A stretch of 64,000 nt of DNA, taken from a virus. Below, one piece after another: positions 1 to 64,000 of the stretch; position 1 is the first letter of the stretch; each line of letters begins with the position of its first letter. The position numbers and the translations under genes were made by a program. Location of the stretch: the IMG/VR virus record IMGVR_UViG_3300005393_000209; one strand, 5' to 3'. The notes under the pieces are model-generated. The model was not told the DNA's origin. It saw only the letters and a program-made list of their open reading frames with translations, and ran no database searches.

Positions 1-801
1 AGGAACAGAACCCGCTCCCGATGGATTTTTAAACTCTGTCAATGCCAAGAGTTTATTAGCCATTGCCTCATTACAGACTACTGTAAACCAGTTTTTCCCT
101 AAGGCTGAACCCCTTACCCAAGCTCTCAGGAAATCAGAAAAATCAAGCTTTCCTGATTCTGTCACCCCGATAGTTGCAACACTGTCAACTGAATTTGCTT
201 GGTCTCCATTTATGAGCGTTGTAACTGCCGCTTTATTTAAATCAGCGGACAATCTCATTCCGACTTCTCTCATATAGTGAGAAAGAATAGGAAGCTTCAC
301 CGAAAGTAGGAGCTCATCAGAGTAATCCAACCCCTTAGCATACTTTTGGAGTTGAATTGTTTTAGAACCCCAAGTCATCCCTGACTTACCGATTGTTTCG
401 GCTTCTGCTGTTGGGTCAAGTTCTGCATCCAGAATCTTAATCCACGGAGTTACAACTGCCATCTGGTCAACTGTTTCAGTACCAGACAACAAATCCGTAT
501 ACCAAGGATTCGCTGTAATACCCTCATTAATAAATTGTCTAACAATTTCTGGAGCCAAATATTTCATGTCTCCGGAGAGAGAAAGAATGTTTCCAAGATT
601 GAGAGTTTCAGGAGTTTGCCCAATTTCTTTATACAAATCCTCCATTGTCAGAGGATTGCCGTTTTCGTTTTTAAATCCCATTTTCTGCATGTAATCATCT
701 ATCGAAACATCTTTTCCGCATGCAGAATCACTCCCTCTATATGCCATGAGCGGAAAATAAATTCTTTCCGCAAAACTGTTCTGAAGTTCCAATTTTCCCA
801 T
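1..801 (-). CDS. Major capsid protein (HK97 fold), 3' end truncated by window edge; not in ORF track
   Basis: Manual translation from ATG 801 (MGKLELQNSFAERIYFP...AEAETIGKSGMTWGSKTIQLQKYAKGLDYSDELL...LNKAAVTTLINGD) runs towards base 1; GGGGG SD; follows protease and decoration genes. Confidence 0.85.
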   Translation of the reverse strand, partial: MGKLELQNSFAERIYFPLMAYRGSDSACGKDVSIDDYMQKMGFKNENGNPLTMEDLYKEIGQTPETLNLGNILSLSGDMKYLAPEIVRQFINEGITANPWYTDLLSGTETVDQMAVVTPWIKILDAELDPTAEAETIGKSGMTWGSKTIQLQKYAKGLDYSDELLLSVKLPILSHYMREVGMRLSADLNKAAVTTLINGDQANSVDSVATIGVTESGKLDFSDFLRAWVRGSALGKNWFTVVCNEAMANKLLALTEFKNPSGAGSVP

Positions 802-810
802 TTTTCCCCC

Positions 811-1491
811 TTAGTATTCCAAAACCGTGACAGCGGCTCCAGTGTTTCCGCTCTTAATTACCATTCCATCAATCTGAGAGTAATCATGAGATGGAAAAGT
901 GCCCCAATAAACACCCGCTGTAAGCCCAAGCGCAGACAAAGAGCTTGACGATACAACTTCAATGGAAGCGTAAAGTTCTGAGCCTGTAAGAACAAGTTTG
1001 TCATCGGCAGATACGCTAGCCACAATGCCAATGTCTGCCGTATTAATATCAGCCGCTATCTGCGCCGTTGTTCTGGAAGCCCCTGCCGTTAACTCAATTG
1101 TCTCAGTGCTACCATTTCTGTATTTTAGTTTGAGCTCATCGTTTGTATCCGCGGTAATCGCAAAGGTACCGGCTTTTGAACCAGTAACAGTACACCTAGT
1201 TCCAGAAACATACTGATAAGCTTTATTCTCTCCACCATAGACAAATGGCCCTACGGAGAGATTTTCTCCAGCTACAACATCATAGAGGCAATTTCTAAAC
1301 TTTGTCGCTACTGTGCAGGATGTTGCATCTTTTCGATAAACACAAACTCTCCCAATAATTTTATCTGTTGGTTCTGTTACGACTGCAACTTTATTATTAG
1401 AAACAATCTTCACCAAATCCCCAACAGCAACACTGTTCGCATCACAAGCGAACGAAATAGCCAAAATATTCTCAAGCTTTTTCGGCCCCAT
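811..1491 (-). CDS. Head decoration/cement protein with an inserted beta domain
   Basis: Between scaffold/protease and capsid; N-term VAVGDLVKIV motif typical of decoration proteins. Confidence 0.6.
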   Translation of the reverse strand: MGPKKLENILAISFACDANSVAVGDLVKIVSNNKVAVVTEPTDKIIGRVCVYRKDATSCTVATKFRNCLYDVVAGENLSVGPFVYGGENKAYQYVSGTRCTVTGSKAGTFAITADTNDELKLKYRNGSTETIELTAGASRTTAQIAADINTADIGIVASVSADDKLVLTGSELYASIEVVSSSSLSALGLTAGVYWGTFPSHDYSQIDGMVIKSGNTGAAVTVLEY

Positions 1492-1510
1492 ATTTCCCCC
1501 CTAGTTTTCC

Positions 1511-2731
1511 TTATCTTCTATGTAGTTTTTTAACTGCTTCAATTATCTCTTGTTCTTTTATGGAAAGAACTTTTGATTCATTATCAAGAACTGGATGCTC
1601 ACTTGTCCTTTTAGAACCCATTTTATTTTCAGCAATTACGCGATATTCTTCAATCATATCATTAAGAAATTCCAAATCATTGGAGCTCTCAATTCTGCGT
1701 CTAATTCGCGATTCATGAGCATTGAGTTCCTGCTTATCAGGAGAGAACTTGCTCATATCGAAAAATCGTAAAGCCTCATCTCTTTGATGGTTAAGTAGAG
1801 CCTCTCCCGCGTTTGCAAGCGCAAGCCTCTGTGGAAGTCTTGAGATAATCTGCGAACATGTTAGAGCTTCATTCTCTGCCTTCACATAGCCTTCAAGCTT
1901 TGCGATTTCACTTTCATACTGCCTGTTTTTTTCTACAATCTTTTCATAATCAGAAACCTTATTTTGTAGCTCTACAATTTTAGATTCAATCTTCTCCTCG
2001 ATTCCAACAGGGAGCTCATCAGAGCTCTCATCAATCTTGAATCCAAGAGATTGAGACAGATTCCTAAGTAGAGTTACTTCTTTTGTCTGTTCATCCATCT
2101 TTTCTTCCTCAACTAAAGAATTTAATAGCCTTATTCCTGCATGAGGGTCAGCGCCATGCAATGCAGGAACAATCGCCATGTGACTAACTGAGATAAAATC
2201 CTTAGGAAGCCATCTTACTTCCTCCCCGTTTACTACCTTGCCTTGATTTTTGAGAAATTGTGCTGGAGACATCTTAGGATGCGAAGGAACGCAAAAAGCA
2301 TTAATTCCTATTGAACCGTTCCTTATAATCCCCTCCTCAAGCCCTAGAGCCGCCTTAGGGTCGTACTTACGATGAACAACAATGTCAGCATTTATCCCCG
2401 GAGGAATATCTTCTGATTCCTCAAACCAAGCATTCTCAATATGTCCAGCTATATCCCTGCTATCGGTTCCATGCACCCAAATAAAATCAGGTTTTTGCTC
2501 ATTAATAAAAGAAACGGCGTCCTTGAGCATCTGAGCATCAAAAGCGCCGTAGTCTACGCAGAGTTCTTTCCCTTTATTGTTTGAAGGCCACGCTTTAACG
2601 GCCGAAATTAGCCGCCATGTTACCCTAACAATATCAGGATTTTCTTCCTGTTGAGCATTTTCTAATTGTGCATTTGAAGAAGTAAGCCGAGGTTCCGAGA
2701 TTGCTGAAAACGATATTTTCTGTTCTTTCAA
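1511..2731 (-). CDS. Prohead protease/scaffold fusion
   Basis: N-terminal protease-like domain (H..D...IAG, GSIG) plus C-terminal coiled coil; synteny. Confidence 0.65.
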   Translation of the reverse strand: MKEQKISFSAISEPRLTSSNAQLENAQQEENPDIVRVTWRLISAVKAWPSNNKGKELCVDYGAFDAQMLKDAVSFINEQKPDFIWVHGTDSRDIAGHIENAWFEESEDIPPGINADIVVHRKYDPKAALGLEEGIIRNGSIGINAFCVPSHPKMSPAQFLKNQGKVVNGEEVRWLPKDFISVSHMAIVPALHGADPHAGIRLLNSLVEEEKMDEQTKEVTLLRNLSQSLGFKIDESSDELPVGIEEKIESKIVELQNKVSDYEKIVEKNRQYESEIAKLEGYVKAENEALTCSQIISRLPQRLALANAGEALLNHQRDEALRFFDMSKFSPDKQELNAHESRIRRRIESSNDLEFLNDMIEEYRVIAENKMGSKRTSEHPVLDNESKVLSIKEQEIIEAVKKLHRR

Positions 2732-2852
2732 AATCCCCCCCTGTTGAAAGAAGCGTTCCCTTTTTTATAAAGAGTCGGCATTTTTTCAGACAAGTTAATT
2801 TATTAAAAGTTCAACAAAAAATACAAAACGTCAAAGGAGAGGTATTTTGAGC

Positions 2853-2889
2853 AAAAAAAAAAGACGGGTAATATAAACATACACCCGTC
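2853..2889 (-). terminator. Intrinsic terminator after the two small genes downstream of MuF
   Basis: GACGGGT...ACCCGTC stem followed by a long U-run on minus strand. Confidence 0.75.
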
Positions 2890-2902
2890 GGAGGAAAGTC
2901 GC

Positions 2903-3220
2903 TTATTCTGCGTCTGTGTATCTTTTTATGGGGTATTTCTTTTTAAGTTCCTCCATTCCCGGAATATCTTCATTGTATGAGAACCTGTAACCATTATCTC
3001 CCTCAATTGCGAAGTCGTGAAAAATATCCCCTTTCCAGATATCAGGAGGAATTCCCTTAGGGAAAGCTCGACAAACATAATGACTAAAACCCCATTTATG
3101 CCAAAAACATGAAAAGCACATAGGAGTAAACTCCGTTAAATCATTAGGGTCTCCGGCATATAAATCTAAATCATATTCTGTTTCTGCTGTTACCCAGTTT
3201 ACGCCGTTATCCCAATTCAT
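2903..3220 (-). CDS. Small Cys-containing protein, candidate MuF-toxin immunity protein
   Basis: CxxC...C.AFPxGIPxxIxxG..H...DNG.RF pattern that I recall from genes downstream of phage MuF genes. Confidence 0.5.
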   Translation of the reverse strand: MNWDNGVNWVTAETEYDLDLYAGDPNDLTEFTPMCFSCFWHKWGFSHYVCRAFPKGIPPDIWKGDIFHDFAIEGDNGYRFSYNEDIPGMEELKKKYPIKRYTDAE

Positions 3221-3461
3221 TTTTTTCCTCCTTGAAGATTAACTCTAAGTCATAATCTGTTAAACCTCCTAACAACTCATATCTCGTCGCCCATAAATCA
3301 ATGTAATTAGCCTTAAACTCTTCCTCTGCTTCCTTATCTCCCTTTTTGGCTAACTGTTCTAGTCTTCTAGCCTCCGCTATTTCAGTTATATTTGGGGAGG
3401 CGCATAAATTTAAAACAACTCCATCGTCATAATCTACCAAAGGGATTTCAATTAATGGCAA
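3207..3461 (-). CDS. Small acidic protein, candidate immunity protein
   Basis: Strong AAGGAGG SD with TTG start, directly after MuF fusion. Confidence 0.45.
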   Translation of the reverse strand: MPLIEIPLVDYDDGVVLNLCASPNITEIAEARRLEQLAKKGDKEAEEEFKANYIDLWATRYELLGGLTDYDLELIFKEEKNELG

Positions 3462-3478
3462 TTTTCCTCCTTATGTCA

Positions 3479-3507
3479 TACATACAACACATATCACTTT
3501 TTGTCAA
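3479..3507 (-). promoter_or_regulatory. Sigma70-like promoter overlapping the MuF 3' end
   Basis: TTGACA-17nt-TATGTA immediately upstream of the SD of 3461. Confidence 0.55.
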
Positions 3508-6412
3508 GTTTTTTCTTTAAAAAACTTTTTCCATCGTTTTCGAGGGATTGTTCAATATCAAAATAGGCATTCTTAACAATATCGTTGTAATGGATTGTGT
3601 TATACCTGTCTAAGTTTCTTACATGAATCCACGGGCGATTTCTCGATGCAAGCCAATACATAATATCATGAAGAGGAATCTGTCGCTGGATTATCATTGA
3701 TTGAGGAACTGATAAATCCTTCATCACTTCAGTGTTAGTAAAATAAGTAGATACGCACTCTTCTTTGACTTTTATGTAAGGATTTCCTCCATTCATTGCG
3801 TCAGTTATTGCGTTCATGACTCTCATTTTACTCATGTCAGGATAACCTACCCCATGAAATAGATTAATTTTTAAATCTTCCTTAAATTCAGTCTCCCCTG
3901 TTAGTCTTTTGAACTCTTTATATTCAGCGCTATTTTTAGGAGCAGAAGCAATTTTCTTTAGATATGCTCTCAAATGAGCTTGTCCTAGAGCCCTAGCTCT
4001 TACATACATATCCTTGTCAAATCTTACTAATTTGTCATTAATGTCTACATAAGGTAAGCTTTCCCCTAATGCGTCCAGTGTTTTCTCTGAGAAGAACTTA
4101 GAAGCTTTTGTGTCAAGCCCTTGGTAGGTTATCAACTTTTTCAAGTCTCTCGCTCTACTTGTGATAACACCTTGGAGCCCCTGATAAACTTTTGCCATAA
4201 AACGTAGATGAACGGCTTTTTGAGTTCCGGGAAATTTTCCCATCAATTCTGAAGCTTTTAATACAGGAGGCATCTTTGACAATTCTGCGTCAAGCGTCTC
4301 ATAGCTTAGATTTTTGTATTCCTCATAGTATCCATCAAATTTCTTTGCTAGTTCTTCATTACCAATAAAAATACGTTGTCCGAGAGTGTCTCTTTTGGCA
4401 TTCCTTATCTCAAAATATCTCTTTTCCCTTTCCTCTGCCGCCTCCCAAATAGTCCTTCTAATTTTTTCAATTTGTTTATCATAAATTTCTGCAATCGAAT
4501 TAAGTTTTTTCTCCATAACTTTTCCAAGCTTCAACTTAGGGAAAATGGAATCAAAAAATTTTATCATCTTACCTGTTAAAAAAGTATGTTGTCCCATAAG
4601 ATAAGCTGATACTGCCTCCGGAAAATTCTCTCCGGGTTGTGTGCTTCCATACCCCGAAACCCTTTCTGCCGCTGGAGCAGGTCTTTTATCTGCATAATCA
4701 TAGTAATTATATCGTTCACCTAGAACATCAACTACCCGTCGATTGTTTTGAAGATGATAAGCGTGTGCCAGTTCGTGAACCATTGTCTTGAAGGATGAAG
4801 CTACTCCATCAAGGTAAAAATCATTTCCTAAATGGTACATCTTAGTTTTTATGACAGAGAGTTTTTCATATAACTTTAATCTCCCTTTTAATTCTGTAAC
4901 CCTGCCATCAATTAGTCCGTAATCTTCCTTGAACATTTCAAGTTGTTTCTGTATAGCAGAATGCTTCTTAATATCTTCTGCGGTATAACCCTTTTCATAT
5001 CTCTTTAATAAATCCTCCCCCATCTTTATTCTAAGCTCAAGCTCTTTCTTGTGCTCTTTAAGGAAGTCAATATCTTTCTTGATATTATTTTTAACATCCA
5101 CCGTCTCGATATTTGCGGGTATAGTATTACCATTCATAGTATATTTATGGAGATAAATTACAGCCTTAATGTCCTTGCCATTAGGAAGATAATAAGGAGA
5201 AAACATTCCCCTCCAGTTGTTATTATGTCTAGTTGTCCCTATATCGGCATCTTCTACTCCAAAATGGAAACTGAGCGGCTTAAAATCCAAGTCAGTATAT
5301 TTTTTATAAAGTCTCATTCCCGCAATAGCTTGGTTAACCATTCTAATGTCAAAGTTTGGCTCAATTTTTAAAGAACTCCCAAACTCTTTTTCTACTTGTC
5401 TTATTGCCTCCTCGTGAGTCTTAAAATCCGGAAACTTAAAGGATAATACTCCATCTCCATCTTTCATGAAGATTTCTTCCGGTAAATCTGCCTTCTTCTT
5501 TCTCTCTTTCTTAGGAATAACAGGAGGAGGTAGAACTTCCGCTGGAGGTAGCTCTTTCGGATTGAATTGTGGGGATTCCCCCGCATGTATATAGTGTCTA
5601 CATCTACCGTGATAAGGAGGAAGAGCCGTTCCTGCGTTCTGAATATCAGCGCTCCCCATCTCCTTTAATTCGAGGAATTTTTCGTTTGTTCCGTATTGAT
5701 TAACAAAGAAAGGCTCAAACGCTTCTCTATTCTCTCTACCCTCACTAACCATCCTTGTCATTTTGTTGAATTCAGGAGCAACTTTAAAAGTTCTCCCTCT
5801 CATAAGCGCACACCATCGACAAGTCAAATTATCAACAGGGCCGCCTATCGTAAAGGTAGCAAAGCCGGTTCTTGCAAGTGTATCAAGGGTAGACCAAACC
5901 CTCGCTCTTCCAACTCCCGTATCAATAATCGTTCTGACAGCCTCAATTCCAAGTTCCTCAACAGTCTCGCCGAAACGATTTCCAAATGCTTTTAATTCCC
6001 TTCTACTCCAACCAGTTCCCCAACCCTTTTCTTGGTATTCTCTGCGTAAATAATCTGCTATTCTTCTTGTCCGCTGGTCGCTTTCGGAGATATATCGAGA
6101 AACAAAAAAGGAGTCCAATCCTGCCATATATTTAACGGCATTATCATGAACCTCCCCTGATACTATCTGGAATCTTGGTATTTCCTTCCACCCCGGAAAA
6201 ACATTTCTTGGGTCGGAGGATTCCTTCCAGATTTTACGAAACGCTAAAAGAGCTCTTGAATTTATTTCATCAGGATTTAAGGATTGTTCGACTTGAGTTA
6301 TAAAAAATTTTGTAGCTGCTTCAATGATATTTGTTCCAGTTTCCTCCGGAGATATCCTCCCCATCCACCTTAAAGTTGATGAAACCGCCAACTCATTAGC
6401 GGATTTAACCAT
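3494..6412 (-). CDS. MuF (SPP1 gp7-like) minor head protein with C-terminal metallopeptidase and possible ART-like extension
   Basis: MuF motifs TCRWC and PPYHGRCRH; Pro-rich linker; HELAH...ENFPEA zincin motif; follows portal. Confidence 0.8.
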   Translation of the reverse strand: MVKSANELAVSSTLRWMGRISPEETGTNIIEAATKFFITQVEQSLNPDEINSRALLAFRKIWKESSDPRNVFPGWKEIPRFQIVSGEVHDNAVKYMAGLDSFFVSRYISESDQRTRRIADYLRREYQEKGWGTGWSRRELKAFGNRFGETVEELGIEAVRTIIDTGVGRARVWSTLDTLARTGFATFTIGGPVDNLTCRWCALMRGRTFKVAPEFNKMTRMVSEGRENREAFEPFFVNQYGTNEKFLELKEMGSADIQNAGTALPPYHGRCRHYIHAGESPQFNPKELPPAEVLPPPVIPKKERKKKADLPEEIFMKDGDGVLSFKFPDFKTHEEAIRQVEKEFGSSLKIEPNFDIRMVNQAIAGMRLYKKYTDLDFKPLSFHFGVEDADIGTTRHNNNWRGMFSPYYLPNGKDIKAVIYLHKYTMNGNTIPANIETVDVKNNIKKDIDFLKEHKKELELRIKMGEDLLKRYEKGYTAEDIKKHSAIQKQLEMFKEDYGLIDGRVTELKGRLKLYEKLSVIKTKMYHLGNDFYLDGVASSFKTMVHELAHAYHLQNNRRVVDVLGERYNYYDYADKRPAPAAERVSGYGSTQPGENFPEAVSAYLMGQHTFLTGKMIKFFDSIFPKLKLGKVMEKKLNSIAEIYDKQIEKIRRTIWEAAEEREKRYFEIRNAKRDTLGQRIFIGNEELAKKFDGYYEEYKNLSYETLDAELSKMPPVLKASELMGKFPGTQKAVHLRFMAKVYQGLQGVITSRARDLKKLITYQGLDTKASKFFSEKTLDALGESLPYVDINDKLVRFDKDMYVRARALGQAHLRAYLKKIASAPKNSAEYKEFKRLTGETEFKEDLKINLFHGVGYPDMSKMRVMNAITDAMNGGNPYIKVKEECVSTYFTNTEVMKDLSVPQSMIIQRQIPLHDIMYWLASRNRPWIHVRNLDRYNTIHYNDIVKNAYFDIEQSLENDGKSFLKKKLDKK

Positions 6413-6441
6413 CTCCGCTATTTCCCATCTGTATCTTTTAT

Positions 6442-7815
6442 TTACATCGTCAATGACTCTCCATTCTCCGCTATTGGTAATGATAAAGGGGAGGCATCAA
6501 ACCCTGTCCAAGCCCTCCTTTTATACGGTCGCAGTTCATAAATTTTTGCGCCTTGATTGAAGGAAGCTACAAAAGCTCCGCTTGAAGCAGAAATATCAGA
6601 ATATCCTAAAGCCTTTCTTGCTTCTTCCAGTGTTATAATCTGCGACTGATACTGCGTGACAATAGCTGTTGCGCGCATCTGCTCCGCCTGAGCATCACGA
6701 AAAGCATCAAGGGAGCCCATATCATTAAATTTTACCGATATTCCTACATCTCCGAGCCCACTAAGAGCCAAATTGAGTCTGTGGCCATGCTCTACTACCC
6801 GCTTAACCCCTAGCTGGAACATCTTTATTCCCTGCCGCATCTCTTCGTATACTACCCTTGCAAAAGTATCACTCGAAGAAAAGCTCCAACCAAAGAAGAT
6901 AGGGTCTCGCTGGAGTGCCGCAAAAAGCCCCTGTAATACTATTTGAAGAATATCTTTTGCTCCTTGAGCTCCTGCCGATGTATTGTTAAACTGGAACTTT
7001 AAATTTGAGTAACCTATTCCAACTCCCGACTTGAAGTTCTGAACTATCGTTGATGCTACCTTATCCAGATAAACTTCACATTCCGCGTCATATTCCTTCT
7101 GTGTCAATCTTGTATCTCTTGGAGGAGGCTCAAGTTCCGCTATAAGCACTCCGAGCGCAGATAACTTATCCATCCAATCCCTGATTGAAGCCGTAATTTT
7201 CTTATGATGAGCCGCTGATTCAAGCGCTACTAATGCAGGAGGGATAGGATAAGGATTATTATCCCTTGAAAAAATAGCATGAAAAGTTGTCTGAGTCGGA
7301 TTGAGAGGAACAAGTCCTGAGTTTTGAACTTGACATAGTTCCATCTTAAACTCCGGGGTATACCGAAACCTACAAGTTTTAATCGGAACAAGAACAAGTT
7401 CATCTATTTGGGAGAGGGTAGGGGAAGGAATCCATTCCGCGCACATCCCCCCCGCGCGCGCTCCTTGAGAAAGGAGCCCATTGACTCCTCCATCCATTCC
7501 CCCTCCAAATGGATAGCATCTAGCCGCTAAATCGTTTGCGACTTTAACCGCCTCCGTCGCTCTTGCCTCAGAGTCAGCATCAATATCAAGCCTATGGCCG
7601 CTATTCCCTAGAGATACTGTGCTAGCTAAATATTTAGCGCAATAAGGGTCAGTTAAAAATAAATTGTCTATCGCCTCATAAAAATAAAATGGAAATTGAG
7701 CGTTAATTTCCATCAATTGAGATATAAATTTTGAACGTGTATCAACCCAACTTGTCTCAGGGTCTCGTGAAACACGCGCTACAACCTTTGGAAAATCCTT
7801 TTCCTTTTTTGGCAT
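6442..7815 (-). CDS. Portal protein
   Basis: 457 aa between TerL and MuF; C-terminal ITLEEARKALGY portal motif. Confidence 0.8.
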   Translation of the reverse strand: MPKKEKDFPKVVARVSRDPETSWVDTRSKFISQLMEINAQFPFYFYEAIDNLFLTDPYCAKYLASTVSLGNSGHRLDIDADSEARATEAVKVANDLAARCYPFGGGMDGGVNGLLSQGARAGGMCAEWIPSPTLSQIDELVLVPIKTCRFRYTPEFKMELCQVQNSGLVPLNPTQTTFHAIFSRDNNPYPIPPALVALESAAHHKKITASIRDWMDKLSALGVLIAELEPPPRDTRLTQKEYDAECEVYLDKVASTIVQNFKSGVGIGYSNLKFQFNNTSAGAQGAKDILQIVLQGLFAALQRDPIFFGWSFSSSDTFARVVYEEMRQGIKMFQLGVKRVVEHGHRLNLALSGLGDVGISVKFNDMGSLDAFRDAQAEQMRATAIVTQYQSQIITLEEARKALGYSDISASSGAFVASFNQGAKIYELRPYKRRAWTGFDASPLSLPIAENGESLTM

Positions 7816-7832
7816 CTTTCCCCCGTTATTTT

Positions 7833-9488
7833 CTATGCGTTACCGAAACCCTTCCAGATAGGCATCACGCAGGTTCCAGAACTACGCTTCCCCATATCGA
7901 ATGCCGCTAAACATGCGTTATTCATACTCATTCCGAAGTGATTCTCTATTGAATGGCCACGAATATAAACTCTCTTAGCTAATCCGCTTGGAGTCGTCTC
8001 ATACTTAGCAACAAGCTTCTGAGCATGTCTCCAAACGTCCTCAATAGTTGAAAGCGATTGTCCACTACATAATTTTTTTGAAGGGATTTCTATTAATCCC
8101 TGCTCCATTCTGTCAATCATTGAATCAATAGATTCCGTTCTATCTATTAGAACCGCATCAATTTCTATTTTTCCATCGAGCAGTTCTTTTTTTTCCATAT
8201 TGTGAGATTGTGCAAAATATTGGATTGCAACATGGCCTCTATGTCTTGACGCAAAGCTCTTAGCTGAATATTTATTTGGCTGTGCATCTATCACGCAAAA
8301 ACGAACACCAAATCTCGACATTAACCAGTCAAGCCTCGACCAGTCTTCTGTTTCCTCGAAGTAGACAAATCTAAGTTTTCCATTCCTGAAGGTAGCAATA
8401 GAAATTGTTAATACGTCTCCTTGGTCTACCCCCATGAAACAGTCAGCCTCCCCATAACTAAAGCCATATTCTCCAGAAATAAATTCTAATAGCTCCGGAG
8501 TAACCCTAGCACTCCCTCCGGCAAAGGGGAAGCCGAGCCAAGAAATTTGAAAGTTTGCAAGCTTGTTTTGGGATTTTTTGGAGGATTCATATTGCGCCAT
8601 ACATCGCGTCGCATAATTAGGCCCATGAGCAGGTTTTACCTGAGTATATAGTTGACTCAGATGATAACCCCTACGAGTTTTGGAAGGTTTTTTCGCAATC
8701 CATTCACCATTTGCCATATTAAGTCGGCTTCCGCATTTAGAACATCCGCGGTAATGTGTAGTTCCCTCAGGAAAAAGTTTCTTTTGATTTGTTGCTATTG
8801 GAATAAAATTTTCTGGAAAATTGAGTTCAAACTGATTTCTATGGCCGCAACTTTGGCAAATAATGAACCAATAATGTTGGTCGGTCTCATTAAATTCCCT
8901 ATCTATGCCAAATCCCGGATGCGATGGTTGGGAGAGAGCGAAAACCCATTGTAGGTCGGAATGTAATAATCTATCTTTAGCAAATGCAATATTTTCATCC
9001 CTAGCCTCATCTAATTCATCCAGAACTACCATATCGCAATCCAAGCTTTTTACTTTTCCTCGACTCCAGAGGCCACGAAAAAATAAGCTTCCGGGGCCTA
9101 CATGTTTCAAGCCTACCCTGTCTGTTCCTCTAACTCTGGAGAGAAGATACTGTGAACTCTCAATCATTGGATTTGCTCTATCAGCAGAAAAGTCACTTAC
9201 TGCGTTATCATCCTGAAAATAGTAAACCACCTTTTTCCCTAGATGGTCTGAGACATAGAGGGATTTTATTAATATAAGAGTACTAATTGCAACTTGAGCC
9301 GCTTTCTCAAAGGATTGGTCAGGATGCGTATCCTCAAGGATTTGTTTTAGGTATTCATGCCCCTTAAGAGAATACCTTTTTCCCCGGATAATTATTCCAG
9401 CATGAACAATCCATTGAGGGAGGGACATACGCCCTCCCGTAGGTAAGTAAGAATCAGTAGGGATTAATTCATCAATCGAATCTATCAT
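7833..9488 (-). CDS. terL: Terminase large subunit (GpA-like)
   Basis: KAAQVAIS Walker A variant, LDELDE Walker B, CxxC zinc motifs, GVDQG nuclease motif. Confidence 0.9.
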   Translation of the reverse strand: MIDSIDELIPTDSYLPTGGRMSLPQWIVHAGIIIRGKRYSLKGHEYLKQILEDTHPDQSFEKAAQVAISTLILIKSLYVSDHLGKKVVYYFQDDNAVSDFSADRANPMIESSQYLLSRVRGTDRVGLKHVGPGSLFFRGLWSRGKVKSLDCDMVVLDELDEARDENIAFAKDRLLHSDLQWVFALSQPSHPGFGIDREFNETDQHYWFIICQSCGHRNQFELNFPENFIPIATNQKKLFPEGTTHYRGCSKCGSRLNMANGEWIAKKPSKTRRGYHLSQLYTQVKPAHGPNYATRCMAQYESSKKSQNKLANFQISWLGFPFAGGSARVTPELLEFISGEYGFSYGEADCFMGVDQGDVLTISIATFRNGKLRFVYFEETEDWSRLDWLMSRFGVRFCVIDAQPNKYSAKSFASRHRGHVAIQYFAQSHNMEKKELLDGKIEIDAVLIDRTESIDSMIDRMEQGLIEIPSKKLCSGQSLSTIEDVWRHAQKLVAKYETTPSGLAKRVYIRGHSIENHFGMSMNNACLAAFDMGKRSSGTCVMPIWKGFGNA

Positions 9489-9937
9489 TTCCCCAATCTC
9501 AACAGGATAAAATCAATAGCAACACGAACAACACGTTCAGGGATATCACCATGCTCCTCTAAAACCCTTTTCACAATAGCCGCTTTTGTAGTCTCAGTGA
9601 TTGTCGCCATAGATGCCAGAAAATCATTAACAATTCCCTGAATACTATCAAGCAACTCTGCCGAAAACCCTGATTTGTAGATTGTTACAACAATTTCAAC
9701 TATGATTGAATTTACTTCATCAGGAATAAAAGGACATCCACCCTTAAGAAAAAGAGAAACCCTCTCCTTTTTTTGCAGATTATCAATCCCCGGTTCTTTT
9801 TCAATTTTATCAATTTCTACAAGCAATTTTTCAATAAAATCAACAATTAAATTCATGAAGTTTGGCAAGAAATACCAAAACATCCTTATAATCAAATTCA
9901 TACTCCCCCCTATTTTTTTTCTTGAAAATAGAATCAA
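9485..9937 (-). CDS. Hypothetical protein coupled to TerL (probable start 9901); weak resemblance to LL-H holin-like proteins
   Basis: ATGA overlap with terL, GGGGGG SD before MNLIIR. Confidence 0.4.
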   Translation of the reverse strand: MILFSRKKIGGSMNLIIRMFWYFLPNFMNLIVDFIEKLLVEIDKIEKEPGIDNLQKKERVSLFLKGGCPFIPDEVNSIIVEIVVTIYKSGFSAELLDSIQGIVNDFLASMATITETTKAAIVKRVLEEHGDIPERVVRVAIDFILLRLGK

Positions 9938-10057
9938 AGAGGAAAAGCTTTGACTCTTTTATAATTAGCTGCCTCATGTGGACATAAAGATTTTAGTCAG
10001 CCACCTCTTTGATTCATCTAATCTCTGACACTAAAGCGCATATTTAGTTTTTAATAA

Positions 10058-10398
10058 AAAATGATTACTAAAATGATTACTAATATCTTTTTCTCCTGTA
10101 ATATTAAGCCTGAAGTTGTCATGGGCTATGACGAACCGAATTATTTTGGTTCCGTTCAGGCGGTCTTTCGTTGGATGTTGCCTAACTGCGATTGTGGAGA
10201 TGATGAAGAATAAAAAACTACTTATGAATCTTTGTCATGACAGAAGAACCTCGCAACAAAAAGTATCAAGTGTTCGTTACGTGGAACGTATTTTGTGTTT
10301 TTAAAGAAAAATGATTACCAAAATGATTACCAGAAAAACACATATTTTCCATTTAAAATACCCTTTCTGGATACTGGTAATCATTTTTTGATTACCTG
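10058..10398. other. attP-like site with integrase arm-type repeats
   Basis: AAATGATTACYA tandem pairs at ~10059-10082 and ~10309-10332, inverted copy at 10375-10386, abutting the integrase stop. Confidence 0.75.
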
Positions 10399-11465
10399 AG
10401 TTTCTCAATAGCTTCTCTAAGCTGTTGTTCTGTCAGATGAGCATATCTTTGAGTATGCTTAATCGTAGTATGTCCGAGGAACTCTTGAGCAACTTTAAGG
10501 GAATGAGAAACTGCAAGGATTTTTGTAGCCGCTACATGTCTAATATCATGAATTCGGAAAGGATGCTTAATTCCTGCCAACTCTTTTACCTTTGCCCAAA
10601 TATCATAATGGATAGTTCTGTAAGGTTTTTTGGTATACTTGTTAATCCAGAAAAAAGGAGTTCCATTCTCAGGGATAGATTGGAGTAACTCAACCACGGA
10701 TGAATTTACAGGGATTGTAAGCCTCCTGTCGCCCTTCTGGATAATCTGGAGGGTCTTATACTGGAAATCTACTTCGTCACGCCTGAGATGGGTTATATTA
10801 TGTTTTCGTAAGCCTGTTTGAAAAGCCACGAAAATCATCTCTCCATAATGAGGATTTTTTAGTTTTTTTAATGCTTCAAAGAGGTTTCGTTCCTCTTCTT
10901 TCGAGAGAAGATTGGTAACTAAATTATCCACCCTGTACCGCTTAACCCGGAAAGGATTCTTCTCGTCAGGGAGAATATAATTAAAAGCCGCATGAGCTAT
11001 CGCAATATCTTTATTTACTGTTACTTTTGAAACAGTCTTAAGCCTCTCTAATCTGTAATCCTCGACTAGCCGAGGAGATATTTCTTTAATAGGAATATCT
11101 TTTTTTCCGGAGAAGAACTCAGATATTGACTTGAGAGTTTTTCTTGCTTCATAGATAACACTTTCCGACCGGGATTCTATCTCAAGCCGCTGGATATAGG
11201 GAGAACAAACATCCCTCCAGAACATTATCTCATTAGAGGTTTCTTTTTCCTTTAAATTGCTCCGGAAGAGAACCTCCTGCCTTTTTGCCTCACTTAAAGG
11301 AATCTCCCCTAATCTCCGGGAACACATTTTCCCCTCTTTATTCCTAGCTGAAATCCAATATGCCCGTTGAGACTTGGGGAGATTAGTTCCGCATCTCCCG
11401 CAGGAAATATTTTTTAATGAAGTGCGATTTTTACAGATTTTACATTCTTGCAATATCATAAACAC
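10392..11465 (-). CDS. int: Tyrosine integrase with N-terminal C4 zinc ribbon
   Basis: TGLR, HDIRH, LGH..I..T.RY catalytic motifs. Confidence 0.95.
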   Translation of the reverse strand: MFMILQECKICKNRTSLKNISCGRCGTNLPKSQRAYWISARNKEGKMCSRRLGEIPLSEAKRQEVLFRSNLKEKETSNEIMFWRDVCSPYIQRLEIESRSESVIYEARKTLKSISEFFSGKKDIPIKEISPRLVEDYRLERLKTVSKVTVNKDIAIAHAAFNYILPDEKNPFRVKRYRVDNLVTNLLSKEEERNLFEALKKLKNPHYGEMIFVAFQTGLRKHNITHLRRDEVDFQYKTLQIIQKGDRRLTIPVNSSVVELLQSIPENGTPFFWINKYTKKPYRTIHYDIWAKVKELAGIKHPFRIHDIRHVAATKILAVSHSLKVAQEFLGHTTIKHTQRYAHLTEQQLREAIEKLR

Positions 11466-11477
11466 CTCCAGAAAGAG

Positions 11478-11503
11478 AAAAGGAGGATTGCTCCTCCTTT
11501 TTT
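11478..11503. terminator. Hairpin/terminator between ardC and int
   Basis: AAAAGGAGGA-TTGC-TCCTCCTTTT. Confidence 0.65.
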
Positions 11504-11508
11504 ATTTT

Positions 11509-12327
11509 TTATCTATTCATTATGAAGTTTGCCGCTTTCTCCGCCGATTGAGCCGCTATGATTATAGCATTCTTATGGTTCTCAAGGAATCGAACCCAAC
11601 CGTTTATATATGCTTTGCTATTTTCCAAGTCTTGAGAAATACCCGCTTCCGAGGATAAAAAAGACGCCCCTATCTCCGCGACCAACTCCTCCTGAGAATA
11701 TGTCTGGAGATTGCTCTGATTAATATTCTTTTCCTTTCTTCTGTTAAGCCTTGAGGTATGGAGGGTCGAATGTACTAGTTCATGAAAGAGCGTCACATAA
11801 TACGCATCGCTATTTATAAAAGCTTTTATTGCAGGAATATGAACTTCATCAGTAATTAAATTATAGCATGGAGTGCCGTCAACATGTTTTATGACGGGTT
11901 TATTCGGCATTCCATTAACAACTTTTTCCGCAGGAGTAATAGGATGATTATTCGCATTGACAACAGGTAATTTGTCTTCAATTCCTGTTGTCTGTTCAAC
12001 ATTCCAAACCTTGAGAATTAAGGGGTATTTAGGGACAAGCCTTTCAGACCCATCTTCAAGGATTTCTTTTTCCATCCACCATTTTACGATATTGGAAGCC
12101 TTAGCTCCCTTCTTAATTCTACCTCCAAGAGCGTTACACTGTTTCATCCCTACCCAATAAGGGGAAGAGAATCCTTTCATGGAAAGGATTATTCTGTTTA
12201 TTCCTTTGTATTCTTTTCCCGTGGAAAGATTAGAAGGGGTAAAATTACGCCATTCCTTTTTCCAAGGAATTACACCCTTGGATAAAGCATCAATGAATTC
12301 CTGAGTAATGGTTTCATAGACTTTCAT
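11509..12327 (-). CDS. ardC: ArdC-family ssDNA-binding antirestriction protein with metallopeptidase-like C-domain
   Basis: PW.K.W, YKGIN..IL, HELVHST, YSQEELVAEIGA motifs. Confidence 0.9.
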   Translation of the reverse strand: MKVYETITQEFIDALSKGVIPWKKEWRNFTPSNLSTGKEYKGINRIILSMKGFSSPYWVGMKQCNALGGRIKKGAKASNIVKWWMEKEILEDGSERLVPKYPLILKVWNVEQTTGIEDKLPVVNANNHPITPAEKVVNGMPNKPVIKHVDGTPCYNLITDEVHIPAIKAFINSDAYYVTLFHELVHSTLHTSRLNRRKEKNINQSNLQTYSQEELVAEIGASFLSSEAGISQDLENSKAYINGWVRFLENHKNAIIIAAQSAEKAANFIMNR

Positions 12328-12363
12328 GTTGTTTCTCCCTTTTGTGTTATGTTTTGTGCTTCA

Positions 12364-12392
12364 AATATATTGTGCGATTTTTTCTATGTCAA
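12364..12392 (-). promoter_or_regulatory. Sigma70 promoter of ardC
   Basis: TTGACA-17nt-TATATT. Confidence 0.75.
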
Positions 12393-12394
12393 GC

Positions 12395-12423
12395 AAAAAA
12401 AAAGACCTCCATCAGGAGGTCTC
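12395..12423 (-). terminator. Terminator of the replication operon
   Basis: AGACCTCC-TGAT-GGAGGTCT followed by a long U-run. Confidence 0.8.
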
Positions 12424-12445
12424 ACATAAGGGGAGAAACATAAAC

Positions 12446-12778
12446 TCAGTAATCAAGCGATATTTGCGTTCTTGAACCTAGAGCAAATTCTTCAAGCTGT
12501 TGAGTTATTTCATGCTGCCGAGCAATATCAAGATAATCATATTTTGACAAGTACGCGCACATATTCCCTTCATCAGGATTTATTATCTCCAAAGGATAGA
12601 GGAAATTCCTCATACGCCTAGAGACAAGGATGTAATCTCCAAAAAACAGAATGAAGGAGTCGGTTGACTCAGAAAAAAGTTGTTTGTCAGACCATTCGAT
12701 TAACGTTTTAGAAGCCTCCCTTGAAAGAGGCAAACCCTGTTCTTCTAATATATTTTGAGGCAGATTTCTTTGCAACAT
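12446..12778 (-). CDS. Hypothetical protein
   Basis: ORF in operon context. Confidence 0.55.
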   Translation of the reverse strand: MLQRNLPQNILEEQGLPLSREASKTLIEWSDKQLFSESTDSFILFFGDYILVSRRMRNFLYPLEIINPDEGNMCAYLSKYDYLDIARQHEITQQLEEFALGSRTQISLDY

Positions 12779-12803
12779 ACCTTTACCCTAAAATTTAACA
12801 GAA

Positions 12804-13871
12804 TTAAGCTCTCATCGGCATTACAAGAGCCAAATAAGAATCAGAACCAAACTCTTTGATTGTAACAGGTATAACCTTGCTAGAAATAGATATCTCAGGA
12901 ACTTTAAAAAAGTCTAAAGTATTAAGAATATAATCCAAATTCAAAATAAGCTCGACTTCGCCGCCACCTCCTTTCACCTCAATAACATCCTCCGCCTTTC
13001 CTACTTGAGGATTATCAACCACAAGGGAAAGTTTAGAGTTTGAATATTCTAATCTTATTGCTTTATGAGCATCAGAAGCCATTACAGAAACCCTATTTAT
13101 CGCCGCTTTTAGAGATGTCTCAGTGTCAGTAAATACTACATCATGAGACAATCCACTAAGGAGTTTATTATAATCAGGATAGTCGCCGTCTCTTAACTGG
13201 ATGGCAAAAGCATCATGCCCTACCCGTATAACAAAATATTTCTCATAAATCCCGTAATACATATCGTTAGATGAATATCTTGTCAAGAACTTAATTGCTT
13301 TGTCTATACCTATTCTATCGAGAAGGAGTTTTTGTGGAAGTTCCCCCAAGATTCTCCTTTTTGATAGAGTCAACCTATGCCCATCGGTAGCAACTAATTC
13401 CCCGTTCGTATCGAAAAATAAACAATCAAGATTGAGCCTCGACTCGCTCGTTGATGCCGCATATCTAACTTTTTCAATCTCCTGAATAAAAAGTTCTCTG
13501 TTAACACTGATAAACTCCTTTTCCTCCGGTTTTAACCATAAAGGAAAACTATCAACAGGAAAAACGGGGAGAGTAAAATGTGAGTTACCGCTATCTATTT
13601 GCAGTCGGTTACTGTTTACAGTAAGTCTAATATCTGTCTCACAGCATTTAATAATCTCAAGGAACTTGTAACCATTGACACAACATCCGAAAGTTTCATC
13701 TGCTTCCGGAATCTCAACAATCGCCCCATAATTTAGATGGGTAGCCTCAAGCCTTAGTTTTTCCTCTCCTGCCGTAAGTTTGATACAATCCAAGATAGGC
13801 ATGTTAGATTTTCCTATCCCGGTAACAACCTTTTCTAAAGCTCCAAGGAGTATGTATTTTTTGATAATCAT
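12804..13871 (-). CDS. dnaN: DNA polymerase III beta sliding clamp
   Basis: MPIL..I, VATDGHRL, GDYPDY, LVMPMR motifs; 355 aa. Confidence 0.95.
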   Translation of the reverse strand: MIIKKYILLGALEKVVTGIGKSNMPILDCIKLTAGEEKLRLEATHLNYGAIVEIPEADETFGCCVNGYKFLEIIKCCETDIRLTVNSNRLQIDSGNSHFTLPVFPVDSFPLWLKPEEKEFISVNRELFIQEIEKVRYAASTSESRLNLDCLFFDTNGELVATDGHRLTLSKRRILGELPQKLLLDRIGIDKAIKFLTRYSSNDMYYGIYEKYFVIRVGHDAFAIQLRDGDYPDYNKLLSGLSHDVVFTDTETSLKAAINRVSVMASDAHKAIRLEYSNSKLSLVVDNPQVGKAEDVIEVKGGGGEVELILNLDYILNTLDFFKVPEISISSKVIPVTIKEFGSDSYLALVMPMRA

Positions 13872-13932
13872 CTATATCTCCTCGACAAAACCCACAAACG
13901 ATATTTCCTTAATAATACCCGTATCAGAGCGT

Positions 13933-14235
13933 TCATTTCTTTTCTACCCCTTGTTCGTCAGAAAGGATAGAAAGTGTTGTTGTTTTTCTCTTTAACAAAA
14001 TGTCAAGTTTATCCTCAAGCCGTTTCAATCTGGTAACTTCAAAAAATGGTATGCAATCACATTTATCCTGCTGAAGAATTAAGTTCATCTTGTTCTCTAG
14101 TCTCATTACTTGCATCTGCAAGAATCCTGTCTCATACTGTAATTGCCGCAAGGTAACATGCCCCATACAATAGGTAGTCAAAAGGACAGCGCCCAAGAAA
14201 ATAACAATACAACCAATAATTTTTAATATTTTCAT
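13933..14235 (-). CDS. Hypothetical membrane-anchored coiled-coil protein
   Basis: N-terminal hydrophobic helix. Confidence 0.5.
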   Translation of the reverse strand: MKILKIIGCIVIFLGAVLLTTYCMGHVTLRQLQYETGFLQMQVMRLENKMNLILQQDKCDCIPFFEVTRLKRLEDKLDILLKRKTTTLSILSDEQGVEKK

Positions 14236-14777
14236 TTTGGTCGCTCCATCTCAGGATTTGTTATCCTGCCTCCTCCCCATATCCCTTTGTAAGCGTCTGT
14301 TTGTGGAGAATCAAACTCAGCAAAAACCAGATGAATAAATTCTGCCCCTTTCTCAATAATTGTAGGTCTCACTACCTCTACTCCAACTGTTAGTTGTCCA
14401 TTAAATCCCGGATGAACTCCTCCGGAATAAACCTTTACACCATACCTGAGGCATCTTGAGCGTGACTCAATAAACGCATGAGCAAAGGAAGGAACACTAA
14501 CTGACTCTACTGTTTGAGCCAAATAATACTCATGTGGTAACAACATCCAACTATCAGGAGCATCACTATAAAGTTCAACATCCTCTACTTCTGTTCCTGC
14601 TGTTCCATGAACCCCTATTATAGGAGGATTTCTTTGACGTTTTAAAACACATAGCCTCCCTATCTTTAGGTTAATAGCCGAGCCTTCTATGAAGTTAAGC
14701 TGTCTTCCGGATAAACTACTTGTTAATTTTATACCGTCATTAGCTAAGTTTCTTATGCTACTTGCTGAAATAAGCAT
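14232..14777 (-). CDS. dcd: dCTP deaminase/dUTPase family
   Basis: SRS..R.G and VHPGFNGQL motifs; GGAGGAGG SD before ATG 14777. Confidence 0.85.
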   Translation of the reverse strand: MLISASSIRNLANDGIKLTSSLSGRQLNFIEGSAINLKIGRLCVLKRQRNPPIIGVHGTAGTEVEDVELYSDAPDSWMLLPHEYYLAQTVESVSVPSFAHAFIESRSRCLRYGVKVYSGGVHPGFNGQLTVGVEVVRPTIIEKGAEFIHLVFAEFDSPQTDAYKGIWGGGRITNPEMERPK

Positions 14778-16411
14778 TCTGTTTGCTCCTCCTCCTGAGT
14801 TAAAGTCCAGAGTCCAGTTTGGTCGCTCCATTCCAAGTCAAAAACCGTATCTCCAATATCCCTCCCGCTAATGGTAAGTTCTCCAATCATTTGCTTCCGG
14901 TCTGGTCTCACAAAACTCCAGATTGTGTCAGCTACTCCTGTAATTGCATTAGAACCGGATATTTTCTCAAAATAATCCTCTGTCATTCCTTTTTTATGAT
15001 GATGTACAAGAATTAGAGCTATCCCATGTTTCCACGCTAAATCATGGAGCTTTGAGAGTTCCTCATATTCACGTTCATAAAGTGTTGTTCCAAAAGATGT
15101 ATCCCCTGAGCGGATTTTGGCAAATGTGTCAACGATAACCATTTTAGGAAAGGATGTATTCTCAAGCCATTCATCTATTGATGTAATAGCATCTTCCCCG
15201 GTAGGCCATTTATTCGTAAAGAAAGCATTTGGACTAATTTCCCCTCCATTAGCAATCTTCTTTATCCTTGATTGAAATCTACGGGGAGGGTCTTCCAGCG
15301 CAAGATTTAACACCGCTCCAGAATTTGTTGAGAACTTTTCGCATCCGAGCGCAGGGGTTCCGAGAGTGACACAATGACATAATCCCTGAATCAACCAACT
15401 TTTACCAACCTTAGGAGGCCCGGCTAATACCGTTAATCCTTCAGGAAGAATCCCCTTAATAATCCATGAAGGTTCCGGTAATTTTTGGTCAACCAAGTCT
15501 ACCCATGAAACTATTGTTGTTTCATTCTCTTTCTTCTTATGTTTAGCTTTAACAGGGAGAGCTTCTTTTTTTGAAACCCATGTAGAAATCTTGATTAATT
15601 CCTCCTCAGTTAAAGGAGGTCTACATCTCTGTTGATTTACCTCCCTTAAAGCATTGAGAAGAGGAGCTCCATCAAGGTAAGAGTTTCGGAGTCTAGCCGC
15701 TACTTGAATTAATGACTGATGTCTGGTTCCTTCTGGGAAAAAAGAATCAGACTCTTGAAGGATTTCTCCGATAGATAATGGCGGTTCTTCCAAATCGAGC
15801 TTAAAAAAATCAATAAGCTCATCTAGTTTGTATTCCGCATCAGGATTTAAGGAAACACATCTTGTAAGGAATGGTTCTCCCTTTAGATGAAAAAATCCGG
15901 GGAGCCTCATCACTCGTGGTAAGTCATTAACACTTATATCCCCATGAAATTTTCTAGCAATAGCTCTCTGAACTTTCGAGAACATATCTAGCCTATCGTC
16001 AGAAACCCTCCAATAAACATGGAACTTCTGAGGAGAGGTTTCCACAATCGCCGTAGGACAAAACTCCTCTTTTGTCGCTTCTAGTAACGGCTCAATAGGA
16101 GCTCCATCCAAATCTACAAATATGGCTCTTATACGGGAAATACTTGATTTTGTTCTCCCTCTCCCGTCTCCTGCATTTACCATGAAAAAGATTCCATACC
16201 CCTGCTCATTACTACGGATAAGCCATTTTGACGCCATATCAAAAGTTAGGTATTTATAGGCTCCTGAAAGAACGGAATCCTTTTTGTCTCCAAAAATCTG
16301 AAAGCATAGATTGGTAGGAGGATTAAACAATCCTTTCAAAAAACTAGCAGTATCATTTAAATTTACTTGCATAGTTTCCATTTTCTTTTCCCCATTTTGG
16401 GCATCTGACAA
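14753..16411 (-). CDS. Primase-helicase (RepB-type primase + PriCT + AAA_25 helicase)
   Basis: FVDLD, ETSPQKFHVYW, RVMRLPG; GPPKVGKS Walker A, IVDT, LVHH. Confidence 0.9.
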   Translation of the reverse strand: MSDAQNGEKKMETMQVNLNDTASFLKGLFNPPTNLCFQIFGDKKDSVLSGAYKYLTFDMASKWLIRSNEQGYGIFFMVNAGDGRGRTKSSISRIRAIFVDLDGAPIEPLLEATKEEFCPTAIVETSPQKFHVYWRVSDDRLDMFSKVQRAIARKFHGDISVNDLPRVMRLPGFFHLKGEPFLTRCVSLNPDAEYKLDELIDFFKLDLEEPPLSIGEILQESDSFFPEGTRHQSLIQVAARLRNSYLDGAPLLNALREVNQQRCRPPLTEEELIKISTWVSKKEALPVKAKHKKKENETTIVSWVDLVDQKLPEPSWIIKGILPEGLTVLAGPPKVGKSWLIQGLCHCVTLGTPALGCEKFSTNSGAVLNLALEDPPRRFQSRIKKIANGGEISPNAFFTNKWPTGEDAITSIDEWLENTSFPKMVIVDTFAKIRSGDTSFGTTLYEREYEELSKLHDLAWKHGIALILVHHHKKGMTEDYFEKISGSNAITGVADTIWSFVRPDRKQMIGELTISGRDIGDTVFDLEWSDQTGLWTLTQEEEQTECLFQQVA

Positions 16412-16640
16412 TTATCTTAGGACTGACAAAATCATTCCTCTCGTGAATTGTGCAGAACCCATTGATATATTTTTCACATTTTTGACAGTTAAACTTTAAC
16501 TCAGGGAACGGACAGAATTCTAAACTGTTAATCACTGAGTCACCGCAGAAATCCAACCCCTTTATTCTCTTGTGCTGTTTACACAGATTACATCTTCCGA
16601 TAGTCGGAGGAGTCGCTGGAGCCATCATTTCTTCCTCCAT
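16353..16640 (-). CDS. Small Cys-rich protein
   Basis: Multiple CxxC motifs; operon context. Confidence 0.5.
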   Translation of the reverse strand: MEEEMMAPATPPTIGRCNLCKQHKRIKGLDFCGDSVINSLEFCPFPELKFNCQKCEKYINGFCTIHERNDFVSPKIIVRCPKWGKENGNYASKFK

Positions 16641-17104
16641 AAAGAAAAATTCGCTATTCCTCCAATCACTCCAAGAATAAAAGCGTCATAAATATGCTCA
16701 TTTCCCTGTAATCCATACATTTCAGCTATCTCTTTCGCCGTTTCTTTGGATAGTCGCTGTTTGGATATTTCCATCACTTTTTCCGCCAGAGGGAGGGAAG
16801 CAGTAATAATAACAGCACGAGCTTCTGAGCACTTCATCATTGCTAACATGTGCCTTGAAACATGCCCCTCAAACTGTTCAACTATTACTGTTCCAATTTT
16901 TTTATGTTTTTTAAGGAGCCCTGACACTTTGCCGGATAAATATCCTAGTCTCTCAACCATATTCCCCTTTGGCGGATGAATACTTCCAGCGCCAACAAGT
17001 TCTCTATCCCGCCATATACAATAGCCAGTAGTAACAATTCCGGGGTCAAACGAAAAATCATAATTACTTGTTGACGTGGAAGTTTTCCCCATATCCCCTT
17101 TCAC
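16625..17104 (-). CDS. ruvC: RuvC-like Holliday junction resolvase
   Basis: FDPG...TGY, VIVE, H.YDA motifs. Confidence 0.8.
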   Translation of the reverse strand: MKGDMGKTSTSTSNYDFSFDPGIVTTGYCIWRDRELVGAGSIHPPKGNMVERLGYLSGKVSGLLKKHKKIGTVIVEQFEGHVSRHMLAMMKCSEARAVIITASLPLAEKVMEISKQRLSKETAKEIAEMYGLQGNEHIYDAFILGVIGGIANFSLWRKK

Positions 17105-17117
17105 CCTCCGTTAATAA

Positions 17118-17552
17118 TTAGAATCCAAATTCAGGTTCACTTTTAACTGCTTGTTTTTCCTTTATTCTTGCAAGCGAAACCTTTTCAAAAATGTTGACAT
17201 ACTGCGTTTTTCCGTTAGTTCTAGTTTCCAGTAAGAGGGTAGTTCCCTTAAATTTTGGGAGTTCATTCTCTATATCTTTCCCTTTTGCTGTTAACCCTAA
17301 GATTGACAAATCCTTTTTAAATCGAGCTAAAACTTTTTCTCCCTGCGATAAATATGTTGGTTTCCTGATTGAGTATCCTTCATATTCCCCATCTACTACC
17401 GTAAAATGCCACCACATAACTTTTCCATATTCCCCATCGGTAAGCTCATAATCATCAAAACGGGCAATATATTTCCCATCAGGAACTCTTGGAGGGTAAA
17501 TCTTCACCTCCAGTTTGTCGTATTCTTCAACTAGCTCATCAAAAAATCCCAT
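17118..17552 (-). CDS. DUF669-like putative ssDNA-binding protein
   Basis: VPDGKY, F.VVDGEYEG motifs; acidic/aromatic C-terminus; coupled to exonuclease. Confidence 0.65.
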   Translation of the reverse strand: MGFFDELVEEYDKLEVKIYPPRVPDGKYIARFDDYELTDGEYGKVMWWHFTVVDGEYEGYSIRKPTYLSQGEKVLARFKKDLSILGLTAKGKDIENELPKFKGTTLLLETRTNGKTQYVNIFEKVSLARIKEKQAVKSEPEFGF

Positions 17553-18313
17553 TATTGTTCTCCTCCGAAGCATTGATTGTAGTAATAGCACGGAGACCCG
17601 TACCAAAATTTGCAGTAGTTAGTTAATTCAGGACGTGGATTACAGTCCTGAATTTCTTTGTGGATTTCATTGATTTGTTTTAGGAGATAATCCTTCTCGA
17701 AACTCGTTTGTCGCTTTAGGTTTCTGTATGTTATTGTCAGGGACTTTCCCCATTGATAATCCCACACATAAAGCTTTTTTATCCGAGGGAGAACTCTCCT
17801 AAAAGTCACTTGATTGACTTCTGGAAATCTGGAGATAACCAACTGAGCATAAAGGTCACGCTCAAAGGGACTGTCATAATGTTTTTTACCGGATTTATAC
17901 TCATCAATTATCCCGCGTTTGCCAATAATCCGGAGTCTGTCCAGAATCCCCCTAGCAATCGCATCATTATCGTCCCATACATCCTCTCCATGCTCATTAA
18001 TGGCAATCTTCAGTTCATAAACATCCAAATCAGCCGAGGAGGTTAATTCCTTTTCCTCGTTATGGAGAGTATCCAACCATGACAGGAGCTCCCCGGTTTC
18101 GATGAATTTAGCCTTTGATTCCATTTCTTCAGGAGTCAAGTCATCCCTTCTCATCTCTTGATGGAGGGTATGAACCTCTCCTCCAAAAGCAGCGAAGTCA
18201 TTTACGGGAGCCCTGTTATCTGGAACACAATGCTCCAAATAAGTCCGCTGAGGACATTTTCGGAATGTATCAACCCCGCTTTTTGAGATAGGAGAATAAT
18301 CCATCTCACACAA
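17552..18313 (-). CDS. PD-(D/E)XK exonuclease, recombination partner of RecT
   Basis: S....F.KCP, GILDRL...IDEYKSG, C-terminal Cys cluster. Confidence 0.8.
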   Translation of the reverse strand: MCEMDYSPISKSGVDTFRKCPQRTYLEHCVPDNRAPVNDFAAFGGEVHTLHQEMRRDDLTPEEMESKAKFIETGELLSWLDTLHNEEKELTSSADLDVYELKIAINEHGEDVWDDNDAIARGILDRLRIIGKRGIIDEYKSGKKHYDSPFERDLYAQLVISRFPEVNQVTFRRVLPRIKKLYVWDYQWGKSLTITYRNLKRQTSFEKDYLLKQINEIHKEIQDCNPRPELTNYCKFWYGSPCYYYNQCFGGEQ

Positions 18314-19127
18314 TCCCCTCTTTCTTTGCGGATTCCCATATCTTTTTCAGGAAGGGTCTTAGTTGCTTTTCGTCAACTTCATCAGGAGAGACTCCGAATT
18401 CAGCAACAATCTTTTCGTTTGCATAAACAATCAAAGGCTCATAGTCGGAAACCTTTTCTTTTATGGCATCACAGAACTTCTCCCATACTGTTGATTCCTG
18501 TTTTTCAACTTCCATAACTTTTGTTTCAATTTGCTTTCTTGCTGGAGTTACAACAGCACGAGATTCATTAGTCGCTTGCTCCATCTCCTCAACCGTATAC
18601 ATTCCGGAGAGAACCTCAGGAAAAGCCTTCCTGAGAGCTAATGACTCCGCACATTTCAGAATCATTGCGTCAGGCATAGTCGCCCAAAGGTTTTGGGGTC
18701 TCCCCTGTTGGTCAACTTTTGCATACCCCCTGAACAGTGCTGTTGCGGATAAAGGAGTCGTAAAATCCTTACGATAAACAGATATTGTAGCCGAAATAAT
18801 TTCGGCAACATCCGACATGTCTAGTTGTTCATGAGGAACAACTGCTTTTGTTCCATCTTTAAAACGGACAAAGAATCTTGCATCCCCTGAGCCACCATAT
18901 TTTTTCGTTCTCTCCGCCACGACTCGAAGCCCGTCAATGGAAGGAAACATCTGCACTTTTCCTCCTAGCTTCAAGGGATAGCATTGCCTAGCCTCAACGC
19001 TTAAGCCTCTCTTTTTCGCCCATTCGTAGGAGGCAACTGCTTCTGCTTCCGATAAATTCGGAAAAAGAGACTTTAATAAAGTCTCTTTAACCTCATTCCG
19101 TTCTACTACTGCGACATCACTCGTCAT
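18306..19127 (-). CDS. bet: RecT/Bet-family single-strand annealing protein
   Basis: SIDGLRVVAERT, W..MP..M..KCAESLALRKAFP...GMY..EEM. Confidence 0.9.
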   Translation of the reverse strand: MTSDVAVVERNEVKETLLKSLFPNLSEAEAVASYEWAKKRGLSVEARQCYPLKLGGKVQMFPSIDGLRVVAERTKKYGGSGDARFFVRFKDGTKAVVPHEQLDMSDVAEIISATISVYRKDFTTPLSATALFRGYAKVDQQGRPQNLWATMPDAMILKCAESLALRKAFPEVLSGMYTVEEMEQATNESRAVVTPARKQIETKVMEVEKQESTVWEKFCDAIKEKVSDYEPLIVYANEKIVAEFGVSPDEVDEKQLRPFLKKIWESAKKEGIV

Positions 19128-19153
19128 AAGAAATCCTCCGTATAACAAAATGC

Positions 19154-19234
19154 TTGACAACCATAAAATTTTGTATTACGGTTTGTCATAGATTATTTAG
19201 TGTTGAATGTATCAGGCATCAGACATTTTGTCAA
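19154..19234. promoter_or_regulatory. Pair of face-to-face sigma70 promoters (genetic switch region)
   Basis: + TTGACA(19154)-17-TACGGT; - TTGACA(19234)-17-TACATT. Confidence 0.7.
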
Positions 19235-19274
19235 GTTAAAAAAACACACAAGACAAAAAAAAGGAGAGACAAGG

Positions 19275-19820
19275 ATGGAAAAGAAGTATAGCTGGAGTCA
19301 CCCTCTCCGGAGACTCATGATGCTCCGGTTCCCTTATGAGCACAAAACTAATTTCTACTCCCGAATAGGGGTAAGCCGCGGGTTTATGTCACGGCTCTCT
19401 AATACTCCTGATACAGGAGTTACCGTCAAGACGTGGCAGGAGATACTTGAAAAAGCAGGAGTTAAGAATCCTGTACTTATACAATGGCTCCTTTTCGGAG
19501 GAGAACCCTCTAAAAACATACTGAGACTCCTCAGGAAATATCATGGAAAAATTACAGATATTCCAGATATAAATTATGAAATATTCGTTTCCCGCTTGAA
19601 CCATTTCAGGCTTGAGGATGAAAGTAAGAATAGCTTTATAATCCGCTTGGGGATTCCTGCTCATGTATGGGAACAATGGGAATTTAGCCATACAAAGGAA
19701 ATCTCCCCTTCGGAAGTGAAGAGGATTTGCGATGTTATAGGGATAGATTACCGCTCTCCAGAGGGAGTTTGGCTAATGTTTTCCTCAAAAAATCCTCCAC
19801 CTAAAACAGTTAACAATTAA
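19275..19820 (+). CDS. Putative repressor with two XRE-like HTH domains
   Basis: Two repeats of F..R.G.....S/W......I.....G....WL.F; divergent from the replication operon. Confidence 0.55.
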   Translation: MEKKYSWSHPLRRLMMLRFPYEHKTNFYSRIGVSRGFMSRLSNTPDTGVTVKTWQEILEKAGVKNPVLIQWLLFGGEPSKNILRLLRKYHGKITDIPDINYEIFVSRLNHFRLEDESKNSFIIRLGIPAHVWEQWEFSHTKEISPSEVKRICDVIGIDYRSPEGVWLMFSSKNPPPKTVNN

Positions 19821-19979
19821 TAATTTATTAACCTAATACTGCAATTTTAGCTATTTTACTGAGTTTGTCGCTATTCTCCAAAAAACAAAACCGCAAGAAG
19901 TTGAGAACCCCATCGAAGAAAATACCCTGCCTACCCCACGGGAGCGGAAAAATAACATCCTGAAATAATGCTCACTGGA

Positions 19980-20190
19980 ATTCTTATTTTATATTTTTAT
20001 AAATTATATATGTACTGTACTTATATATTATATATATTATATTAGTATTGTACTTATATATATTATATATATTATATTATATAATATATAATATTATATA
20101 TTATATTATATCCTTCATCCTGTATATATTTCTTTTCTTTCTTTTTCTTTTCTTTTTCGTTCTTTTTCTTTTCTTTTTCTTTCTTTTCTT
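19980..20190. repeat. AT-rich TATAT low-complexity tract plus pyrimidine tract; candidate replication origin
   Basis: Nearly pure A/T 19985-20110 with repeated TGTACTTATATA, then T/C tract. Confidence 0.55.
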
Positions 20191-20222
20191 TACGCCAACA
20201 CAAAATGCCAAACGTATCAGAC

Positions 20223-20580
20223 ATGTCACGCCACATCACACATAAGTTGCTGACATCAACGAAAAGCCACCTCAGAGGCTCGCTGTTCCATTTTTTCCTC
20301 AAGGTAATACCAACATAGCCAACAGGTATAAAAATCCCTCAGAATTGAAAAAAGACCCCTTTTCGTTGAATTACGTTTTTTTGGTTATAAGCTTATTTTT
20401 CTTTGTTCCATCTGTAAAACATTATGTCACGCCTGAGAAAAGTTACAGACATCAAAAATAAGGGGTATAGGAGGCTCACTGTTCGATTTTTTGTATAAAG
20501 TAATACCAACATAGCGGGGAGAGTATAAAATGCGTTAAAATTGAAAATAGACCCCTTTTTGTTGATTTCAGGTTTTTTAT
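20223..20580. repeat. Imperfect tandem duplication, two ~160-bp units with ~200-bp period
   Basis: Shared blocks ATGTCACGCC, GACATCAA, GAGGCTCRCTGTTC, GTAATACCAACATAGC, AATTGAAAAWAGACCCCTTTT in the same order. Confidence 0.85.
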
Positions 20581-20598
20581 GTGTCATGAATAAAACGC

Positions 20599-20627
20599 TT
20601 GACAAATGATACAGTTTGTCCTATGGT
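20599..20627 (+). promoter_or_regulatory. Sigma70 promoter of nucleotide-metabolism operon
   Basis: TTGACA-17nt-TATGGT, with a GACAAA/TTTGTC inverted repeat across the -35 and spacer. Confidence 0.7.
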
Positions 20628-20657
20628 TGAAACATTACATATTTTCAGGAGGGGAAA

Positions 20658-20885
20658 ATGGATTTTTATGATAACTTAAGAAACCTCATGGGTTCTATCT
20701 CCCCGGAAATACGACCGGCTTTTCTTGCAACTCTCAACAAACTTGCCGAGGCGGAGACCGCATATTCGGCAGGAAACAAAGATGAGTGTCTCAACATCCT
20801 GCTTTCTGTAATCCTAACTCATTACCTCCAGTTTATCTCCTGCTTTGCTGAAAAGGCACAAGTTCCAGAGGAGACGGTACATTGA
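20658..20885 (+). CDS. Hypothetical protein
   Basis: Strong SD; first gene after promoter. Confidence 0.6.
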   Translation: MDFYDNLRNLMGSISPEIRPAFLATLNKLAEAETAYSAGNKDECLNILLSVILTHYLQFISCFAEKAQVPEETVH

Positions 20886-21421
20886 GCTTTTCTGTATGTT
20901 CAAAAATAGGGGATAAGGGGGTTAATTGTTTGATTGGAAGCTCAAGCCTTCCAGTTATCCCCATTGGAGCAAATAATTCTACTGGATTAAAGCTCCAGAA
21001 GGAACTGGGGGATTGTTTGATTAACCTCAATGGCTTGCTTATTGCCATTGAGGTTAAAACTGAAATATACAATAAATACGGCAATCTATTCATAGAGATA
21101 TACTCCAACAGTAAAACCAATAACCTTGGATGGATAATCTCATCCTCAGCAGACATCCTCGCCTATTCATTCCTTGAGGAAAACCTTACATATTTTCTCA
21201 ACATGAAAGAGCTTAAAAAATGGGGATTAATCCATAAGAATTTCAAGCGATTCCCTATAAAAGCTCAACATAAACGTAACCAAAAAAACCTTACTCTTGG
21301 GAGGGTAATCCCTATCCGCGTTCTAAGTGATGAGCTTGAGAACTTTGAAGTAAGGGAAATGGATAAACCATTAGACTTGCAAAGATTGTTTTTACAATTA
21401 AACATAAAAACAGAGGTTTAA
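20882..21421 (+). CDS. PD-(D/E)XK-like nuclease family protein
   Basis: GD...IEVKTE...GNLFIE...GW...S.AD motif. Confidence 0.65.
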   Translation: MSFSVCSKIGDKGVNCLIGSSSLPVIPIGANNSTGLKLQKELGDCLINLNGLLIAIEVKTEIYNKYGNLFIEIYSNSKTNNLGWIISSSADILAYSFLEENLTYFLNMKELKKWGLIHKNFKRFPIKAQHKRNQKNLTLGRVIPIRVLSDELENFEVREMDKPLDLQRLFLQLNIKTEV

Positions 21422-21423
21422 GG

Positions 21424-23277
21424 ATGGACGCATATCAAAAATTTATATATCTCAGGACGTATTCACGCTTCTTGTGGGAAAAGGGGAGGCGTGAATCATG
21501 GGAGGAGACTGTTAATCGGTTTTTGGATTTTATTTTTACAGAATCGCCTTATTGTCATCTTATCCCGGAAAAGACAAAGAAGAAAATCCGCCAACACATA
21601 TTAAACCTTGTCGTTGTTCCTTCCATGCGGCTGTTATGGAGCGCCGGAGAAAACGCAAGGCGCGACAACACGGCCGCATATAATTGTTCCGCTCTTGCCG
21701 CTGATAACATTGGAGCTTTTGGAGAAGCAATGTACCTCCTGCTCTCCTCCGCTGGAGTAGGTTACAGTGTCGAGGATAGATATATTTCACGGCTCCCTCA
21801 GGTTAAGTATCAAAAAAATTCCACGTCATATAACTATGTTGTCGAGGATACTCGTGCAGGATGGAAGAACGCTCTCGATTTTGGGATTGAGGCTTGGTTC
21901 AATGGAAGAGATGTTGGTTTTGATACTTCTAAAATCCGTCCGGCAGGAACTCCTCTTTTTATTTCTGGAGGATACGCAAGCGGCCCAGACCCTCTCATTC
22001 AGTGTTTAAATTTCACTAGAAAAACAATCCTAGCCGCTCAAGGAAGGCAACTTCTATCACTCGAAATTAGTGATATTTTTAATGAGATTGCTTCAATAGT
22101 AGTTGCAGGAGGAGTAAGAAGAGCATCAGAAATCTGTCTGTCAGATTTTAACGATATTTCAATCCGTGACAGCAAACATGGAATTTTTCCACATAGAAGG
22201 GGGTTTGCGAACATTAGCGCAGTTTATCATCAAGTTCCAAATGTTTTAGATTTTACGCAAGAGTTTATAAATATGGCACGTTCAAACTCAGGCGAACGTG
22301 GAATGTTCAATCTTTTAGCCGCTAGAAAACGTTCTCCACGCAGGAGAGACAAGAGTAAAATCGAGCTAACAAATCCTTGTGCGGAAACACTCCTGAGGAA
22401 TAATGGATTATGCAATCTCACAGAAGTTATCCTCCGACCAACAGATGATTTTGAATCAGTTAGGGACAAAATCATCACGGCTACATGGTTGGGCTGTATT
22501 CAATCCACATTAACAAACTTCCCTGAACTAAATCCTAAATGGGCAGAGAACGCAAAAGAGGAGCGTCTCCTTGGAGTCTCTTTGTCGGGTTTATGTGATG
22601 TTTATTCCATGATAACAGCAGAGACCCTGAGACATTGGAAGCAGATTGCCGTTAAAACCGCTAAAGAAGCTTCCGGAGTTCTTGGAATCAATATGCCAGC
22701 GGCAGTAACACTTATTAAACCATCAGGAACAACTAGCCAATTAACTAATTGCTCCCCCGGCCTTCATTCTCGTTGGTCTCCTTACTATCTCCGGAGAGTT
22801 AGGATTTCAATGCACGACCCGTTATTTGAAATGATGAAAGCTCAAGGAGTTCCTTGGACTCCATGTAACTATTCTATCAATACGGCAGTTCTGGAGTTCC
22901 CTGTTACGGCTCCCTCTGACGCTAAGTTTAGGGACTCAGAAACAGCTATCGGCCAACTTGAATGGTATAAGACGATAGTTGACAATTGGTGTGAACATAA
23001 CGCATCTGCTACAATATATGTTAAGGATAACGAATGGTTAGACGTTACCGCATGGGTATACAGGAACTTCGACTCCATCAATGGAGTAACATTCTTTCCC
23101 TTCACTAATGAAAAATATAAAAATCCTCCTTTCGAGGAGATTTCCTACGATGAATATCAAAGAAAACTTGAAGCCTTTCCTGAGATAGACTTTTCAAGGC
23201 TCCCTGACTACGAGAAAACCGACTTAACAACAGGAGGGAAAGAATACGCATGTGCCGGGGGAGCTTGTGAACTATAA
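21424..23277 (+). CDS. nrdJ: Class II (B12-dependent) ribonucleotide reductase
   Basis: YNCS, TNPCAE, KPSGT motifs; C-terminal CAGGACEL. Confidence 0.95.
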   Translation: MDAYQKFIYLRTYSRFLWEKGRRESWEETVNRFLDFIFTESPYCHLIPEKTKKKIRQHILNLVVVPSMRLLWSAGENARRDNTAAYNCSALAADNIGAFGEAMYLLLSSAGVGYSVEDRYISRLPQVKYQKNSTSYNYVVEDTRAGWKNALDFGIEAWFNGRDVGFDTSKIRPAGTPLFISGGYASGPDPLIQCLNFTRKTILAAQGRQLLSLEISDIFNEIASIVVAGGVRRASEICLSDFNDISIRDSKHGIFPHRRGFANISAVYHQVPNVLDFTQEFINMARSNSGERGMFNLLAARKRSPRRRDKSKIELTNPCAETLLRNNGLCNLTEVILRPTDDFESVRDKIITATWLGCIQSTLTNFPELNPKWAENAKEERLLGVSLSGLCDVYSMITAETLRHWKQIAVKTAKEASGVLGINMPAAVTLIKPSGTTSQLTNCSPGLHSRWSPYYLRRVRISMHDPLFEMMKAQGVPWTPCNYSINTAVLEFPVTAPSDAKFRDSETAIGQLEWYKTIVDNWCEHNASATIYVKDNEWLDVTAWVYRNFDSINGVTFFPFTNEKYKNPPFEEISYDEYQRKLEAFPEIDFSRLPDYEKTDLTTGGKEYACAGGACEL

Positions 23278-24025
23278 GGAGGAAGAAATGATGATAGAAA
23301 AACTTGATAAATGGAAAGAATTAAGACGTTCATTGTTTGCTAATACAGAACCGGAAGTAGAGCTTGTTGGTATTACATGCCCCGGAGAACTTGTCAGAAA
23401 CAATTCTGACTATTATTTTTCTGTTCCAGAAAAGGAAGCTATCCTTCAAAAGATTGAGGAACAACCCGCAATCGCAGCGGCCACTTCATACGGCAAACAA
23501 CCTAAAAATCCTGTTGTATTAAACGAACGCCTTATTGAAGCTGGTCATTTAACGCCGCTAGAATCCATTCAATTTAACTTTTTTATTAGCGGGATATCTA
23601 AGCTTTGTGGAGCTCAAATGTCCCGTCATAGGGTAGGTCAAGGCCATGTTTCTGCTTCCCGGAGATATCAGCAACAAAAACCAGAGTTTGTTTATCCCCT
23701 GCTAAGTGAAGTAGTTAGTTTAGAAACAGCAAAGAATATCTATGAGGATATGTCTGATTGTTTAAAGTCTAATTATTTTCTCTATTTAAGGCTTATAAGG
23801 GACAAGACGGCAAAAAAGGGAGATGTTAGGTATATCATCCCGGCTTGTTCTGCTACCCATCGCTATTATTGGGCAAACGCAAGAGCATTAAGGGATTTTT
23901 TTCGACTCCGCCTTGACTCATCGGCAGAAGGGGAAATTAAACGACTTGCCTTCATTATCCTAGATTTAGTCATGAAAGTTACTCCATCACTATTTATTGA
24001 TATTAAAAGGAAATTTGAAAAATGA
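23252..24025 (+). CDS. thyX: Flavin-dependent thymidylate synthase
   Basis: GH.TPLE, Q..RHR...S.SRRY, NARALRDF..LR....A..EI. Confidence 0.9.
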   Translation: MPGELVNYKEEEMMIEKLDKWKELRRSLFANTEPEVELVGITCPGELVRNNSDYYFSVPEKEAILQKIEEQPAIAAATSYGKQPKNPVVLNERLIEAGHLTPLESIQFNFFISGISKLCGAQMSRHRVGQGHVSASRRYQQQKPEFVYPLLSEVVSLETAKNIYEDMSDCLKSNYFLYLRLIRDKTAKKGDVRYIIPACSATHRYYWANARALRDFFRLRLDSSAEGEIKRLAFIILDLVMKVTPSLFIDIKRKFEK

Positions 24026-24315
24026 CTCCAGAAGAATTCGCAGAATTAACCGTAATACAACAGTACAGGTTCTTATTGGAAAGACTGTTAAAGCTTGGAG
24101 ATGAAATTGAGAACGATGAAATTGATTACTTGATTACATTGCTTGTTTATGCCCAAGGGGATTTTCTCCAGTATAGCGAAAAAGAAGGGGTAGAAGAGAA
24201 CCGAACGGCTTCTCTTATGGCAATAGAGGAGGTTTTGGCTCAAGCTATCAAACTAAGTGAGACAGTGAATAGGCTAAGATTTGTTTTAGATATTGAGGAG
24301 GATGAAGCAGCATGA
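24022..24315 (+). CDS. Hypothetical protein
   Basis: ATGA-coupled ORF. Confidence 0.6.
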   Translation: MTPEEFAELTVIQQYRFLLERLLKLGDEIENDEIDYLITLLVYAQGDFLQYSEKEGVEENRTASLMAIEEVLAQAIKLSETVNRLRFVLDIEEDEAA

Positions 24316-24470
24316 AACACTCGATAGTTATGGTTTGTGACTCAGAATCACTAATTGAGGGGATAAACAGATTAAGAACTTTTAACAATGAACTTAAACA
24401 GATTGAACAAACCCTGAAAACATTAATTCCTCTTTTAAGGGAATTTGCTGAGCTAAGGAGACTGTCATGA
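24312..24470 (+). CDS. Small hypothetical protein (52 aa, not in track)
   Basis: ATGA overlaps at both ends; MKHSIVMVCD... Confidence 0.55.
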   Translation: MKHSIVMVCDSESLIEGINRLRTFNNELKQIEQTLKTLIPLLREFAELRRLS

Positions 24471-24874
24471 GTTTCTGGAGGATTCATAAGATTGAGAGAG
24501 AGGAAAATCAATTTTCGATAGTAGTAGAGCCAACTTCTCCGACTACGAAGATTGGAGTTGTCGAGGATTCTGAAATCCTCCCCGGACATGGTTTAGCAGT
24601 AAATGTAAAACTAGAAACGGAGGAATGTCACTCAGCAGCGGTGGAGATGGGACTTTCTATTATTAAGACGTATGAAGAAAAGAAACCATCTCCTCAGCAA
24701 ATAACTAAGAACCTGTATCTCAATATCACCTTAGATGAGGAGTCAAAAGAACTTTTGCGGAGAATATTTTCATTAAATACCGCTAATCCTGCGGAGTTTA
24801 ATAATACTCCCTGCGTAGAATATGAGTTTGTTCAAGAGACAGAACTTGAACCTCAGAATGATGAAGAGGAGTAA
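24467..24874 (+). CDS. Hypothetical protein
   Basis: Coupled ORF. Confidence 0.55.
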   Translation: MSFWRIHKIEREENQFSIVVEPTSPTTKIGVVEDSEILPGHGLAVNVKLETEECHSAAVEMGLSIIKTYEEKKPSPQQITKNLYLNITLDEESKELLRRIFSLNTANPAEFNNTPCVEYEFVQETELEPQNDEEE

Positions 24875-24879
24875 AGACA

Positions 24880-25395
24880 ATGCGACTTTACGCAGTTAGT
24901 ACAAAGATAGGATATTCAGAAATATGCTTCTCAAATTATGAAGATGCGGTTGAGAGAGCAAAAACCTATCCCCACGAACTCTCCCCAAGGGTTGAGGAGC
25001 TTACCCTTGAAAAATTCTCTCCTGTTTATCCTGTTTTTTTTGAGGATAAACTTATTGGAATAGCTTCCTCAGAGGATAAAGCTCGTTCTTTATGTGAGAA
25101 AAAAGGGGAATCACTACATTATGCTGATTTTTTTCTTGATGAGATTATTGAAAACGGATTGACTTGGGAAGTAAGCTTTTTCAAGGAACTCAATCATTGG
25201 AACGTCAGGATAAGTAATGAGGAGGGTTTGCCGCTTCCTGAGAAGGTTTCTAGTGTCTTTTCGACCCGATATGTTGCTTGGGTCAAAGCACATAATCAGG
25301 AGGACGCATTACAAAAAGGGAAGCTAAGGATTGAAAACTTAAAATTAGAGCTTAATGAGAGGGAAGATGGAAACAAAGTCTCCGGGCGTGAATAA
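24880..25395 (+). CDS. Hypothetical protein
   Basis: ORF with SD. Confidence 0.55.
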   Translation: MRLYAVSTKIGYSEICFSNYEDAVERAKTYPHELSPRVEELTLEKFSPVYPVFFEDKLIGIASSEDKARSLCEKKGESLHYADFFLDEIIENGLTWEVSFFKELNHWNVRISNEEGLPLPEKVSSVFSTRYVAWVKAHNQEDALQKGKLRIENLKLELNEREDGNKVSGRE

Positions 25396-25597
25396 TCCAA
25401 CTCATTATGATTATTCGATAAAGCCAATTGATGCAATCGAATCATGGGGATTGAATTTCAATCTTGGGAATACAATAAAATATATTGCAAGGCATAGTCG
25501 CAAGGGGAATCCAGAGAAGGATTTAGAAAAAGCTCTCTGGTATTTAACAAGAGAATTAAGCAGAGTGAAGGCAGAAGATGAAAGAGAAACTCGTTAA
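25368..25597 (+). CDS. DUF3310-family protein
   Basis: VNNPTHY, FNLGNTIKYI.R...KG...DLEKALWYL. Confidence 0.85.
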
Positions 25598-25742
25598 TGA
25601 CACTTTAAATAAGATGAAAGAGATTATTAATGTGAACGAAAATCGCATCAAGGAGCAGATAGGGATTGAGCTTATCCGTCTCTATCTGATTTTTGAACTT
25701 TCTGACTTGCTAGAAATATTACGAAATACTCCAGAAGAATAA
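25578..25742 (+). CDS. Small hypothetical protein (54 aa, not in track)
   Basis: Manual translation MKEKLVNDTL... Confidence 0.45.
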   Translation: MKEKLVNDTLNKMKEIINVNENRIKEQIGIELIRLYLIFELSDLLEILRNTPEE

Positions 25743-25767
25743 CTAATTGAGAAAAGGAAAAACAAAC

Positions 25768-25920
25768 ATGAAGAACAAAAACATAGTCTTTTCTCAGGAT
25801 TTCCAAAAAAGGACAACTATCCGGATTTTAAAAAACAGAATTGAAGCTTGTCCAAAAATTGCCTATCCAACATTATGTCTGTTGAAGGAAATAGACAACG
25901 TAACCGGGGAGGGGGAATGA
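25768..25920 (+). CDS. Small hypothetical protein (50 aa, not in track)
   Basis: AAAAGGAAAAACAAAC leader; ATGA overlap with next gene. Confidence 0.55.
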   Translation: MKNKNIVFSQDFQKRTTIRILKNRIEACPKIAYPTLCLLKEIDNVTGEGE

Positions 25921-26189
25921 CGTGGAAATGTAAAGTATGTCAAAACTCTTCCTGTTTGGAAGTTGTAAGAGTTACGGAGAATCTTGAGAAGTTTTATAAA
26001 CAGGTTATCATCATTGGAGACACGGCATTTGTTTCTAATTCAGTTCCTCGCTCATTACTCTACGAGTTCTGTGCTTGTCCTGTTTGCGGAAAAAGAGAAT
26101 TTGATGATAACCTTGAAGATTACAGTTTAAACGACTTTGTGAGAAGGTATGGGCTCAAAATAAAGGATATAAAATACTTGACAAAGTAG
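25917..26189 (+). CDS. Zinc-ribbon protein
   Basis: CKVC...CPVCG. Confidence 0.6.
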   Translation: MTWKCKVCQNSSCLEVVRVTENLEKFYKQVIIIGDTAFVSNSVPRSLLYEFCACPVCGKREFDDNLEDYSLNDFVRRYGLKIKDIKYLTK

Positions 26190-26246
26190 AGAGATATGTT
26201 TTATGTATGTCCCATCGGACAATATAAAAATTCAGGAGGGATAAAG

Positions 26247-26453
26247 ATGGATGAAATCTATCTCATAATATGGTCAATACTTCTCTTGCTGATTTATATC
26301 CTTCCGGGGATTATTGCAAGGAGACAGAAAAAAGAAAATGCTGACGCAATATTTATCCTTAACCTCCTGCTTGGATGGACTTATGTTGGTTGGGTAATAG
26401 CTCTTGTTTGGGCATTAATGAAAGACAAGAAAGAAACATGTAAAACAGTTTAA
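26247..26453 (+). CDS. imm: Superinfection immunity protein (T4 Imm family)
   Basis: Y.LP.IIA.R......IF.LNLLLGWT..GW..ALVWA; own promoter at 26178. Confidence 0.9.
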   Translation: MDEIYLIIWSILLLLIYILPGIIARRQKKENADAIFILNLLLGWTYVGWVIALVWALMKDKKETCKTV

Positions 26454-26462
26454 AAGCTTTTA

Positions 26463-26516
26463 AAATCCCTGCGTCATTTCTTTTGTTTCTCCTTTAAAAC
26501 GCAGGGATTTATTTTT
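26463..26516 (+). terminator. Long-stem terminator with a 24-nt pyrimidine-rich loop
   Basis: AAATCCCTGCGT...ACGCAGGGATTT followed by ATTTTT. Confidence 0.7.
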
Positions 26517-26598
26517 CCTAAAATCCTTCCCTTTTTTATTCAAAAAAACCCACAATTTTAAGAAACCTTTCCGCCATTTAGTGTTCGTATTGTTAGCA

Positions 26599-27414
26599 AT
26601 GCCGAACATTAAACAAAACACTATTATTTGCGGGGATTCTGCCATAATTATGCTAGATTTTCCTGATAGTTGTGTTGATTTAACCGTGACCAGTCCGCCT
26701 TACGACCAACTAAGACGATATAACAACTACCAGTTTAATTTTCCAGCCATTGCTAACCAGATTTTTAGAGTGACAAAAAACGGTGGTGTCCTTGTGTGGA
26801 TTGCCGCTGACCAAACAATAAATTTTAGTGAAACAGGAACATCCTTTAAACAAGCCCTCTATTTTAAAGAAATAGGCTTCAATCTCCTTGATACAATGAT
26901 TTATGCAAAAGAAGCTGTAGGAGCTTGTGGTTCCAAATATGCTTATAATCAAGCTTTTGAATATATGTTCGTCTTTGTGAAGGGTAAACCAAAAACATTT
27001 AATCCCATCAAAACAGCCCCAAAACAAGCAAACAAAAGGCGCATGTATCAGGTTAGTCGCAGCAACAAAGAAGGATTCATAAAAACCCATATTGCAAAGA
27101 CTGCCCCACCGGAAAGTAAAAAAACGAATGTTTGGTCATATAGTATAGGATTCCGCAACTCCAAAATCCCCACAGGACATCCTGCTGTCTTTCCCCTCAA
27201 CCTAGCAAAAGACCATATCCTTTCATGGAGCAACGAAGGTGATTTGATTTTAGACCCCATGTGCGGTTCTGGAACAACCTTAATAGCGGCATCACAACTC
27301 AATAGAAACTTCATCGGGATAGAAATTAGTGATAAGTATTGCGAAATCGCTTCCAACAGACTAAAACAGGAAACTTTTTCTTTAAAAAACGCACATAATG
27401 TCTATGGTAGCTGA
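26599..27414 (+). CDS. Beta-class N4-C/N6-A DNA methyltransferase 1
   Basis: TSPPY, HPAVFP, LDPMCGSGTT. Confidence 0.92.
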   Translation: MPNIKQNTIICGDSAIIMLDFPDSCVDLTVTSPPYDQLRRYNNYQFNFPAIANQIFRVTKNGGVLVWIAADQTINFSETGTSFKQALYFKEIGFNLLDTMIYAKEAVGACGSKYAYNQAFEYMFVFVKGKPKTFNPIKTAPKQANKRRMYQVSRSNKEGFIKTHIAKTAPPESKKTNVWSYSIGFRNSKIPTGHPAVFPLNLAKDHILSWSNEGDLILDPMCGSGTTLIAASQLNRNFIGIEISDKYCEIASNRLKQETFSLKNAHNVYGS

Positions 27415-28243
27415 CATTAAACAAAATACAATTATGTGCGGGGATTGTGTAGAAATATTAAAAGGATTTCCTGATAATTATGTTGACTTGACTGTTACCT
27501 CTCCTCCTTATGATAACCTGAGGGATTATGACGGATATTCTTTAAACTTCCCTTTATTAGCGGAGGAGCTTTTCCGTGTAACTAAGGACGGGGGAGTTAT
27601 TGTTTGGGTAGTTGGGGACGCAGTTGTTAAGGGTTCCGAGACTGGAACATCTTTCAGGCAAGCGCTCCATTTTAAAGAAATCGGCCTCCGACTTCATGAC
27701 ACTATGATTTATCAAAAAAAAGGAGTCACTTTCCCTTCAAATAACCGTTATTTCCAAGCCTTTGAGTATATGTTTGTTTTTTCCAAGGGGAAGCCTAAAA
27801 CTTTTAATCCCTTGATGGATAGACATAATTTAAGGGTAGGGGAGGAGGCATTAGGAAAATACACTGTTAGAGCTACTGACGGAAGAATGATTCCCCGAAA
27901 AAAACCCAAACCATACCCTGAGCGTAGTATGAGATATAATGTTTGGGAGCTAAACACAGCGGCACAAGAAAGGCCATGTAAACCTCTTCCTCATCCTGCA
28001 CAATTTCCTCTCCGCCTTGCCCGCGACCATATCCTTTCGTGGAGTAATCAAGGAGATTTAATCCTTGACCCTATGTGTGGAGCAGGAACAACTCTCTTAG
28101 CGGCGGCCCAACTTAATAGAAACTTTATCGGAATAGAAATAAGTCATAAATATTGTGAAATTGCCTCCAACAGGCTCGAACAGGAAACTATCCCTCTATT
28201 TTTTAAGGAGCAAACCTATGGTGGTAAAGAAGAAAACTATTGA
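27398..28243 (+). CDS. Beta-class N4-C/N6-A DNA methyltransferase 2 (paralog of 1)
   Basis: TSPPY, HPAQFP, LDPMCGAGTT. Confidence 0.92.
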   Translation: MSMVADIKQNTIMCGDCVEILKGFPDNYVDLTVTSPPYDNLRDYDGYSLNFPLLAEELFRVTKDGGVIVWVVGDAVVKGSETGTSFRQALHFKEIGLRLHDTMIYQKKGVTFPSNNRYFQAFEYMFVFSKGKPKTFNPLMDRHNLRVGEEALGKYTVRATDGRMIPRKKPKPYPERSMRYNVWELNTAAQERPCKPLPHPAQFPLRLARDHILSWSNQGDLILDPMCGAGTTLLAAAQLNRNFIGIEISHKYCEIASNRLEQETIPLFFKEQTYGGKEENY

Positions 28244-28493
28244 TAGTCTTAATGATATTGTTTGTTGTAACTGTCTGTTGAGCGTTACAGTCCTTGAAGA
28301 TAAAGAGAATGTCACTTCTTACTGTTTCTTGGATTATCAATCTACGAAACCTCCTAGAACAGTATCATCCTACGGATTCTGTCAGAACGGAGTTTGGCTT
28401 GCTAATGTGTCAGACAATTTTGCTCCCTACTATATCGCCTCAGGGTTTCAATCTTCTATCGAATTAGTCTTGAACAAGGAGGAAGAATGTTAA
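28218..28493 (+). CDS. Small Cys-rich protein
   Basis: CCNC...C...FC..GVW; AAGGAG SD before ATG 28218. Confidence 0.55.
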   Translation: MVVKKKTIDSLNDIVCCNCLLSVTVLEDKENVTSYCFLDYQSTKPPRTVSSYGFCQNGVWLANVSDNFAPYYIASGFQSSIELVLNKEEEC

Positions 28494-28792
28494 CCCCTTA
28501 TAATGTTTTTAGTCTTGTGAGTAGTCTCTCCCATTTTTTTGATGATATTCATATTTTTATAAACGGAGATTACTTTTGCTTTGATTTGTCTACCGTGACC
28601 AATAGATACATCAGAATTGAGTGTATGAAAGAAGGAAACAATAAGGCAGATGTTACGTTTTACGTGGATAGCTTATTAAGAAACAGAGTAACCGCGAAGG
28701 ATATTGACTCATTGAAGCTTTTTATATCACAGTTTTTCACAGATATTATCCCTGATAAGTTCTATTTTCAGCGTCAACAATACATGGAGTAG
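28487..28792 (+). CDS. Hypothetical protein
   Basis: ORF with SD. Confidence 0.5.
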   Translation: MLTPYNVFSLVSSLSHFFDDIHIFINGDYFCFDLSTVTNRYIRIECMKEGNNKADVTFYVDSLLRNRVTAKDIDSLKLFISQFFTDIIPDKFYFQRQQYME

Positions 28793-28799
28793 GGGAGTA

Positions 28800-30230
28800 A
28801 TGCAGGAAACCGAAAAGAAAACTCCCCTGATTAATCTCTACAAAGGGGATTGTGTTGATGTTTTTAAAACTCTCCCGGAGAACTCTATCGACGCGATAGT
28901 AACAGACCCTCCTTATGGCATAAGGTTTATGAATAAAAAATGGGATTATGAGATTCCAAGTGTAAAAATATGGGAGGAAGCTTTCCGATTACTAAAACCG
29001 GGAGCTTATATCCTTGTCGCTTGTGGAACTCGAACATATCACAGAATGGTTTCCAATATCGAGGATGCAGGGTTTCAAATCAGGGATTGTATCGTTTGGG
29101 CCTATGGAAGCGGTTTTCCAAAAGGTCTCAATATATCCAAGGATATAGATAGACAACTAGGGTGCGAGAGGGAAGTGGTAGGCAAAGCAACCAGACATGG
29201 TGGCGGTAATTCACAAATAATAAAAGGTGATTATAATCCTGACATCACCATACCCTCATCACCCCTCGCTAAACAATACGACGGGTATCATACAGCCCTT
29301 AAACCAGCTATCGAACTTTGGTGCCTCGCCATGAAACCAATATCCGAAAAAAATATCGCACAAAATGTCCTCAAATGGGGAACAGGAGGAATTAATGTCG
29401 ATAGTTGTAGAATACCTACAAAGGATAGTTTATCCGGAGGAAATGTATCCGGGCAATATAAAGCTTATGATGGTTGGGACAGACCGTGGAGGCATGACGC
29501 CGAACATCTAAAGATAATAAAAGAAATAGCTAAAGAAAAAATAAAATTAGCGGAGGAGTTAGGGAGGTGGCCAGCAAACCTTATTATTGAGAACAGTGAT
29601 GAAGTTAAGGAGCTTTTCCCAATAACAAAGAGCGGAAAAATGAATCAGCACGTTAATGGCGGACAATATAATATATTCGGAAAACAGTATCCTCGTCATG
29701 TCAAAACTCATGGAGACTCAGGCTCCGCCTCCCGCTTCTTTAAGCTTATCCCTAATGATACATCAAGGGAAAATTGTATCCAATTCAGTAAGCTTAAGCG
29801 TCATTTTAGTTACGGGGAAGAATCAGACTTATCGGCGGCCAGATTCTTTGCCTCATTTTCACTTCATGATGATAAACGACTTATTTACTGTTCTAAAGCG
29901 TCTCCCAAAGAGAGGAACGAGGGTCTCAATGAACTTCCTGCTGAGAATAATATGAGAGTTAACGCTCCAAGAAGTAATGAACAGGAAAAATTTCAGACAA
30001 AACACCGGAATAATCATCCAACAGTTAAGCCAATATCTCTTATGAGGTATTTATGCCGCCTAGTCACTCCTCCTGAAGGTATTATCCTCGACCCCTTTAT
30101 GGGGAGCGGCTCCACCGGGGTAGCTGCATTCATGGAGGATTTTAATTTTATCGGGATAGAAATTAATCCAGAATATTTTATAATATCAAAAAAGAGAATA
30201 GAGTATTATAAAACAGGAAAAGCCGCCTAA
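28800..30230 (+). CDS. Beta-class DNA adenine methyltransferase 3 (long phage type)
   Basis: TDPPY, YGSGFPK, GRWPAN, HPTVKP, LDPFMGSGSTG. Confidence 0.93.
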   Translation: MQETEKKTPLINLYKGDCVDVFKTLPENSIDAIVTDPPYGIRFMNKKWDYEIPSVKIWEEAFRLLKPGAYILVACGTRTYHRMVSNIEDAGFQIRDCIVWAYGSGFPKGLNISKDIDRQLGCEREVVGKATRHGGGNSQIIKGDYNPDITIPSSPLAKQYDGYHTALKPAIELWCLAMKPISEKNIAQNVLKWGTGGINVDSCRIPTKDSLSGGNVSGQYKAYDGWDRPWRHDAEHLKIIKEIAKEKIKLAEELGRWPANLIIENSDEVKELFPITKSGKMNQHVNGGQYNIFGKQYPRHVKTHGDSGSASRFFKLIPNDTSRENCIQFSKLKRHFSYGEESDLSAARFFASFSLHDDKRLIYCSKASPKERNEGLNELPAENNMRVNAPRSNEQEKFQTKHRNNHPTVKPISLMRYLCRLVTPPEGIILDPFMGSGSTGVAAFMEDFNFIGIEINPEYFIISKKRIEYYKTGKAA

Positions 30231-30275
30231 AAAGACGGCTTCCCCTGACAAAAACAAAAAAGGAAAAACAAACAT
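30212..30275 (-). ncRNA. Candidate ~60-nt antisense sRNA (promoter 30280-30308, terminator 30220-30241)
   Basis: TTGACA-17-TATCCT; U-rich body complementary to early-gene SD leaders; hairpin pairs fully only on minus strand (G.U). Confidence 0.55.
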
Positions 30276-30325
30276 ATAAAGGATATCTTACCCTGACTAT
30301 GTTGTCAACAAGGATGTTAAAATTA

Positions 30326-30352
30326 AAAAGGCTCCTCTCAGGGAGCCTTTTT
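30326..30352. terminator. Bidirectional terminator
   Basis: AAAAGGCTCC...GGAGCCTTTT. Confidence 0.75.
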
Positions 30353-30355
30353 AAA

Positions 30356-30562
30356 CTAAGCATAAAGCTGATACCAATCCTTTTCACCTATCCTGAAGAT
30401 TACATTTCCAACCTCATCGCAAGCTATTCCTCCTTTAACCGCCTTCTTTTTGTCTACCATATAGTATTTTGTCTTCCCAACTTGCTTTGCTTCTGCTTCA
30501 ACTTTTGTCACTTTGCCGCTCTTTACGAATACTATTGTTTCTTTTGTTACTGGGAATTCCAT
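30356..30562 (-). CDS. Small early protein
   Basis: Own promoter (-35 at 30622-30627), AAGGAGAAACAAA leader, terminator. Confidence 0.65.
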   Translation of the reverse strand: MEFPVTKETIVFVKSGKVTKVEAEAKQVGKTKYYMVDKKKAVKGGIACDEVGNVIFRIGEKDWYQLYA

Positions 30563-30702
30563 TTTGTTTCTCCTTGAAGTGTGTTTTGTTAAGAACCCTT
30601 ATAATGCACGACTAAAAGCGATGTCAAGAAAAAAATACATGAAACAACTTATTTTGTATAAAAAATCTTTAACTTTTTGTTCCGTACGCGTACGCGCACA
30701 TT

Positions 30703-30730
30703 AAAAAACCCCGTTTCCGGGGTTTTCTTT
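30703..30730. terminator. Terminator
   Basis: AAAACCCC-GTTTCC-GGGGTTTT flanked by A/T runs. Confidence 0.75.
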
Positions 30731-31078
30731 CTATACTATCCGTATAGTATCCGCATGGGAGGAAAAGAGAGGCCACAACTCCTGTCTTATTGAGGAGTAT
30801 TCTATTTCCCCTTTATTCCTGTTATTAACAAATAATACAGGGAAGCCGCAGCCTTCAACACGTTTTTTCTCGTAGATAACCTCACTGTCTCCTCCGAAAG
30901 CTATCTTTTTCCCTTTCCAAAACGCCTCAAAAGCTATTCTCCCTACTTCTTTACAAACAACCGTGAGATTATCTGTAAGCCTGAGCGCCTCGACATTGCT
31001 TTTTGAGTTTTTAATTGATTCCATTGTAGCCGCTAATTCTCTTTTTGACTTTGTGAATTCCATTCTCATGTTAGGCAT
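30731..31078 (-). CDS. Early hypothetical protein
   Basis: Own promoter TTGACA(31147)-17-TAATTT and AAGGAGAGACAAA leader. Confidence 0.65.
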   Translation of the reverse strand: MPNMRMEFTKSKRELAATMESIKNSKSNVEALRLTDNLTVVCKEVGRIAFEAFWKGKKIAFGGDSEVIYEKKRVEGCGFPVLFVNNRNKGEIEYSSIRQELWPLFSSHADTIRIV

Positions 31079-31165
31079 TTTGTCTCTCCTTTGTGGTTTT
31101 GTTTCGTTCGTGATTTCAAAATTACATTACAAAAAACATTTTGTCAAGAAAAAAATACATTCAAC

Positions 31166-31198
31166 AAAAAAAAGGCTCCGGAAATCTGGAGCCTTTTT
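31166..31198. terminator. Bidirectional terminator
   Basis: AAAAAGGCTCC...GGAGCCTTTTT. Confidence 0.75.
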
Positions 31199-31219
31199 AA
31201 AAGCCTTACAAGTTACCCA

Positions 31220-31462
31220 TTAATCCTCGCTCCATTCCCTTTCCCCACGAGAGTTCCTGTATTCCCAACCCCTTCTATGTCTGTTACCAGTGTAAACAGT
31301 TTCTCCTCTACTATTTCTCCAAGTCTCCGTATTCCCGCTTCTCGTAATCGTTCCAGCAGTTGTTCCGTCACTTCTCCTGAGCGTTCTGTTTTTCTGCTCC
31401 CCTTCAGCCCCGTGAAACATAAGTAAAACAAATAAAATAGCCAACATCCTCATTGTTCTCAT
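31220..31462 (-). CDS. Small exported protein with beta-hairpin repeats
   Basis: Signal-peptide-like N-terminus; repeated (W/Y)RNSRGE. Confidence 0.55.
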   Translation of the reverse strand: MRTMRMLAILFVLLMFHGAEGEQKNRTLRRSDGTTAGTITRSGNTETWRNSRGETVYTGNRHRRGWEYRNSRGEREWSED

Positions 31463-31475
31463 CCTTTCTTAAAGT

Positions 31476-31545
31476 AAAATTAAAGCCGCTCCTGAGGAAG
31501 GTAGCGGCTTTATAGTGTAGTGAGTTGGGAGGTAACTTTTAGTGA
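31476..31545 (-). ncRNA. Candidate ~70-nt sRNA or attenuated leader with anti-SD sequence
   Basis: Promoter TTGACA(31579)-17-TACTAG, ACCUCCC body, AAAGCCGCU...AGCGGCUUU hairpin. Confidence 0.4.
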
Positions 31546-31606
31546 TTCTCCTAGTATCAGGAGCGTTACATTTTGTCAAGAAAAAAATACATAAGACATA
31601 AAAAAA

Positions 31607-31843
31607 TTATACTTCAAGGAACTCTAATTTCCCAAAATTCTCTATTATTAAATCTGTAAATTCTTTCCTGCTTATTTCCTCCTTCATCCCGTTTTTCCAA
31701 CAGACAATCCCGAAAAAATAACTAGAAAACTCTTTGTCTCCCGCCTTTATCCTCCCTCCCCGGAATAATAGTGTTAAACAACTATCAATAAAGTGTTCTG
31801 TTACGTCATTACCCTCTATCTTATCAAAAATCCTTTCCCCCAT
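31607..31843 (-). CDS. Hypothetical protein (L..GG-domain paralog)
   Basis: ORF; similarity to C-termini of 31846 and 32476 genes. Confidence 0.55.
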   Translation of the reverse strand: MGERIFDKIEGNDVTEHFIDSCLTLLFRGGRIKAGDKEFSSYFFGIVCWKNGMKEEISRKEFTDLIIENFGKLEFLEV

Positions 31844-31845
31844 TT

Positions 31846-32277
31846 CTATTTTTCCTCGAATTTAATCCTTATTTTCTTGTCGTGGGCATACAACAAATAA
31901 TCATAAAAATCCTCCAAATCAAGCTTCTTTCCATTTATTACAGGTATATTGTTCTCCAGCGTGAGGAACTGCTCTTCTCCAACAGAAACCTTTCCACCCT
32001 CATAAAGAAATCCTATTATCCCAACCCCGAAATCCTCGATTCTCGACAATAACCTCATGCCTAAGCTATCCTCTATATCCTGAATCTTCTCCCTTGCATC
32101 CGAAATCCCTTTTCCCGCTTCACGAACTTTCTCAGTATTCCCTCCAGAATAATCAAAATCCCTTAAATCCTTAAGTATCGAGGATATGTTTTCATTACAT
32201 TCCTCAATATGTCTCCTCTCCTCAATCAAGTTTACTATTTCCATTGAAATTCGCTCTAAACTAGCCGTGGCTGACAT
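31846..32277 (-). CDS. Hypothetical protein (coiled coil + L..GG domain)
   Basis: Own promoter TTGACA(32338)-17-TACATT and SD. Confidence 0.6.
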   Translation of the reverse strand: MSATASLERISMEIVNLIEERRHIEECNENISSILKDLRDFDYSGGNTEKVREAGKGISDAREKIQDIEDSLGMRLLSRIEDFGVGIIGFLYEGGKVSVGEEQFLTLENNIPVINGKKLDLEDFYDYLLYAHDKKIRIKFEEK

Positions 32278-32475
32278 GTTCTCCCTCCTTTGTTAATATC
32301 TGTTTGTTAAATGTAAAAGGAAAAAGACAAAATGTCAACAAAAGGAGACAAAAAAAAGGAGCCAACAGACTCCTTTTTCCTTAACAGGTATTATTCACGG
32401 TTTATAAGAAGGAAACTCCCTAAAAATATTAAAAATATTGTAATCCAACTCGAATAATAAGCAACATCAACAATC

Positions 32476-32934
32476 CTACTCATCTTCCCTCCTATACCAT
32501 TCAATATCAGCGATATTCTCTAGTATCCAACCCCAATAATCATTAAAATTCTTATAAACCCTCTTTCCTATTCTGTAATTTTCCCCTTCCTTCTTTACCT
32601 CCTGCATTCCTAGTGAATTTATTACCCAAAAAGAACCACCTATTTCTAAAAACTTTATTAATAGCAGAAAGAACCTATTAAATTCTGACTCATATTTCTT
32701 TAATACCTCGAATTCTACTAATGATATATCCTCTAAACTATCCTCGAAACCCCTTAAAATCCCCTCAATCACAAATGTTCCCATCCTTACACCTTCGGCG
32801 GATTCCTGAACTCCTTTAATAATGCTATTCAAATCATACTTAGCCCTTCTTATCGTGTATCTCATACGTGAGATATCCAAAACCCTTTGTCTCAATAGCT
32901 CCAACTGCTCAACCTTCTTATTCCAATCCTCCAT
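32476..32934 (-). CDS. Hypothetical protein (coiled coil + L..GG domain)
   Basis: GGAGG SD before MEDWNKK. Confidence 0.55.
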   Translation of the reverse strand: MEDWNKKVEQLELLRQRVLDISRMRYTIRRAKYDLNSIIKGVQESAEGVRMGTFVIEGILRGFEDSLEDISLVEFEVLKKYESEFNRFFLLLIKFLEIGGSFWVINSLGMQEVKKEGENYRIGKRVYKNFNDYWGWILENIADIEWYRREDE

Positions 32935-33259
32935 CTTCCCTCCTAAACTCACGAACAGGTATATTCCTTTTAATTGCCTCCTCTATTTCCCTTGAAGTTC
33001 CCTTACTCTTCTCCCACCCCGGCATCAATAAAACCATATCCGAAACCTCAACCCATCCTAAACTATGTCTCTGATATTCCTGCAAGCCGATATACTCAAC
33101 AAGGCTAAATTGACTATCTAACCACGGACAAAATACACTGTAACCCTCCTTTACTAACTGAGCTCCCGCTTTTATTCCTCTCCTCATATTCCCCAAAACA
33201 TCAATAACATTATCCGCCCCGTAAGGCCCCGCTAAATATACCCTCTTAATCTTTCCCAT
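32918..33259 (-). CDS. DUF4406/nucleoside 2-deoxyribosyltransferase-like protein
   Basis: VYLAGPY, GYSVFCP, D.V.LMPGWEKSKG..E. Confidence 0.8.
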   Translation of the reverse strand: MGKIKRVYLAGPYGADNVIDVLGNMRRGIKAGAQLVKEGYSVFCPWLDSQFSLVEYIGLQEYQRHSLGWVEVSDMVLLMPGWEKSKGTSREIEEAIKRNIPVREFRREDGGLE

Positions 33260-33261
33260 TT

Positions 33262-33477
33262 TTATCTCCTACGCCTATTCTGTTCCTGAAAAAATAGCTT
33301 ATTAGCTAAATCAATAGCCTCTCTTTCATCCTTAGCCTCAATAGCTACCTCTAAATATTCGCCGACAATAGAAACTTCATCCAAATCCAACAGAAAAACA
33401 GCAGACAAGCTAACACCTTCACGTCGCTTAACCCTCCAAATCTTCCTCATTATCCTCTCCCTTGTTGTATGGCTCAT
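33262..33477 (-). CDS. Hypothetical protein
   Basis: ORF in minus-strand early operon. Confidence 0.45.
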   Translation of the reverse strand: MSHTTRERIMRKIWRVKRREGVSLSAVFLLDLDEVSIVGEYLEVAIEAKDEREAIDLANKLFFQEQNRRRR

Positions 33478-33515
33478 TCCAACGCTCGTGGATATACCTC
33501 AACTCCTCAGTTCTG

Positions 33516-33761
33516 CTAATCACCTTCATTTCCATAACCATTCTCCTCTAAAAAACCCTTTAATGACTCCAGACATTTCTTCCCCTGCTTAACATCCACC
33601 AATATCTCGTCGTAGAGACCCTCTAAATCAATATCCTCACTCCCATACTTCAAGTCTAAAGCCAAAAACTCCAACTTATCCATCATAGCGCTAATCTGGT
33701 ATACCCACGACATAGGAGCCGGGATATAATCAAGCCCTAAAATCTTAATCAACTCCTGCAT
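33516..33761 (-). CDS. Hypothetical protein
   Basis: GGAG SD before MQELIK. Confidence 0.5.
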   Translation of the reverse strand: MQELIKILGLDYIPAPMSWVYQISAMMDKLEFLALDLKYGSEDIDLEGLYDEILVDVKQGKKCLESLKGFLEENGYGNEGD

Positions 33762-34017
33762 TATCTCCCTCCGATAGAACTCTCCCGTAAGTAGAATTAA
33801 AACCAAAAACAACTACCCTGTTAACCCTCCACGCCCCATGAGCACAAAAAGAATCCCATAGAACTAATTCCATCTTCTTATCCAAATGACATAAATATCC
33901 ATCAACATCATAGACAGAATATACACAGTTAGAACAGTTCATATCCTCAAATCGAGGATTAACCACCCGCTTCATCTCAGGCATCACTCCCTCCTGTAAC
34001 CGCAGAATCCACCTCAT
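33745..34017 (-). CDS. Small Cys-rich protein, resembles 28218-28493
   Basis: CSNC...C.LD...FC..GAW. Confidence 0.5.
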   Translation of the reverse strand: MRWILRLQEGVMPEMKRVVNPRFEDMNCSNCVYSVYDVDGYLCHLDKKMELVLWDSFCAHGAWRVNRVVVFGFNSTYGRVLSEGDNAGVD

Positions 34018-34195
34018 TACCCTCCTTATACGCAGACTCCACCAAAGGAAACCCTTCCCTTAAAGCAGACTCCAAGTCATCGGCCAAAACGTGAACGCCG
34101 TAACTATTCCCCAAAGCTACCACCTCCCCCAACCTCAGAACCGGACTAACAAATAAACCATCCGGCCTCCTCAATAACTTATAAATCATTATCAT
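33977..34195 (-). CDS. Hypothetical protein, first gene of leftward early operon
   Basis: GGAGG SD; promoter TTGACA(34250)-17-TACTTT. Confidence 0.55.
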   Translation of the reverse strand: MIMIYKLLRRPDGLFVSPVLRLGEVVALGNSYGVHVLADDLESALREGFPLVESAYKEGNEVDSAVTGGSDA

Positions 34196-34299
34196 CCTCC
34201 TGATATCCTGAACTTTAGCCTAAAGTATCCTCCATTTAACATTTTGTCAAGGCTAAATGACATAAGGAATTTAGTGAAGAATTAAGGAGGGGTTTAGTA

Positions 34300-34830
34300 A
34301 AAAATGAAAATTTTTGGGGAGTTACTCCCCCCCCAATAGGGGTAGGGGGGAGTCGAGGAGGTCGAGGGGTAGTACTCAAGACACCTCGAAGTATACCTCA
34401 GGGGAAAAGCTCCTCCCGAAAGTCGAGAGGATAGAGAGAGTGAAGGAGGCATTGACTCTCATCAGAGAGGAGTCAGGTTCTAATGTGCTATCATGAGTCA
34501 TGATGATACACCTCCTGAAATTACTAAGGGAATCCATCTTGGCAATCAATCCTGTAATCATTTCTTTTGCAGTTCCTAAAGACTCCTTGAGATTTTCTCG
34601 AAGAATCCTTCAGTCAGTGACTCCATCCTTGAGCTCTACCCCTTCCTTTCCCTTGAGAATGACATCGAGGGAAAAGGGATTAAGGGATAAGGTATTACGG
34701 AGGGTATTGTACTTGTACCCATGAGCGGGATAAGGGGTATTTTCGAGGAGAATCCTCTCTATCGAGAAGGGAGAGGAAGTCGAGCTTCCTCCGGCTTCAG
34801 CAGGGCGCGGTTCCCATCATTGTCTTCCAG
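34300..34830. other. Hairpin-rich non-coding island with clustered TCGAG; candidate packaging/terminus region or ncRNA
   Basis: No credible ORF, multiple stems, nine TCGAG/CTCGA pentamers, strand-skew switch. Confidence 0.5.
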
Positions 34831-35011
34831 TCCATAATCATCCATCATATTTTATACAAAAACGTCATACCATATCCCCTTGAAATTACTACCCATAGAA
34901 TATCCTTCAAGCTTTACAAAATCCTTCTAAGTTATTAATAAAAGAAACAAATTCGTGTGTTACTTGTCACTTAAATTTAACACTACCTTTCATACATAAA
35001 AAGGAGGTTTT

Positions 35012-35617
35012 ATGGGAAAAGGAGAAGGAAAAGGGAAAGGGAGATACAGGACAAGAGATATACTCTTAGTGTATCCGTGGATTCCAAGGAGAACTTTATT
35101 GAAGCGGCTTTATGACAGATACGTATGCACGAGATGGAAGCGGACGGAGAAGGATAAATACAGGATATTCAGTATCGAGGATATTGTCGAGATAGGAATC
35201 CATGAAGAATTAATAATATATGGATTCATGGAGAGGAGTTCAAAATTGATGCGTAGTGTCATGGTAGTTGATGAGTTTATGTTGCCGATAGAGTTTCAAA
35301 GGAATGACAAAGGAGAGAGGATTGGAAGGAAGAGGATTTATAAGACAGGAGTTGTCAGGAGCTTCCCTGTTCCTGCTAATTGGAGTTGCGCTAACTTTAT
35401 AAGACACCACGACTATGAAGTCGTAGTTAGAGCGGTTGTAGAGCATTCTGAGGGGAGGAGATACTATGGGGTTACTTATATACCTACTTCGTTACAAAGT
35501 AGTTTAAAATTCACCTACGTTGGGAATTTTAGCTGTTTAGACATAGATGTAAAAAGGATATATAATCACGTCTCCAGTTCTTTGACCGAGAATTCAACAT
35601 CTGAGATAATAGCTTGA
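35012..35617 (+). CDS. Hypothetical protein with possible MerR-like HTH N-terminus
   Basis: AAGGAGG SD; Y.T.DI.....IP.RTL...R.FS.EDI pattern. Confidence 0.5.
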   Translation: MGKGEGKGKGRYRTRDILLVYPWIPRRTLLKRLYDRYVCTRWKRTEKDKYRIFSIEDIVEIGIHEELIIYGFMERSSKLMRSVMVVDEFMLPIEFQRNDKGERIGRKRIYKTGVVRSFPVPANWSCANFIRHHDYEVVVRAVVEHSEGRRYYGVTYIPTSLQSSLKFTYVGNFSCLDIDVKRIYNHVSSSLTENSTSEIIA

Positions 35618-35946
35618 ATTTGAGCCACGAGTTCTGGATGTGCCGACATCCTCCTCCTAACCTCCTCTTTTATCATCTCCGCTGTTTCCTGATAGACTCT
35701 TGCCTTTTGATGTTCTCTTTGGTCTACCGTAATGACTGCTTTACCGAGAGTCGCAAACGCCATGACAAGCTTATAGAATTCATTTACATCTATTGACGTG
35801 GAGTAATTAACCTCTACGTTTTTAGTAATTGTGTCGCAGGTTTGGATAATCTTCTGGAGAACCTCCTTAAAACCATTCAAGACAGAATCATCAATTGCTT
35901 TAACTGGAGCAACATGAGTAATAACTTCGGTATTTCTCTTTGCCAT
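35566..35946 (-). CDS. Helical protein, possible terminase small subunit (DUF3486-like)
   Basis: C-terminal IKEEVRRRMSAHPELVAQI resembles Mu gp27/DUF3486 C-termini. Confidence 0.35.
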   Translation of the reverse strand: MAKRNTEVITHVAPVKAIDDSVLNGFKEVLQKIIQTCDTITKNVEVNYSTSIDVNEFYKLVMAFATLGKAVITVDQREHQKARVYQETAEMIKEEVRRRMSAHPELVAQIQAIISDVEFSVKELET

Positions 35947-36155
35947 TATTTCTTATCCTTATCAGATGAGATTCCTCTGAGCATTGCTCCAATAATGGCG
36001 GAAAGAGGAGATATTAAGGCTGAAATAACTTCAGAGTTTACAGCCTTTATTTTTGTTTCTGCTCCATACGGTTGGCCGATGGCTACGAATATTATAGCTA
36101 CTGTAAAGAGAATAAATCCGAGAGCTAAAGCTTTTTGGATTGCGTTTTCTGACAT
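35946..36155 (-). CDS. Small two-TM membrane protein (holin-like)
   Basis: Two hydrophobic helices; TAATG-coupled to 35946. Confidence 0.45.
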   Translation of the reverse strand: MSENAIQKALALGFILFTVAIIFVAIGQPYGAETKIKAVNSEVISALISPLSAIIGAMLRGISSDKDKK

Positions 36156-36268
36156 AAAAAAGAAAACCTCCCGAAAAAAAATATATTGTTATTATGAAAA
36201 AAAGCTTGACAAAATGTTCCATGCACGATATTTGTAGCTTCACATTACAACACAAAGGAGAAACAAAA

Positions 36269-36556
36269 ATGAAGGCTGCATTAAGAATCGCTCAAGAATT
36301 AGTTGCTTCCCTTGACAAACATTCTTACGAATATGGTTGTATCAGCAATCATATCTCAACAAGTCTGTATGACGCCCTTTGCAAAGGTCGTATCAACCGT
36401 TTCAAATATAACGGGAATGTCCTCTCTTACTCTCACAAAAATCATTGCTGGAAGCTTAACAGGAAGAATCTTGATACAAATTATCTTAATACCTCTCAGG
36501 AACTTGAGGCTCAAGCGAAGATTGAAATTCACTGGCCTCATGCTACAATCGAGTAA
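36269..36556 (+). CDS. Early hypothetical protein
   Basis: Promoter at 36206, AAAGGAGAAACAAAA leader, hairpin at 36566-36595. Confidence 0.65.
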   Translation: MKAALRIAQELVASLDKHSYEYGCISNHISTSLYDALCKGRINRFKYNGNVLSYSHKNHCWKLNRKNLDTNYLNTSQELEAQAKIEIHWPHATIE

Positions 36557-36612
36557 TATACCTTTCCCCGGAGGATTTCTCCTCCGGGATTTTTTTAAAA
36601 AGGAGAAACAAG

Positions 36613-36996
36613 ATGGAAGAATTCTTCAGAAGAGCTAGAAAGAATAAGCTAATTGCGGAGTGCGTCGAGGAGCTCTATGAGCTTTGGGTTGAATTAGGAA
36701 AACCAGAACCTCCCGAAGGGCCATCCACCGAGTTTAGAGGAGCTCCTGCTTTTCTTCATGAGGATGAAATCGAGGGTCTCTCTCCAGAGGATACAGAAAG
36801 GGAAGTTCAGCGATATAATGACTCCTTGGTTCAACTCCTTGAACTCTGCGATATAAGACATATAGGGAATGGAGTTTGGTATACCCAATATAACAAAGGA
36901 ACTAATGAATGGCAGGAATATATAGAGAAATCTTGGGAGATAGCTCATGATTACTTCACAAATTATATGTTTGATTTCTTTGTAGATACTCTATAA
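36613..36996 (+). CDS. Acidic hypothetical protein
   Basis: AAGGAGAAACAAG leader; terminator 37020-37060. Confidence 0.65.
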   Translation: MEEFFRRARKNKLIAECVEELYELWVELGKPEPPEGPSTEFRGAPAFLHEDEIEGLSPEDTEREVQRYNDSLVQLLELCDIRHIGNGVWYTQYNKGTNEWQEYIEKSWEIAHDYFTNYMFDFFVDTL

Positions 36997-37136
36997 AAAT
37001 AGTCATTCACCGTTAAGAGCCTTAATGGGGTAGAATCCTCATTAAGGTTTTTTATTTTTTTTAAAAAAAGCTTGACAAGAAAAACAGTTTGCATTATATA
37101 ACAGACATCAAACAAAAACACATAAGGAGAAACAAA

Positions 37137-37361
37137 ATGGAGCTCGTAAACGTTGAAAAAATAACCGCCGAGGAAATGATGGAGGAGCTTTTAAAGGGTT
37201 TTTACTTTTCAACATACAAGGGAGTTATTGAGGTAAATGTCTCCGCTCCTATCCTTTACCACAAAAAGGGACGCCAAAAAGAGATAATCGGGGTAGAGGA
37301 GATAGATAAAATAATAAAACACTCAAAAAAAACAGGTAAGCCTATAAAAAAGGCTGCCTAA
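37137..37361 (+). CDS. Early hypothetical protein
   Basis: Promoter at 37072; AAGGAGAAACAAA leader. Confidence 0.65.
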   Translation: MELVNVEKITAEEMMEELLKGFYFSTYKGVIEVNVSAPILYHKKGRQKEIIGVEEIDKIIKHSKKTGKPIKKAA

Positions 37362-37362
37362 G

Positions 37363-37392
37363 AAAAAAGCCTCCAATTCGGAGGCTTTTTTT
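37363..37392. terminator. Bidirectional terminator ending the late tail/lysis operon
   Basis: AAAAAAGCCTCC-AATTC-GGAGGCTTTTTT. Confidence 0.85.
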
Positions 37393-37879
37393 ATTTCAAT
37401 CGTTTTATCCCGCTTGTATCTTTTTCAAGTTTGTAGCGGTAAGGCTGTATTACTACTCTCTTTGCCGAGCTTGAAGCATGAAATATTGAAAGGAGCTTGG
37501 ATTTTTCATCTATTACAATAATTCCAACATGTCCATGAGGTCTGTCGGGTCTCTCACTCCATGTCCACCATATTAAGTCTAATTCATCCGCCTCTTTGAC
37601 ATTTACAGGGAAGCCGTTCCATCCATCAAGTCCTTTAAACATATTTAAAGCAGTAGTTCTCCTAACTGGAATTCCTGCTCTCTTTGCTGTTGCGTAAACA
37701 ATCCCGGAACAATCTGCTCCCTTATAATCAAAAGCTCCCCAAACGTAAGCAATACGTATTTTAGACGCCGTATCAATCTCTGTGCGCCAAAGTTTTTTCT
37801 GTTGGGGCGTAATACTCCATGAAGGAGAAAAGCTCCCTAAAGCCAAAAAAACCCCCAAAAACGCGACAACCTTAAACAT
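37391..37879 (-). CDS. NlpC/P60 peptidoglycan peptidase (endolysin) with signal peptide
   Basis: YVWG...DCSG, HVGI, FHASS motifs; hydrophobic N-terminus. Confidence 0.85.
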   Translation of the reverse strand: MFKVVAFLGVFLALGSFSPSWSITPQQKKLWRTEIDTASKIRIAYVWGAFDYKGADCSGIVYATAKRAGIPVRRTTALNMFKGLDGWNGFPVNVKEADELDLIWWTWSERPDRPHGHVGIIVIDEKSKLLSIFHASSSAKRVVIQPYRYKLEKDTSGIKRLK

Positions 37880-38186
37880 AGCTAATTACTAATGCTACTG
37901 ACAAAACATACACTGACATGATAATCGAACAAGCAATTGGATTCTCCGAAATGCGAGAGAGATAATTCTCCGGAGAAACCCATTCAAACGCCATTATCCC
38001 TCCAAGAAGGAGAGAAATCCCCATAATAATAAGAGGGACTCTTATTGATAGGCTTGTTAGAATATTATCATGCGTATTTTCCCCAACATAAGAACTAGAC
38101 AAAATCAACATTAGAGCTATTAGGAGGAATCCGGATATGTTCACAATTATCCATTTTCCTATTTGCTGCAATAAATTCCGTTCCAT
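37872..38186 (-). CDS. Three-TM membrane protein, putative holin
   Basis: Three hydrophobic helices, next to endolysin. Confidence 0.55.
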   Translation of the reverse strand: MERNLLQQIGKWIIVNISGFLLIALMLILSSSYVGENTHDNILTSLSIRVPLIIMGISLLLGGIMAFEWVSPENYLSRISENPIACSIIMSVYVLSVALVISYV

Positions 38187-38254
38187 CTTTTCTCCTATGA
38201 CTCAGAAGTTCCCTGAGTGTCTTACTTATCTCATTAATAATTTGTTGCGTGGAG

Positions 38255-38797
38255 TTACTCACTAAGTTTTCTTTTTTCATCCTGTAACGCCCTCAACACT
38301 TCGACCAAAAACATATCAAACTTTGCGCTAATACCTTGCACGGAATCCTTAACCGCATATCTCCCCTCTTTTTCATCCTCTACAAAATCTTTTAGTGATT
38401 CGCGAGTTTGTTCTATTAGAGTGATTACCCTTGGTAAATGCTTGCACCGGTTAACATCACACGTTACAAACTTTTCATCGTCTGCAATTTTTTCTACATC
38501 TATAATGTGTTTTTTAAGTAACCCTACTGTCTCTCTTTGAACATCAAAAATCTTCTGAAGAATTACTTTTAAAAGTTGTTGATGTTCCTCAAGTAAAATT
38601 ACTTCCCCGTCTTTTGTTACTATTGCCTGACGTATTATATTTATTGTTTCATCCAGTTTATTAGTTATGACACATATATCATTAATTTTCTCCATTGAAA
38701 CTTTATATATAACCCACAATAATAATAGAGTTGAAAAAACAGCAATACCTCCATAAATTCCTATTTTCTCAAGCGCATAGAAAAAAGCATCTAGCAT
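38255..38797 (-). CDS. Membrane-anchored coiled-coil lysis-module protein
   Basis: Single N-terminal TM; position. Confidence 0.45.
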   Translation of the reverse strand: MLDAFFYALEKIGIYGGIAVFSTLLLLWVIYKVSMEKINDICVITNKLDETINIIRQAIVTKDGEVILLEEHQQLLKVILQKIFDVQRETVGLLKKHIIDVEKIADDEKFVTCDVNRCKHLPRVITLIEQTRESLKDFVEDEKEGRYAVKDSVQGISAKFDMFLVEVLRALQDEKRKLSE

Positions 38798-38845
38798 TTA
38801 AATACCCTTGTAAGTATTATAAAAGTCAATGTCTTTACTCAACCT

Positions 38846-39496
38846 CTACTTTTTATGTTTATTGGTGTAAGTCTCATAAAAATCTATATCTTCCTTTAGC
38901 CTTGCTAATAAAGAAGTGTCCTGCTTTAACTTATTAACAATAACTGCCCTATCATTTTTGTATATCGAATGACACCCATGAATGTCCTTAGTCACATTCT
39001 CTCTAGTAGTAGAACTAAAAATTAAGCCAAGTCTTTTTCCTAATTCATCCAAACTGCCAGAGTAATCGGCGCAATCGCCAATAAAATCTAACTTATTAGC
39101 CGCAGAGTTACCTATAAAAGTTTTAGAGTATAAAAAACGAAATTGAGGCATCTCCACCAGCTCCCGAAAATTGGGCGGGTTCATGTAATTCAAACCCCAA
39201 AGGCACTTTCTAGATGCAAGGAAAAAAAAGTAAATAGAACAAAGATTATCAATAGGGTGCCTCAAAAAGGACAAGGCAAACTCCGGTTTTAGTGACAAGC
39301 CTGCCTCTGCCGTGAAATGTCCATGTAAAACGTCAATATCCTCTCCAATGTCTAATTGTATTGACTCTCCGCTAGTAGACAATAGGGGGTTTTTAGTATA
39401 AGAAAACGCAACTCTACTCTGTCCTAGCAGTCTAACCCACTCATTACCTAATGAGGTTCCCGCTGTTTTTGGAATATGAATTGATACAATAAGCAT
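38846..39496 (-). CDS. PAPS-dependent sulfotransferase (Sulfotransfer_2-like)
   Basis: 5'-PSB motif IHIPKTAGTSL, 3'-PB motif LRHP.D...S.Y, C-terminal EDI.FYE. Confidence 0.8.
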   Translation of the reverse strand: MLIVSIHIPKTAGTSLGNEWVRLLGQSRVAFSYTKNPLLSTSGESIQLDIGEDIDVLHGHFTAEAGLSLKPEFALSFLRHPIDNLCSIYFFFLASRKCLWGLNYMNPPNFRELVEMPQFRFLYSKTFIGNSAANKLDFIGDCADYSGSLDELGKRLGLIFSSTTRENVTKDIHGCHSIYKNDRAVIVNKLKQDTSLLARLKEDIDFYETYTNKHKK

Positions 39497-39497
39497 A

Positions 39498-39818
39498 TTA
39501 ACTCATACTAAATACACTCTCTGCTGGCTTAGGGTATTTATCTTTAACTGCTTTAATTCTATCCGACATCTCTTTTGGAAAGATACCAGCATGGTATAAA
39601 GAATCTAATTGGTCCCCAATACTAGGGTAAGATTGTCTACGTAACTCAGCATAATTTAACGCCTCTTTATTCTGTTCTATATAGACTAGAGCTGCGTCTA
39701 ACTCAGCCCTTGTAGGCATAGTCTGCTCTTTATCGTGCCATATTATACCCTCGTATGTGTCACCATCAAGTGACCACTCTGCACCGGGCTTTAAAAACAA
39801 CAAAGCTTCGGCTATCAT
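39498..39818 (-). CDS. Tail-fibre-associated/assembly protein
   Basis: L.PGAEW, RR.SYPSIGDQLD.LYH, IKAVKDKYPK; follows fibre gene. Confidence 0.65.
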   Translation of the reverse strand: MIAEALLFLKPGAEWSLDGDTYEGIIWHDKEQTMPTRAELDAALVYIEQNKEALNYAELRRQSYPSIGDQLDSLYHAGIFPKEMSDRIKAVKDKYPKPAESVFSMS

Positions 39819-40864
39819 GGTAATATCTCCGCTACAATAATAAAAGTATTAGCGCTGCCATTATAACTGCCACCCACATACGCAGTTGTGGTACCATAGC
39901 TGTTGGCGCCTCCGTTAGCGTAAATAGCGTATGTCGTGCTACTGGTAGTTGCCGGGGAATCTACAAAAGCATAAGTTACGTTTAACTTCGCAGTTTGTGA
40001 GCTCACTGGAATAGATGCTAACTTATGTATACTAGACGCTCCTCTATAAATATAAGCCACTACGTCTGAATTTCCCGTTGCGCTCCCATATAAACCACCT
40101 GAAAAAATAATTAGAATCTTACTAGAAGAGCTTGTGGGAGTAATACTAACAGATAAAGAAGTCACTGCCGTCGGAGACGTGGACGTAGTAGAAAATACAG
40201 TCGACCGTGACGCGTAAACAACCTGCTGAATAGCTTTTGAAGGCATAGAACTAGAAACAGGAGCCCACACAGGATTCGCCCCTGCCCCTTGTGTCTTTAG
40301 GTATTGTCCACTTGTTCCCGCGGATAGTTTTGCTGGAACTCCAGAAGCTCCGTAATATATAATTTCCCCTTGAGTTCCATGAGCTAATTTATCTACCGTG
40401 ACAATATCATTACTAATATCGGTTACTGTTGGAGACGCTGCCGTTCCACCAAGATGCCCTGTAAGCTGGATTAACCCCTTAGTTCCGCTTGCAGAATCGG
40501 AAATCCATCCATCAAGCTTTCCTGAGCCGTTTGAAATGGGGACTTTGCTAGCTCCGGGAGTTGCTGTCGCATCGCTAATAGCTGCTGAAGTATGAGTATG
40601 AGCGCCTCCCGCTGTAACCCATGCGCTCCCGTTATCTAAATATAGAACCTCTGTATCTGAAGCATAAAAGAATCTTCCATTCTTACCGTAAGCCGGTCTG
40701 TTTGTGAACGTATCTATAATACATTTCCCAACAAGGGTTTTCCCGACGCCGTCCCCTATAAAAATACTCTTTGTATCCGTAGCAAGGGCCACTTCCCCCA
40801 AAGAGAGTGACCCTGAGCTAATCTGTGATTCCGTTCCCCGTTTAATCTTTACGGTAACAGGCAT
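39815..40864 (-). CDS. Tail fibre protein with Mtd_N-like N-terminus
   Basis: KIKRGT...L..GE...ATDT...IGDG; Ser/Thr-rich C-terminal head. Confidence 0.75.
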   Translation of the reverse strand: MPVTVKIKRGTESQISSGSLSLGEVALATDTKSIFIGDGVGKTLVGKCIIDTFTNRPAYGKNGRFFYASDTEVLYLDNGSAWVTAGGAHTHTSAAISDATATPGASKVPISNGSGKLDGWISDSASGTKGLIQLTGHLGGTAASPTVTDISNDIVTVDKLAHGTQGEIIYYGASGVPAKLSAGTSGQYLKTQGAGANPVWAPVSSSMPSKAIQQVVYASRSTVFSTTSTSPTAVTSLSVSITPTSSSSKILIIFSGGLYGSATGNSDVVAYIYRGASSIHKLASIPVSSQTAKLNVTYAFVDSPATTSSTTYAIYANGGANSYGTTTAYVGGSYNGSANTFIIVAEILP

Positions 40865-42177
40865 TATGCAAATGCTCCTCCATCAAGGATAGGTAGCCAA
40901 CCATCAGATAATTTTCCATCAGAACCCGCTTTAGGGATTGCATTTGCGCTTGAGGTAGCTGTTGCAATTTCATCATTTCCGCCGTGCTGATGTCTTGTTG
41001 CGTGAGAGGGTAAGTCTGTCGCTAATAGAGCGGCAAAACCAAAGGCTGAGGCTCCTGAAGCCCGTAGAACATGTCCTACCGTCAATCCTGAAGCAGAATG
41101 TAATGAAACAATATCATGAGTACCTAAATCATGGCTATGGTCTGAGCGTGAAGCGCTAGTTGCCGTTCCTGCTGTTCCAGAGGATGCGGATGAAACAGCA
41201 GGAGGTTCACTCCCATAAGATACAGAGGCATCAACCTTCCCTGTTGTATCATTGTAGGCTAATGATATTCCTGTCTCACTGTTAGCTTCAAACATCCCCC
41301 CTGAAATATCTTGAATTGTTTCGTTTAAGTTTGTTACTAACTTGTCGTAATCAGTAGCAGATAAATGATAATACTCACTTGTAGTTCCACCCTGTAAACC
41401 AGTTAAAGCGCTATGGTCTTGGGAAGTTGCCTTGGAAACCCAACCAGAACCAGTGTAAACATAGTCAACATCTTCATCCTCAACCCGGCAACAGGTTCCC
41501 TCATTAGGAACAACAAAAACCCAAGTGCTCCCTGAATATCGCGCTATTTGTCCCGCTTTTGAAGCCCAATCTCCTGTTGGTGAACTCCCAACAATATATC
41601 TATCCCCGGTAGAGGGAGAAGCAGGAGGCGTATTTAAATCCTTATCCTTTACGCTTTCCTGCCAATCAAGCCCATCAATCGCCGCGGAAATTACGCTGGA
41701 GATTTTTTGTGCGCTCCATAAATCCGTTGAGCCTGTTCCAGAATCGTTTATTGCCCTATGAATAGTTGAATCGTTTAAGTGAGTGCGGATTGAATTAGCG
41801 GTAACTGCGTTTCCTCCATCATAGATTTGAGAAACATGTCCTGAAGAATCAACATCTGCCGCCGCTACTCGTTGATAATTTGCTCCATCAGCTATTTCAT
41901 CAAGTGTTTGTGCTCCAACCTTTATCCATGTAGTCCCATTATTGAAGTATATCGAATTATTAAGCGTATTAACATAACAAGTACCGGCTACATTAGGTTG
42001 AGCAGGAGCAACAGGATTCCCCTCTCCGAATTCAACCCTTCCTATTAAATATTTTAGTCCTCCTTCACCAATATAGACTTGATGTGTATCAGTCGTAAAT
42101 CCTATTTCCCCTGTGTCAAGCGTATAAGATGAAAGCTGTGCGGCTGTTCCGCGACGCATTTTGATTTTTACTGACAT
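40864..42177 (-). CDS. Tail fibre protein (Mtd_N-like + DUF2793-like)
   Basis: KMRRGT...GEIG.TTDT; PPASPSTGDRYIV...TGDW...GQIA. Confidence 0.75.
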   Translation of the reverse strand: MSVKIKMRRGTAAQLSSYTLDTGEIGFTTDTHQVYIGEGGLKYLIGRVEFGEGNPVAPAQPNVAGTCYVNTLNNSIYFNNGTTWIKVGAQTLDEIADGANYQRVAAADVDSSGHVSQIYDGGNAVTANSIRTHLNDSTIHRAINDSGTGSTDLWSAQKISSVISAAIDGLDWQESVKDKDLNTPPASPSTGDRYIVGSSPTGDWASKAGQIARYSGSTWVFVVPNEGTCCRVEDEDVDYVYTGSGWVSKATSQDHSALTGLQGGTTSEYYHLSATDYDKLVTNLNETIQDISGGMFEANSETGISLAYNDTTGKVDASVSYGSEPPAVSSASSGTAGTATSASRSDHSHDLGTHDIVSLHSASGLTVGHVLRASGASAFGFAALLATDLPSHATRHQHGGNDEIATATSSANAIPKAGSDGKLSDGWLPILDGGAFA

Positions 42178-42185
42178 GTTCCCCC

Positions 42186-42368
42186 CTAAACTATTTCTCC
42201 TCCATCAATTTCTACAAAATCGACGATTTCCTTTACAATATGTGAGTGTTTTTTGTTTGCATAAGTTTCATCTGCAATCTTTTTCCAATCTGCGGAAATA
42301 GGAATTTTTGCCTCTATCTCCTCTCTGTCTTGTTGAAAGCTGTTCACTACTATTATCTCAAAAGGCAT
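42186..42368 (-). CDS. Small tail-fibre-associated protein
   Basis: Ends in IDGG motif like the adjacent fibre. Confidence 0.5.
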   Translation of the reverse strand: MPFEIIVVNSFQQDREEIEAKIPISADWKKIADETYANKKHSHIVKEIVDFVEIDGGEIV

Positions 42369-42377
42369 TTTACACCC

Positions 42378-45300
42378 CTACCAACTCCCTGCTTGTCTTG
42401 TTACAACTATTTGTCCGTTTGCGCTTGTGTATCGTAACGGCTCCGTGACAACATGATAATATCCGCCGTGAGAACTCCATGAATTCCATGCTCCTGATGA
42501 ATGTTGAAGAATTATGTTTCCTGTATGTACCCCTTGAGACAAAGTAGGATAATTAAATGAAATTGTTACATTAAACGGAGGAGTCGATACCCCTTCAGGA
42601 TTCCCCTCCAAGTAATAATCAGGGTTATTTATGTTTAAAACCCGCCGATATCCCGGCGCTGTATATGATATGTAATATCCATTTTCATCAGGGGTATATT
42701 CACTAGCCCAAACGAAATTAGTAGTCTTACTTCCAAGGGTAACGCTATCCTTACATCTTCCCCAAAAGTTTCCGTTATAAGAACATACCCATTTTCCTTC
42801 GTAGTAACTTTTTCCTGTTCTTGAAGCTGTCGCTTGCTTGTTAGGAGGGATGACTATCCCCGGTAATGATATGCTAGGATTGTTGTATGTCGTAATATTA
42901 GCGCTCCAAGTCCTTTCAGGCTCCCCGTATAAACTGAACGTGTTCCAGTTTCCTGCAAGAGTATTAGACGCTGATAAACCTAAGTAACCGACTAAAACTC
43001 CTGCTCCTCTAATCGCAAGTCGCTCATAAGTTGTTTCTGGAGGAGAAGTAGAAATCTCTATTGAATTTTCATAGAGATACACATAGTAAAAGGTTGAAGG
43101 GCTACCTGAAATTGTTTGTAGAACTCCTCCCGATGTAACTTCCCTTATAGCTAGATTCGGCAAAATAACACTACAAGTCTGCCCGGAGGAAAGTGTGCTG
43201 TATATCCTGATTCTTGTAGAATCATAAAATTCCATTTTAAGAGGGAGTCCGAATTGTTTCTGTGAGTCGAATCCTGACGCCGCAGAGATTTTATTTGTGA
43301 GATTATTCAACTCCTGTTGAATCTTCAAGCTGCTCCACGTATTAGTTGCACTCAGGATGTTATCATCAATTATTGTAATCTCAGGCCCAATAATAGTCTC
43401 CTCAAAAATAGAGCCAAGGAAGTTTCCTGAGAGAGCTTCCCTAACTGATACATTGTCAATGTATCCTACAAAATCATTTGATGGAATAAATTGAAGAGAA
43501 TTAGTGTTAAGACATGACAGGAACGCAGAATGATTCCCGGAAACCCCATAAGTAATACTTGTGTCTCCCCCACATGAAACTGTTAGGGTTCCGGATGACA
43601 CTGAAAGATTGAAAATAATCTGAATAATCATTCCCGCGGAGACATTTACATTTTGACTCAAAGCTGCTGTTCCAGAGGAATGTTGGACATATTGTTTATC
43701 AGAGTTATAGCTCCATCCGCTCCCTAATGTCCACCCTGTACTCCCCGTGAAACTCCCGTTTGTAACCCTTTCATTTCCCATGTCTGAAGGGATTGTCTTG
43801 AAAGTTAATAACCACCTAGCATTATTCCCGCTATAATTAGCGCTCAGATAGCCATTAACAGGCTCCTCAAGGCTACAGAATATTCTATTGGATAGACTAC
43901 CCCAAACGCTGTTTTCATCCGGTTCTGTTTCGGGGCATGTTTTATTAGCTAAATAAACATGAATTGGAATTCCTACTAACTCTGACACATGAATACTGGT
44001 AGCGCTAAGAGGGTTTTCTGGAGTTAATTCATTGTATTCATAGAGTATATCAGATGTGTTAACAACATGAACATTCGCATGTGTTCTCTCATAGGTTTGT
44101 ACCGGTCTTCCACCAACATAAATAAGTCCAGTTGTTCCCTTCTTTTTATGGATTTTAAATTGCGTAGCGGACTCAACAGTAAAAGCACATTCGGCAAGTC
44201 CATCAAGGTGGGTAGGGTTGAGCGATAATTGCCTTATAGAGCTTATGTCCGCGGCATACTTGAATAGTCCTGCGCCATCTGTTTTAATCCTTCCAACCTC
44301 CCTTGCAAAATATCCGGGATAACTTTCATCGAATAGTTTATGGTCAGGAGTTTTAGTAGAAAGGAAAAGTTTTTTCCTTTTATCAAGGGAAGCATTATAT
44401 CCTAATTCCCCTTCCTGATATGGCCTATTTGTTGAAGGATTTATTGAGTTAAAATTATAGGAATCCTCATTATTACAAAGATATACATGATATAATGTGT
44501 CAGGAGAAATAGTAGAAGAATCAAGAGCAATAACTCCATTATTCCATGTTACCCTTGAGTCTGTTCTACTAACTTCACGCCCATCCGTTAGCTGTATTAG
44601 CTGTCCGGCTACATATATCAACCCTTTTGTTCCATCAAATTTCTGGAAGGTAAGAGTGTTCGTGTCGCTATATTGTAGTTGAAAATCAGAGTATTCGGTA
44701 AAAGCATCTGATAAATCAAAGTTCTTACCAATAAAACTCATATTTATTTCCCGGAGAAAGAAGGGGCCGCCGTCAGCGTATGCCGTCCCATCAGTTTCAC
44801 ATTTTCCAACTATCCTTGCATTTATCCCCGGAGAAGTTGAACCTAGTGTCCCGTTATAATCAGGAGTTTGAGAAAGGAAGAGATTCCCCCGAAAATCCCT
44901 TGCAGGGGTTCCCGGAATATCGCCGCTTGGAGGTAGTCCCGGAATATTAAAAGCTGGACTCTTATAGTTTGCTAGGTAGATATAATATTCAGTATTAGGC
45001 TGAATATATGTTGGAACTATCTGATTATTCACATAATTTAATACAGTGTAATTGTTTTTTACTGAGTCCGACTCATCAGCAAGTAACAACTCCCCGCTTA
45101 CCCATATAGCCCCTGTGCTACCTTTTATAGAGCCAAATATCCCTATTTCTGTTTTTGACACAAACTCAACCATTGCCTCACTAATTCGTGAGTTAAACTG
45201 TGTAGTTACTCCATCAATAGTTAAGTCGTCAATCTTCTTAGTTAATGCTACTTTCTTATTTATAACATCATTTAGCGCGTTTTTTATCGCTGTTCTATCT

Positions 45301-47849
45301 GTCGTCAGAATATCCCTTGGATAAGGAGGATTATTAATCCAACTGGATAATGCCGCTCCAAGATTAGTCAGAGACGTTGTATAAGCCGTTAGCTCCGTAG
45401 TTATATTCAACCCCTCCGCCCAATCAATTATCGTCTGCGACTCTGCTAGAAGCTGATTATACGCGTTCTCAAGGGAGTTGGCCTCCGCTAATGTTATTAC
45501 ATCAGAAGTAAAAGATTCCTCTACTTCGGAGGAGAGGTTTCCTATGCTTTCATTAATTCCATCAATCTCCCCATCAATATATTCTGTTAAAGCAGATGAG
45601 ACATTTGAATCGAGCTTGTTAGTTATTGCATTCTGTAAAGCAATTTTACTCGTTTCAACCCCTTGAAAAGCAGTTAAAATATCGCTTCTCTGAGAAGAGC
45701 TTATACTTTTGGGATATGATGTTTGATTTATCCAATTAGCTAATATACTCTGGAGATTCGTAATCGCCGAGGAATAAGCCGTTTTCTCAGTAGTGATTCC
45801 AAGAGAATTAGCAATAGAAATTATATCGCTAGATTCCCCAAGAGCTCGTGTAAGAGAAATCTCAAGGGAGTTTGCCTCCGAAACCGTAATATAGTTATCC
45901 GATGCGGCATTGTTAACTGAAGTCTGGAGAGATGAAATACTGTCAGAGTATTCCGAGAACTCCTCATCTACATAATCTTGAAAATCTTCAAGTGAAACCT
46001 TGACATTGTCGGCTGTTTTTGCGCTTATCGCATTTATAAGGGAAGCTTTACTAGACTCAACCTCAATAAATGCGTTTTGGACTCCTGAGCGCTGTTCTGA
46101 CGTTATATTTAGCGGGTAGGTAGTCTGGTCTACCCAAGGAGCAATCGTGGCTCCAAGAGCCTGTAATTTGCTCTCAAGCGTTGTTTTTTCCGTGGTTATC
46201 TCAAGGAGTTCGGCAGAATCAATTAAATCCTCACATTCACTCTCTAATCTAATAAAACTGAGCTTCAAGTTCTTCGCTTCAAGGGAGGTAATTTTTAAAT
46301 CGGAGGAAAAATCTCCTAGAGCATCATTTAGATTTTCTAAGGATTCATTAACGTCGCTTATCTCATTATCAACATAAGATGTAATATCCATCGCGGAGAT
46401 ATTCACAATAGCATCATTTATTGCAAGATTTAACGCTGATATTTTTTGTGATGTATCCTGAAAAGCATCTTGAATATCGGTTCTCTGCTCTTGAGATATG
46501 CTTTTGGGGAATGGCCCTTGAGTAACAGCTAATAAGAGAGTTTGAAGAGCATTAAGCGAAGTTTGAAGCGCTGTTTTTTCTGAAGTAATGCCGAGGGTCT
46601 CCGCAAGATTTATTATATCATCTGCTTCTCCAGTAATTTGCGTAAAATTCAGTGTTAATGAATTAGCTTCTGCTAAGGAGATAAAACCATCAAGGGAGAA
46701 TTTATCAATATTCTCATTAAGCGTATCAATTGTCTCGTTTATCTCGCTAAACTCTTCAGTTACAATCTCATTGAGACTGTCAATTGAAAGTTGTAACCCT
46801 GAGGCTCTTACTTCATCTATTTTTGAGATTAGCTTTGCCCTATAACTCGACTCGTTATATATAGCATTCCTTAATACTATCCTGTCATTTTCTGATATCA
46901 AAACAGGATAGGATGAAAGATTTATCCATTTATTTATTTCAGTTTGAAGTGAGGTTAGAGCATTTTCATAATCGGTTTTCTCAGTAGTAATTTTGAGAAC
47001 TTCAGCAATATCAATTATATCTTCTGATTCCCCGATAACCGCTAGAAGTGTTGCTTCAAGAGCTTTCGATTCATCATAAGAGAGATAAGCCGAGGATGAA
47101 AAACTTTCAATATCTTCACCTAGAGAAATTATTAAATTATCTATTGCCCCTAATCTCTCATCAATATCATCCAAGTCATGATAAACCCCATCAAACGCTA
47201 ATTCATTAGCAAGCGCATGATTAAATAGGGACGTGTCAAGGGTTAAAATCCTGCCGTTTGTATCAGTGACTTGATTTGTATATCCTTCCAAGAACCCCTC
47301 AGGAAGATGGAGCCACGGTTCGTCGTCCTCAAGCATAGAGTGTCTATATCTGCGCCAAACGTAACCGTCCCACATTACCCTAATGTCATGATAAACAATA
47401 ATATGTGCGGCTCCAATATGGTACCCCGGCCGCGGAAGTTCTTCCTCTCCCTCAACCATTATGTAAAAAATAATAGGTTTCAGTTTTTGTGTTTCTGTAT
47501 CCCAATAATAGAAGTCTTTGTCTCTTGCATCGTATATTTCCTGTCCCGCTGGAGGCCAATTCTTCCGAGGAACTCCCCAAATCTCAAAAGGATTTCTTCG
47601 TGGCAAAGGAATTTCATTAATAGAGTTTGCAAACCCGTCCATCTCAAGGAGCCGATAATCCTCTCCATCCCAAAAAACCGCAGAATACCAATCCCTTACC
47701 CATCTAGTTTGACCATAAAAATTCCCCTCAGGCGATTGCCACCCAAGAGCACGGGAATAAGTTTTTCCATCTCCAAGGAGAGGAGCCTCTTCCCCCTCAG
47801 GAACGTAATAAAATAAATGTCCCTGCTTTGCTAATTCTTCATCAAACAT
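42378..47849 (-). CDS. Large tail fibre/adhesin with five ~130-aa helical repeats, repeated beta domains and a CBM-like domain
   Basis: Repeat IT..EA..L.....E...II..A..L.IT.EKT; NGSFTGSTGWTLGSGW CBM-like segment. Confidence 0.7.
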   Translation of the reverse strand: MFDEELAKQGHLFYYVPEGEEAPLLGDGKTYSRALGWQSPEGNFYGQTRWVRDWYSAVFWDGEDYRLLEMDGFANSINEIPLPRRNPFEIWGVPRKNWPPAGQEIYDARDKDFYYWDTETQKLKPIIFYIMVEGEEELPRPGYHIGAAHIIVYHDIRVMWDGYVWRRYRHSMLEDDEPWLHLPEGFLEGYTNQVTDTNGRILTLDTSLFNHALANELAFDGVYHDLDDIDERLGAIDNLIISLGEDIESFSSSAYLSYDESKALEATLLAVIGESEDIIDIAEVLKITTEKTDYENALTSLQTEINKWINLSSYPVLISENDRIVLRNAIYNESSYRAKLISKIDEVRASGLQLSIDSLNEIVTEEFSEINETIDTLNENIDKFSLDGFISLAEANSLTLNFTQITGEADDIINLAETLGITSEKTALQTSLNALQTLLLAVTQGPFPKSISQEQRTDIQDAFQDTSQKISALNLAINDAIVNISAMDITSYVDNEISDVNESLENLNDALGDFSSDLKITSLEAKNLKLSFIRLESECEDLIDSAELLEITTEKTTLESKLQALGATIAPWVDQTTYPLNITSEQRSGVQNAFIEVESSKASLINAISAKTADNVKVSLEDFQDYVDEEFSEYSDSISSLQTSVNNAASDNYITVSEANSLEISLTRALGESSDIISIANSLGITTEKTAYSSAITNLQSILANWINQTSYPKSISSSQRSDILTAFQGVETSKIALQNAITNKLDSNVSSALTEYIDGEIDGINESIGNLSSEVEESFTSDVITLAEANSLENAYNQLLAESQTIIDWAEGLNITTELTAYTTSLTNLGAALSSWINNPPYPRDILTTDRTAIKNALNDVINKKVALTKKIDDLTIDGVTTQFNSRISEAMVEFVSKTEIGIFGSIKGSTGAIWVSGELLLADESDSVKNNYTVLNYVNNQIVPTYIQPNTEYYIYLANYKSPAFNIPGLPPSGDIPGTPARDFRGNLFLSQTPDYNGTLGSTSPGINARIVGKCETDGTAYADGGPFFLREINMSFIGKNFDLSDAFTEYSDFQLQYSDTNTLTFQKFDGTKGLIYVAGQLIQLTDGREVSRTDSRVTWNNGVIALDSSTISPDTLYHVYLCNNEDSYNFNSINPSTNRPYQEGELGYNASLDKRKKLFLSTKTPDHKLFDESYPGYFAREVGRIKTDGAGLFKYAADISSIRQLSLNPTHLDGLAECAFTVESATQFKIHKKKGTTGLIYVGGRPVQTYERTHANVHVVNTSDILYEYNELTPENPLSATSIHVSELVGIPIHVYLANKTCPETEPDENSVWGSLSNRIFCSLEEPVNGYLSANYSGNNARWLLTFKTIPSDMGNERVTNGSFTGSTGWTLGSGWSYNSDKQYVQHSSGTAALSQNVNVSAGMIIQIIFNLSVSSGTLTVSCGGDTSITYGVSGNHSAFLSCLNTNSLQFIPSNDFVGYIDNVSVREALSGNFLGSIFEETIIGPEITIIDDNILSATNTWSSLKIQQELNNLTNKISAASGFDSQKQFGLPLKMEFYDSTRIRIYSTLSSGQTCSVILPNLAIREVTSGGVLQTISGSPSTFYYVYLYENSIEISTSPPETTYERLAIRGAGVLVGYLGLSASNTLAGNWNTFSLYGEPERTWSANITTYNNPSISLPGIVIPPNKQATASRTGKSYYEGKWVCSYNGNFWGRCKDSVTLGSKTTNFVWASEYTPDENGYYISYTAPGYRRVLNINNPDYYLEGNPEGVSTPPFNVTISFNYPTLSQGVHTGNIILQHSSGAWNSWSSHGGYYHVVTEPLRYTSANGQIVVTRQAGSW

Positions 47850-48154
47850 TAAACGCTAACACCTATTGTTGGCCCCGGTAGCCCTAAATTACTTGGAACT
47901 GCCGATTCTGAACCATTAGCTTGCATGTTTCTATTAAATATCTCGAATCCTTTATGAATGCTTGCATCCGTGTCGCCGATAGGAATGGGCATTCCGGTAA
48001 CTCGCCAACATCCTTGTTCTCCTCCTGTTCTAATATAAGTCCATAAATCCCAAGCCACGGCACTCCCCGCCGCTTGTGAAGCGGCTTCACTACATCCGTT
48101 AGTTACTATCCCCAAATCACCCCCTGCTGTGGAGGCTGAAATATACTTAGCCAT
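47849..48154 (-). CDS. Cys/Trp-motif small protein, paralog 3
   Basis: True start MAKYIS at 48154 via TAATG coupling. Confidence 0.7.
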   Translation of the reverse strand: MAKYISASTAGGDLGIVTNGCSEAASQAAGSAVAWDLWTYIRTGGEQGCWRVTGMPIPIGDTDASIHKGFEIFNRNMQANGSESAVPSNLGLPGPTIGVSV

Positions 48155-48414
48155 TACGCCACGGGCCCCGGTAAATCTTTCAAGGATGGAACTGAAGGAG
48201 ATGTTGCATCCTGCGACATCCACCAATTAATCCTTTCCATCCCGGCATGAACTGAATTATACGTGTCTTTAATATCAATCCTGACTCCCGTTACTCCCCA
48301 ACATCCTATACCAATGGGGTCCCAAGCATGCGCTCCGCTTCCCGCAACACCTCCGCAACCGCTTGGGCCTATTTTAGAGTTCCCTCCCGGCGCACTTCCA
48401 AAATACTTAGCCAT
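48154..48414 (-). CDS. Cys/Trp-motif small protein, paralog 2
   Basis: MAKYF...GC...WD...CW...DT..S.H.G.E..N..M...VPS...LP. Confidence 0.7.
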   Translation of the reverse strand: MAKYFGSAPGGNSKIGPSGCGGVAGSGAHAWDPIGIGCWGVTGVRIDIKDTYNSVHAGMERINWWMSQDATSPSVPSLKDLPGPVA

Positions 48415-48713
48415 TATACTATCGCCGAAAAAGGGAGGTAGAATTGTGAGGGTACCGCGGGTTGACTCCCGTCAGTATGCATAGCAAAATTACAGCGCTC
48501 AAAACCCTGATGGTTAGAATAAAAGGTGTCATCAATTATTACAGGAGGTCCGGCAATTTTCCAGCACATCACCGCTACTGTAGGAATAATTGGAGGAGGA
48601 GTATCAGTAGGAAGGTCGAAGATAACCGCACCGTCCCCCGCTGCCCCGGTTGAGCAAGCTCCAACGCTTTCAGCAAAAACTCCGCTATTACTATTCGAGA
48701 AATATTTCCCCAT
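48414..48713 (-). CDS. Cys/Trp-motif small protein, paralog 1
   Basis: Same motif set; poly-G SD. Confidence 0.7.
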   Translation of the reverse strand: MGKYFSNSNSGVFAESVGACSTGAAGDGAVIFDLPTDTPPPIIPTVAVMCWKIAGPPVIIDDTFYSNHQGFERCNFAMHTDGSQPAVPSQFYLPFSAIV

Positions 48714-48735
48714 TATCCCCCCCCCAAAGAAAATT

Positions 48736-48912
48736 TTATTTGTTAATTAATTTTTGAAGTTTTGTCTCAATATCTTCTAACTTCTGTCTCAGAATCTCGT
48801 TTTCTTTTTTTAGTCTCCGGCTTATTACCGCTTGAGGAGTTTGTGAAACTCTTAGCCATCCATCTTTTCCTCTTGTAAATCCTTGAGGAGGCTGATTATA
48901 GAAATCTAGCAT
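48736..48912 (-). CDS. Small coiled-coil baseplate-associated protein (58 aa, not in track)
   Basis: Manual translation MLDFYNQPPQGF...LKKENEILRQKLEDIETKLQKLINK. Confidence 0.6.
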   Translation of the reverse strand: MLDFYNQPPQGFTRGKDGWLRVSQTPQAVISRRLKKENEILRQKLEDIETKLQKLINK

Positions 48913-49844
48913 ATATTAATAATCCTCCTCTTATCTTCAGGGAGCCCCTTTTTAAAGTTCTCCACATAGCTAATCATTACCGCATCTCCCGCGTTTATAT
49001 CCTCAACAGAAGCGCAATTTCTACCTCGCAAAAGGATATTCCCGATTAAATGGATATAAAAATCCCCTTTTGTTTTTGTAATCTCTTTTCCCTCAATATT
49101 AACCCCGTGCATATTTAAAATCCTGAGACAAACAAAAGGGATATCTCCTATTCCTGAGTATACCATTCCGAGAGATTTTACTAATTGGATATAATAATCA
49201 GTGTTTAAACTAAATAAAGAATATAAAACTGAATATATTGTTCCGAATTGATGCGTAACTTCCTGAGATTTAAACATATCAGCTACATCAGTGACATATC
49301 CTTCACTATTTATATCCCGTATAGCCGCCTTATCCCAAGGAAAGTTCCATCCTTCCGTCAGCATTGCCTTTAATAAATCTGCTAAACCTTTTAGGTTTCC
49401 GAGCTTTAAAAAGGGAATTCGAGGAGAGACATAATTTAACCTGAAATACATTTGCTCCGCTTCTTTATCTATATCCACACAATCATCAACTACAATAGCC
49501 GAGCGTGAGAACTTTGAAGCATCAAAGATATTTCTTTCCTTTTTGCCGCAAGCCCCAATCCAGTCGGAAAAATAAGGCTGAAACCTTTCCGGAAAAATCC
49601 CCTCTTTCCCTATCCAGTTTTCGTTTTGGATGTCATATCCATAATAAAAAACTGCATTTTTTCCTAAAACCTTATAGTTATTGGTGTTTTCTAAAGAGGC
49701 ATGATGTAAATACTTACATCCAAGCCCCTTATAATATCCCTTTTCCCCCTTACTTGTGCGGCCAGAAACAGGTTCCAGATTATCCCGCACAAGTATGGAG
49801 CGGATAGGGATTCCTTCTTTGTTATAAATAAGAACTTCAGTCAA
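48906..49844 (-). CDS. Unknown 312-aa globular protein in tail operon
   Basis: Long ORF, no recognised motif. Confidence 0.6.
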   Translation of the reverse strand: MTEVLIYNKEGIPIRSILVRDNLEPVSGRTSKGEKGYYKGLGCKYLHHASLENTNNYKVLGKNAVFYYGYDIQNENWIGKEGIFPERFQPYFSDWIGACGKKERNIFDASKFSRSAIVVDDCVDIDKEAEQMYFRLNYVSPRIPFLKLGNLKGLADLLKAMLTEGWNFPWDKAAIRDINSEGYVTDVADMFKSQEVTHQFGTIYSVLYSLFSLNTDYYIQLVKSLGMVYSGIGDIPFVCLRILNMHGVNIEGKEITKTKGDFYIHLIGNILLRGRNCASVEDINAGDAVMISYVENFKKGLPEDKRRIINIC

Positions 49845-49847
49845 ACC

Positions 49848-52800
49848 TTATACCTGCGACAAAACAAATGAGATATCCTGTATTCTTGGAGTCCTAACTT
49901 GGTTCTCAGTAATTAGTCTCAAGAAGGGTCTACATTGTTCCATCTCTGCATATTTAACAGTGCCGCCGGTTCCATTTCCTGTTCCAACAATAGCAGTCTT
50001 AGTAACAGGATGATACAAGGAGAACGAGTTCTCTGTTACATCACGTATCACAAAGGTACCATTTGCCGCGTCATTTCCAGTAACTCCAGCAATCTCCACC
50101 AAAGCATTCTCTTTTAGCGGATGATTTGTGCTCTGGATAACAACTGGAGTTGCGTTACTAGCCGTCTCGATAGTCGTTACCCCCGGAGTCGAGAAAAGTT
50201 GTTTATAATATTTTCCAGAAACCCATGAAGGGGTAAAAGTTGGGTCTCTTTCAATTTCTACGAGCGATTCTCCGTCGTCCCAACTGAAATAAGGCTTTAT
50301 GTCTACATCCTCGTTTCCATCAAGGCTGAGGTAGCACTTAACAGTATTAGGAAAATATAAATCATTATCCTGTTCCGAATTAGGCATTACCGCCCAAGCT
50401 TCATCTTTATGAAGCATGAACACAATCCCTGATTCCGGATTTATCATCTGATAAGAACCGCCAAGGCTTGAAACATCACATTTTAAATCAACTAGAGTAA
50501 TTAGCGTTGACATATAGGTATCAATATTCGGATAGAAAGGAAGCCACGTTTTGCTGTTATCGCCTATCATCTTTCCATCTGTCGAGTAATACCATTTCAC
50601 GTCAGTTCCCGCCGCTGCAAACTCTTGAACCGCAGTTACAAAAACGCCCGCTTGTATTCCGCTAATTCTCTGGAATACAAAGCTACATTCAGGAACAAAA
50701 TTAGATGAGTAGAGCCTAAACTTTAAGTCTTGTTTAGTCATCGGCTCCCAAACTCTATTATTAGGAGAGTGAAACAAGACGCCATCGTTTGTCTGTCCCT
50801 GAACTTTTATGCCCGTTTTAACATCAATATTCCCTACCTTAGCCGTCCAAACCTCATATAAAGTGTTGTTAAGGTCGGGGAATAATACTAATGAGAATTC
50901 ACCATTAACGCTGTAACCTAAAACAGAATCTAGCTCAAATCTTGTAGCTGCTGTTCCATCCTCAGAAATATTTATATCAGCCGCTTCTCTCCTGCTTTGT
51001 GCTAGAATTACAGGCCCCGGCTCCCCATTAACTGTATTCCTTACTTCAAGCCTTACGCCGAGAGCTTTCTCCGGGTCTGTTTCCATATCCTTCTTACGGA
51101 AGAATACATCAACCTCTGAGATGTATCTCGTGCGCTCATATATTACAAAAGTCTGAGCTAAGGGGTCATAATAGTTATGATAGACAGTCCTTGTTTCTTC
51201 CTCGTGGAATGTCTGCCTATTATAGGAGAAGGTAGGCATTCCAATAGTAGTCTCTCTCTGTTGCACGACATAACCCGCGCTTGAGAAATAAACGCTAGCA
51301 TTTGAAGAATCCTGACTTGAATAATGGAAAACTTCGATGGGAACATTCCCCGCATCGACTCCCTCAGGCATAGCAAAATAACCAGTGAGACGGCCAGTAT
51401 TGTCAGATTTTACCGTGGTATAAGTTATTCCACCAAACGTGAAGCCGTTAGTTCCTGAAGCTCCTCTTGTTGGAGGAGGAGAAGGATGTTCTGGATATAT
51501 GCCATGAACAAAATTGACAACTTTCCCTGCTACTCTAATAGCATGGTCTTGATTTGGCATAAGGTTCTGAACTTCAACCTGAATATAGAAAGTTTTTCCA
51601 TCAGGATATTTAGTTCTCACCTTCCCTGTCATCGCCAAACCATGCACGGAAGTTCCAAGGCTCTCCGTCATAGTCCCCGGAATTAGAGTCCTTTGTATCC
51701 CATCTCTCCATCTACGCTGAGTAGTTGAGCCTCTAGCTTGACTTTGGCCTCGATAAATAAAAGCAGACCTATTACGCGTATTAGCATAATAAGTCTCAAA
51801 CGCTTGGTCTACATCCCCCCAACCGTAGATAAAGTTTCCATACTGATATTCACCAGTATTAGGGTCATACCAATAAGCGTTCCCCGCTGCCGTATTAGCT
51901 AAGGTATTCCAAATTCTATTAGTATAGCTTGTATTCCAATTACTCCATACTGTCTCATTAAGGGAGAGAGCTCCTTGGTCTACAAGAGCATCAACTAATG
52001 GTTGAAGGTTGTTGTCGAAGTCAATATTAATTGAAGGCAATTGCTCCGTGTCAATAAAAGCATCTGAAGCCGGGAAGATGTTTGCTGTTCCTCTGTAACT
52101 ATCATAATCAAAATCCATCGCTAAGTTGACAGAATCGGTAGCATAGGGTTGTTCTAAGAATAGCTCCGGCTCATAGTCAATCATCAGGGTATTGCCAACT
52201 CTTTTAATCCCTGTGCTTGCAGAAAAATCAATCTTTAGGCTCCTCATATCAGGAGTCGCAGGGAGCAATAGACATTGCTTGTTAATGTCAATCGCCGCTG
52301 TGTGTTTTATTTCTACTAACTCATTATCAACTCTTCCGGTTCTCCGATAGTTTAAATCAAATTTTCCAACCCCTGTAAGAGCATTGGTATAGATGTTAAC
52401 AGCATCACTAGCAATATCACTGTTTGCAACTTCCTGCTCTAAATCAGTAGTTGCCTTCCAGTATTCAAGGTTGTCAAGACGCTTTAAGATAGGGATAAAA
52501 TCAGGCTGCTTTACTGCTACGGGTTCAACCGAAATTGTATGTACCCAATCTTTAGTATAAGTATAAGGAGCAATTCGCAGGATTGCTAAAGAAAGTCTCC
52601 CTACTTGGTCGTTCGGAATTGTAGGTTTTACTCCGGGAACTCCCTTAATAAGATAAAAATTCCCCATATCATCCAGCATAAGTTTGTCGATACGTGGAAG
52701 ATAATAAGAGAAGTCAAGTGTAGTAATCGCATTTGCGATGGGGACAAAATTAGTGTTTGTTCTAAAGTCCACACAATCCCTTAGAGTATAATCCCCAAAA

Positions 52801-55073
52801 ATTCCAATCCTGTCATATACATCGTAGGAATTAGCCGCTACATAATCCCCTTCACTTTCATGATACCAAATCTCAAAGGAGACAAAATATGTGGCACCGG
52901 GAGCGGGTTTTGTTGAAACTCCTGCCCAACCTATTTGAGCGTTTCCATGTCTATGAGCATCAGAATTAGAGATAAAGGTATACCCGGAATATGCAATTCC
53001 GCCATTAACCGCTGCGCTATTTACCGAAACTATTCTAATGACATCCTTTGGAATTCCAGTAAGAGAAACAGCATTTCCTTTAGAATCTCGTATTGTAGCA
53101 TCAACAAAGGAAAGATTATCTGCGTCTCCTGTTCCTCTGACAACTTTTGCATCAACCACATTGCAGAATACACGAGTTCCGCGCGTTGCTACATGCTGTT
53201 TAAGCCATTTAACATAATAGACATGCCCAACAGGAGGTTCATTCTCACTTAATCCTTGCCATTGGATATAATCGCCTTCCTTTATAAAATCACTATTAAT
53301 GGTATAGTCGAAAATCCCATCATGGCAATTTGCCTCTGAATCTGCCGCTCCAACTATTACTGCTAGATTGCTGGAGATAAAGTCTTTTGTAGCTAAGTTA
53401 CTCCGCGTGACAGATGTAACCATTTCTGTCAAATAACTAAGTGTTTCGTTTGTCCCCTCAGCAACCCCTTTAACAAATTCACTTCCAATATGATAAACTC
53501 TTGTTCCGTCGAAAGTCGTTGTTCCCGACTTCCACCCTAATTTTGTAAGCGCTGTTCCACCAAGAGTCAAACTCTTAGTTCCGATTGTGCGGATTCCTAC
53601 AAGATATGTTGAGGATGTAGCATCAACTATAATTGCTGAGGCATTTACAACGCTCTCAATTTTTGCCGCCACGAGAGCAGGAGTAGTTTCAGCATTTGTA
53701 AAGGTTACTGTATGGGTATTTCCTTCTCCTGATTTTACCGTGAGAGTCAGTCCATTAAGAAAATATGTACTGTTACAACAAGTCCATGTGAGATTATTAT
53801 CTACTACTGTTTCTCCGCTGGTCTTGGGCCAATTAGGTTCATATCCCCCTGATTTAAAATCATCTGCTCTATCGGTTACTTCGTATCTAAAATCTCCGAC
53901 TACGACAATAGCTCCGGAAGCATAAACTGTATTAGGCTCCCATCTTATCCAATTTTGAGAGGAGCCCTGAGCATTAAAAGCATCAAGGGTCGCGTCAGTT
54001 TCTCTTGCATAATCCCGCGCTTTTTCAAAAATTAGGCTCCGTTCCCCTTCAATAACTGTCTTGAAGCCATTAGGATAAGCTTTCCCTTTTTTGATAATGA
54101 GTTTTAATTTTGTAGGGTCATCCTCATAATCCTCAACCGCCATCGGGAACTTTTCAACAACAAATTCCCCCGCAAAGTCTCTAATTTTATCCGCAATATA
54201 TATGTCCAATTCTGAGCGTTCAGGGGCAAGGTTTTCCTTCTTAGGCTCTCCATCAATGAATTCCTGTACAAGAATTTGGCCGTTCTGGTCTATTCCCCAA
54301 GTAAAGTCATAAACAAGTCTATCCGCGCCTGTTTGTTCATACCTTGAGTCTTTTTTCTCGTCTATGTTCCTGAGTTTATCATCCTCATTGTGAGTGACAA
54401 CTCTTGGAGAGACTACTATTCCGACTTTTTCTGTTCCATTTCCAGTAAGTGTTACAATTCCTCCGGGAACTCGGACATATTGTCCATCAAGATACATGGT
54501 TCCGGGGAGAAATCTGTATTGTAAACCTGAAAGCTTTGTAGGAACTAATCCTTCGATAATATCCCCGTTTTTATGGATTTTATCCCCAAGATTTTTTATA
54601 TCCCTATGATACATCCATGTAAAATCCTGCAACTCTGGTCGCTGAAGGAACTTTCCATGATTCCAAAGGATTGAACGCCATTCTGGTCTTCCAGATGTAT
54701 CGGCAACAGGAGCATTTTCGGCCCCTAAAGCTCCTCCCTTATCATCAAAAATATTTATTGATGGATTACAGGTTCCTAGAAGTTTAAAAACGCCTCCATC
54801 ATTTTTTTTCCAGATGCGTATTAGTCTAGCTTCCGCTGGAACTTGTTCAACTGATAAGCGTATGAAATTGACAGAAGAAAGGATAGAATTCCCTTGAATA
54901 TCTAAAGCTTCACTTGGAAGCGTTTCACCCACATTTGTTACAAATGATGCTTTGTAACTATATACAACTTCTCCGGGTTCTCCGTGGACAACTCCTTTTA
55001 TTACCGGGGAAGCTACATAGTCACTAGCCCGCAAGTTATATTCGTACATTTTCGCATCTAAGATGCCCGCCAT
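49848..55073 (-). CDS. Large baseplate/adsorption protein (DUF4815/VrlC-like)
   Basis: FLQ.PELQ, GADRL, YYLPRID, DPLAQTF, QDLKF motifs. Confidence 0.8.
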   Translation of the reverse strand: MAGILDAKMYEYNLRASDYVASPVIKGVVHGEPGEVVYSYKASFVTNVGETLPSEALDIQGNSILSSVNFIRLSVEQVPAEARLIRIWKKNDGGVFKLLGTCNPSINIFDDKGGALGAENAPVADTSGRPEWRSILWNHGKFLQRPELQDFTWMYHRDIKNLGDKIHKNGDIIEGLVPTKLSGLQYRFLPGTMYLDGQYVRVPGGIVTLTGNGTEKVGIVVSPRVVTHNEDDKLRNIDEKKDSRYEQTGADRLVYDFTWGIDQNGQILVQEFIDGEPKKENLAPERSELDIYIADKIRDFAGEFVVEKFPMAVEDYEDDPTKLKLIIKKGKAYPNGFKTVIEGERSLIFEKARDYARETDATLDAFNAQGSSQNWIRWEPNTVYASGAIVVVGDFRYEVTDRADDFKSGGYEPNWPKTSGETVVDNNLTWTCCNSTYFLNGLTLTVKSGEGNTHTVTFTNAETTPALVAAKIESVVNASAIIVDATSSTYLVGIRTIGTKSLTLGGTALTKLGWKSGTTTFDGTRVYHIGSEFVKGVAEGTNETLSYLTEMVTSVTRSNLATKDFISSNLAVIVGAADSEANCHDGIFDYTINSDFIKEGDYIQWQGLSENEPPVGHVYYVKWLKQHVATRGTRVFCNVVDAKVVRGTGDADNLSFVDATIRDSKGNAVSLTGIPKDVIRIVSVNSAAVNGGIAYSGYTFISNSDAHRHGNAQIGWAGVSTKPAPGATYFVSFEIWYHESEGDYVAANSYDVYDRIGIFGDYTLRDCVDFRTNTNFVPIANAITTLDFSYYLPRIDKLMLDDMGNFYLIKGVPGVKPTIPNDQVGRLSLAILRIAPYTYTKDWVHTISVEPVAVKQPDFIPILKRLDNLEYWKATTDLEQEVANSDIASDAVNIYTNALTGVGKFDLNYRRTGRVDNELVEIKHTAAIDINKQCLLLPATPDMRSLKIDFSASTGIKRVGNTLMIDYEPELFLEQPYATDSVNLAMDFDYDSYRGTANIFPASDAFIDTEQLPSINIDFDNNLQPLVDALVDQGALSLNETVWSNWNTSYTNRIWNTLANTAAGNAYWYDPNTGEYQYGNFIYGWGDVDQAFETYYANTRNRSAFIYRGQSQARGSTTQRRWRDGIQRTLIPGTMTESLGTSVHGLAMTGKVRTKYPDGKTFYIQVEVQNLMPNQDHAIRVAGKVVNFVHGIYPEHPSPPPTRGASGTNGFTFGGITYTTVKSDNTGRLTGYFAMPEGVDAGNVPIEVFHYSSQDSSNASVYFSSAGYVVQQRETTIGMPTFSYNRQTFHEEETRTVYHNYYDPLAQTFVIYERTRYISEVDVFFRKKDMETDPEKALGVRLEVRNTVNGEPGPVILAQSRREAADINISEDGTAATRFELDSVLGYSVNGEFSLVLFPDLNNTLYEVWTAKVGNIDVKTGIKVQGQTNDGVLFHSPNNRVWEPMTKQDLKFRLYSSNFVPECSFVFQRISGIQAGVFVTAVQEFAAAGTDVKWYYSTDGKMIGDNSKTWLPFYPNIDTYMSTLITLVDLKCDVSSLGGSYQMINPESGIVFMLHKDEAWAVMPNSEQDNDLYFPNTVKCYLSLDGNEDVDIKPYFSWDDGESLVEIERDPTFTPSWVSGKYYKQLFSTPGVTTIETASNATPVVIQSTNHPLKENALVEIAGVTGNDAANGTFVIRDVTENSFSLYHPVTKTAIVGTGNGTGGTVKYAEMEQCRPFLRLITENQVRTPRIQDISFVLSQV

Positions 55074-55091
55074 TATTCCCCCCTAGCAGTT

Positions 55092-55604
55092 TTATTCTAC
55101 TTCAAAAAGCATTTCTATAAGCTCACTTCGAGCTAATGACATGGTTGTTTTATCGTCATTCTCCGTAAAACATAAAATTCCTGTATCAATAACATTCTCC
55201 GGAGATAACCAGTCTGAGTCATCATATCCATCGGCAGGAACAAGGTTTACTACCATGCCGCATTGCCTGAATTCCCCGTATGGTTGTCCGACTGTCGGGT
55301 CGAATTTAAATAGCGCATAAAGAAAATAAGCGTTATCCTCTATTGCGCTATCGTCATCAACAAATTCATACCTTTGACCAGCAATCTCTATATTTCCACC
55401 AACTGAAACACTTCTGCAAAGTGTTATGAATTGAGGTTTCACAAAACAAATTGGTTCGGGAATTTCTTCTTGAGAAGGGAGAGGAGCAACTAGCTTGTCT
55501 CCATCAGGATAAGGAGAACTTTTCCCTATTACCCCCCAAATTGTATTGTTTTCCTTGAATTGGAGCGCCCTGAGCGCTCTTCCTTTGTAGTTTGAGACTC
55601 CCAT
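55092..55604 (-). CDS. Baseplate wedge protein (gp8-like)
   Basis: W.VIGKSSPY, FRQ.G motifs; synteny. Confidence 0.55.
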   Translation of the reverse strand: MGVSNYKGRALRALQFKENNTIWGVIGKSSPYPDGDKLVAPLPSQEEIPEPICFVKPQFITLCRSVSVGGNIEIAGQRYEFVDDDSAIEDNAYFLYALFKFDPTVGQPYGEFRQCGMVVNLVPADGYDDSDWLSPENVIDTGILCFTENDDKTTMSLARSELIEMLFEVE

Positions 55605-55656
55605 AAATCCCCCCTGCAAATTTTATAGACAATTATTGAATAAAATTGTTTATTGT

Positions 55657-56565
55657 TTAATCCTTTTTGCGAAAATGAACTTCCCCTGATTCATAAGAGA
55701 TGGAGAGGTTCTTTCCGATAATCTTGTCATCATGAATATTGGTAATTGTCTTCAATCCAGCTAATGTAAAATCATGTTTAATCCATCCAGAATGTTTCGG
55801 AGGAATTGCTAAAGCAGTTCCGATTTCCGAGAAACCAATTCCTGTAAATTTCTTAACCAGTTTCCAATTAGCCTCAATGTATGTCCGCCTTATATGGAGA
55901 TTTGATTCAAATGAGATTTGAAGCCCTTTTCCAAGAGCCCCATAACCAATAGCTCCATCAAGGATATTTGCTACTTTTCTGTTTGTAGTTCTTATTAACC
56001 TTGCATCTGCGCCAAGTGTCGCCGGAATCTGCCGGAAAAAATCAGTCCACCATAAAGTTCCTTCAGGGAGAACACGCTCAAGAAAATACCCTAAATCCTC
56101 TTTGTTAGTCTTGTAGTCGGTTTCTAACACATAAGAACCATCATGCCAGAACCAGTCGTCCATAATCACCGCGTCAGTGCATCCCAAACGCCCCTGTTTG
56201 CCAACAATAACTAAACTGGATACATTATCCCTTACCCTAGCAAATCGTCCTCCAGAATCCTTTACAGCGCGTTTAATGCTCTTGTAGCTCCCCTTTATAG
56301 AATGGAGATAAATCGAGTGTCTTATCCTGTCTCTATTCCATTTAACCCCCCGCGATTCAATCCATTCATGCCCAACAAGAGGAGCAACTAACCTTAAAAT
56401 ATCATCAGGAACTTCATCAATTGACCGAATCTTTATTAACTTTCTTATTGAGTCGTTAACAGAATCAAATCCATTGTCGAAAACATTTAAAAAACGCTCT
56501 ACAATACGTTCTTTATCCTGTTCCTTCCAAATTTTAGGTAAACGCTTATATAATAGTTCTCTCAT
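55657..56565 (-). CDS. Baseplate protein (P2 gpI-like)
   Basis: LY..LP.IW..D, IKGS motifs; follows gpJ. Confidence 0.7.
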   Translation of the reverse strand: MRELLYKRLPKIWKEQDKERIVERFLNVFDNGFDSVNDSIRKLIKIRSIDEVPDDILRLVAPLVGHEWIESRGVKWNRDRIRHSIYLHSIKGSYKSIKRAVKDSGGRFARVRDNVSSLVIVGKQGRLGCTDAVIMDDWFWHDGSYVLETDYKTNKEDLGYFLERVLPEGTLWWTDFFRQIPATLGADARLIRTTNRKVANILDGAIGYGALGKGLQISFESNLHIRRTYIEANWKLVKKFTGIGFSEIGTALAIPPKHSGWIKHDFTLAGLKTITNIHDDKIIGKNLSISYESGEVHFRKKD

Positions 56566-57974
56566 CTTGTTGTCACCTGTATCCCTGAAATCACGGGAAA
56601 TCCCCCTAAACCTAATTCTATATCTCCTGTAGGGGACTGAAACTCAACGTAAGAAACTCCCTCGATAACAGAAATAGCACTGTGAAGCCTTGCAAACTCT
56701 ACCTTGCCGCCAATCGTATGATTATTAACATGAAAAAAGCCCCTTATAGCCATTTCTACGGCACTTTTTACAATCCCTGCATTATACCCTGCCTCAACTC
56801 CAATAACGCAGGAGACGGCTATTTGACGCTGAATAGCATCAGATAGAATATACCTACATGGGTCAGTTCCATAACACCCTGACTCCTTTATTCTATCCAT
56901 AGCTAATTTATAATAATAATCTGAAATTAAGCCTCCACCCTCAGGGACAACATAAAGTTTTACATATAGATGAGGCAAGGAGTTATCCTGTCGAATGTCA
57001 ACTGATTTAGCATGTCTTATTCCCGGAGCATGCTCAAGGATTGCCTCGTAATCTTTTCCTACTACTCCTCTACGCTGAGTCATTACTAGCCTTGGAATAT
57101 TTCTTCTTATGCTTTCAGTATCCTCCGCATAGGCTCCTCCGCTAATCATGCTGTTATTATTAACAGTTAATACCCCTTCATCAAAATCGGCACAATATCG
57201 AATGGTATTAGCTCCACCATTCCCTGCTGCTCCATCACAAACAATGTAAGAGATTGAGAGAGTTTCACCTTCCGGATAAGAGGAGCCCATGACTCCATCT
57301 CCGATTACAAGCAATACATTATCTGTGTTCCCATCTAATTCTAGCCAATAGTGAAAATCATCAGGCTCCGAATCAATGAAGGTTTCTACCCTCTGCCATT
57401 CTTTCTGAGGATATCCGTGCCTTAGCGAGACACTTTCACCAATTACATTTTTCCCAAGATTACAGGCAAGTCTGTCACTCCATGTATATTCTCGAAAATC
57501 CTGCCGAGAGAGTGTTTTCGATATATAGTTCCCTTGAATAACTTCAATCTCAATATTAGGATTTGCGGTTGAGACAGAACATGGCTGTAAGTTCATATAT
57601 GTAATTCCATCTCTTCTCTGGAATCGACTATATGCTGGAATATTAATATTCTCTATATCAACACTCTGAGGAGCTTTGGTAATTGATAAGAGTGTTGCGG
57701 CTCCGGATGCAAGTCGGGGTAAAAATCCAACCAGTTTACCTAAATCAATCAAACTCTGCTTCGCTTTAGCAGTTTCAAGGAACCCCTCCTCGAAAGCTCT
57801 ATCAATATACTTATTATCGAGGTCGGTCTCCCTTGATAACAGGCGTATTAGAGCAATCCCCGCATCGCTATGATTGAAATCCGTATATTCTGGAAGTTCT
57901 AATTTAAGAATTGTCAGGAGTCGCTCAAACTCTGAAGCAAAATCTCTTCCCGTAAAATTTTTATAAATTGTCAC
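56562..57974 (-). CDS. Baseplate wedge protein (P2 gpJ/T4 gp6-like)
   Basis: RDF, TDFN.SDAG, GG...ED.ESIR, R.V...DYE. Confidence 0.9.
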   Translation of the reverse strand: MTIYKNFTGRDFASEFERLLTILKLELPEYTDFNHSDAGIALIRLLSRETDLDNKYIDRAFEEGFLETAKAKQSLIDLGKLVGFLPRLASGAATLLSITKAPQSVDIENINIPAYSRFQRRDGITYMNLQPCSVSTANPNIEIEVIQGNYISKTLSRQDFREYTWSDRLACNLGKNVIGESVSLRHGYPQKEWQRVETFIDSEPDDFHYWLELDGNTDNVLLVIGDGVMGSSYPEGETLSISYIVCDGAAGNGGANTIRYCADFDEGVLTVNNNSMISGGAYAEDTESIRRNIPRLVMTQRRGVVGKDYEAILEHAPGIRHAKSVDIRQDNSLPHLYVKLYVVPEGGGLISDYYYKLAMDRIKESGCYGTDPCRYILSDAIQRQIAVSCVIGVEAGYNAGIVKSAVEMAIRGFFHVNNHTIGGKVEFARLHSAISVIEGVSYVEFQSPTGDIELGLGGFPVISGIQVTTR

Positions 57975-58888
57975 GCCGCAATCTCCATTAATACCCTTTC
58001 CCTAGAAGGAAGTCTTAAAATCCTGCCTACCTCAGGGTCAGCATGTGGACACAAACAATCCTGTCCTGCTCCCTCCTGAATAGCATCATAAAAAGCGTAA
58101 TCCTCAACTACCCACCATAATTCAACATTTTGGAAAACTTTATGTGCAATTAAGAACCAAGTATCCCCAAAAACTACCGGATAAAACTGGTCATCCGGTT
58201 TCTGTTTCGGCCGTATTGAGCGCTTCGGCCTTATATATTTTGCTCCATCGACTTCATAAGTCGCACAATTTCTATATCTACTGGATAAGCCGTGTCCGTT
58301 TTTATCGCGAACAATAGCAGGATATTCAGCATTTCTAGCTTCCTGAGGAGAAACAAATGGAGAAACAAGGTTCTCCGGAGTTTGTTGGAGAATTATTTCA
58401 GGAGTCAGTTTTAAAGGGAGAGTGTTTCTGTCGGTAGAATAGTCATCTTCCCCCCATGTCATACCTTGAGGAATAGGAATCTTCGCCCTGTGTTCCCACC
58501 TCTTAGTGCATATTTCCAACCAGATTTGAAATTGTTGCTTTGTTATATTGTGTAAAGGGTCGAAAAGAATTTGATGGATATTGCTCCCGTATTCTGGAAG
58601 TGTATCATGTTCGAGTTGATGCGTTAGTAATATGTTAGAAATAGCTTCTGCGATATGATTATCAGAAATTCCAATCCGAGGGTTCATAGTCCACGCATCG
58701 AATAAATACGCAAGCCCAATAGCTGTACTATCGAGGCTCCCTTCGGATATTTCAAATCCTCCGAGTTCCCCTATCCTGATAGGCCACGCCAACCCTCTCC
58801 CATAAAAAGGTAATTTTCCTCTCAAACTCCCCCCCCCTCTTTTTCTTAATAATCTTATGTCTCGTGATATCCTAATCTCTGAGCCCAT
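57971..58888 (-). CDS. gp25/GPW-like wedge protein fused to a C-terminal LysM-like domain (probable TTG start 58825)
   Basis: GRGLAWP, I.NIL.T...E....PEYG; C-terminal V..GDT...IA.K.F....LWW...GR.LRLPS. Confidence 0.7.
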   Translation of the reverse strand: MGSEIRISRDIRLLRKRGGGSLRGKLPFYGRGLAWPIRIGELGGFEISEGSLDSTAIGLAYLFDAWTMNPRIGISDNHIAEAISNILLTHQLEHDTLPEYGSNIHQILFDPLHNITKQQFQIWLEICTKRWEHRAKIPIPQGMTWGEDDYSTDRNTLPLKLTPEIILQQTPENLVSPFVSPQEARNAEYPAIVRDKNGHGLSSRYRNCATYEVDGAKYIRPKRSIRPKQKPDDQFYPVVFGDTWFLIAHKVFQNVELWWVVEDYAFYDAIQEGAGQDCLCPHADPEVGRILRLPSRERVLMEIAA

Positions 58889-59817
58889 AATTTTAATGCA
58901 CGCTCAATTTGAGCTTTATACTCCTTGGGAGCCTTGGAGAATACTTTCTCCTGAATTACAGTATAAGTAGTCTCAATCTGATTTTTAGGGCCATTAACGA
59001 TTAATTGTGTTGTTCCTGCCTCCAGTAATATCAGATTATCTTTTGATGAGAGAGTTATCATCGGCCCCTGTTGCCCATGTCCTCCAATTGCCTTAATCTG
59101 CACGACACTAGCCCCATCTTTTGCTTCAATTGAAAAACCTGAGCCATTAACATCAAACAATGTAACCGAGGCTGATTTGTGTTTTGTCTTATCTGTCTTG
59201 TGAGAGTCTCCCTGCCAAGTCGAACGGGTTCCCCTAACAGGGTCTTCCCTTACCTTGCTTTCCCCTTTTTCTTCATCCTCTTGTTCGTCTTGTCCGTTAG
59301 ATGGAGAGTCAATTTTAAGTCCAGCGCCCATCCAATCACATAGCTGAACGGCTTCCTGTCCCTTGTTATCATCAAAAATAAGAGAAGCTCCAGATGGAGT
59401 TTTTAACGCGAAAAGTCGAGTCTCTGAAATATTGGAATCCTTGTCACAAGCCTTGCATTCCTTGGGAGATAACTGTTTAAGCTTTCCTTTCTTATCCTGA
59501 AAAGTATTACACGGAATGGCAACTTGAACCGTATTATCACCCGCTAAGTATCCAACCTTAACCCTTTGCCCCGCTTGCATAGGCCACCAAATGCCATAAT
59601 CTCCCTTTCCTTTAAGTCCACCAAAAGGGAGCCCTGCAACCTCCAACCAATCCGTCCAGTTATCCTCTCCTGCGCCTCTAATTCCGGGAACTTCGACTCT
59701 TACTCTCCCTCTCCCCTCCGGGTCGGCTGTTTTCCTTACAATCCCCTCATGAAGCGATGAATATTGTTCTAAAAGAAAGTCTGTGTCCGCATGTTTTATG
59801 CTTGTGTTAGTTTCCAT
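58855..59817 (-). CDS. Baseplate spike (gp5/VgrG OB-fold, gpV-like)
   Basis: DPEGRGRVRVEVP, G.WWP...GQ.V.V.Y..GD, KTPSG..L.FDD. Confidence 0.85.
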   Translation of the reverse strand: METNTSIKHADTDFLLEQYSSLHEGIVRKTADPEGRGRVRVEVPGIRGAGEDNWTDWLEVAGLPFGGLKGKGDYGIWWPMQAGQRVKVGYLAGDNTVQVAIPCNTFQDKKGKLKQLSPKECKACDKDSNISETRLFALKTPSGASLIFDDNKGQEAVQLCDWMGAGLKIDSPSNGQDEQEDEEKGESKVREDPVRGTRSTWQGDSHKTDKTKHKSASVTLFDVNGSGFSIEAKDGASVVQIKAIGGHGQQGPMITLSSKDNLILLEAGTTQLIVNGPKNQIETTYTVIQEKVFSKAPKEYKAQIERALKLWAQRLGYHET

Positions 59818-60557
59818 TATTCCTCAGAGCTACCAAAATACTTTTCTTCTTGCATTTGGGTATAATCGTTCCCACCATACTCAGTCACTTTTCTGACGTT
59901 TACTCCGCCTCCGCCTTGTTCTTTATCCTTGTTTTCGTTACCTCCAGAACCTCCTCCAGAACTCTCCCCTGAAGTTCCTTGACAATCCTGACATCCCTCG
60001 TTTCCTGCTCTCTGTGGTTGAGGATGTAAATGATACTGGAAGGAAAGCACAACATCTCCAATCCCCCAAGTAAAAGCATCCTGAATTTCCTTACCAACTG
60101 GTCGCGGAGTGCAAAAGATTTTCCCCGGCTTGTAGATATCCGCATAAATCAACATGGAGTCATTTTTCTTCTTTGAATTATCGCCTCCCTGTTTTTCTCC
60201 CCGCGAACAGGAAAGCGTAGTAATTAGCTTCCCCTCATCTTCATATTCATGCGAACACTCCTCGACATACCATCTACCAGATGCCGCAGGGCCAGCGCCA
60301 AGGAAAATAATATCCTTTTTTGACTTTAGATGAGGCTGTCCGATAAGCTTGAGCTTGAGAGTTTCTGTTTTTGAAGAGCTATTTTTTTCATGGTTCTTCC
60401 GCCTGTTATCATCTCTCCCCAATCCCCCATTAGGAACTCTATCAGCGGAGGAAAAATGGAATCCTTCTTTATCTTTTACTTCCTGAGGAGCTCCACCAGA
60501 AGGGGTTTCTGAACCCCCAAAATATTTATCATCCTGTCCGGATTCATAATCATTCAT
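59817..60557 (-). CDS. Baseplate hub (gpD/gp27-like) fragment 3, apparently permuted
   Basis: gpD C-terminal motif G.P.L...G.G...SG.WYV....H. Confidence 0.65.
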   Translation of the reverse strand: MNDYESGQDDKYFGGSETPSGGAPQEVKDKEGFHFSSADRVPNGGLGRDDNRRKNHEKNSSSKTETLKLKLIGQPHLKSKKDIIFLGAGPAASGRWYVEECSHEYEDEGKLITTLSCSRGEKQGGDNSKKKNDSMLIYADIYKPGKIFCTPRPVGKEIQDAFTWGIGDVVLSFQYHLHPQPQRAGNEGCQDCQGTSGESSGGGSGGNENKDKEQGGGGVNVRKVTEYGGNDYTQMQEEKYFGSSEE

Positions 60558-60742
60558 TCTGGAGATATCATCCTTGCATGGTCACATAAGACTTGCCACG
60601 CGTTTCTGTTTTCGTAATTAGGGTTTTTATGCCAAGTATCTTCACCGCCTTCAATAACAGGCTCCAAACCATATTCACGGATAACCGCTTCTATAATTTC
60701 CTTATCCGTCATTCCTTCACCGTATCCTGTTTCTCTCGCCAT
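60554..60742 (-). CDS. Baseplate hub fragment 2
   Basis: gpD mid motif TD.EII..V..EYGL...N..W..L...A; own SD. Confidence 0.65.
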   Translation of the reverse strand: MARETGYGEGMTDKEIIEAVIREYGLEPVIEGGEDTWHKNPNYENRNAWQVLCDHARMISPE

Positions 60743-60756
60743 ATCCCCTCTTTATT

Positions 60757-61137
60757 TTATGCTAAATATCTCGGAGCGTCTTTTCCCTGTTTTTTCTTTA
60801 TTTTTCCTCTTCTATTTCCCCCGGATAGCTTATGTGTATCATCTACGCCGGTCACTATAACTTCGAGCCCCTTCTCCCCGTCTCCTGTTTCCTCTACCTC
60901 AGAAACTATGAGGGTAGCCGTTTCATTTAATCTTCCATTGTAGCCTAGCCTTATCTGCATTATCTGTTCCCAATTAAAAACACCGCTTAAGCGTAAATTA
61001 GGGTTCCGGAGAGTCACTTTGAGATTAGACATCTTCTCAGAGTTATCATGAAGAGATATTTTTTTAACTTCCCTAGTAACATTTAAACCATTAATTAAGA
61101 GGATAAAATCCGGGTCGCCTACGAAGTGTAATGCCAT
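60757..61137 (-). CDS. Baseplate hub fragment 1
   Basis: gpD N-terminal motif PDF...ING.NVT..V..IS..D...L.N; LGY. Confidence 0.7.
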   Translation of the reverse strand: MALHFVGDPDFILLINGLNVTREVKKISLHDNSEKMSNLKVTLRNPNLRLSGVFNWEQIMQIRLGYNGRLNETATLIVSEVEETGDGEKGLEVIVTGVDDTHKLSGGNRRGKIKKKQGKDAPRYLA

Positions 61138-61568
61138 AGTAATACTCCGATTTTAGCAAAATAAGGCTCAAGAGAATCCTTGTTGTAAAGTTTTTCAAAT
61201 TTAGGAGCAACTTCCACGACAACACATTCTTTGTTAATTGCATTTCCAAAACAGAAGTAAACCCGCGGAGGTCTGAGCAATCCTGCCATCATTATTGTAG
61301 GTTTTCTCATGGAGTCTAAATGTTCATAAGCTCTTATCACAAAGCTATCAGGGTTGTCATATCGACTATAATCAAGCTCGAATTGGATATGCTGAACGTC
61401 TCCATGCCCATATTGTAATATTGGATATTCGCTCCCCGCTGCCGATAATTGCCCATATTTGGCTTTATTGACGGGGCCATTTATAGTCTCAGGGTTCCAT
61501 TCAAAAACGAAAGGAGGAATTCCTCCCTCTATCGGCATAATCATTCCACGAGTGACATAATGACTCAT
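61119..61568 (-). CDS. Tail tube initiator (CIS tube/P2 gpU-like)
   Basis: F.WNPE, P.LQY..G, PP.V.F.FG. Confidence 0.7.
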   Translation of the reverse strand: MSHYVTRGMIMPIEGGIPPFVFEWNPETINGPVNKAKYGQLSAAGSEYPILQYGHGDVQHIQFELDYSRYDNPDSFVIRAYEHLDSMRKPTIMMAGLLRPPRVYFCFGNAINKECVVVEVAPKFEKLYNKDSLEPYFAKIGVLLWHYTS

Positions 61569-63571
61569 TGATTTGAATTCCCCCTAGAAGTATTAGAGTT
61601 ACTCTCCTGCTTAGAAGGAATATGCTTTCCATCAACATAAACATTTACATTCGTATTGACATTCGGAGGAGGAGTTTGTTGTAAGGCGGATTTAAATCCC
61701 TCAAGAATTCCCCCTATATTTCCCCCGCTTACTCCCTCTGGAGTTACCATTTGACTTGTAGGAGTGTAGCCAAAATATCTATCGAGCGCATCAAGCTTAT
61801 TCTCAAATAGCGAAAAGGGAATAATAGGTAATCCAAATTTTTGTTGAGGAATAGTCTCAAAAACATTCTTTAACGGATTATAGAAAAAATTCCTAAATGC
61901 TTTATTTAAGAGATGATTTTGATTAAGGATATCAATGTCACCTGTCATTCCCCCAAAACTGTTATCGCTTCCGCCGCTTTTTCCTAAACCCTTTAGTCCA
62001 GTCTCATCTCTCGACATTCCGGGAATCTTTCCAAGCGTAGAATCATATAAGGAGGTTAATTTTACTACTATGTCATATATCTTATAAATTGCATTATACA
62101 CTGATTCAAAGGCTTGAGATATCCTCTTACCCGCATATTCCCCCGCTTGTCCTAATCTCTCAAACATTGATGTGTCAGGATTTTTATACCAGTTCTCGAT
62201 TTCCTGCTTTAATGTCTGGAGCCAATTAGGAAGCTGAAAGTTTATGTCTCCCGTCAATCCTTTCCAAAATCCTGAAGCTATTGAAGTAATTGTCTGTTGG
62301 AGAGGAGCCAAGTGATAGGGATTTATAAGCCACTCAACCATTTCTTTGAAAGCAGGAACTATCCCTCCCACCACATTTTTATAAACATCCTCAAAGAGCT
62401 TTCCTGCCGTGGTTTTTACATTCTTCCATCCTTGCTCTAATAGTTGAGTGGCCGCTACTGACTCTTTCATGGAGTTATTGAGCATCTCTAAGGAATCTTT
62501 CCATGAAGCGCTTCCAATCTGTTCGTGCATTTCCTTCACGCTTCCACGGAGTCCCTTAAGAAGCGTCTGAAGCATAGGTTCTGGATGTTCCCCAAATATT
62601 TTCTTTAAGAAATTACCACGAGCATATTCAGGAATCGCATCAAGTAATCTGCGTAATTCCTCAAATTGAGGCATCATTCCTGCTTTAAAGAATCCTGATT
62701 TATGATACTTCAAAGTCCAATCATAAGCTTCCTTATAATGCTTCGCGGGTTTTAGGAGTAAGTTTTTTAATCCCTTATCTCCTGATTTCTGATATTCTTC
62801 AACCGCTTGACGCAGGATTCCAATTCCATGCTTTGCATCTTTTATTCTCTGTCCAAACTCACGTAGGACAACTCCTGCCGTAGGAGCCTCGAAGTTAGAT
62901 GTAACAAGGTATGACGCAGTTGATAACATATCAGTCATGTCCCAACCCATACCCATGAGAACGGGAACTGCATCTCTTAAAGCTTCACGGAGTTTTGGGC
63001 CTCTAAAAACACCAACACCAACTGCTTTATGAAACTGTGCCGCAAACTTTTCAGCAAAATCAGGGATAGGCATATCAGGATAGCCAAACTTGTGCATTGA
63101 ATGAACCATTTTCATTATAAGGTCGGTTCCTTCATCCTGCGTAAGCTGCGTCAACTTAGCCATATTAAGAGCGGTTTCGGTTACGGATTTCTTAATCCGA
63201 TTCTCCATATCTCCAATACCTGATTGGATTTCAAAAGCTGCCCTCAAATAAGCATCTGTCGTAGTTCCTGCATATTTGTTAGAGAAGTTTAAAGCTTGTT
63301 CTTCCCACCAATCTAAATCCCGCGGGTCAAGAAAAGAATGGAGAAGCTCTTGCCTCCCCTTTGAAATCTCTTCCCTGCTTTGAACTAGAGCTTTAGGTAA
63401 TCCCGCAATTCCAGAAGCTAAATCTTTTATTGCTCCAAGTCCGCTTGTTACAGCAATAGATGCCAACTGCCCTTTTAATACTGCCAGCGCTCCGGAGATT
63501 CCAGAGATTGCTCCTTGGACTGCTCCTGCTCCTTGAACACCAAAACGGATTCCTACCTCTTTAAGCATCAA
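61565..63571 (-). CDS. Tape measure protein
   Basis: Helical Ala/Gly-rich 668 aa between chaperones and tube initiator. Confidence 0.8.
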   Translation of the reverse strand: MMLKEVGIRFGVQGAGAVQGAISGISGALAVLKGQLASIAVTSGLGAIKDLASGIAGLPKALVQSREEISKGRQELLHSFLDPRDLDWWEEQALNFSNKYAGTTTDAYLRAAFEIQSGIGDMENRIKKSVTETALNMAKLTQLTQDEGTDLIMKMVHSMHKFGYPDMPIPDFAEKFAAQFHKAVGVGVFRGPKLREALRDAVPVLMGMGWDMTDMLSTASYLVTSNFEAPTAGVVLREFGQRIKDAKHGIGILRQAVEEYQKSGDKGLKNLLLKPAKHYKEAYDWTLKYHKSGFFKAGMMPQFEELRRLLDAIPEYARGNFLKKIFGEHPEPMLQTLLKGLRGSVKEMHEQIGSASWKDSLEMLNNSMKESVAATQLLEQGWKNVKTTAGKLFEDVYKNVVGGIVPAFKEMVEWLINPYHLAPLQQTITSIASGFWKGLTGDINFQLPNWLQTLKQEIENWYKNPDTSMFERLGQAGEYAGKRISQAFESVYNAIYKIYDIVVKLTSLYDSTLGKIPGMSRDETGLKGLGKSGGSDNSFGGMTGDIDILNQNHLLNKAFRNFFYNPLKNVFETIPQQKFGLPIIPFSLFENKLDALDRYFGYTPTSQMVTPEGVSGGNIGGILEGFKSALQQTPPPNVNTNVNVYVDGKHIPSKQESNSNTSRGNSNQ

Positions 63572-63845
63572 AAATACCCTGTTCCATTTTCCTGATAGTT
63601 TCTAGTCTTTTAAACATCCGTTTCCTAAAGCTTGTCGGCCACCTAAATACGGACTCTATATCTTGCTTCATATAATAAGAGAGGAGAAAAATTTCATCTT
63701 CTAGTTCTTCTCCTCCCCCTTGGAATAATCTTAATGAACCATGTCCAACCCCGTGAGTGCTTAACGAAGCGCCGAAAGCCCCGTAAGCACAAACATAGGG
63801 TCGAGCAAAATATTTATCACCTGTGCCTTTCGACAATGAGTGCAT
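63561..63845 (-). CDS. Tail assembly chaperone, second (GT/GpE'-like) segment; true start uncertain
   Basis: LE.EIF.LSYY......V...P.S.R motif; overlaps upstream chaperone in the -1 frame. Confidence 0.55.
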   Translation of the reverse strand: MHSLSKGTGDKYFARPYVCAYGAFGASLSTHGVGHGSLRLFQGGGEELEDEIFLLSYYMKQDIESVFRWPTSFRKRMFKRLETIRKMEQGIFDA

Positions 63846-64000
63846 CTAGCCCTGACGAAGGGGTCATATCCACATTTATGCTCAACTATTGACTCCCTAA
63901 TCTCTAAATGGTCGCGTCCGGGGAAATGCAATACATCCTCATAGCTAAAATCCTTTTTCCCATTAATTGCCCGAATATTCTTAAAATCAATCCTGTTCGG
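63761..64000 (-). CDS. Tail assembly chaperone with CxxC (T4 gp26-like), 5' end outside window; not in track
   Basis: Manual translation ...DVLHFPGRDHLEIRESI...GYDP...CTHC...LLDPMF...stop. Confidence 0.65.
   Translation of the reverse strand, partial: PNRIDFKNIRAINGKKDFSYEDVLHFPGRDHLEIRESIVEHKCGYDPFVRARCTHCRKAQVINILLDPMFVLTGLSALR

Follow-up and report, generated by a model that had tools for sequence, protein, structure and literature searches.

The start-associated sequences (SAS/ESAS) of cluster K mycobacteriophages are asymmetric, SD-containing repeats located a few bases before the ATG of non-structural genes that follow long intergenic gaps; they often accompany a promoter bearing an inverted repeat, and in four phages one inverted copy lies away from gene starts (PMC3203893, PMC11373665, PMC12699233). 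In the available text of these papers, no function is assigned to SAS and no RNA is proposed to arise from the inverted copy. Among temperate phages, P1/P7 (c4) and P22 (sar, 68-69 nt) have established small RNAs that block translation by pairing at a ribosome-binding site; in the available part of the source, each controls antirepressor synthesis only, and the lambda OOP RNA, a short transcript from its own promoter, acts on cII by cis overlap (PMC12197685). Pairing of the IS10 RNA-OUT, which is cis-encoded and spans 35 bp, begins in a terminal loop and prevents the 30S subunit from binding (PMC4513863). In T4, longer upstream transcripts of genes e, soc, 49, and I-TevI fold over the SD and AUG, with a promoter in or after the 5' arm giving an open message; T4 early translation starts also share RegB sites (GGAG and an A-rich element), which are read by a nuclease for class shut-off after transcription (PMC3014915).

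The window analyzed here, a stretch of 64,000 nt, is the near-complete genome of an uncultured temperate myophage from sludge. As originally predicted, at least eight of its genes carry a nearly identical leader from SD to start codon: AAGGRRARACAA, with the ATG 1-2 nt on, precedes genes 19275, 25768, 30562, 31078, 36269, 36613, and 37137 (seven exact leaders), and the leader of ardC (12327), the eighth class member, has one mismatch. The class was picked after the sequences had been viewed, and the excess over shuffled sequence, 10 exact copies versus 0.27 expected (0/100 shuffles) and 19 versus 6.57 with one mismatch allowed, is flattering because the motif was defined post hoc. At its core the motif is the SD, at a fixed distance from the ATG; the class leader is an asymmetric repeat a few bases 5' of the start codon, restricted to non-structural genes; all eight leaders are found between 12327 and 37137, and late-gene starts have none. 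Nearly all exact copies are outside the late region; the tenth is located within a coding sequence (17151-17162). Two tandem one-mismatch copies (58345-58368) are embedded in a baseplate gene; like the tenth exact copy, they had escaped the original prediction. The ArdC protein is assigned through PF08401, PF18818, and phrog_7245, and six class genes have no family match. Five assemblies of candidate hosts (22.2 Mb) contain three leader matches versus seven in the 64-kb phage; by sequence, the leader is not a generic site of these hosts.

Promoters and leaders are clearly duplicated among the cassettes (Table 1). The operator-like palindrome TGACA-N3-TGT is seen eight times versus 1.42 expected (1/100 shuffles), with seven of the copies overlapping a TTGACA box, and a looser ACA-N3-TGY is present at promoter-like sites 19154, 20599, and 37072. 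The palindrome is found at 10 of the 15 promoter-like sites and is absent from those of E3 (see below), imm (which has TTGACA), ardC, and 30562, a distribution that fits activity of these four promoters in the lysogen. The repressor-like gene 19275 faces the replication-operon promoter 19234 (- strand), and its 181-aa product falls with HTH cro/C1 clusters (score 0.93, a lead). Because this gene bears the class leader and would hence be a target of E3, a role in lysogeny is awkward. No antirepressor family is represented among the 79 proteins of the window.

Table 1. Coordinates of the leader class, the inverse copies, and associated elements in the 64,000-nt window
Feature	Position	Strand	Details
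Operator-like palindrome TGACA-N3-TGT	13995, 19223, 20419, 31136, 31568, 32327, 34239, 36207		region 13995..36217
ardC cassette	11509..12392	-	promoter 12392-12364; motif 12340-12329 (one mismatch); ArdC gene 12327-11509
E1	12394..12445	-	replication operon 3' UTR and terminator; anti-leader stretch 12441-12423
Repressor-like gene 19275-19820	19154..19820	+	class leader 19261-19272; weak promoter-like site 19154
Gene 25768	25752..25920	+	50 aa; no family; class leader
imm cassette	26178..26453	+	superinfection-immunity family gene 26247-26453 (PF14373)
E2 hairpin, 3' of imm	26463..26518	+	12-bp stem 26463-26474 / 26499-26510
E2 loop	26475-26498	+	24 nt; complementary to SD, spacer, and AUG; U-rich tract 3'
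E3 small-RNA unit (candidate)	30210..30308	-	promoter, anti-leader arm, hairpin, U tract; z -6.72
E3 promoter	30308-30303; 30285-30280	-	-35 TTGACA; 17-nt spacer; -10 TATCCT
E3 RNA (predicted)	30273-30248; 30247-30214	-	start inferred at ~30273; U-rich unpaired anti-leader arm; 15-bp hairpin; U tract
Bidirectional terminator-like hairpin	30322..30356		-19.4 / -18.3 kcal/mol
30562 cassette	30356..30627	-	promoter 30627 without palindrome; motif 30575-30564; 68-aa orphan gene
31078 cassette	30731..31147	-	promoter 31147 with palindrome; motif 31091-31080; 115-aa gene
E5	32270..32384	-	terminator 32381-32350, then promoter 32338-32310
36269 cassette	36206..36556	+	promoter 36206 with palindrome; motif 36255-36266; 95-aa gene
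Gene 36613 unit	36567..36996	+	terminator 36567-36588; motif 36600-36611; 127 aa; no TTGACA of its own
37137 cassette	37072..37361	+	promoter 37072, loose palindrome in spacer; motif 37124-37135; 74-aa gene

Four inverse copies of the leader, E1, E2, E3, and E5, lie outside genes. The three that had been predicted are in place, with hairpins as described; E2 (26483-26494) and E3 (30260-30271) match the motif exactly, and E1 does not, having two mismatches and an extra G that matches ardC. The fourth, E5, also looser, occupies the spacer of promoter 32338 and had been overlooked. Pairing was scored against 79 start regions, with all energies predicted. Of 32 intergenic segments, the four with the strongest pairing are E3, E2, E1, and E5 (mean duplex energies of -18.3, -18.0, -15.8, and -14.9 kcal/mol, respectively), the three copies predicted at the outset taking the top three places, and none of 58 shuffled controls matches any of the top four anti-leader ranks. 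The anti-leader stretches of E1, E2, and E3 are unpaired in the predicted folds of their terminated transcripts. What this DNA shows directly is the set of repeats with their positions, the sequences of promoters and hairpins, and the non-random complementarity. A putative fifth seed, E4 (promoter 31579 to hairpin 31513-31484), was rejected, with the class genes ranked 47-74 of 79. For E1-E3 and the small class genes, searches of Rfam, tRNA, NCBIfam, and Atlas gave either nothing or sub-threshold matches; at the gathering score Rfam yielded no match, and none of its six weak matches falls on E1, E2, or E3.

We read the inverse copies as controlling, in two layers, the translation of strongly expressed stand-alone genes, a reading to which we assign a probability of about 0.45, slightly short of even. 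E3 would give rise to a ~65-nt RNA that pairs in trans with the eight class genes and with gene 32277, covering their leaders from SD to AUG; the imm terminator loop would expose E2 as another seed of the same kind; and E1 and E5 would fold in cis over the ribosome site of the next gene in read-through RNA. The inverse copies would thus differ in mechanism, comprising a candidate trans-acting small RNA, a terminator loop, and two cis locks.

Of these elements, E3 is the best candidate for a trans-acting small RNA and is predicted to target all eight leaders. Its hairpin folds at -25.0 kcal/mol on the - strand versus -15.8 on the +, a difference of 9 kcal/mol in favor of the antisense strand; terminators flank the unit on two sides, and the inferred start coincides with the seed. 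The bidirectional hairpin, which stands between gene 30562 and the E3 promoter, could serve as the + strand end of the methyltransferase operon. The duplexes of E3 with the eight class genes rank 1, 2, 3, 6, 7, 8, 9, and 12 of the 79 start regions, or 1, 3, 4, 5, 6, 7, 9, and 11 with folding included. A U stands opposite both variable purines of the leaders, so that all leader variants can pair with E3 over 13-20 contiguous bases, including G-U, and the A/C-rich leader is mirrored along the entire 5' arm, even at bases 5' of the SD of 37137 and 19275. The longest Watson-Crick match is to gene 25768 (18 nt, 25752-25769; 7-9 nt for the other leaders); by plain local alignment it scores 36, which is reached in 2 of 15 unrelated 64-kb chunks. 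We infer that E3 is transcribed, pairs in the cell, and represses. On the opposite strand, E3 overlaps the final codons and 3' UTR of methyltransferase gene 28800-30230, the 3' UTR of that operon being the exact antisense of E3. An origin of E3 as a captured fragment of a second methyltransferase gene is unsupported because its score of 38 is also attained in 1 of 15 control chunks, and a leaderless message was discarded, the frame from ATG 30275 continuing through the terminator. A search of IMG/VR for the E3-type promoter-plus-seed pattern returned six matches, two of which are the strand opposite a gene start and none of which has the E3 layout. A contig of run X11 spans the E3 region (30147-30447) with 19 differing letters and 17 gaps.

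The E2 stem starts 10 nt past the imm stop codon. The longest exact complements of E2 in the window (15, 14, 14, and 13 nt) are all class leaders, and it ranks seven of the eight class genes inside the top nine, the exception being 25768 (rank 37 of 79). Presented in the imm terminator loop, E2 may act as a second trans-acting seed. The hairpin is kept in contigs of runs X1 and X5, with one extra T in the loop. Its opposite strand folds equally well (-19.0 versus -17.4) and reads as a leader with a 5-codon frame; no minus-strand promoter was seen there. The loop is not a common trait of imm genes: among 68 distinct 3' regions, taken from 80 of 254 loci, none has a large anti-SD loop.

E1, which is located 5' of a 9-bp terminator, is not class-specific. 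The class genes take ranks 8 to 58 of 79 in its duplexes, the best partners include non-class G-rich SDs, and no class leader matches it exactly over more than 10 nt, a length reached at the neighboring ardC; E1 is better read as a predicted cis lock on ardC in read-through RNA. In E5, the fourth-ranked anti-leader window (32335), complementarity to gene 32277, spanning its ribosome site and first codons, resides in the -35 box and spacer of the promoter; the leader-like start region of this gene is predicted to form a 20-bp helix with E5. Between own-promoter and read-through RNA, the predicted cost of opening the ribosome site rises from 1.1 to 13.2 kcal/mol for ardC and from 2.4 to 14.0 for 32277, the largest two shifts among 13 promoter-bearing genes. 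According to these predictions, E1 and E5 would hide only the start of the next gene, on run-through transcripts.

The observation behind the original prediction is largely confirmed, and its interpretation is partly supported: a trans-acting anti-leader RNA accounts fairly for E3 and possibly for E2, but the ranks of E1 speak against a class-wide seed. That E1, E2, and E3 all silence the class in trans is accordingly improbable, even though the three are the top anti-leader windows, unpaired in their transcripts, and cofolding places ardC second and 37137 third for E1; E1 and E2 would, moreover, have to be processed from mRNA 3' ends. Somewhat less unlikely is that E3 is a cis-antisense RNA of the OOP type directed against the methyltransferase mRNA 3' end, or chiefly a one-target RNA for 25768, with its other pairing incidental. 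OOP is a cis RNA of 77 nt that starts from a promoter of its own (PMC12197685), and RNAs of its type bring about RNase III-dependent decay of the mRNA they overlap. E3 likewise has its own promoter and terminator, and 25768 provides its sole long Watson-Crick match; yet the entire 5' arm resembles distant leaders, something not required of a cis RNA, and E2 would be left unexplained.

Two further readings dispense with antisense RNA. The motif might be an asymmetric DNA site or the RNA site of a protein, the inverse copies being sense copies for the opposite strand: some predicted transcript runs in sense through 9 of the 10 exact copies, among them the E3 copy, which falls in the methyltransferase 3' UTR, and the HTH-like gp19275 compares in size with the 183-aa two-domain repressor that binds the L5 stoperators, 13-mer asymmetric sites oriented with transcription (PMC9283540). 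Stoperators of the L5 type number twenty or more across a genome, and the immunity repressor bound to them halts elongation. We give this little credence, since the -35 boxes already carry a separate palindrome, the motif core is an SD at a fixed ATG distance, and the E3 promoter, strand-biased hairpin, and 24-nt loop would go unexplained. Nor is it probable that the copies are functionless, decayed leaders left beside ordinary terminators by cassette shuffling. The duplication among cassettes is clear, the opposite strand of E3 and E1 reads as a leader ending ACATA rather than ACATG (E2 retains the ATG), and the shuffle test cannot separate relic from regulator; however, that strand has no TTGACA ~65 nt upstream and no remnant frame beyond a few codons, and all copies abut hairpins. 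Among 19 other viral loci with at least three such leaders (each at most 20 kb, versus the 28-kb stretch of the window), none has a hairpin-linked inverse copy, and the only intergenic motif copy away from starts is hairpin-free.

Searches of IMG/VR, metagenomes, and phage records found no relatives carrying leader cassettes. RecT and NrdJ queries found no relative in IMG/VR, NrdJ giving one 1.4-kb metagenome fragment; the operator-plus-leader pattern had no matches, gene 30562 retrieved its own record only, and the protein of 19275 has two relatives, without genomic context. Terminase relatives at 53-58% identity (seven viral loci and five assembly contigs) share the gene order, and in the stretches examined both the cassette region and the motif are absent. 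A blastn comparison of E3 and E2 with 50,697 phage records produced short weak pieces only.

If two-layer control does operate, the E3 and imm promoters, free of the operator-like palindrome, imply that their RNAs would persist under repression and build up after infection. They could then silence genes of the entry phase, for example ardC and 30562, both likewise driven by palindrome-free promoters, whereas a naive cell, devoid of anti-leader RNA, would translate these genes at once; the timing is the weaker part of this proposal. During lytic growth, the methyltransferase-operon 3' UTR could, speculatively, titrate E3. The full scheme, an RNA immunity layer in which E3, with its wobble-tolerant uridines, and E2 read one leader and silence a whole class of entry-phase genes, both in the prophage and in superinfecting kin, the leader is cis-locked against read-through, and the lytic 3' UTR sponges E3, is doubtful. 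A phage RNA reading a shared leader would constitute a class-wide translational switch that needs no protein, and the small size and sigma-70-type promoter of E3 make it testable by reporters in a laboratory strain even though the phage is uncultured.

The original statement that no described system is built this way proves too strong, given the SAS with their single inverted copy (PMC3203893) and the established c4 and sar RNAs (PMC12197685). The described translation-blocking phage antisense RNAs each act, in the available sources, on one phage message, and a literature search by title and start of abstract, mostly of papers outside subscription, found no multi-target phage anti-leader RNA. 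Like c4 and sar, E3 is complementary, by computed pairing, to phage ribosome-binding sites, but its predicted targets are nine unrelated genes united by a shared leader, and it matches no Rfam family. Like OOP, it has its own promoter and terminator and is antisense to a neighboring phage mRNA; unlike OOP, it also mirrors distant leaders. RNA-OUT offers a model for loop-initiated pairing of E2, which differs in forming the 3' hairpin of an mRNA and in matching distant leaders over 13-15 exact bases. E5 and E1 follow the layout of T4 gene e, in which the SD/AUG pairs with a 5' arm encoded ahead of the gene's own start site, with the own-promoter RNA predicted to be open for ardC and 32277; in contrast to the T4 late promoters, theirs are of the sigma-70 type and follow a terminator, the phage is temperate, and the locks are predicted ones. 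The leader spacer departs from the RegB consensus GGAGRAYARAA, and the 79 proteins include no RegB family match. The closest likeness is to SAS, with which this phage shares an SD-containing asymmetric leader, confinement to non-structural genes, and inverted copies apart from gene starts, although sequence (GGGATAGGAGCCC in SAS versus AAGGRRARACAA here) and host are unrelated, and instead of one inverse copy there are four, of which one belongs to a promoter-terminator unit and another to a hairpin loop. Regulation by such copies would thus bear directly on the role of the start-associated sequences and their lone inverted copy in cluster K mycobacteriophages.

The window amounts to an almost complete temperate tailed phage. 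Family assignment identifies genes for a terminase, a portal, a tape measure and the baseplate, three methyltransferase genes, an imm-family gene, NrdJ and ThyX. Metagenome runs bearing at least half of its sampled words (7 of 13 rows) derive from wastewater and bioreactor sludge in two studies. Terminase relatives with 56-58% identity come from one assembly labelled Syntrophaceae, three labelled Desulfomonile and one labelled Verrucomicrobiota, from which we infer that the host may be an anaerobic member of the Desulfobacterota. A family search with the proteins of a convergent block among the early cassettes (table) found none.

Features of the phage discussed in the text
Feature	Coordinates	Strand	Description
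Repeats of AAAATGATTAC(C/T)A	10056-10390		Directly after integrase stop; inverted copy ~10375-10390; probably attP arm-type sites for the integrase
Tyrosine integrase	10392-11465		
Replication operon		-	RecT to DnaN
E1	12394-12445	-	Inverse copy, 3' UTR/terminator of replication operon
Facing promoters	19154-19234		Repressor-like gene and replication operon; inferred starts overlap, palindromes at both
Likely origin	19990-20580		Behind repressor-like gene; AT-rich palindromic tract, pyrimidine run, two repeats spaced 196 nt
E2	26463-26518	+	Inverse copy, hairpin after imm
First methyltransferase gene	26516-27383		76% like next gene across 207 nt; without clear SD
Segment of second methyltransferase gene	27756-27795		15 exact bases in sense with E3 5' end
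E3	30210-30308	-	Inverse copy, promoter-to-terminator unit
E4	31470-31579	-	Second promoter-to-hairpin unit, about 75 nt; contains ACCUCCC
E5	32270-32384	-	Inverse copy upstream of gene 32277
Convergent block	35566-36155; 35012-35617	-; +	Small genes, including 69-aa membrane-like protein and overlapping 201-aa orphan
Terminator ahead of gene 36613	36567-36611		8-nt complement of 36613 SD
Baseplate wedge pair	58345-58368	sense	Tandem one-mismatch inverse leader copies

The leader motif AAGGRRARACAA occurs in 10 exact copies, against 0.27 expected, seven of them 1-2 nt before an ATG; the ardC copy has one mismatch. Among the eight genes sharing this leader (ardC at 12327, 19275, 25768, 30562, 31078, 36269, 36613 and 37137), five carry their own TTGACA 63-69 nt ahead of the start, as does gene 32277 at 61 nt, and seven have A/C-rich leaders (0.65-0.80; 36613, 0.47; mean of other genes, 0.47). 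The six promoter-bearing leaders are predicted to be open on their own transcripts (1.1-3.7 kcal/mol). A common leader is not rare by itself, because the promoter-then-leader pattern is common to 120 IMG/VR loci, 19 of them with at least three copies; in the five assemblies with related terminases the leader is rare (3 matches in 22.2 Mb). Ahead of gene 36613, a partial transcript of the terminator could fold over the ribosome site, which the full hairpin would free.

To find anti-leader sequences, pyrimidine-rich windows of 24 nt from either strand were scored against the eight leaders. Behind the strands opposite the leaders themselves, the order was E3, E2, an nrdJ-antisense window, a baseplate-gene window (58372) holding the tandem pair, a 17552-antisense window, E1, a late-gene-antisense window and E5 (at 32335). 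Within intergenic sequence alone (32 segments, 5,621 nt, leaders masked), E3, E2, E1 and E5 were the top four; 58 dinucleotide shuffles yielded nothing to equal any of these ranks, which shows homology of the inverse copies to the leader, regulators and relics being indistinguishable by ranking. The 19 control loci with at least three leaders contain one exact intergenic copy away from starts, without a hairpin, and seven windows at -16 or better, six of them lying opposite a leader and its ATG; by inspection, none of the seven lies at a terminator-like hairpin in these loci, which are shorter than the 28-kb window stretch compared. The anatomy of leaders and inverse copies is real and goes beyond composition.

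The original prediction derived one antisense seed from E1, E2 and E3 alike, which could silence the whole early-gene class. We prefer, with a probability of about 0.45, a division of labor in which E3 would be a likely trans-acting small RNA, E2 a possible loop seed, and E1 and E5 two cis locks. On the minus strand, the 30562 terminator precedes E3, which has TTGACA-17-TATCCT, then ~26 unpaired U-rich bases, and finally a hairpin of 15 bp with a U tract behind it; the hairpin is predicted to be favoured on this strand by 9 kcal/mol because of three G-U pairs, and the inferred start is the base opposite the start codon. Between the unpaired arm and the 25768 leader there is an exact 18-nt match (Markov expectation about 1e-4); in plain alignment 2 of 15 control chunks reach this match, and its telling point is placement on a start region. 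Because U faces both variable purines, E3 is predicted to pair, with G-U pairs, over 13-20 contiguous bases on all eight leaders and about 18 on 32277, the class genes all falling in the top 12 of 79 start regions. The third methyltransferase gene, on the opposite strand, ends within E3, which makes an OOP-like role conceivable. Among the differences listed for metagenome run X1, none falls inside E3. The similarity of the E3 5' end to the second methyltransferase gene has an alignment score no higher than in control chunks.

The 24-nt loop of E2 is complementary to SD, spacer and AUG, and its four longest exact complements on both strands (128 kb) are the leaders of 36269, 30562, 37137 and 36613; the 25768 leader is predicted to pair poorly. 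The minus strand gives the hairpin a slightly better fold; what favours the plus strand is that its U tract is longer and that imm stops 10 nt upstream. In runs X1 and X5, contigs keep E2, its loop one T longer, and lack the following methyltransferase gene (868 nt skipped, 58 other letters). E2 is no general trait of imm genes, a similar loop being found in none of 68 imm 3' regions. A uniform three-locus regulon draws on the class-wide predicted pairing of E3 and possibly on E2, but E1 departs from it, its best trans partners including G-rich non-class starts and the class ranking 8 to 58; we consider the uniform regulon improbable and less likely than the divided arrangement. In RNA passing the terminator, E1 is predicted to pair with the ardC SD, so that the ribosome site would cost 13.2 kcal/mol to open instead of 1.1, and in read-through RNA E5 would take the same cost at 32277 from 2.4 to 14.0 kcal/mol through a 20-bp helix, with the -35 box and spacer of the promoter itself as its 5' arm. 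Of the 13 genes with promoters, no others shift as much (34195, 19275 and 31078 by 4-7.5); similarly closed states also occur at other genes, 32277 ranking third and ardC sixth of 79.

A palindrome, ACA-N3-TGY, lies inside 10 of 15 hand-picked TTGACA sites (0.042 expected per site); its strict form occurs 8 times against 1.42 expected, equalled in 1 of 100 shuffles. Since it covers the replication-operon promoter facing gene 19275, and this gene's product is similar to HTH cro/C1 proteins (a lead), the palindrome may be an operator and 19275 a CI-like repressor. The facing promoters resemble a phage 186-type switch. Promoter-like sites of E3, imm, ardC, 30562 and one late-region gene lack the palindrome, as would fit RNAs still made under repression that silence the cassettes lacking an operator. 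A point against this is that 19275 itself has the class leader and a high predicted rank (3rd to 5th for E3, 1st to 4th for E2); the RNAs could equally serve as a post-infection timer lowering the repressor. E4, whose promoter has the palindrome, finds its best predicted partners in GGAGG-type starts of the 34195-32476 operon (32934, 33984, 33259); it could function as a small RNA or else attenuate gene 31462, which encodes a secreted-looking protein of 80 aa.

Cluster K mycobacteriophages carry 11-19 copies of a 13-bp start-associated sequence; in four of them a single copy is inverted and unconnected with any start, and the role of this copy is given as unknown (PMC3203893, PMC11373665, PMC12699233). 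Stoperators offer a DNA-level rival to the RNA reading (PMC9283540). The RNAs c4, sar and OOP have one message apiece under their control (PMC12197685), and prophage BTP1 achieves superinfection exclusion with an antisense RNA (PMC7067206). Titles and abstract openings from part of the literature contained no phage RNA silencing many phage genes via a common leader. The layout of E1 and E5 is the same as that of T4 e, soc, 49 and I-TevI (PMC3014915).

Follow-up and report, generated by a model that had tools for sequence, protein, structure and literature searches.

Two phage RNAs act in the manner closest to that considered here. According to the available parts of the literature on phages P1 and P7 (PMC12197685, PMC8198154), the c4 antisense RNA is a phage RNA that pairs around the ribosome-binding site of a phage mRNA, blocks translation and serves immunity. 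Sar of phage P22 is described, in the accessible portions of its sources (PMC12197685, PMC7968456), as a short phage RNA with its own promoter that covers a ribosome-binding site and blocks initiation. Two bacterial RNAs share elements of this mode of action, again as described in the available sections of the papers concerned: GcvB is a multi-target RNA whose seed silences ACA-rich, translation-enhancing leaders (PMC3879156), and LhrC of Listeria uses CU-rich single-stranded sites to pair with target mRNAs and impede their translation (PMC4132741). In the accessible parts of the reviews, each characterized phage antisense RNA has either one phage target (Sar, c4, OOP, aQ) or host mRNAs as its targets. 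Many further phage non-coding RNA candidates have been catalogued without functions, to judge from the available part of one such catalogue (PMC10914365). In the open-access literature, review supplements aside, we found no phage small RNA reported to shut down a group of genes of its own phage by way of a leader they have in common. We describe here a locus that may encode such an RNA.

The phage and its setting

The window (the 64,000-nt stretch of IMG/VR record IMGVR_UViG_3300005393_000209 that was analyzed) holds most of a tailed-phage genome, including terminase, portal, tape measure and baseplate genes. It also encodes a tyrosine integrase, RecT, a primase, a ribonucleotide reductase, a ThyX-like protein and three methyltransferases. 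DNA near-identical to the window is present in wastewater and bioreactor sludge runs, and two sludge-run strains compared with it are ~98-99% identical. More distant relatives, with terminases at 55-59% identity, are contigs binned with Syntrophaceae, Desulfomonile, Thermodesulfobacteriota and Verrucomicrobiota.

We infer a temperate lifestyle from the integrase, a gene of the superinfection-immunity family (26247-26453, plus strand; PF14373, E 9e-18) and face-to-face promoters at 19154 and 19234 beside an HTH-like gene. These sigma-70 promoters (19154-19234) separate the RecT/replication operon from the HTH-like gene and are a possible lysis-lysogeny switch. Between the HTH-like gene and a promoter at 20599, positions 19960-20200 are very AT-rich and contain TATA repeats as well as a pyrimidine tract. 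Two blocks of ~100 nt that are related to each other (20270-20400 and 20470-20580) come next, and the stretch is a possible replication origin. An ArdC-like anti-restriction gene (11509-12327, minus strand) forms a stand-alone promoter cassette in this phage with its three DNA methyltransferases.

A predicted small RNA gene on the minus strand

A reading of the DNA made without database searches (the sequence-only reading) had proposed a stand-alone small RNA gene behind a minus-strand promoter, TTGACA-17-TATCCT. The promoter is there, with its -35 hexamer at 30308-30303 and its -10 hexamer at 30285-30280, separated by 17 nt. A generic promoter scan on its own is not enriched in the window (40 against 30.3 ± 5.4), but the strict pattern TTGACA-17-TANNNT has 8 sites there, where 100 shuffles average 0.79 and have no more than 4. 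Seven of these eight promoters have an SD-led start 26-92 nt downstream. The promoter at 30308 is the sole exception, with no such start within 140 nt, in agreement with the proposal that no protein gene follows it; the frame from the AUG at 30275 stops only beyond the terminator, leaving the transcript without a protein-coding frame. We think it highly likely that the locus is a real transcription unit.

The unit is predicted by folding to end in an intrinsic terminator (30247-30207, minus strand) comprising a 15-bp stem with three G.U pairs (hairpin 30247-30214), a UUUU loop and a U tail. The hairpin has a folding energy of -25 kcal/mol on this strand (z -6.7, 0 of 200 shuffles), as compared with -15.8 kcal/mol on the plus strand, where the three G.U pairs become A.C; the U tail likewise follows on the minus strand only. 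This strand asymmetry (-25.0 against -15.8) is the largest among the 10 hairpins examined, a set in which small asymmetries do not always match the transcribed strand. The strand preference that had been claimed is thus pronounced, although the plus-strand fold is still real (z -4.9).

The predicted RNA runs from 30273-30275 to the U tail at about 30210-30207, both ends being inferred, which makes it ~64-69 nt long and not the ~60 nt originally suggested. Its sequence is AUGUUUGUUUUUCCUUUUUUGUUUUUGU, then the hairpin, then UUUUAUA. Within the proposed range of start sites, canonical spacing favors +1 at G30273 over A30275; this choice has little effect on the pairing results below. The 28-nt arm ahead of the hairpin (30275-30248) consists of 21 U, 4 G, 2 C and 1 A, with four UGU, and its 26-28 nt are unpaired in the minimum free energy and centroid structures alike.

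A second terminator-like hairpin, bidirectional by folding, lies directly upstream of the small RNA promoter (30323-30354) and would terminate both the minus-strand mRNA of the 30562 gene and the plus-strand mRNA of the convergent DNA methyltransferase gene (N6_N4_Mtase, 28800-30230). Since this hairpin would already end the upstream gene, the one at 30247-30214 is superfluous for that job. The methyltransferase transcript has no U-tailed terminator before 30323-30354 and therefore overlaps the entire small RNA, so that the methyltransferase mRNA is probably antisense across the whole unit, a point the sequence-only reading had overlooked. An arrangement in which the 3' end and 3' UTR of the methyltransferase gene are cis-antisense to the small RNA raises the possibility that its role is to trim or destabilize that end, by pairing or convergent transcription, with the likeness to leaders discussed below a by-product. 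Complementarity here is perfect by construction and makes this the top site (-35.6), and the small RNA terminator overlaps the final methyltransferase codons, where the plus strand has no U tail. We nonetheless consider this reading unlikely, because it leaves unexplained both the arm's mirroring of an over-represented leader class (12 copies against 0.32) and, from the sections that follow, the 18-nt match at 25768 and the second anti-leader loop. The overlap would also fit a trans-acting repressor that has the 3' UTR as its sponge.

No Rfam family reaches its gathering score in the window. The lowest-E match is RsmY, on the plus strand (E 0.025), which brings in a set of other possible products of the locus: a plus-strand CsrA/RsmA sponge displaying GGA, a leaderless 29-residue peptide, or a 69-codon ORF. 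A weak plus-strand promoter, TAGAAA-16-TATAAT, is found at 30157-30184, and ACAAGGATGT at 30308-30317, which we take to fit the CsrA consensus, is present in 3 copies against 0.16 expected. However, the RsmY score of 17.4 bits is far below the cut-off of 57 for membership of the CsrB/RsmY/RsmZ sponges, the GGA count is ordinary (5 in 165 nt, equalled by 30% of random windows), another copy of ACAAGGATGT is an SD-ATG look-alike, and the fold has no GGA-loop hairpins. As for peptides, the hydrophobic 29-residue frame from AUG 30275 and the 69-codon ORF (30387-30178) are both open, but both cross the terminator and are missing from the protein collection, and the 29-mer has no Pfam match. We give these alternative products very little credence.

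A leader class shared by small cassette genes

The leader class AAGGAGA(A/G)ACAA..AUG marks small, promoter-driven cassette genes in this phage. Its core motif, AGGARARACAA, occurs 12 times in the window where 0.32 are expected. Seven copies are at gene starts (19275, 25768, 30562, 31078, 36269, 36613 and 37137) and three lie inside or opposite coding sequence; the remaining two, in the small RNA arm and in a hairpin loop at 26475-26498, are complements of the motif and fall in non-coding units that look transcribed. Consistent with reuse of such blocks, 7 of the 10 30-mers with a second copy of at least 18 nt are promoter or leader repeats of the phage. Genes of the class are mostly small orphans immediately downstream of strong promoters, and the protein neighbors of the small RNA locus are near-orphans too. 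Most predicted targets have no family, and no antirepressor was recognized among them.

The leaders of late genes tend to be of another type. Among gene starts picked by hand, late and structural ones have a GGGG-type SD in 12 of 29 cases and AAGGAG in 2 of 29, as against 6 of 46 and 13 of 46, respectively, for other starts. Predicted target leaders contain 3.1 ACA per 30 nt compared with 0.49 in 65 others, a comparison that is partly circular. Every one of the 10 differences within the 13-nt core of the six leaders of the class is compatible with G.U pairing, and the arm core (30260-30271) pairs fully with AAGGAGA(A/G)ACAA when G.U is allowed. The top strand being A-rich favors this wobble direction regardless, and on sequence grounds this counts against the trans reading.

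Two further likenesses were seen. A strong SD and ATG on the minus strand at 48005-48026 (AGGAGGAGAACAAGGATG), within ORF 47849-48223, resembles the 19275 leader and is a probable internal or true start. The end of the 37137 gene (37328-37360, KKTGKPIKKAA) is loosely similar to the methyltransferase end plus the small RNA hairpin at 30205-30250 (AAAACAGG-AAGCC...GGCT), by chance or through shared origin.

The top strand of the arm aligns in register with the cassette leaders, and the phage evidently reuses promoter and leader blocks, which suggests that the locus might be an orphaned relic: the plus strand would be what is left of a leader whose cassette gene was lost by deletion, perhaps along with remnants of a Sar-like cis-antisense promoter, and the RNA, if made, would now be functionless. 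The absence of demonstrated conservation among relatives (below) also counts toward such an origin. Yet no plus-strand TTGACA promoter feeds the would-be leader and its start reads ATA-TAA, whereas the minus-strand promoter, its spacing and the minus-specific terminator are all intact; moreover, a second, differently built element would target the same leaders. We hold this explanation to be improbable, though deserving of some weight.

Predicted pairing with leaders

The starting observation had been that bases 30258-30275 are identical to the SD/start region of the 25768 gene (25752-25769). This 18-nt identity is exact, and among 3000 shuffles of each kind a match as long arises once when dinucleotides are preserved and never when only mononucleotides are; a start at G30273 would cut it to 16 nt. 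The fit of the RNA to the AAGGAGAAACAA and AAGGAGAGACAA leaders through G.U wobble is also as described. The nine best bare duplexes among 74 starts are with 25768, 37137, 32277, 14777, 19275, 12327, 31078, 36269 and 36613, and the best value among 29 late or structural starts is -15.8.

Net binding was ranked among 24 mRNAs using the full RNA and native mRNA ends. The best predicted target is then the leader of cassette gene 37137 (37111-37137, plus strand; -23.5), followed by those of the ArdC-like gene 11509-12327 (12325-12358, minus; -22.1), gene 31846-32277 (32276-32300, minus; -21.8), gene 30731-31078 (31078-31106, minus; -19.8), the HTH-like, possibly repressor gene 19275-19820 (19247-19277, plus; -19.6), cassette gene 36269 (36241-36268, plus; -18.4) and the neighboring cassette gene 30356-30562 (30562-30590, minus; -18.4). 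The leader of gene 36613 (36596-36613, plus) is a weaker predicted target, with -17.1 bare and -13.6 net. Two non-class starts, 23288 (-17.0) and 35012 (-16.9), come close behind 25768 in net binding, and of the three non-self sites in the window that bind most strongly, two (16148-16175 and 17147-17172) fall within coding sequence and away from gene starts. The predicted pairing is bipartite, with a core on the SD and spacer and the distal GUUUUUGU on the ACA-rich 5' block.

The ORF at 25768-25920 (50 codons) had been put forward as lead target. Its SD/start (25749-25770, plus strand) does form the best bare duplex, an uninterrupted 20-bp helix across SD and AUG (-24.3), but falls to eighth of 24 once mRNA structure is included (-17.9 net). 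It is the sole exact 18-nt match, and the ORF, which extends into the next start, has an entry in the protein collection, so that one might suppose that the RNA represses 25768 and, via coupling, 25917, with other leader fits incidental. Besides the net ranking, what speaks against this is that the distal arm pairs with 37137, 19275 and 12327 and not with 25768, and that the ORF has no homologue except itself. We regard a single target as distinctly unlikely.

Shuffled controls show how far the multi-target fit exceeds expectation. In a class-free test, the six best of 75 gene starts average -22.5 against -17.3 ± 1.3 (0 of 200 shuffles), or 1 of 200 when 35-nt leaders are used. The six AGGAGARACAA leaders average -19.2 against -14.6 (58 of 3000 shuffles), and 28 of 1500 shuffles that keep UCCU do as well. 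With five class leaders, class separation (AUC) is equalled by 21 of 400 shuffles and the promoter-proximal AUC by 46 of 400, while 68 of 400 equal the arm in shortest helix and 43 of 400 in mean helix; across the class-specific tests, p is ~0.02-0.17. A fully pairing 12-mer is held by 498 of 3000 shuffles (119 with a CC core). Since many shuffles pair well, the composition of a U-rich arm with CC explains much of the fit. Among 646 T-rich 28-mers of the phage, 10 bind the class equally well, and these are eight leader opposite strands, the second anti-leader loop and the arm itself. Overall, the anatomy supports a stand-alone minus-strand small RNA gene well, and the pairing statistics lend support to its predicted antisense action on SD/start regions.

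The UUCCUU core within the U-rich arm is a generic anti-SD, and known phage small RNAs act on host mRNAs, as set out in the available part of one review (PMC12197685). The main targets might accordingly be host mRNAs with A-rich AAGGA leaders, as part of host takeover, with the phage leaders bystanders; the fit, however, reaches into the phage-specific ACAA spacer, and we see scant likelihood of this.

Similar tracts occur elsewhere. On the minus strand at 32315-32381, a terminator tail and the spacer of the next promoter carry anti-leader-like U/C tracts (-18.2 against the class). Between promoter 31579 and gene 31453, at 31472-31545 (minus), lie a terminator-like hairpin and, ahead of it, a C/A-rich arm containing ACCUCCC; this element is a candidate attenuator or third small RNA. 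As a third anti-leader RNA (31545-31513) it was rejected, its pairing to starts being no better than that of shuffles (93 of 200).

A second anti-leader element

A further element overlooked by the sequence-only reading sits behind the superinfection-immunity-like gene 26247-26453. It is a hairpin (26463-26510, plus strand) identified by folding and complementarity, with a 12-bp stem, a 24-nt open loop (26475-26498) and a U-rich tail. Its loop, an exact complement of AAAGGAGAAACAAAA, fits the leader class at -19.9 where shuffles give -11.2 (4 of 3000 do as well), statistically a better fit than that of the small RNA arm. A blind survey of 56 terminator-like units in the window placed it at the top. 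The promoter and gene ahead of it suggest that the plus strand is transcribed; folding is equally good on the minus strand (-19.0), which would display a decoy leader. As far as sequence can tell, that a single leader class should be mirrored by two elements built in different ways is the strongest internal argument against chance.

Strains and relatives

Two strain contigs (X1 and X4) cover the small RNA locus at ~98-99% identity. X1 has 32 substitutions and 17 gap letters, the latter all outside the small RNA locus; the comparison, in which the arm is masked as a repeat, covers the places of all but 7 of the X1 substitutions and of a minority of the X4 and X10 differences. In run X10, one contig reaches across 30147-30447 with 19 substitutions and 17 gap letters. 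Both X1 and X4 retain loop 26475-26498 with one extra T within its T run, and in both the methyltransferase gene next to it is replaced: 58 other letters stand in place of 26516-27383, which holds one of the tandem methyltransferase genes. This suggests that the gene is a mobile or recently gained copy.

Beyond the strains, no homologous small RNA locus was found across IMG/VR, JGI metagenomes, GenBank phages and terminase relatives. The exact 33-nt pattern has 0 matches in IMG/VR, a neighboring-gene search confirmed 0 of 13 candidate relatives, and a search of JGI metagenomes with ThyX yielded 1 of 134 candidates, at 25% identity. Terminase relatives at 53-59% identity comprise three IMG/VR records and five MAG contigs; AGGARARACAA is absent from these records and MAG loci, which are fragments mostly without the cassette region. 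None of the 55 terminator-like units surveyed in G003 fell below z -2.1, a weak negative because the same survey masks the small RNA of the window under a spurious ORF. Ten loci with an anti-leader plus promoter pattern were all judged to be chance, none having a terminator-bounded unit, as were eight short matches in GenBank phages.

Proposed mechanism

The predicted RNA mirrors the ribosome-landing sequence common to seven to nine phage genes, and thus likely represses their translation as a group. We put the chances that the ~65-nt RNA acts in trans to repress the translation of multiple cassette genes of its own phage at somewhat better than even. Host sigma-70 polymerase would start at 30273-30275 and stop in the U tail. 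The U-rich 5' arm would base-pair in trans with AAGGAGA(A/G)ACAA..AUG of seven to nine phage mRNAs and block ribosome loading, UUGUUUUUCCUU covering the SD and spacer with U opposite A or G. Because U can face both A and G, a single arm suits three variants of the leader. Close to the mRNA 5' ends, the ACA-rich block would be paired by the distal GUUUUUGU.

A possible operator bears on the timing. The palindrome ACA-WWW-TGT overlaps or follows the -35 of promoters 19234, 20599, 31147, 31579, 32338, 34250 and 36206 (palindromes at 19223, 20611, 31136, 31568, 32327, 34239 and 36209) and is also found at one internal TTGACA (14006); copies outside the seven promoters are at 13995, 20419, 25870, 27393 and 29360. 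It is absent from promoters 30308, 30627, 37072, 12392, 26178, 19154 and 3507. The palindrome is likely the operator of the HTH-like protein 19275-19820, whose HTH identity comes from a sub-threshold Pfam match (E 0.022) and from Atlas neighbors at 0.93 with few shared features. This protein has no PDB relative, and its single-sequence AlphaFold model is unusable (pLDDT 39.8).

With no palindrome at its promoter, the small RNA would be produced each time host polymerase transcribes the phage. Escaping the putative 19275 repressor, it would build up and, with a delay, brake the strong immediate cassette genes, among them 37137, 30562 and the ArdC-like gene, whose promoters lack the palindrome too. 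It would hold the cassette genes down in a lysogen, and loop 26475-26498 on the immunity-gene transcript probably performs the same repression. The fully complementary methyltransferase 3' UTR could titrate the small RNA. Judged from the sequence, the arm's fit to the leader of the putative repressor (19275) sits badly with a simple lysogeny role. A plausible origin is an orphaned Sar-like antisense unit, which is compatible with a present function. More tentatively, and we think doubtfully, the shared leader code AAGGAGA(A/G)ACAA, read by two unrelated RNAs, one linear and tuned for wobble and the other a loop on the immunity-gene transcript, might be an RNA-only master switch over the gene class that also blunts a superinfecting sibling phage.

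In T4, the available part of one report (PMC1702504) has the RegB nuclease switching off immediate genes. If the mechanism proposed here is true, it would be an RNA solution by which phages that use host sigma-70 only shut off their strongest immediate genes. The unit is also tiny, with E. coli-type signals, and would then lend itself directly to use as an orthogonal regulator of several genes.

Comparison with known systems

The locus has the make-up of a trans-encoded small RNA, with its own promoter and intrinsic terminator (by consensus and folding) and no protein-coding frame. Its predicted seed exceeds shuffles in the class-free test (0 of 200) and for the class (58 of 3000), weaker measures not being significant.

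With c4 the predicted RNA shares its presumed action at a phage ribosome-binding site. However, c4 displays its pairing sites in loops, which loop 26475-26498 resembles, whereas the predicted small RNA is a linear arm plus one terminator hairpin. In addition, c4 acts on the ant/icd operon that contains it, while the predicted RNA lies far from most of its predicted targets, seven to nine unlinked leaders. No c4 match is present in the window at the Rfam gathering score, nor among 32 + 4 sub-threshold matches. The likeness to Sar is that of a short phage RNA with its own promoter covering a ribosome-binding site, but Sar is cis-encoded opposite a single target, ant, and the targets here would be met in trans; a Sar-type cis arrangement fails, as the opposite strand reads ATA-TAA and no ORF starts there.

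Of the bacterial RNAs, LhrC is similar in its mode of pairing but is a host multicopy family under LisRK control and not homologous; loop 26475-26498 has a weak, sub-threshold Rfam likeness to it (23.8 against 110 bits). GcvB is host-encoded and acts on amino-acid genes, in contrast to the phage-encoded RNA here, and Rfam gives no sequence homology between them. The pairing of a G/U-rich seed with ACA-rich leaders that characterizes GcvB is nevertheless predicted here as well, with four UGU in the arm. The predicted small RNA is a member of none of these families; it would work like c4 and Sar, with a GcvB-like seed and LhrC-like CU-rich sites.
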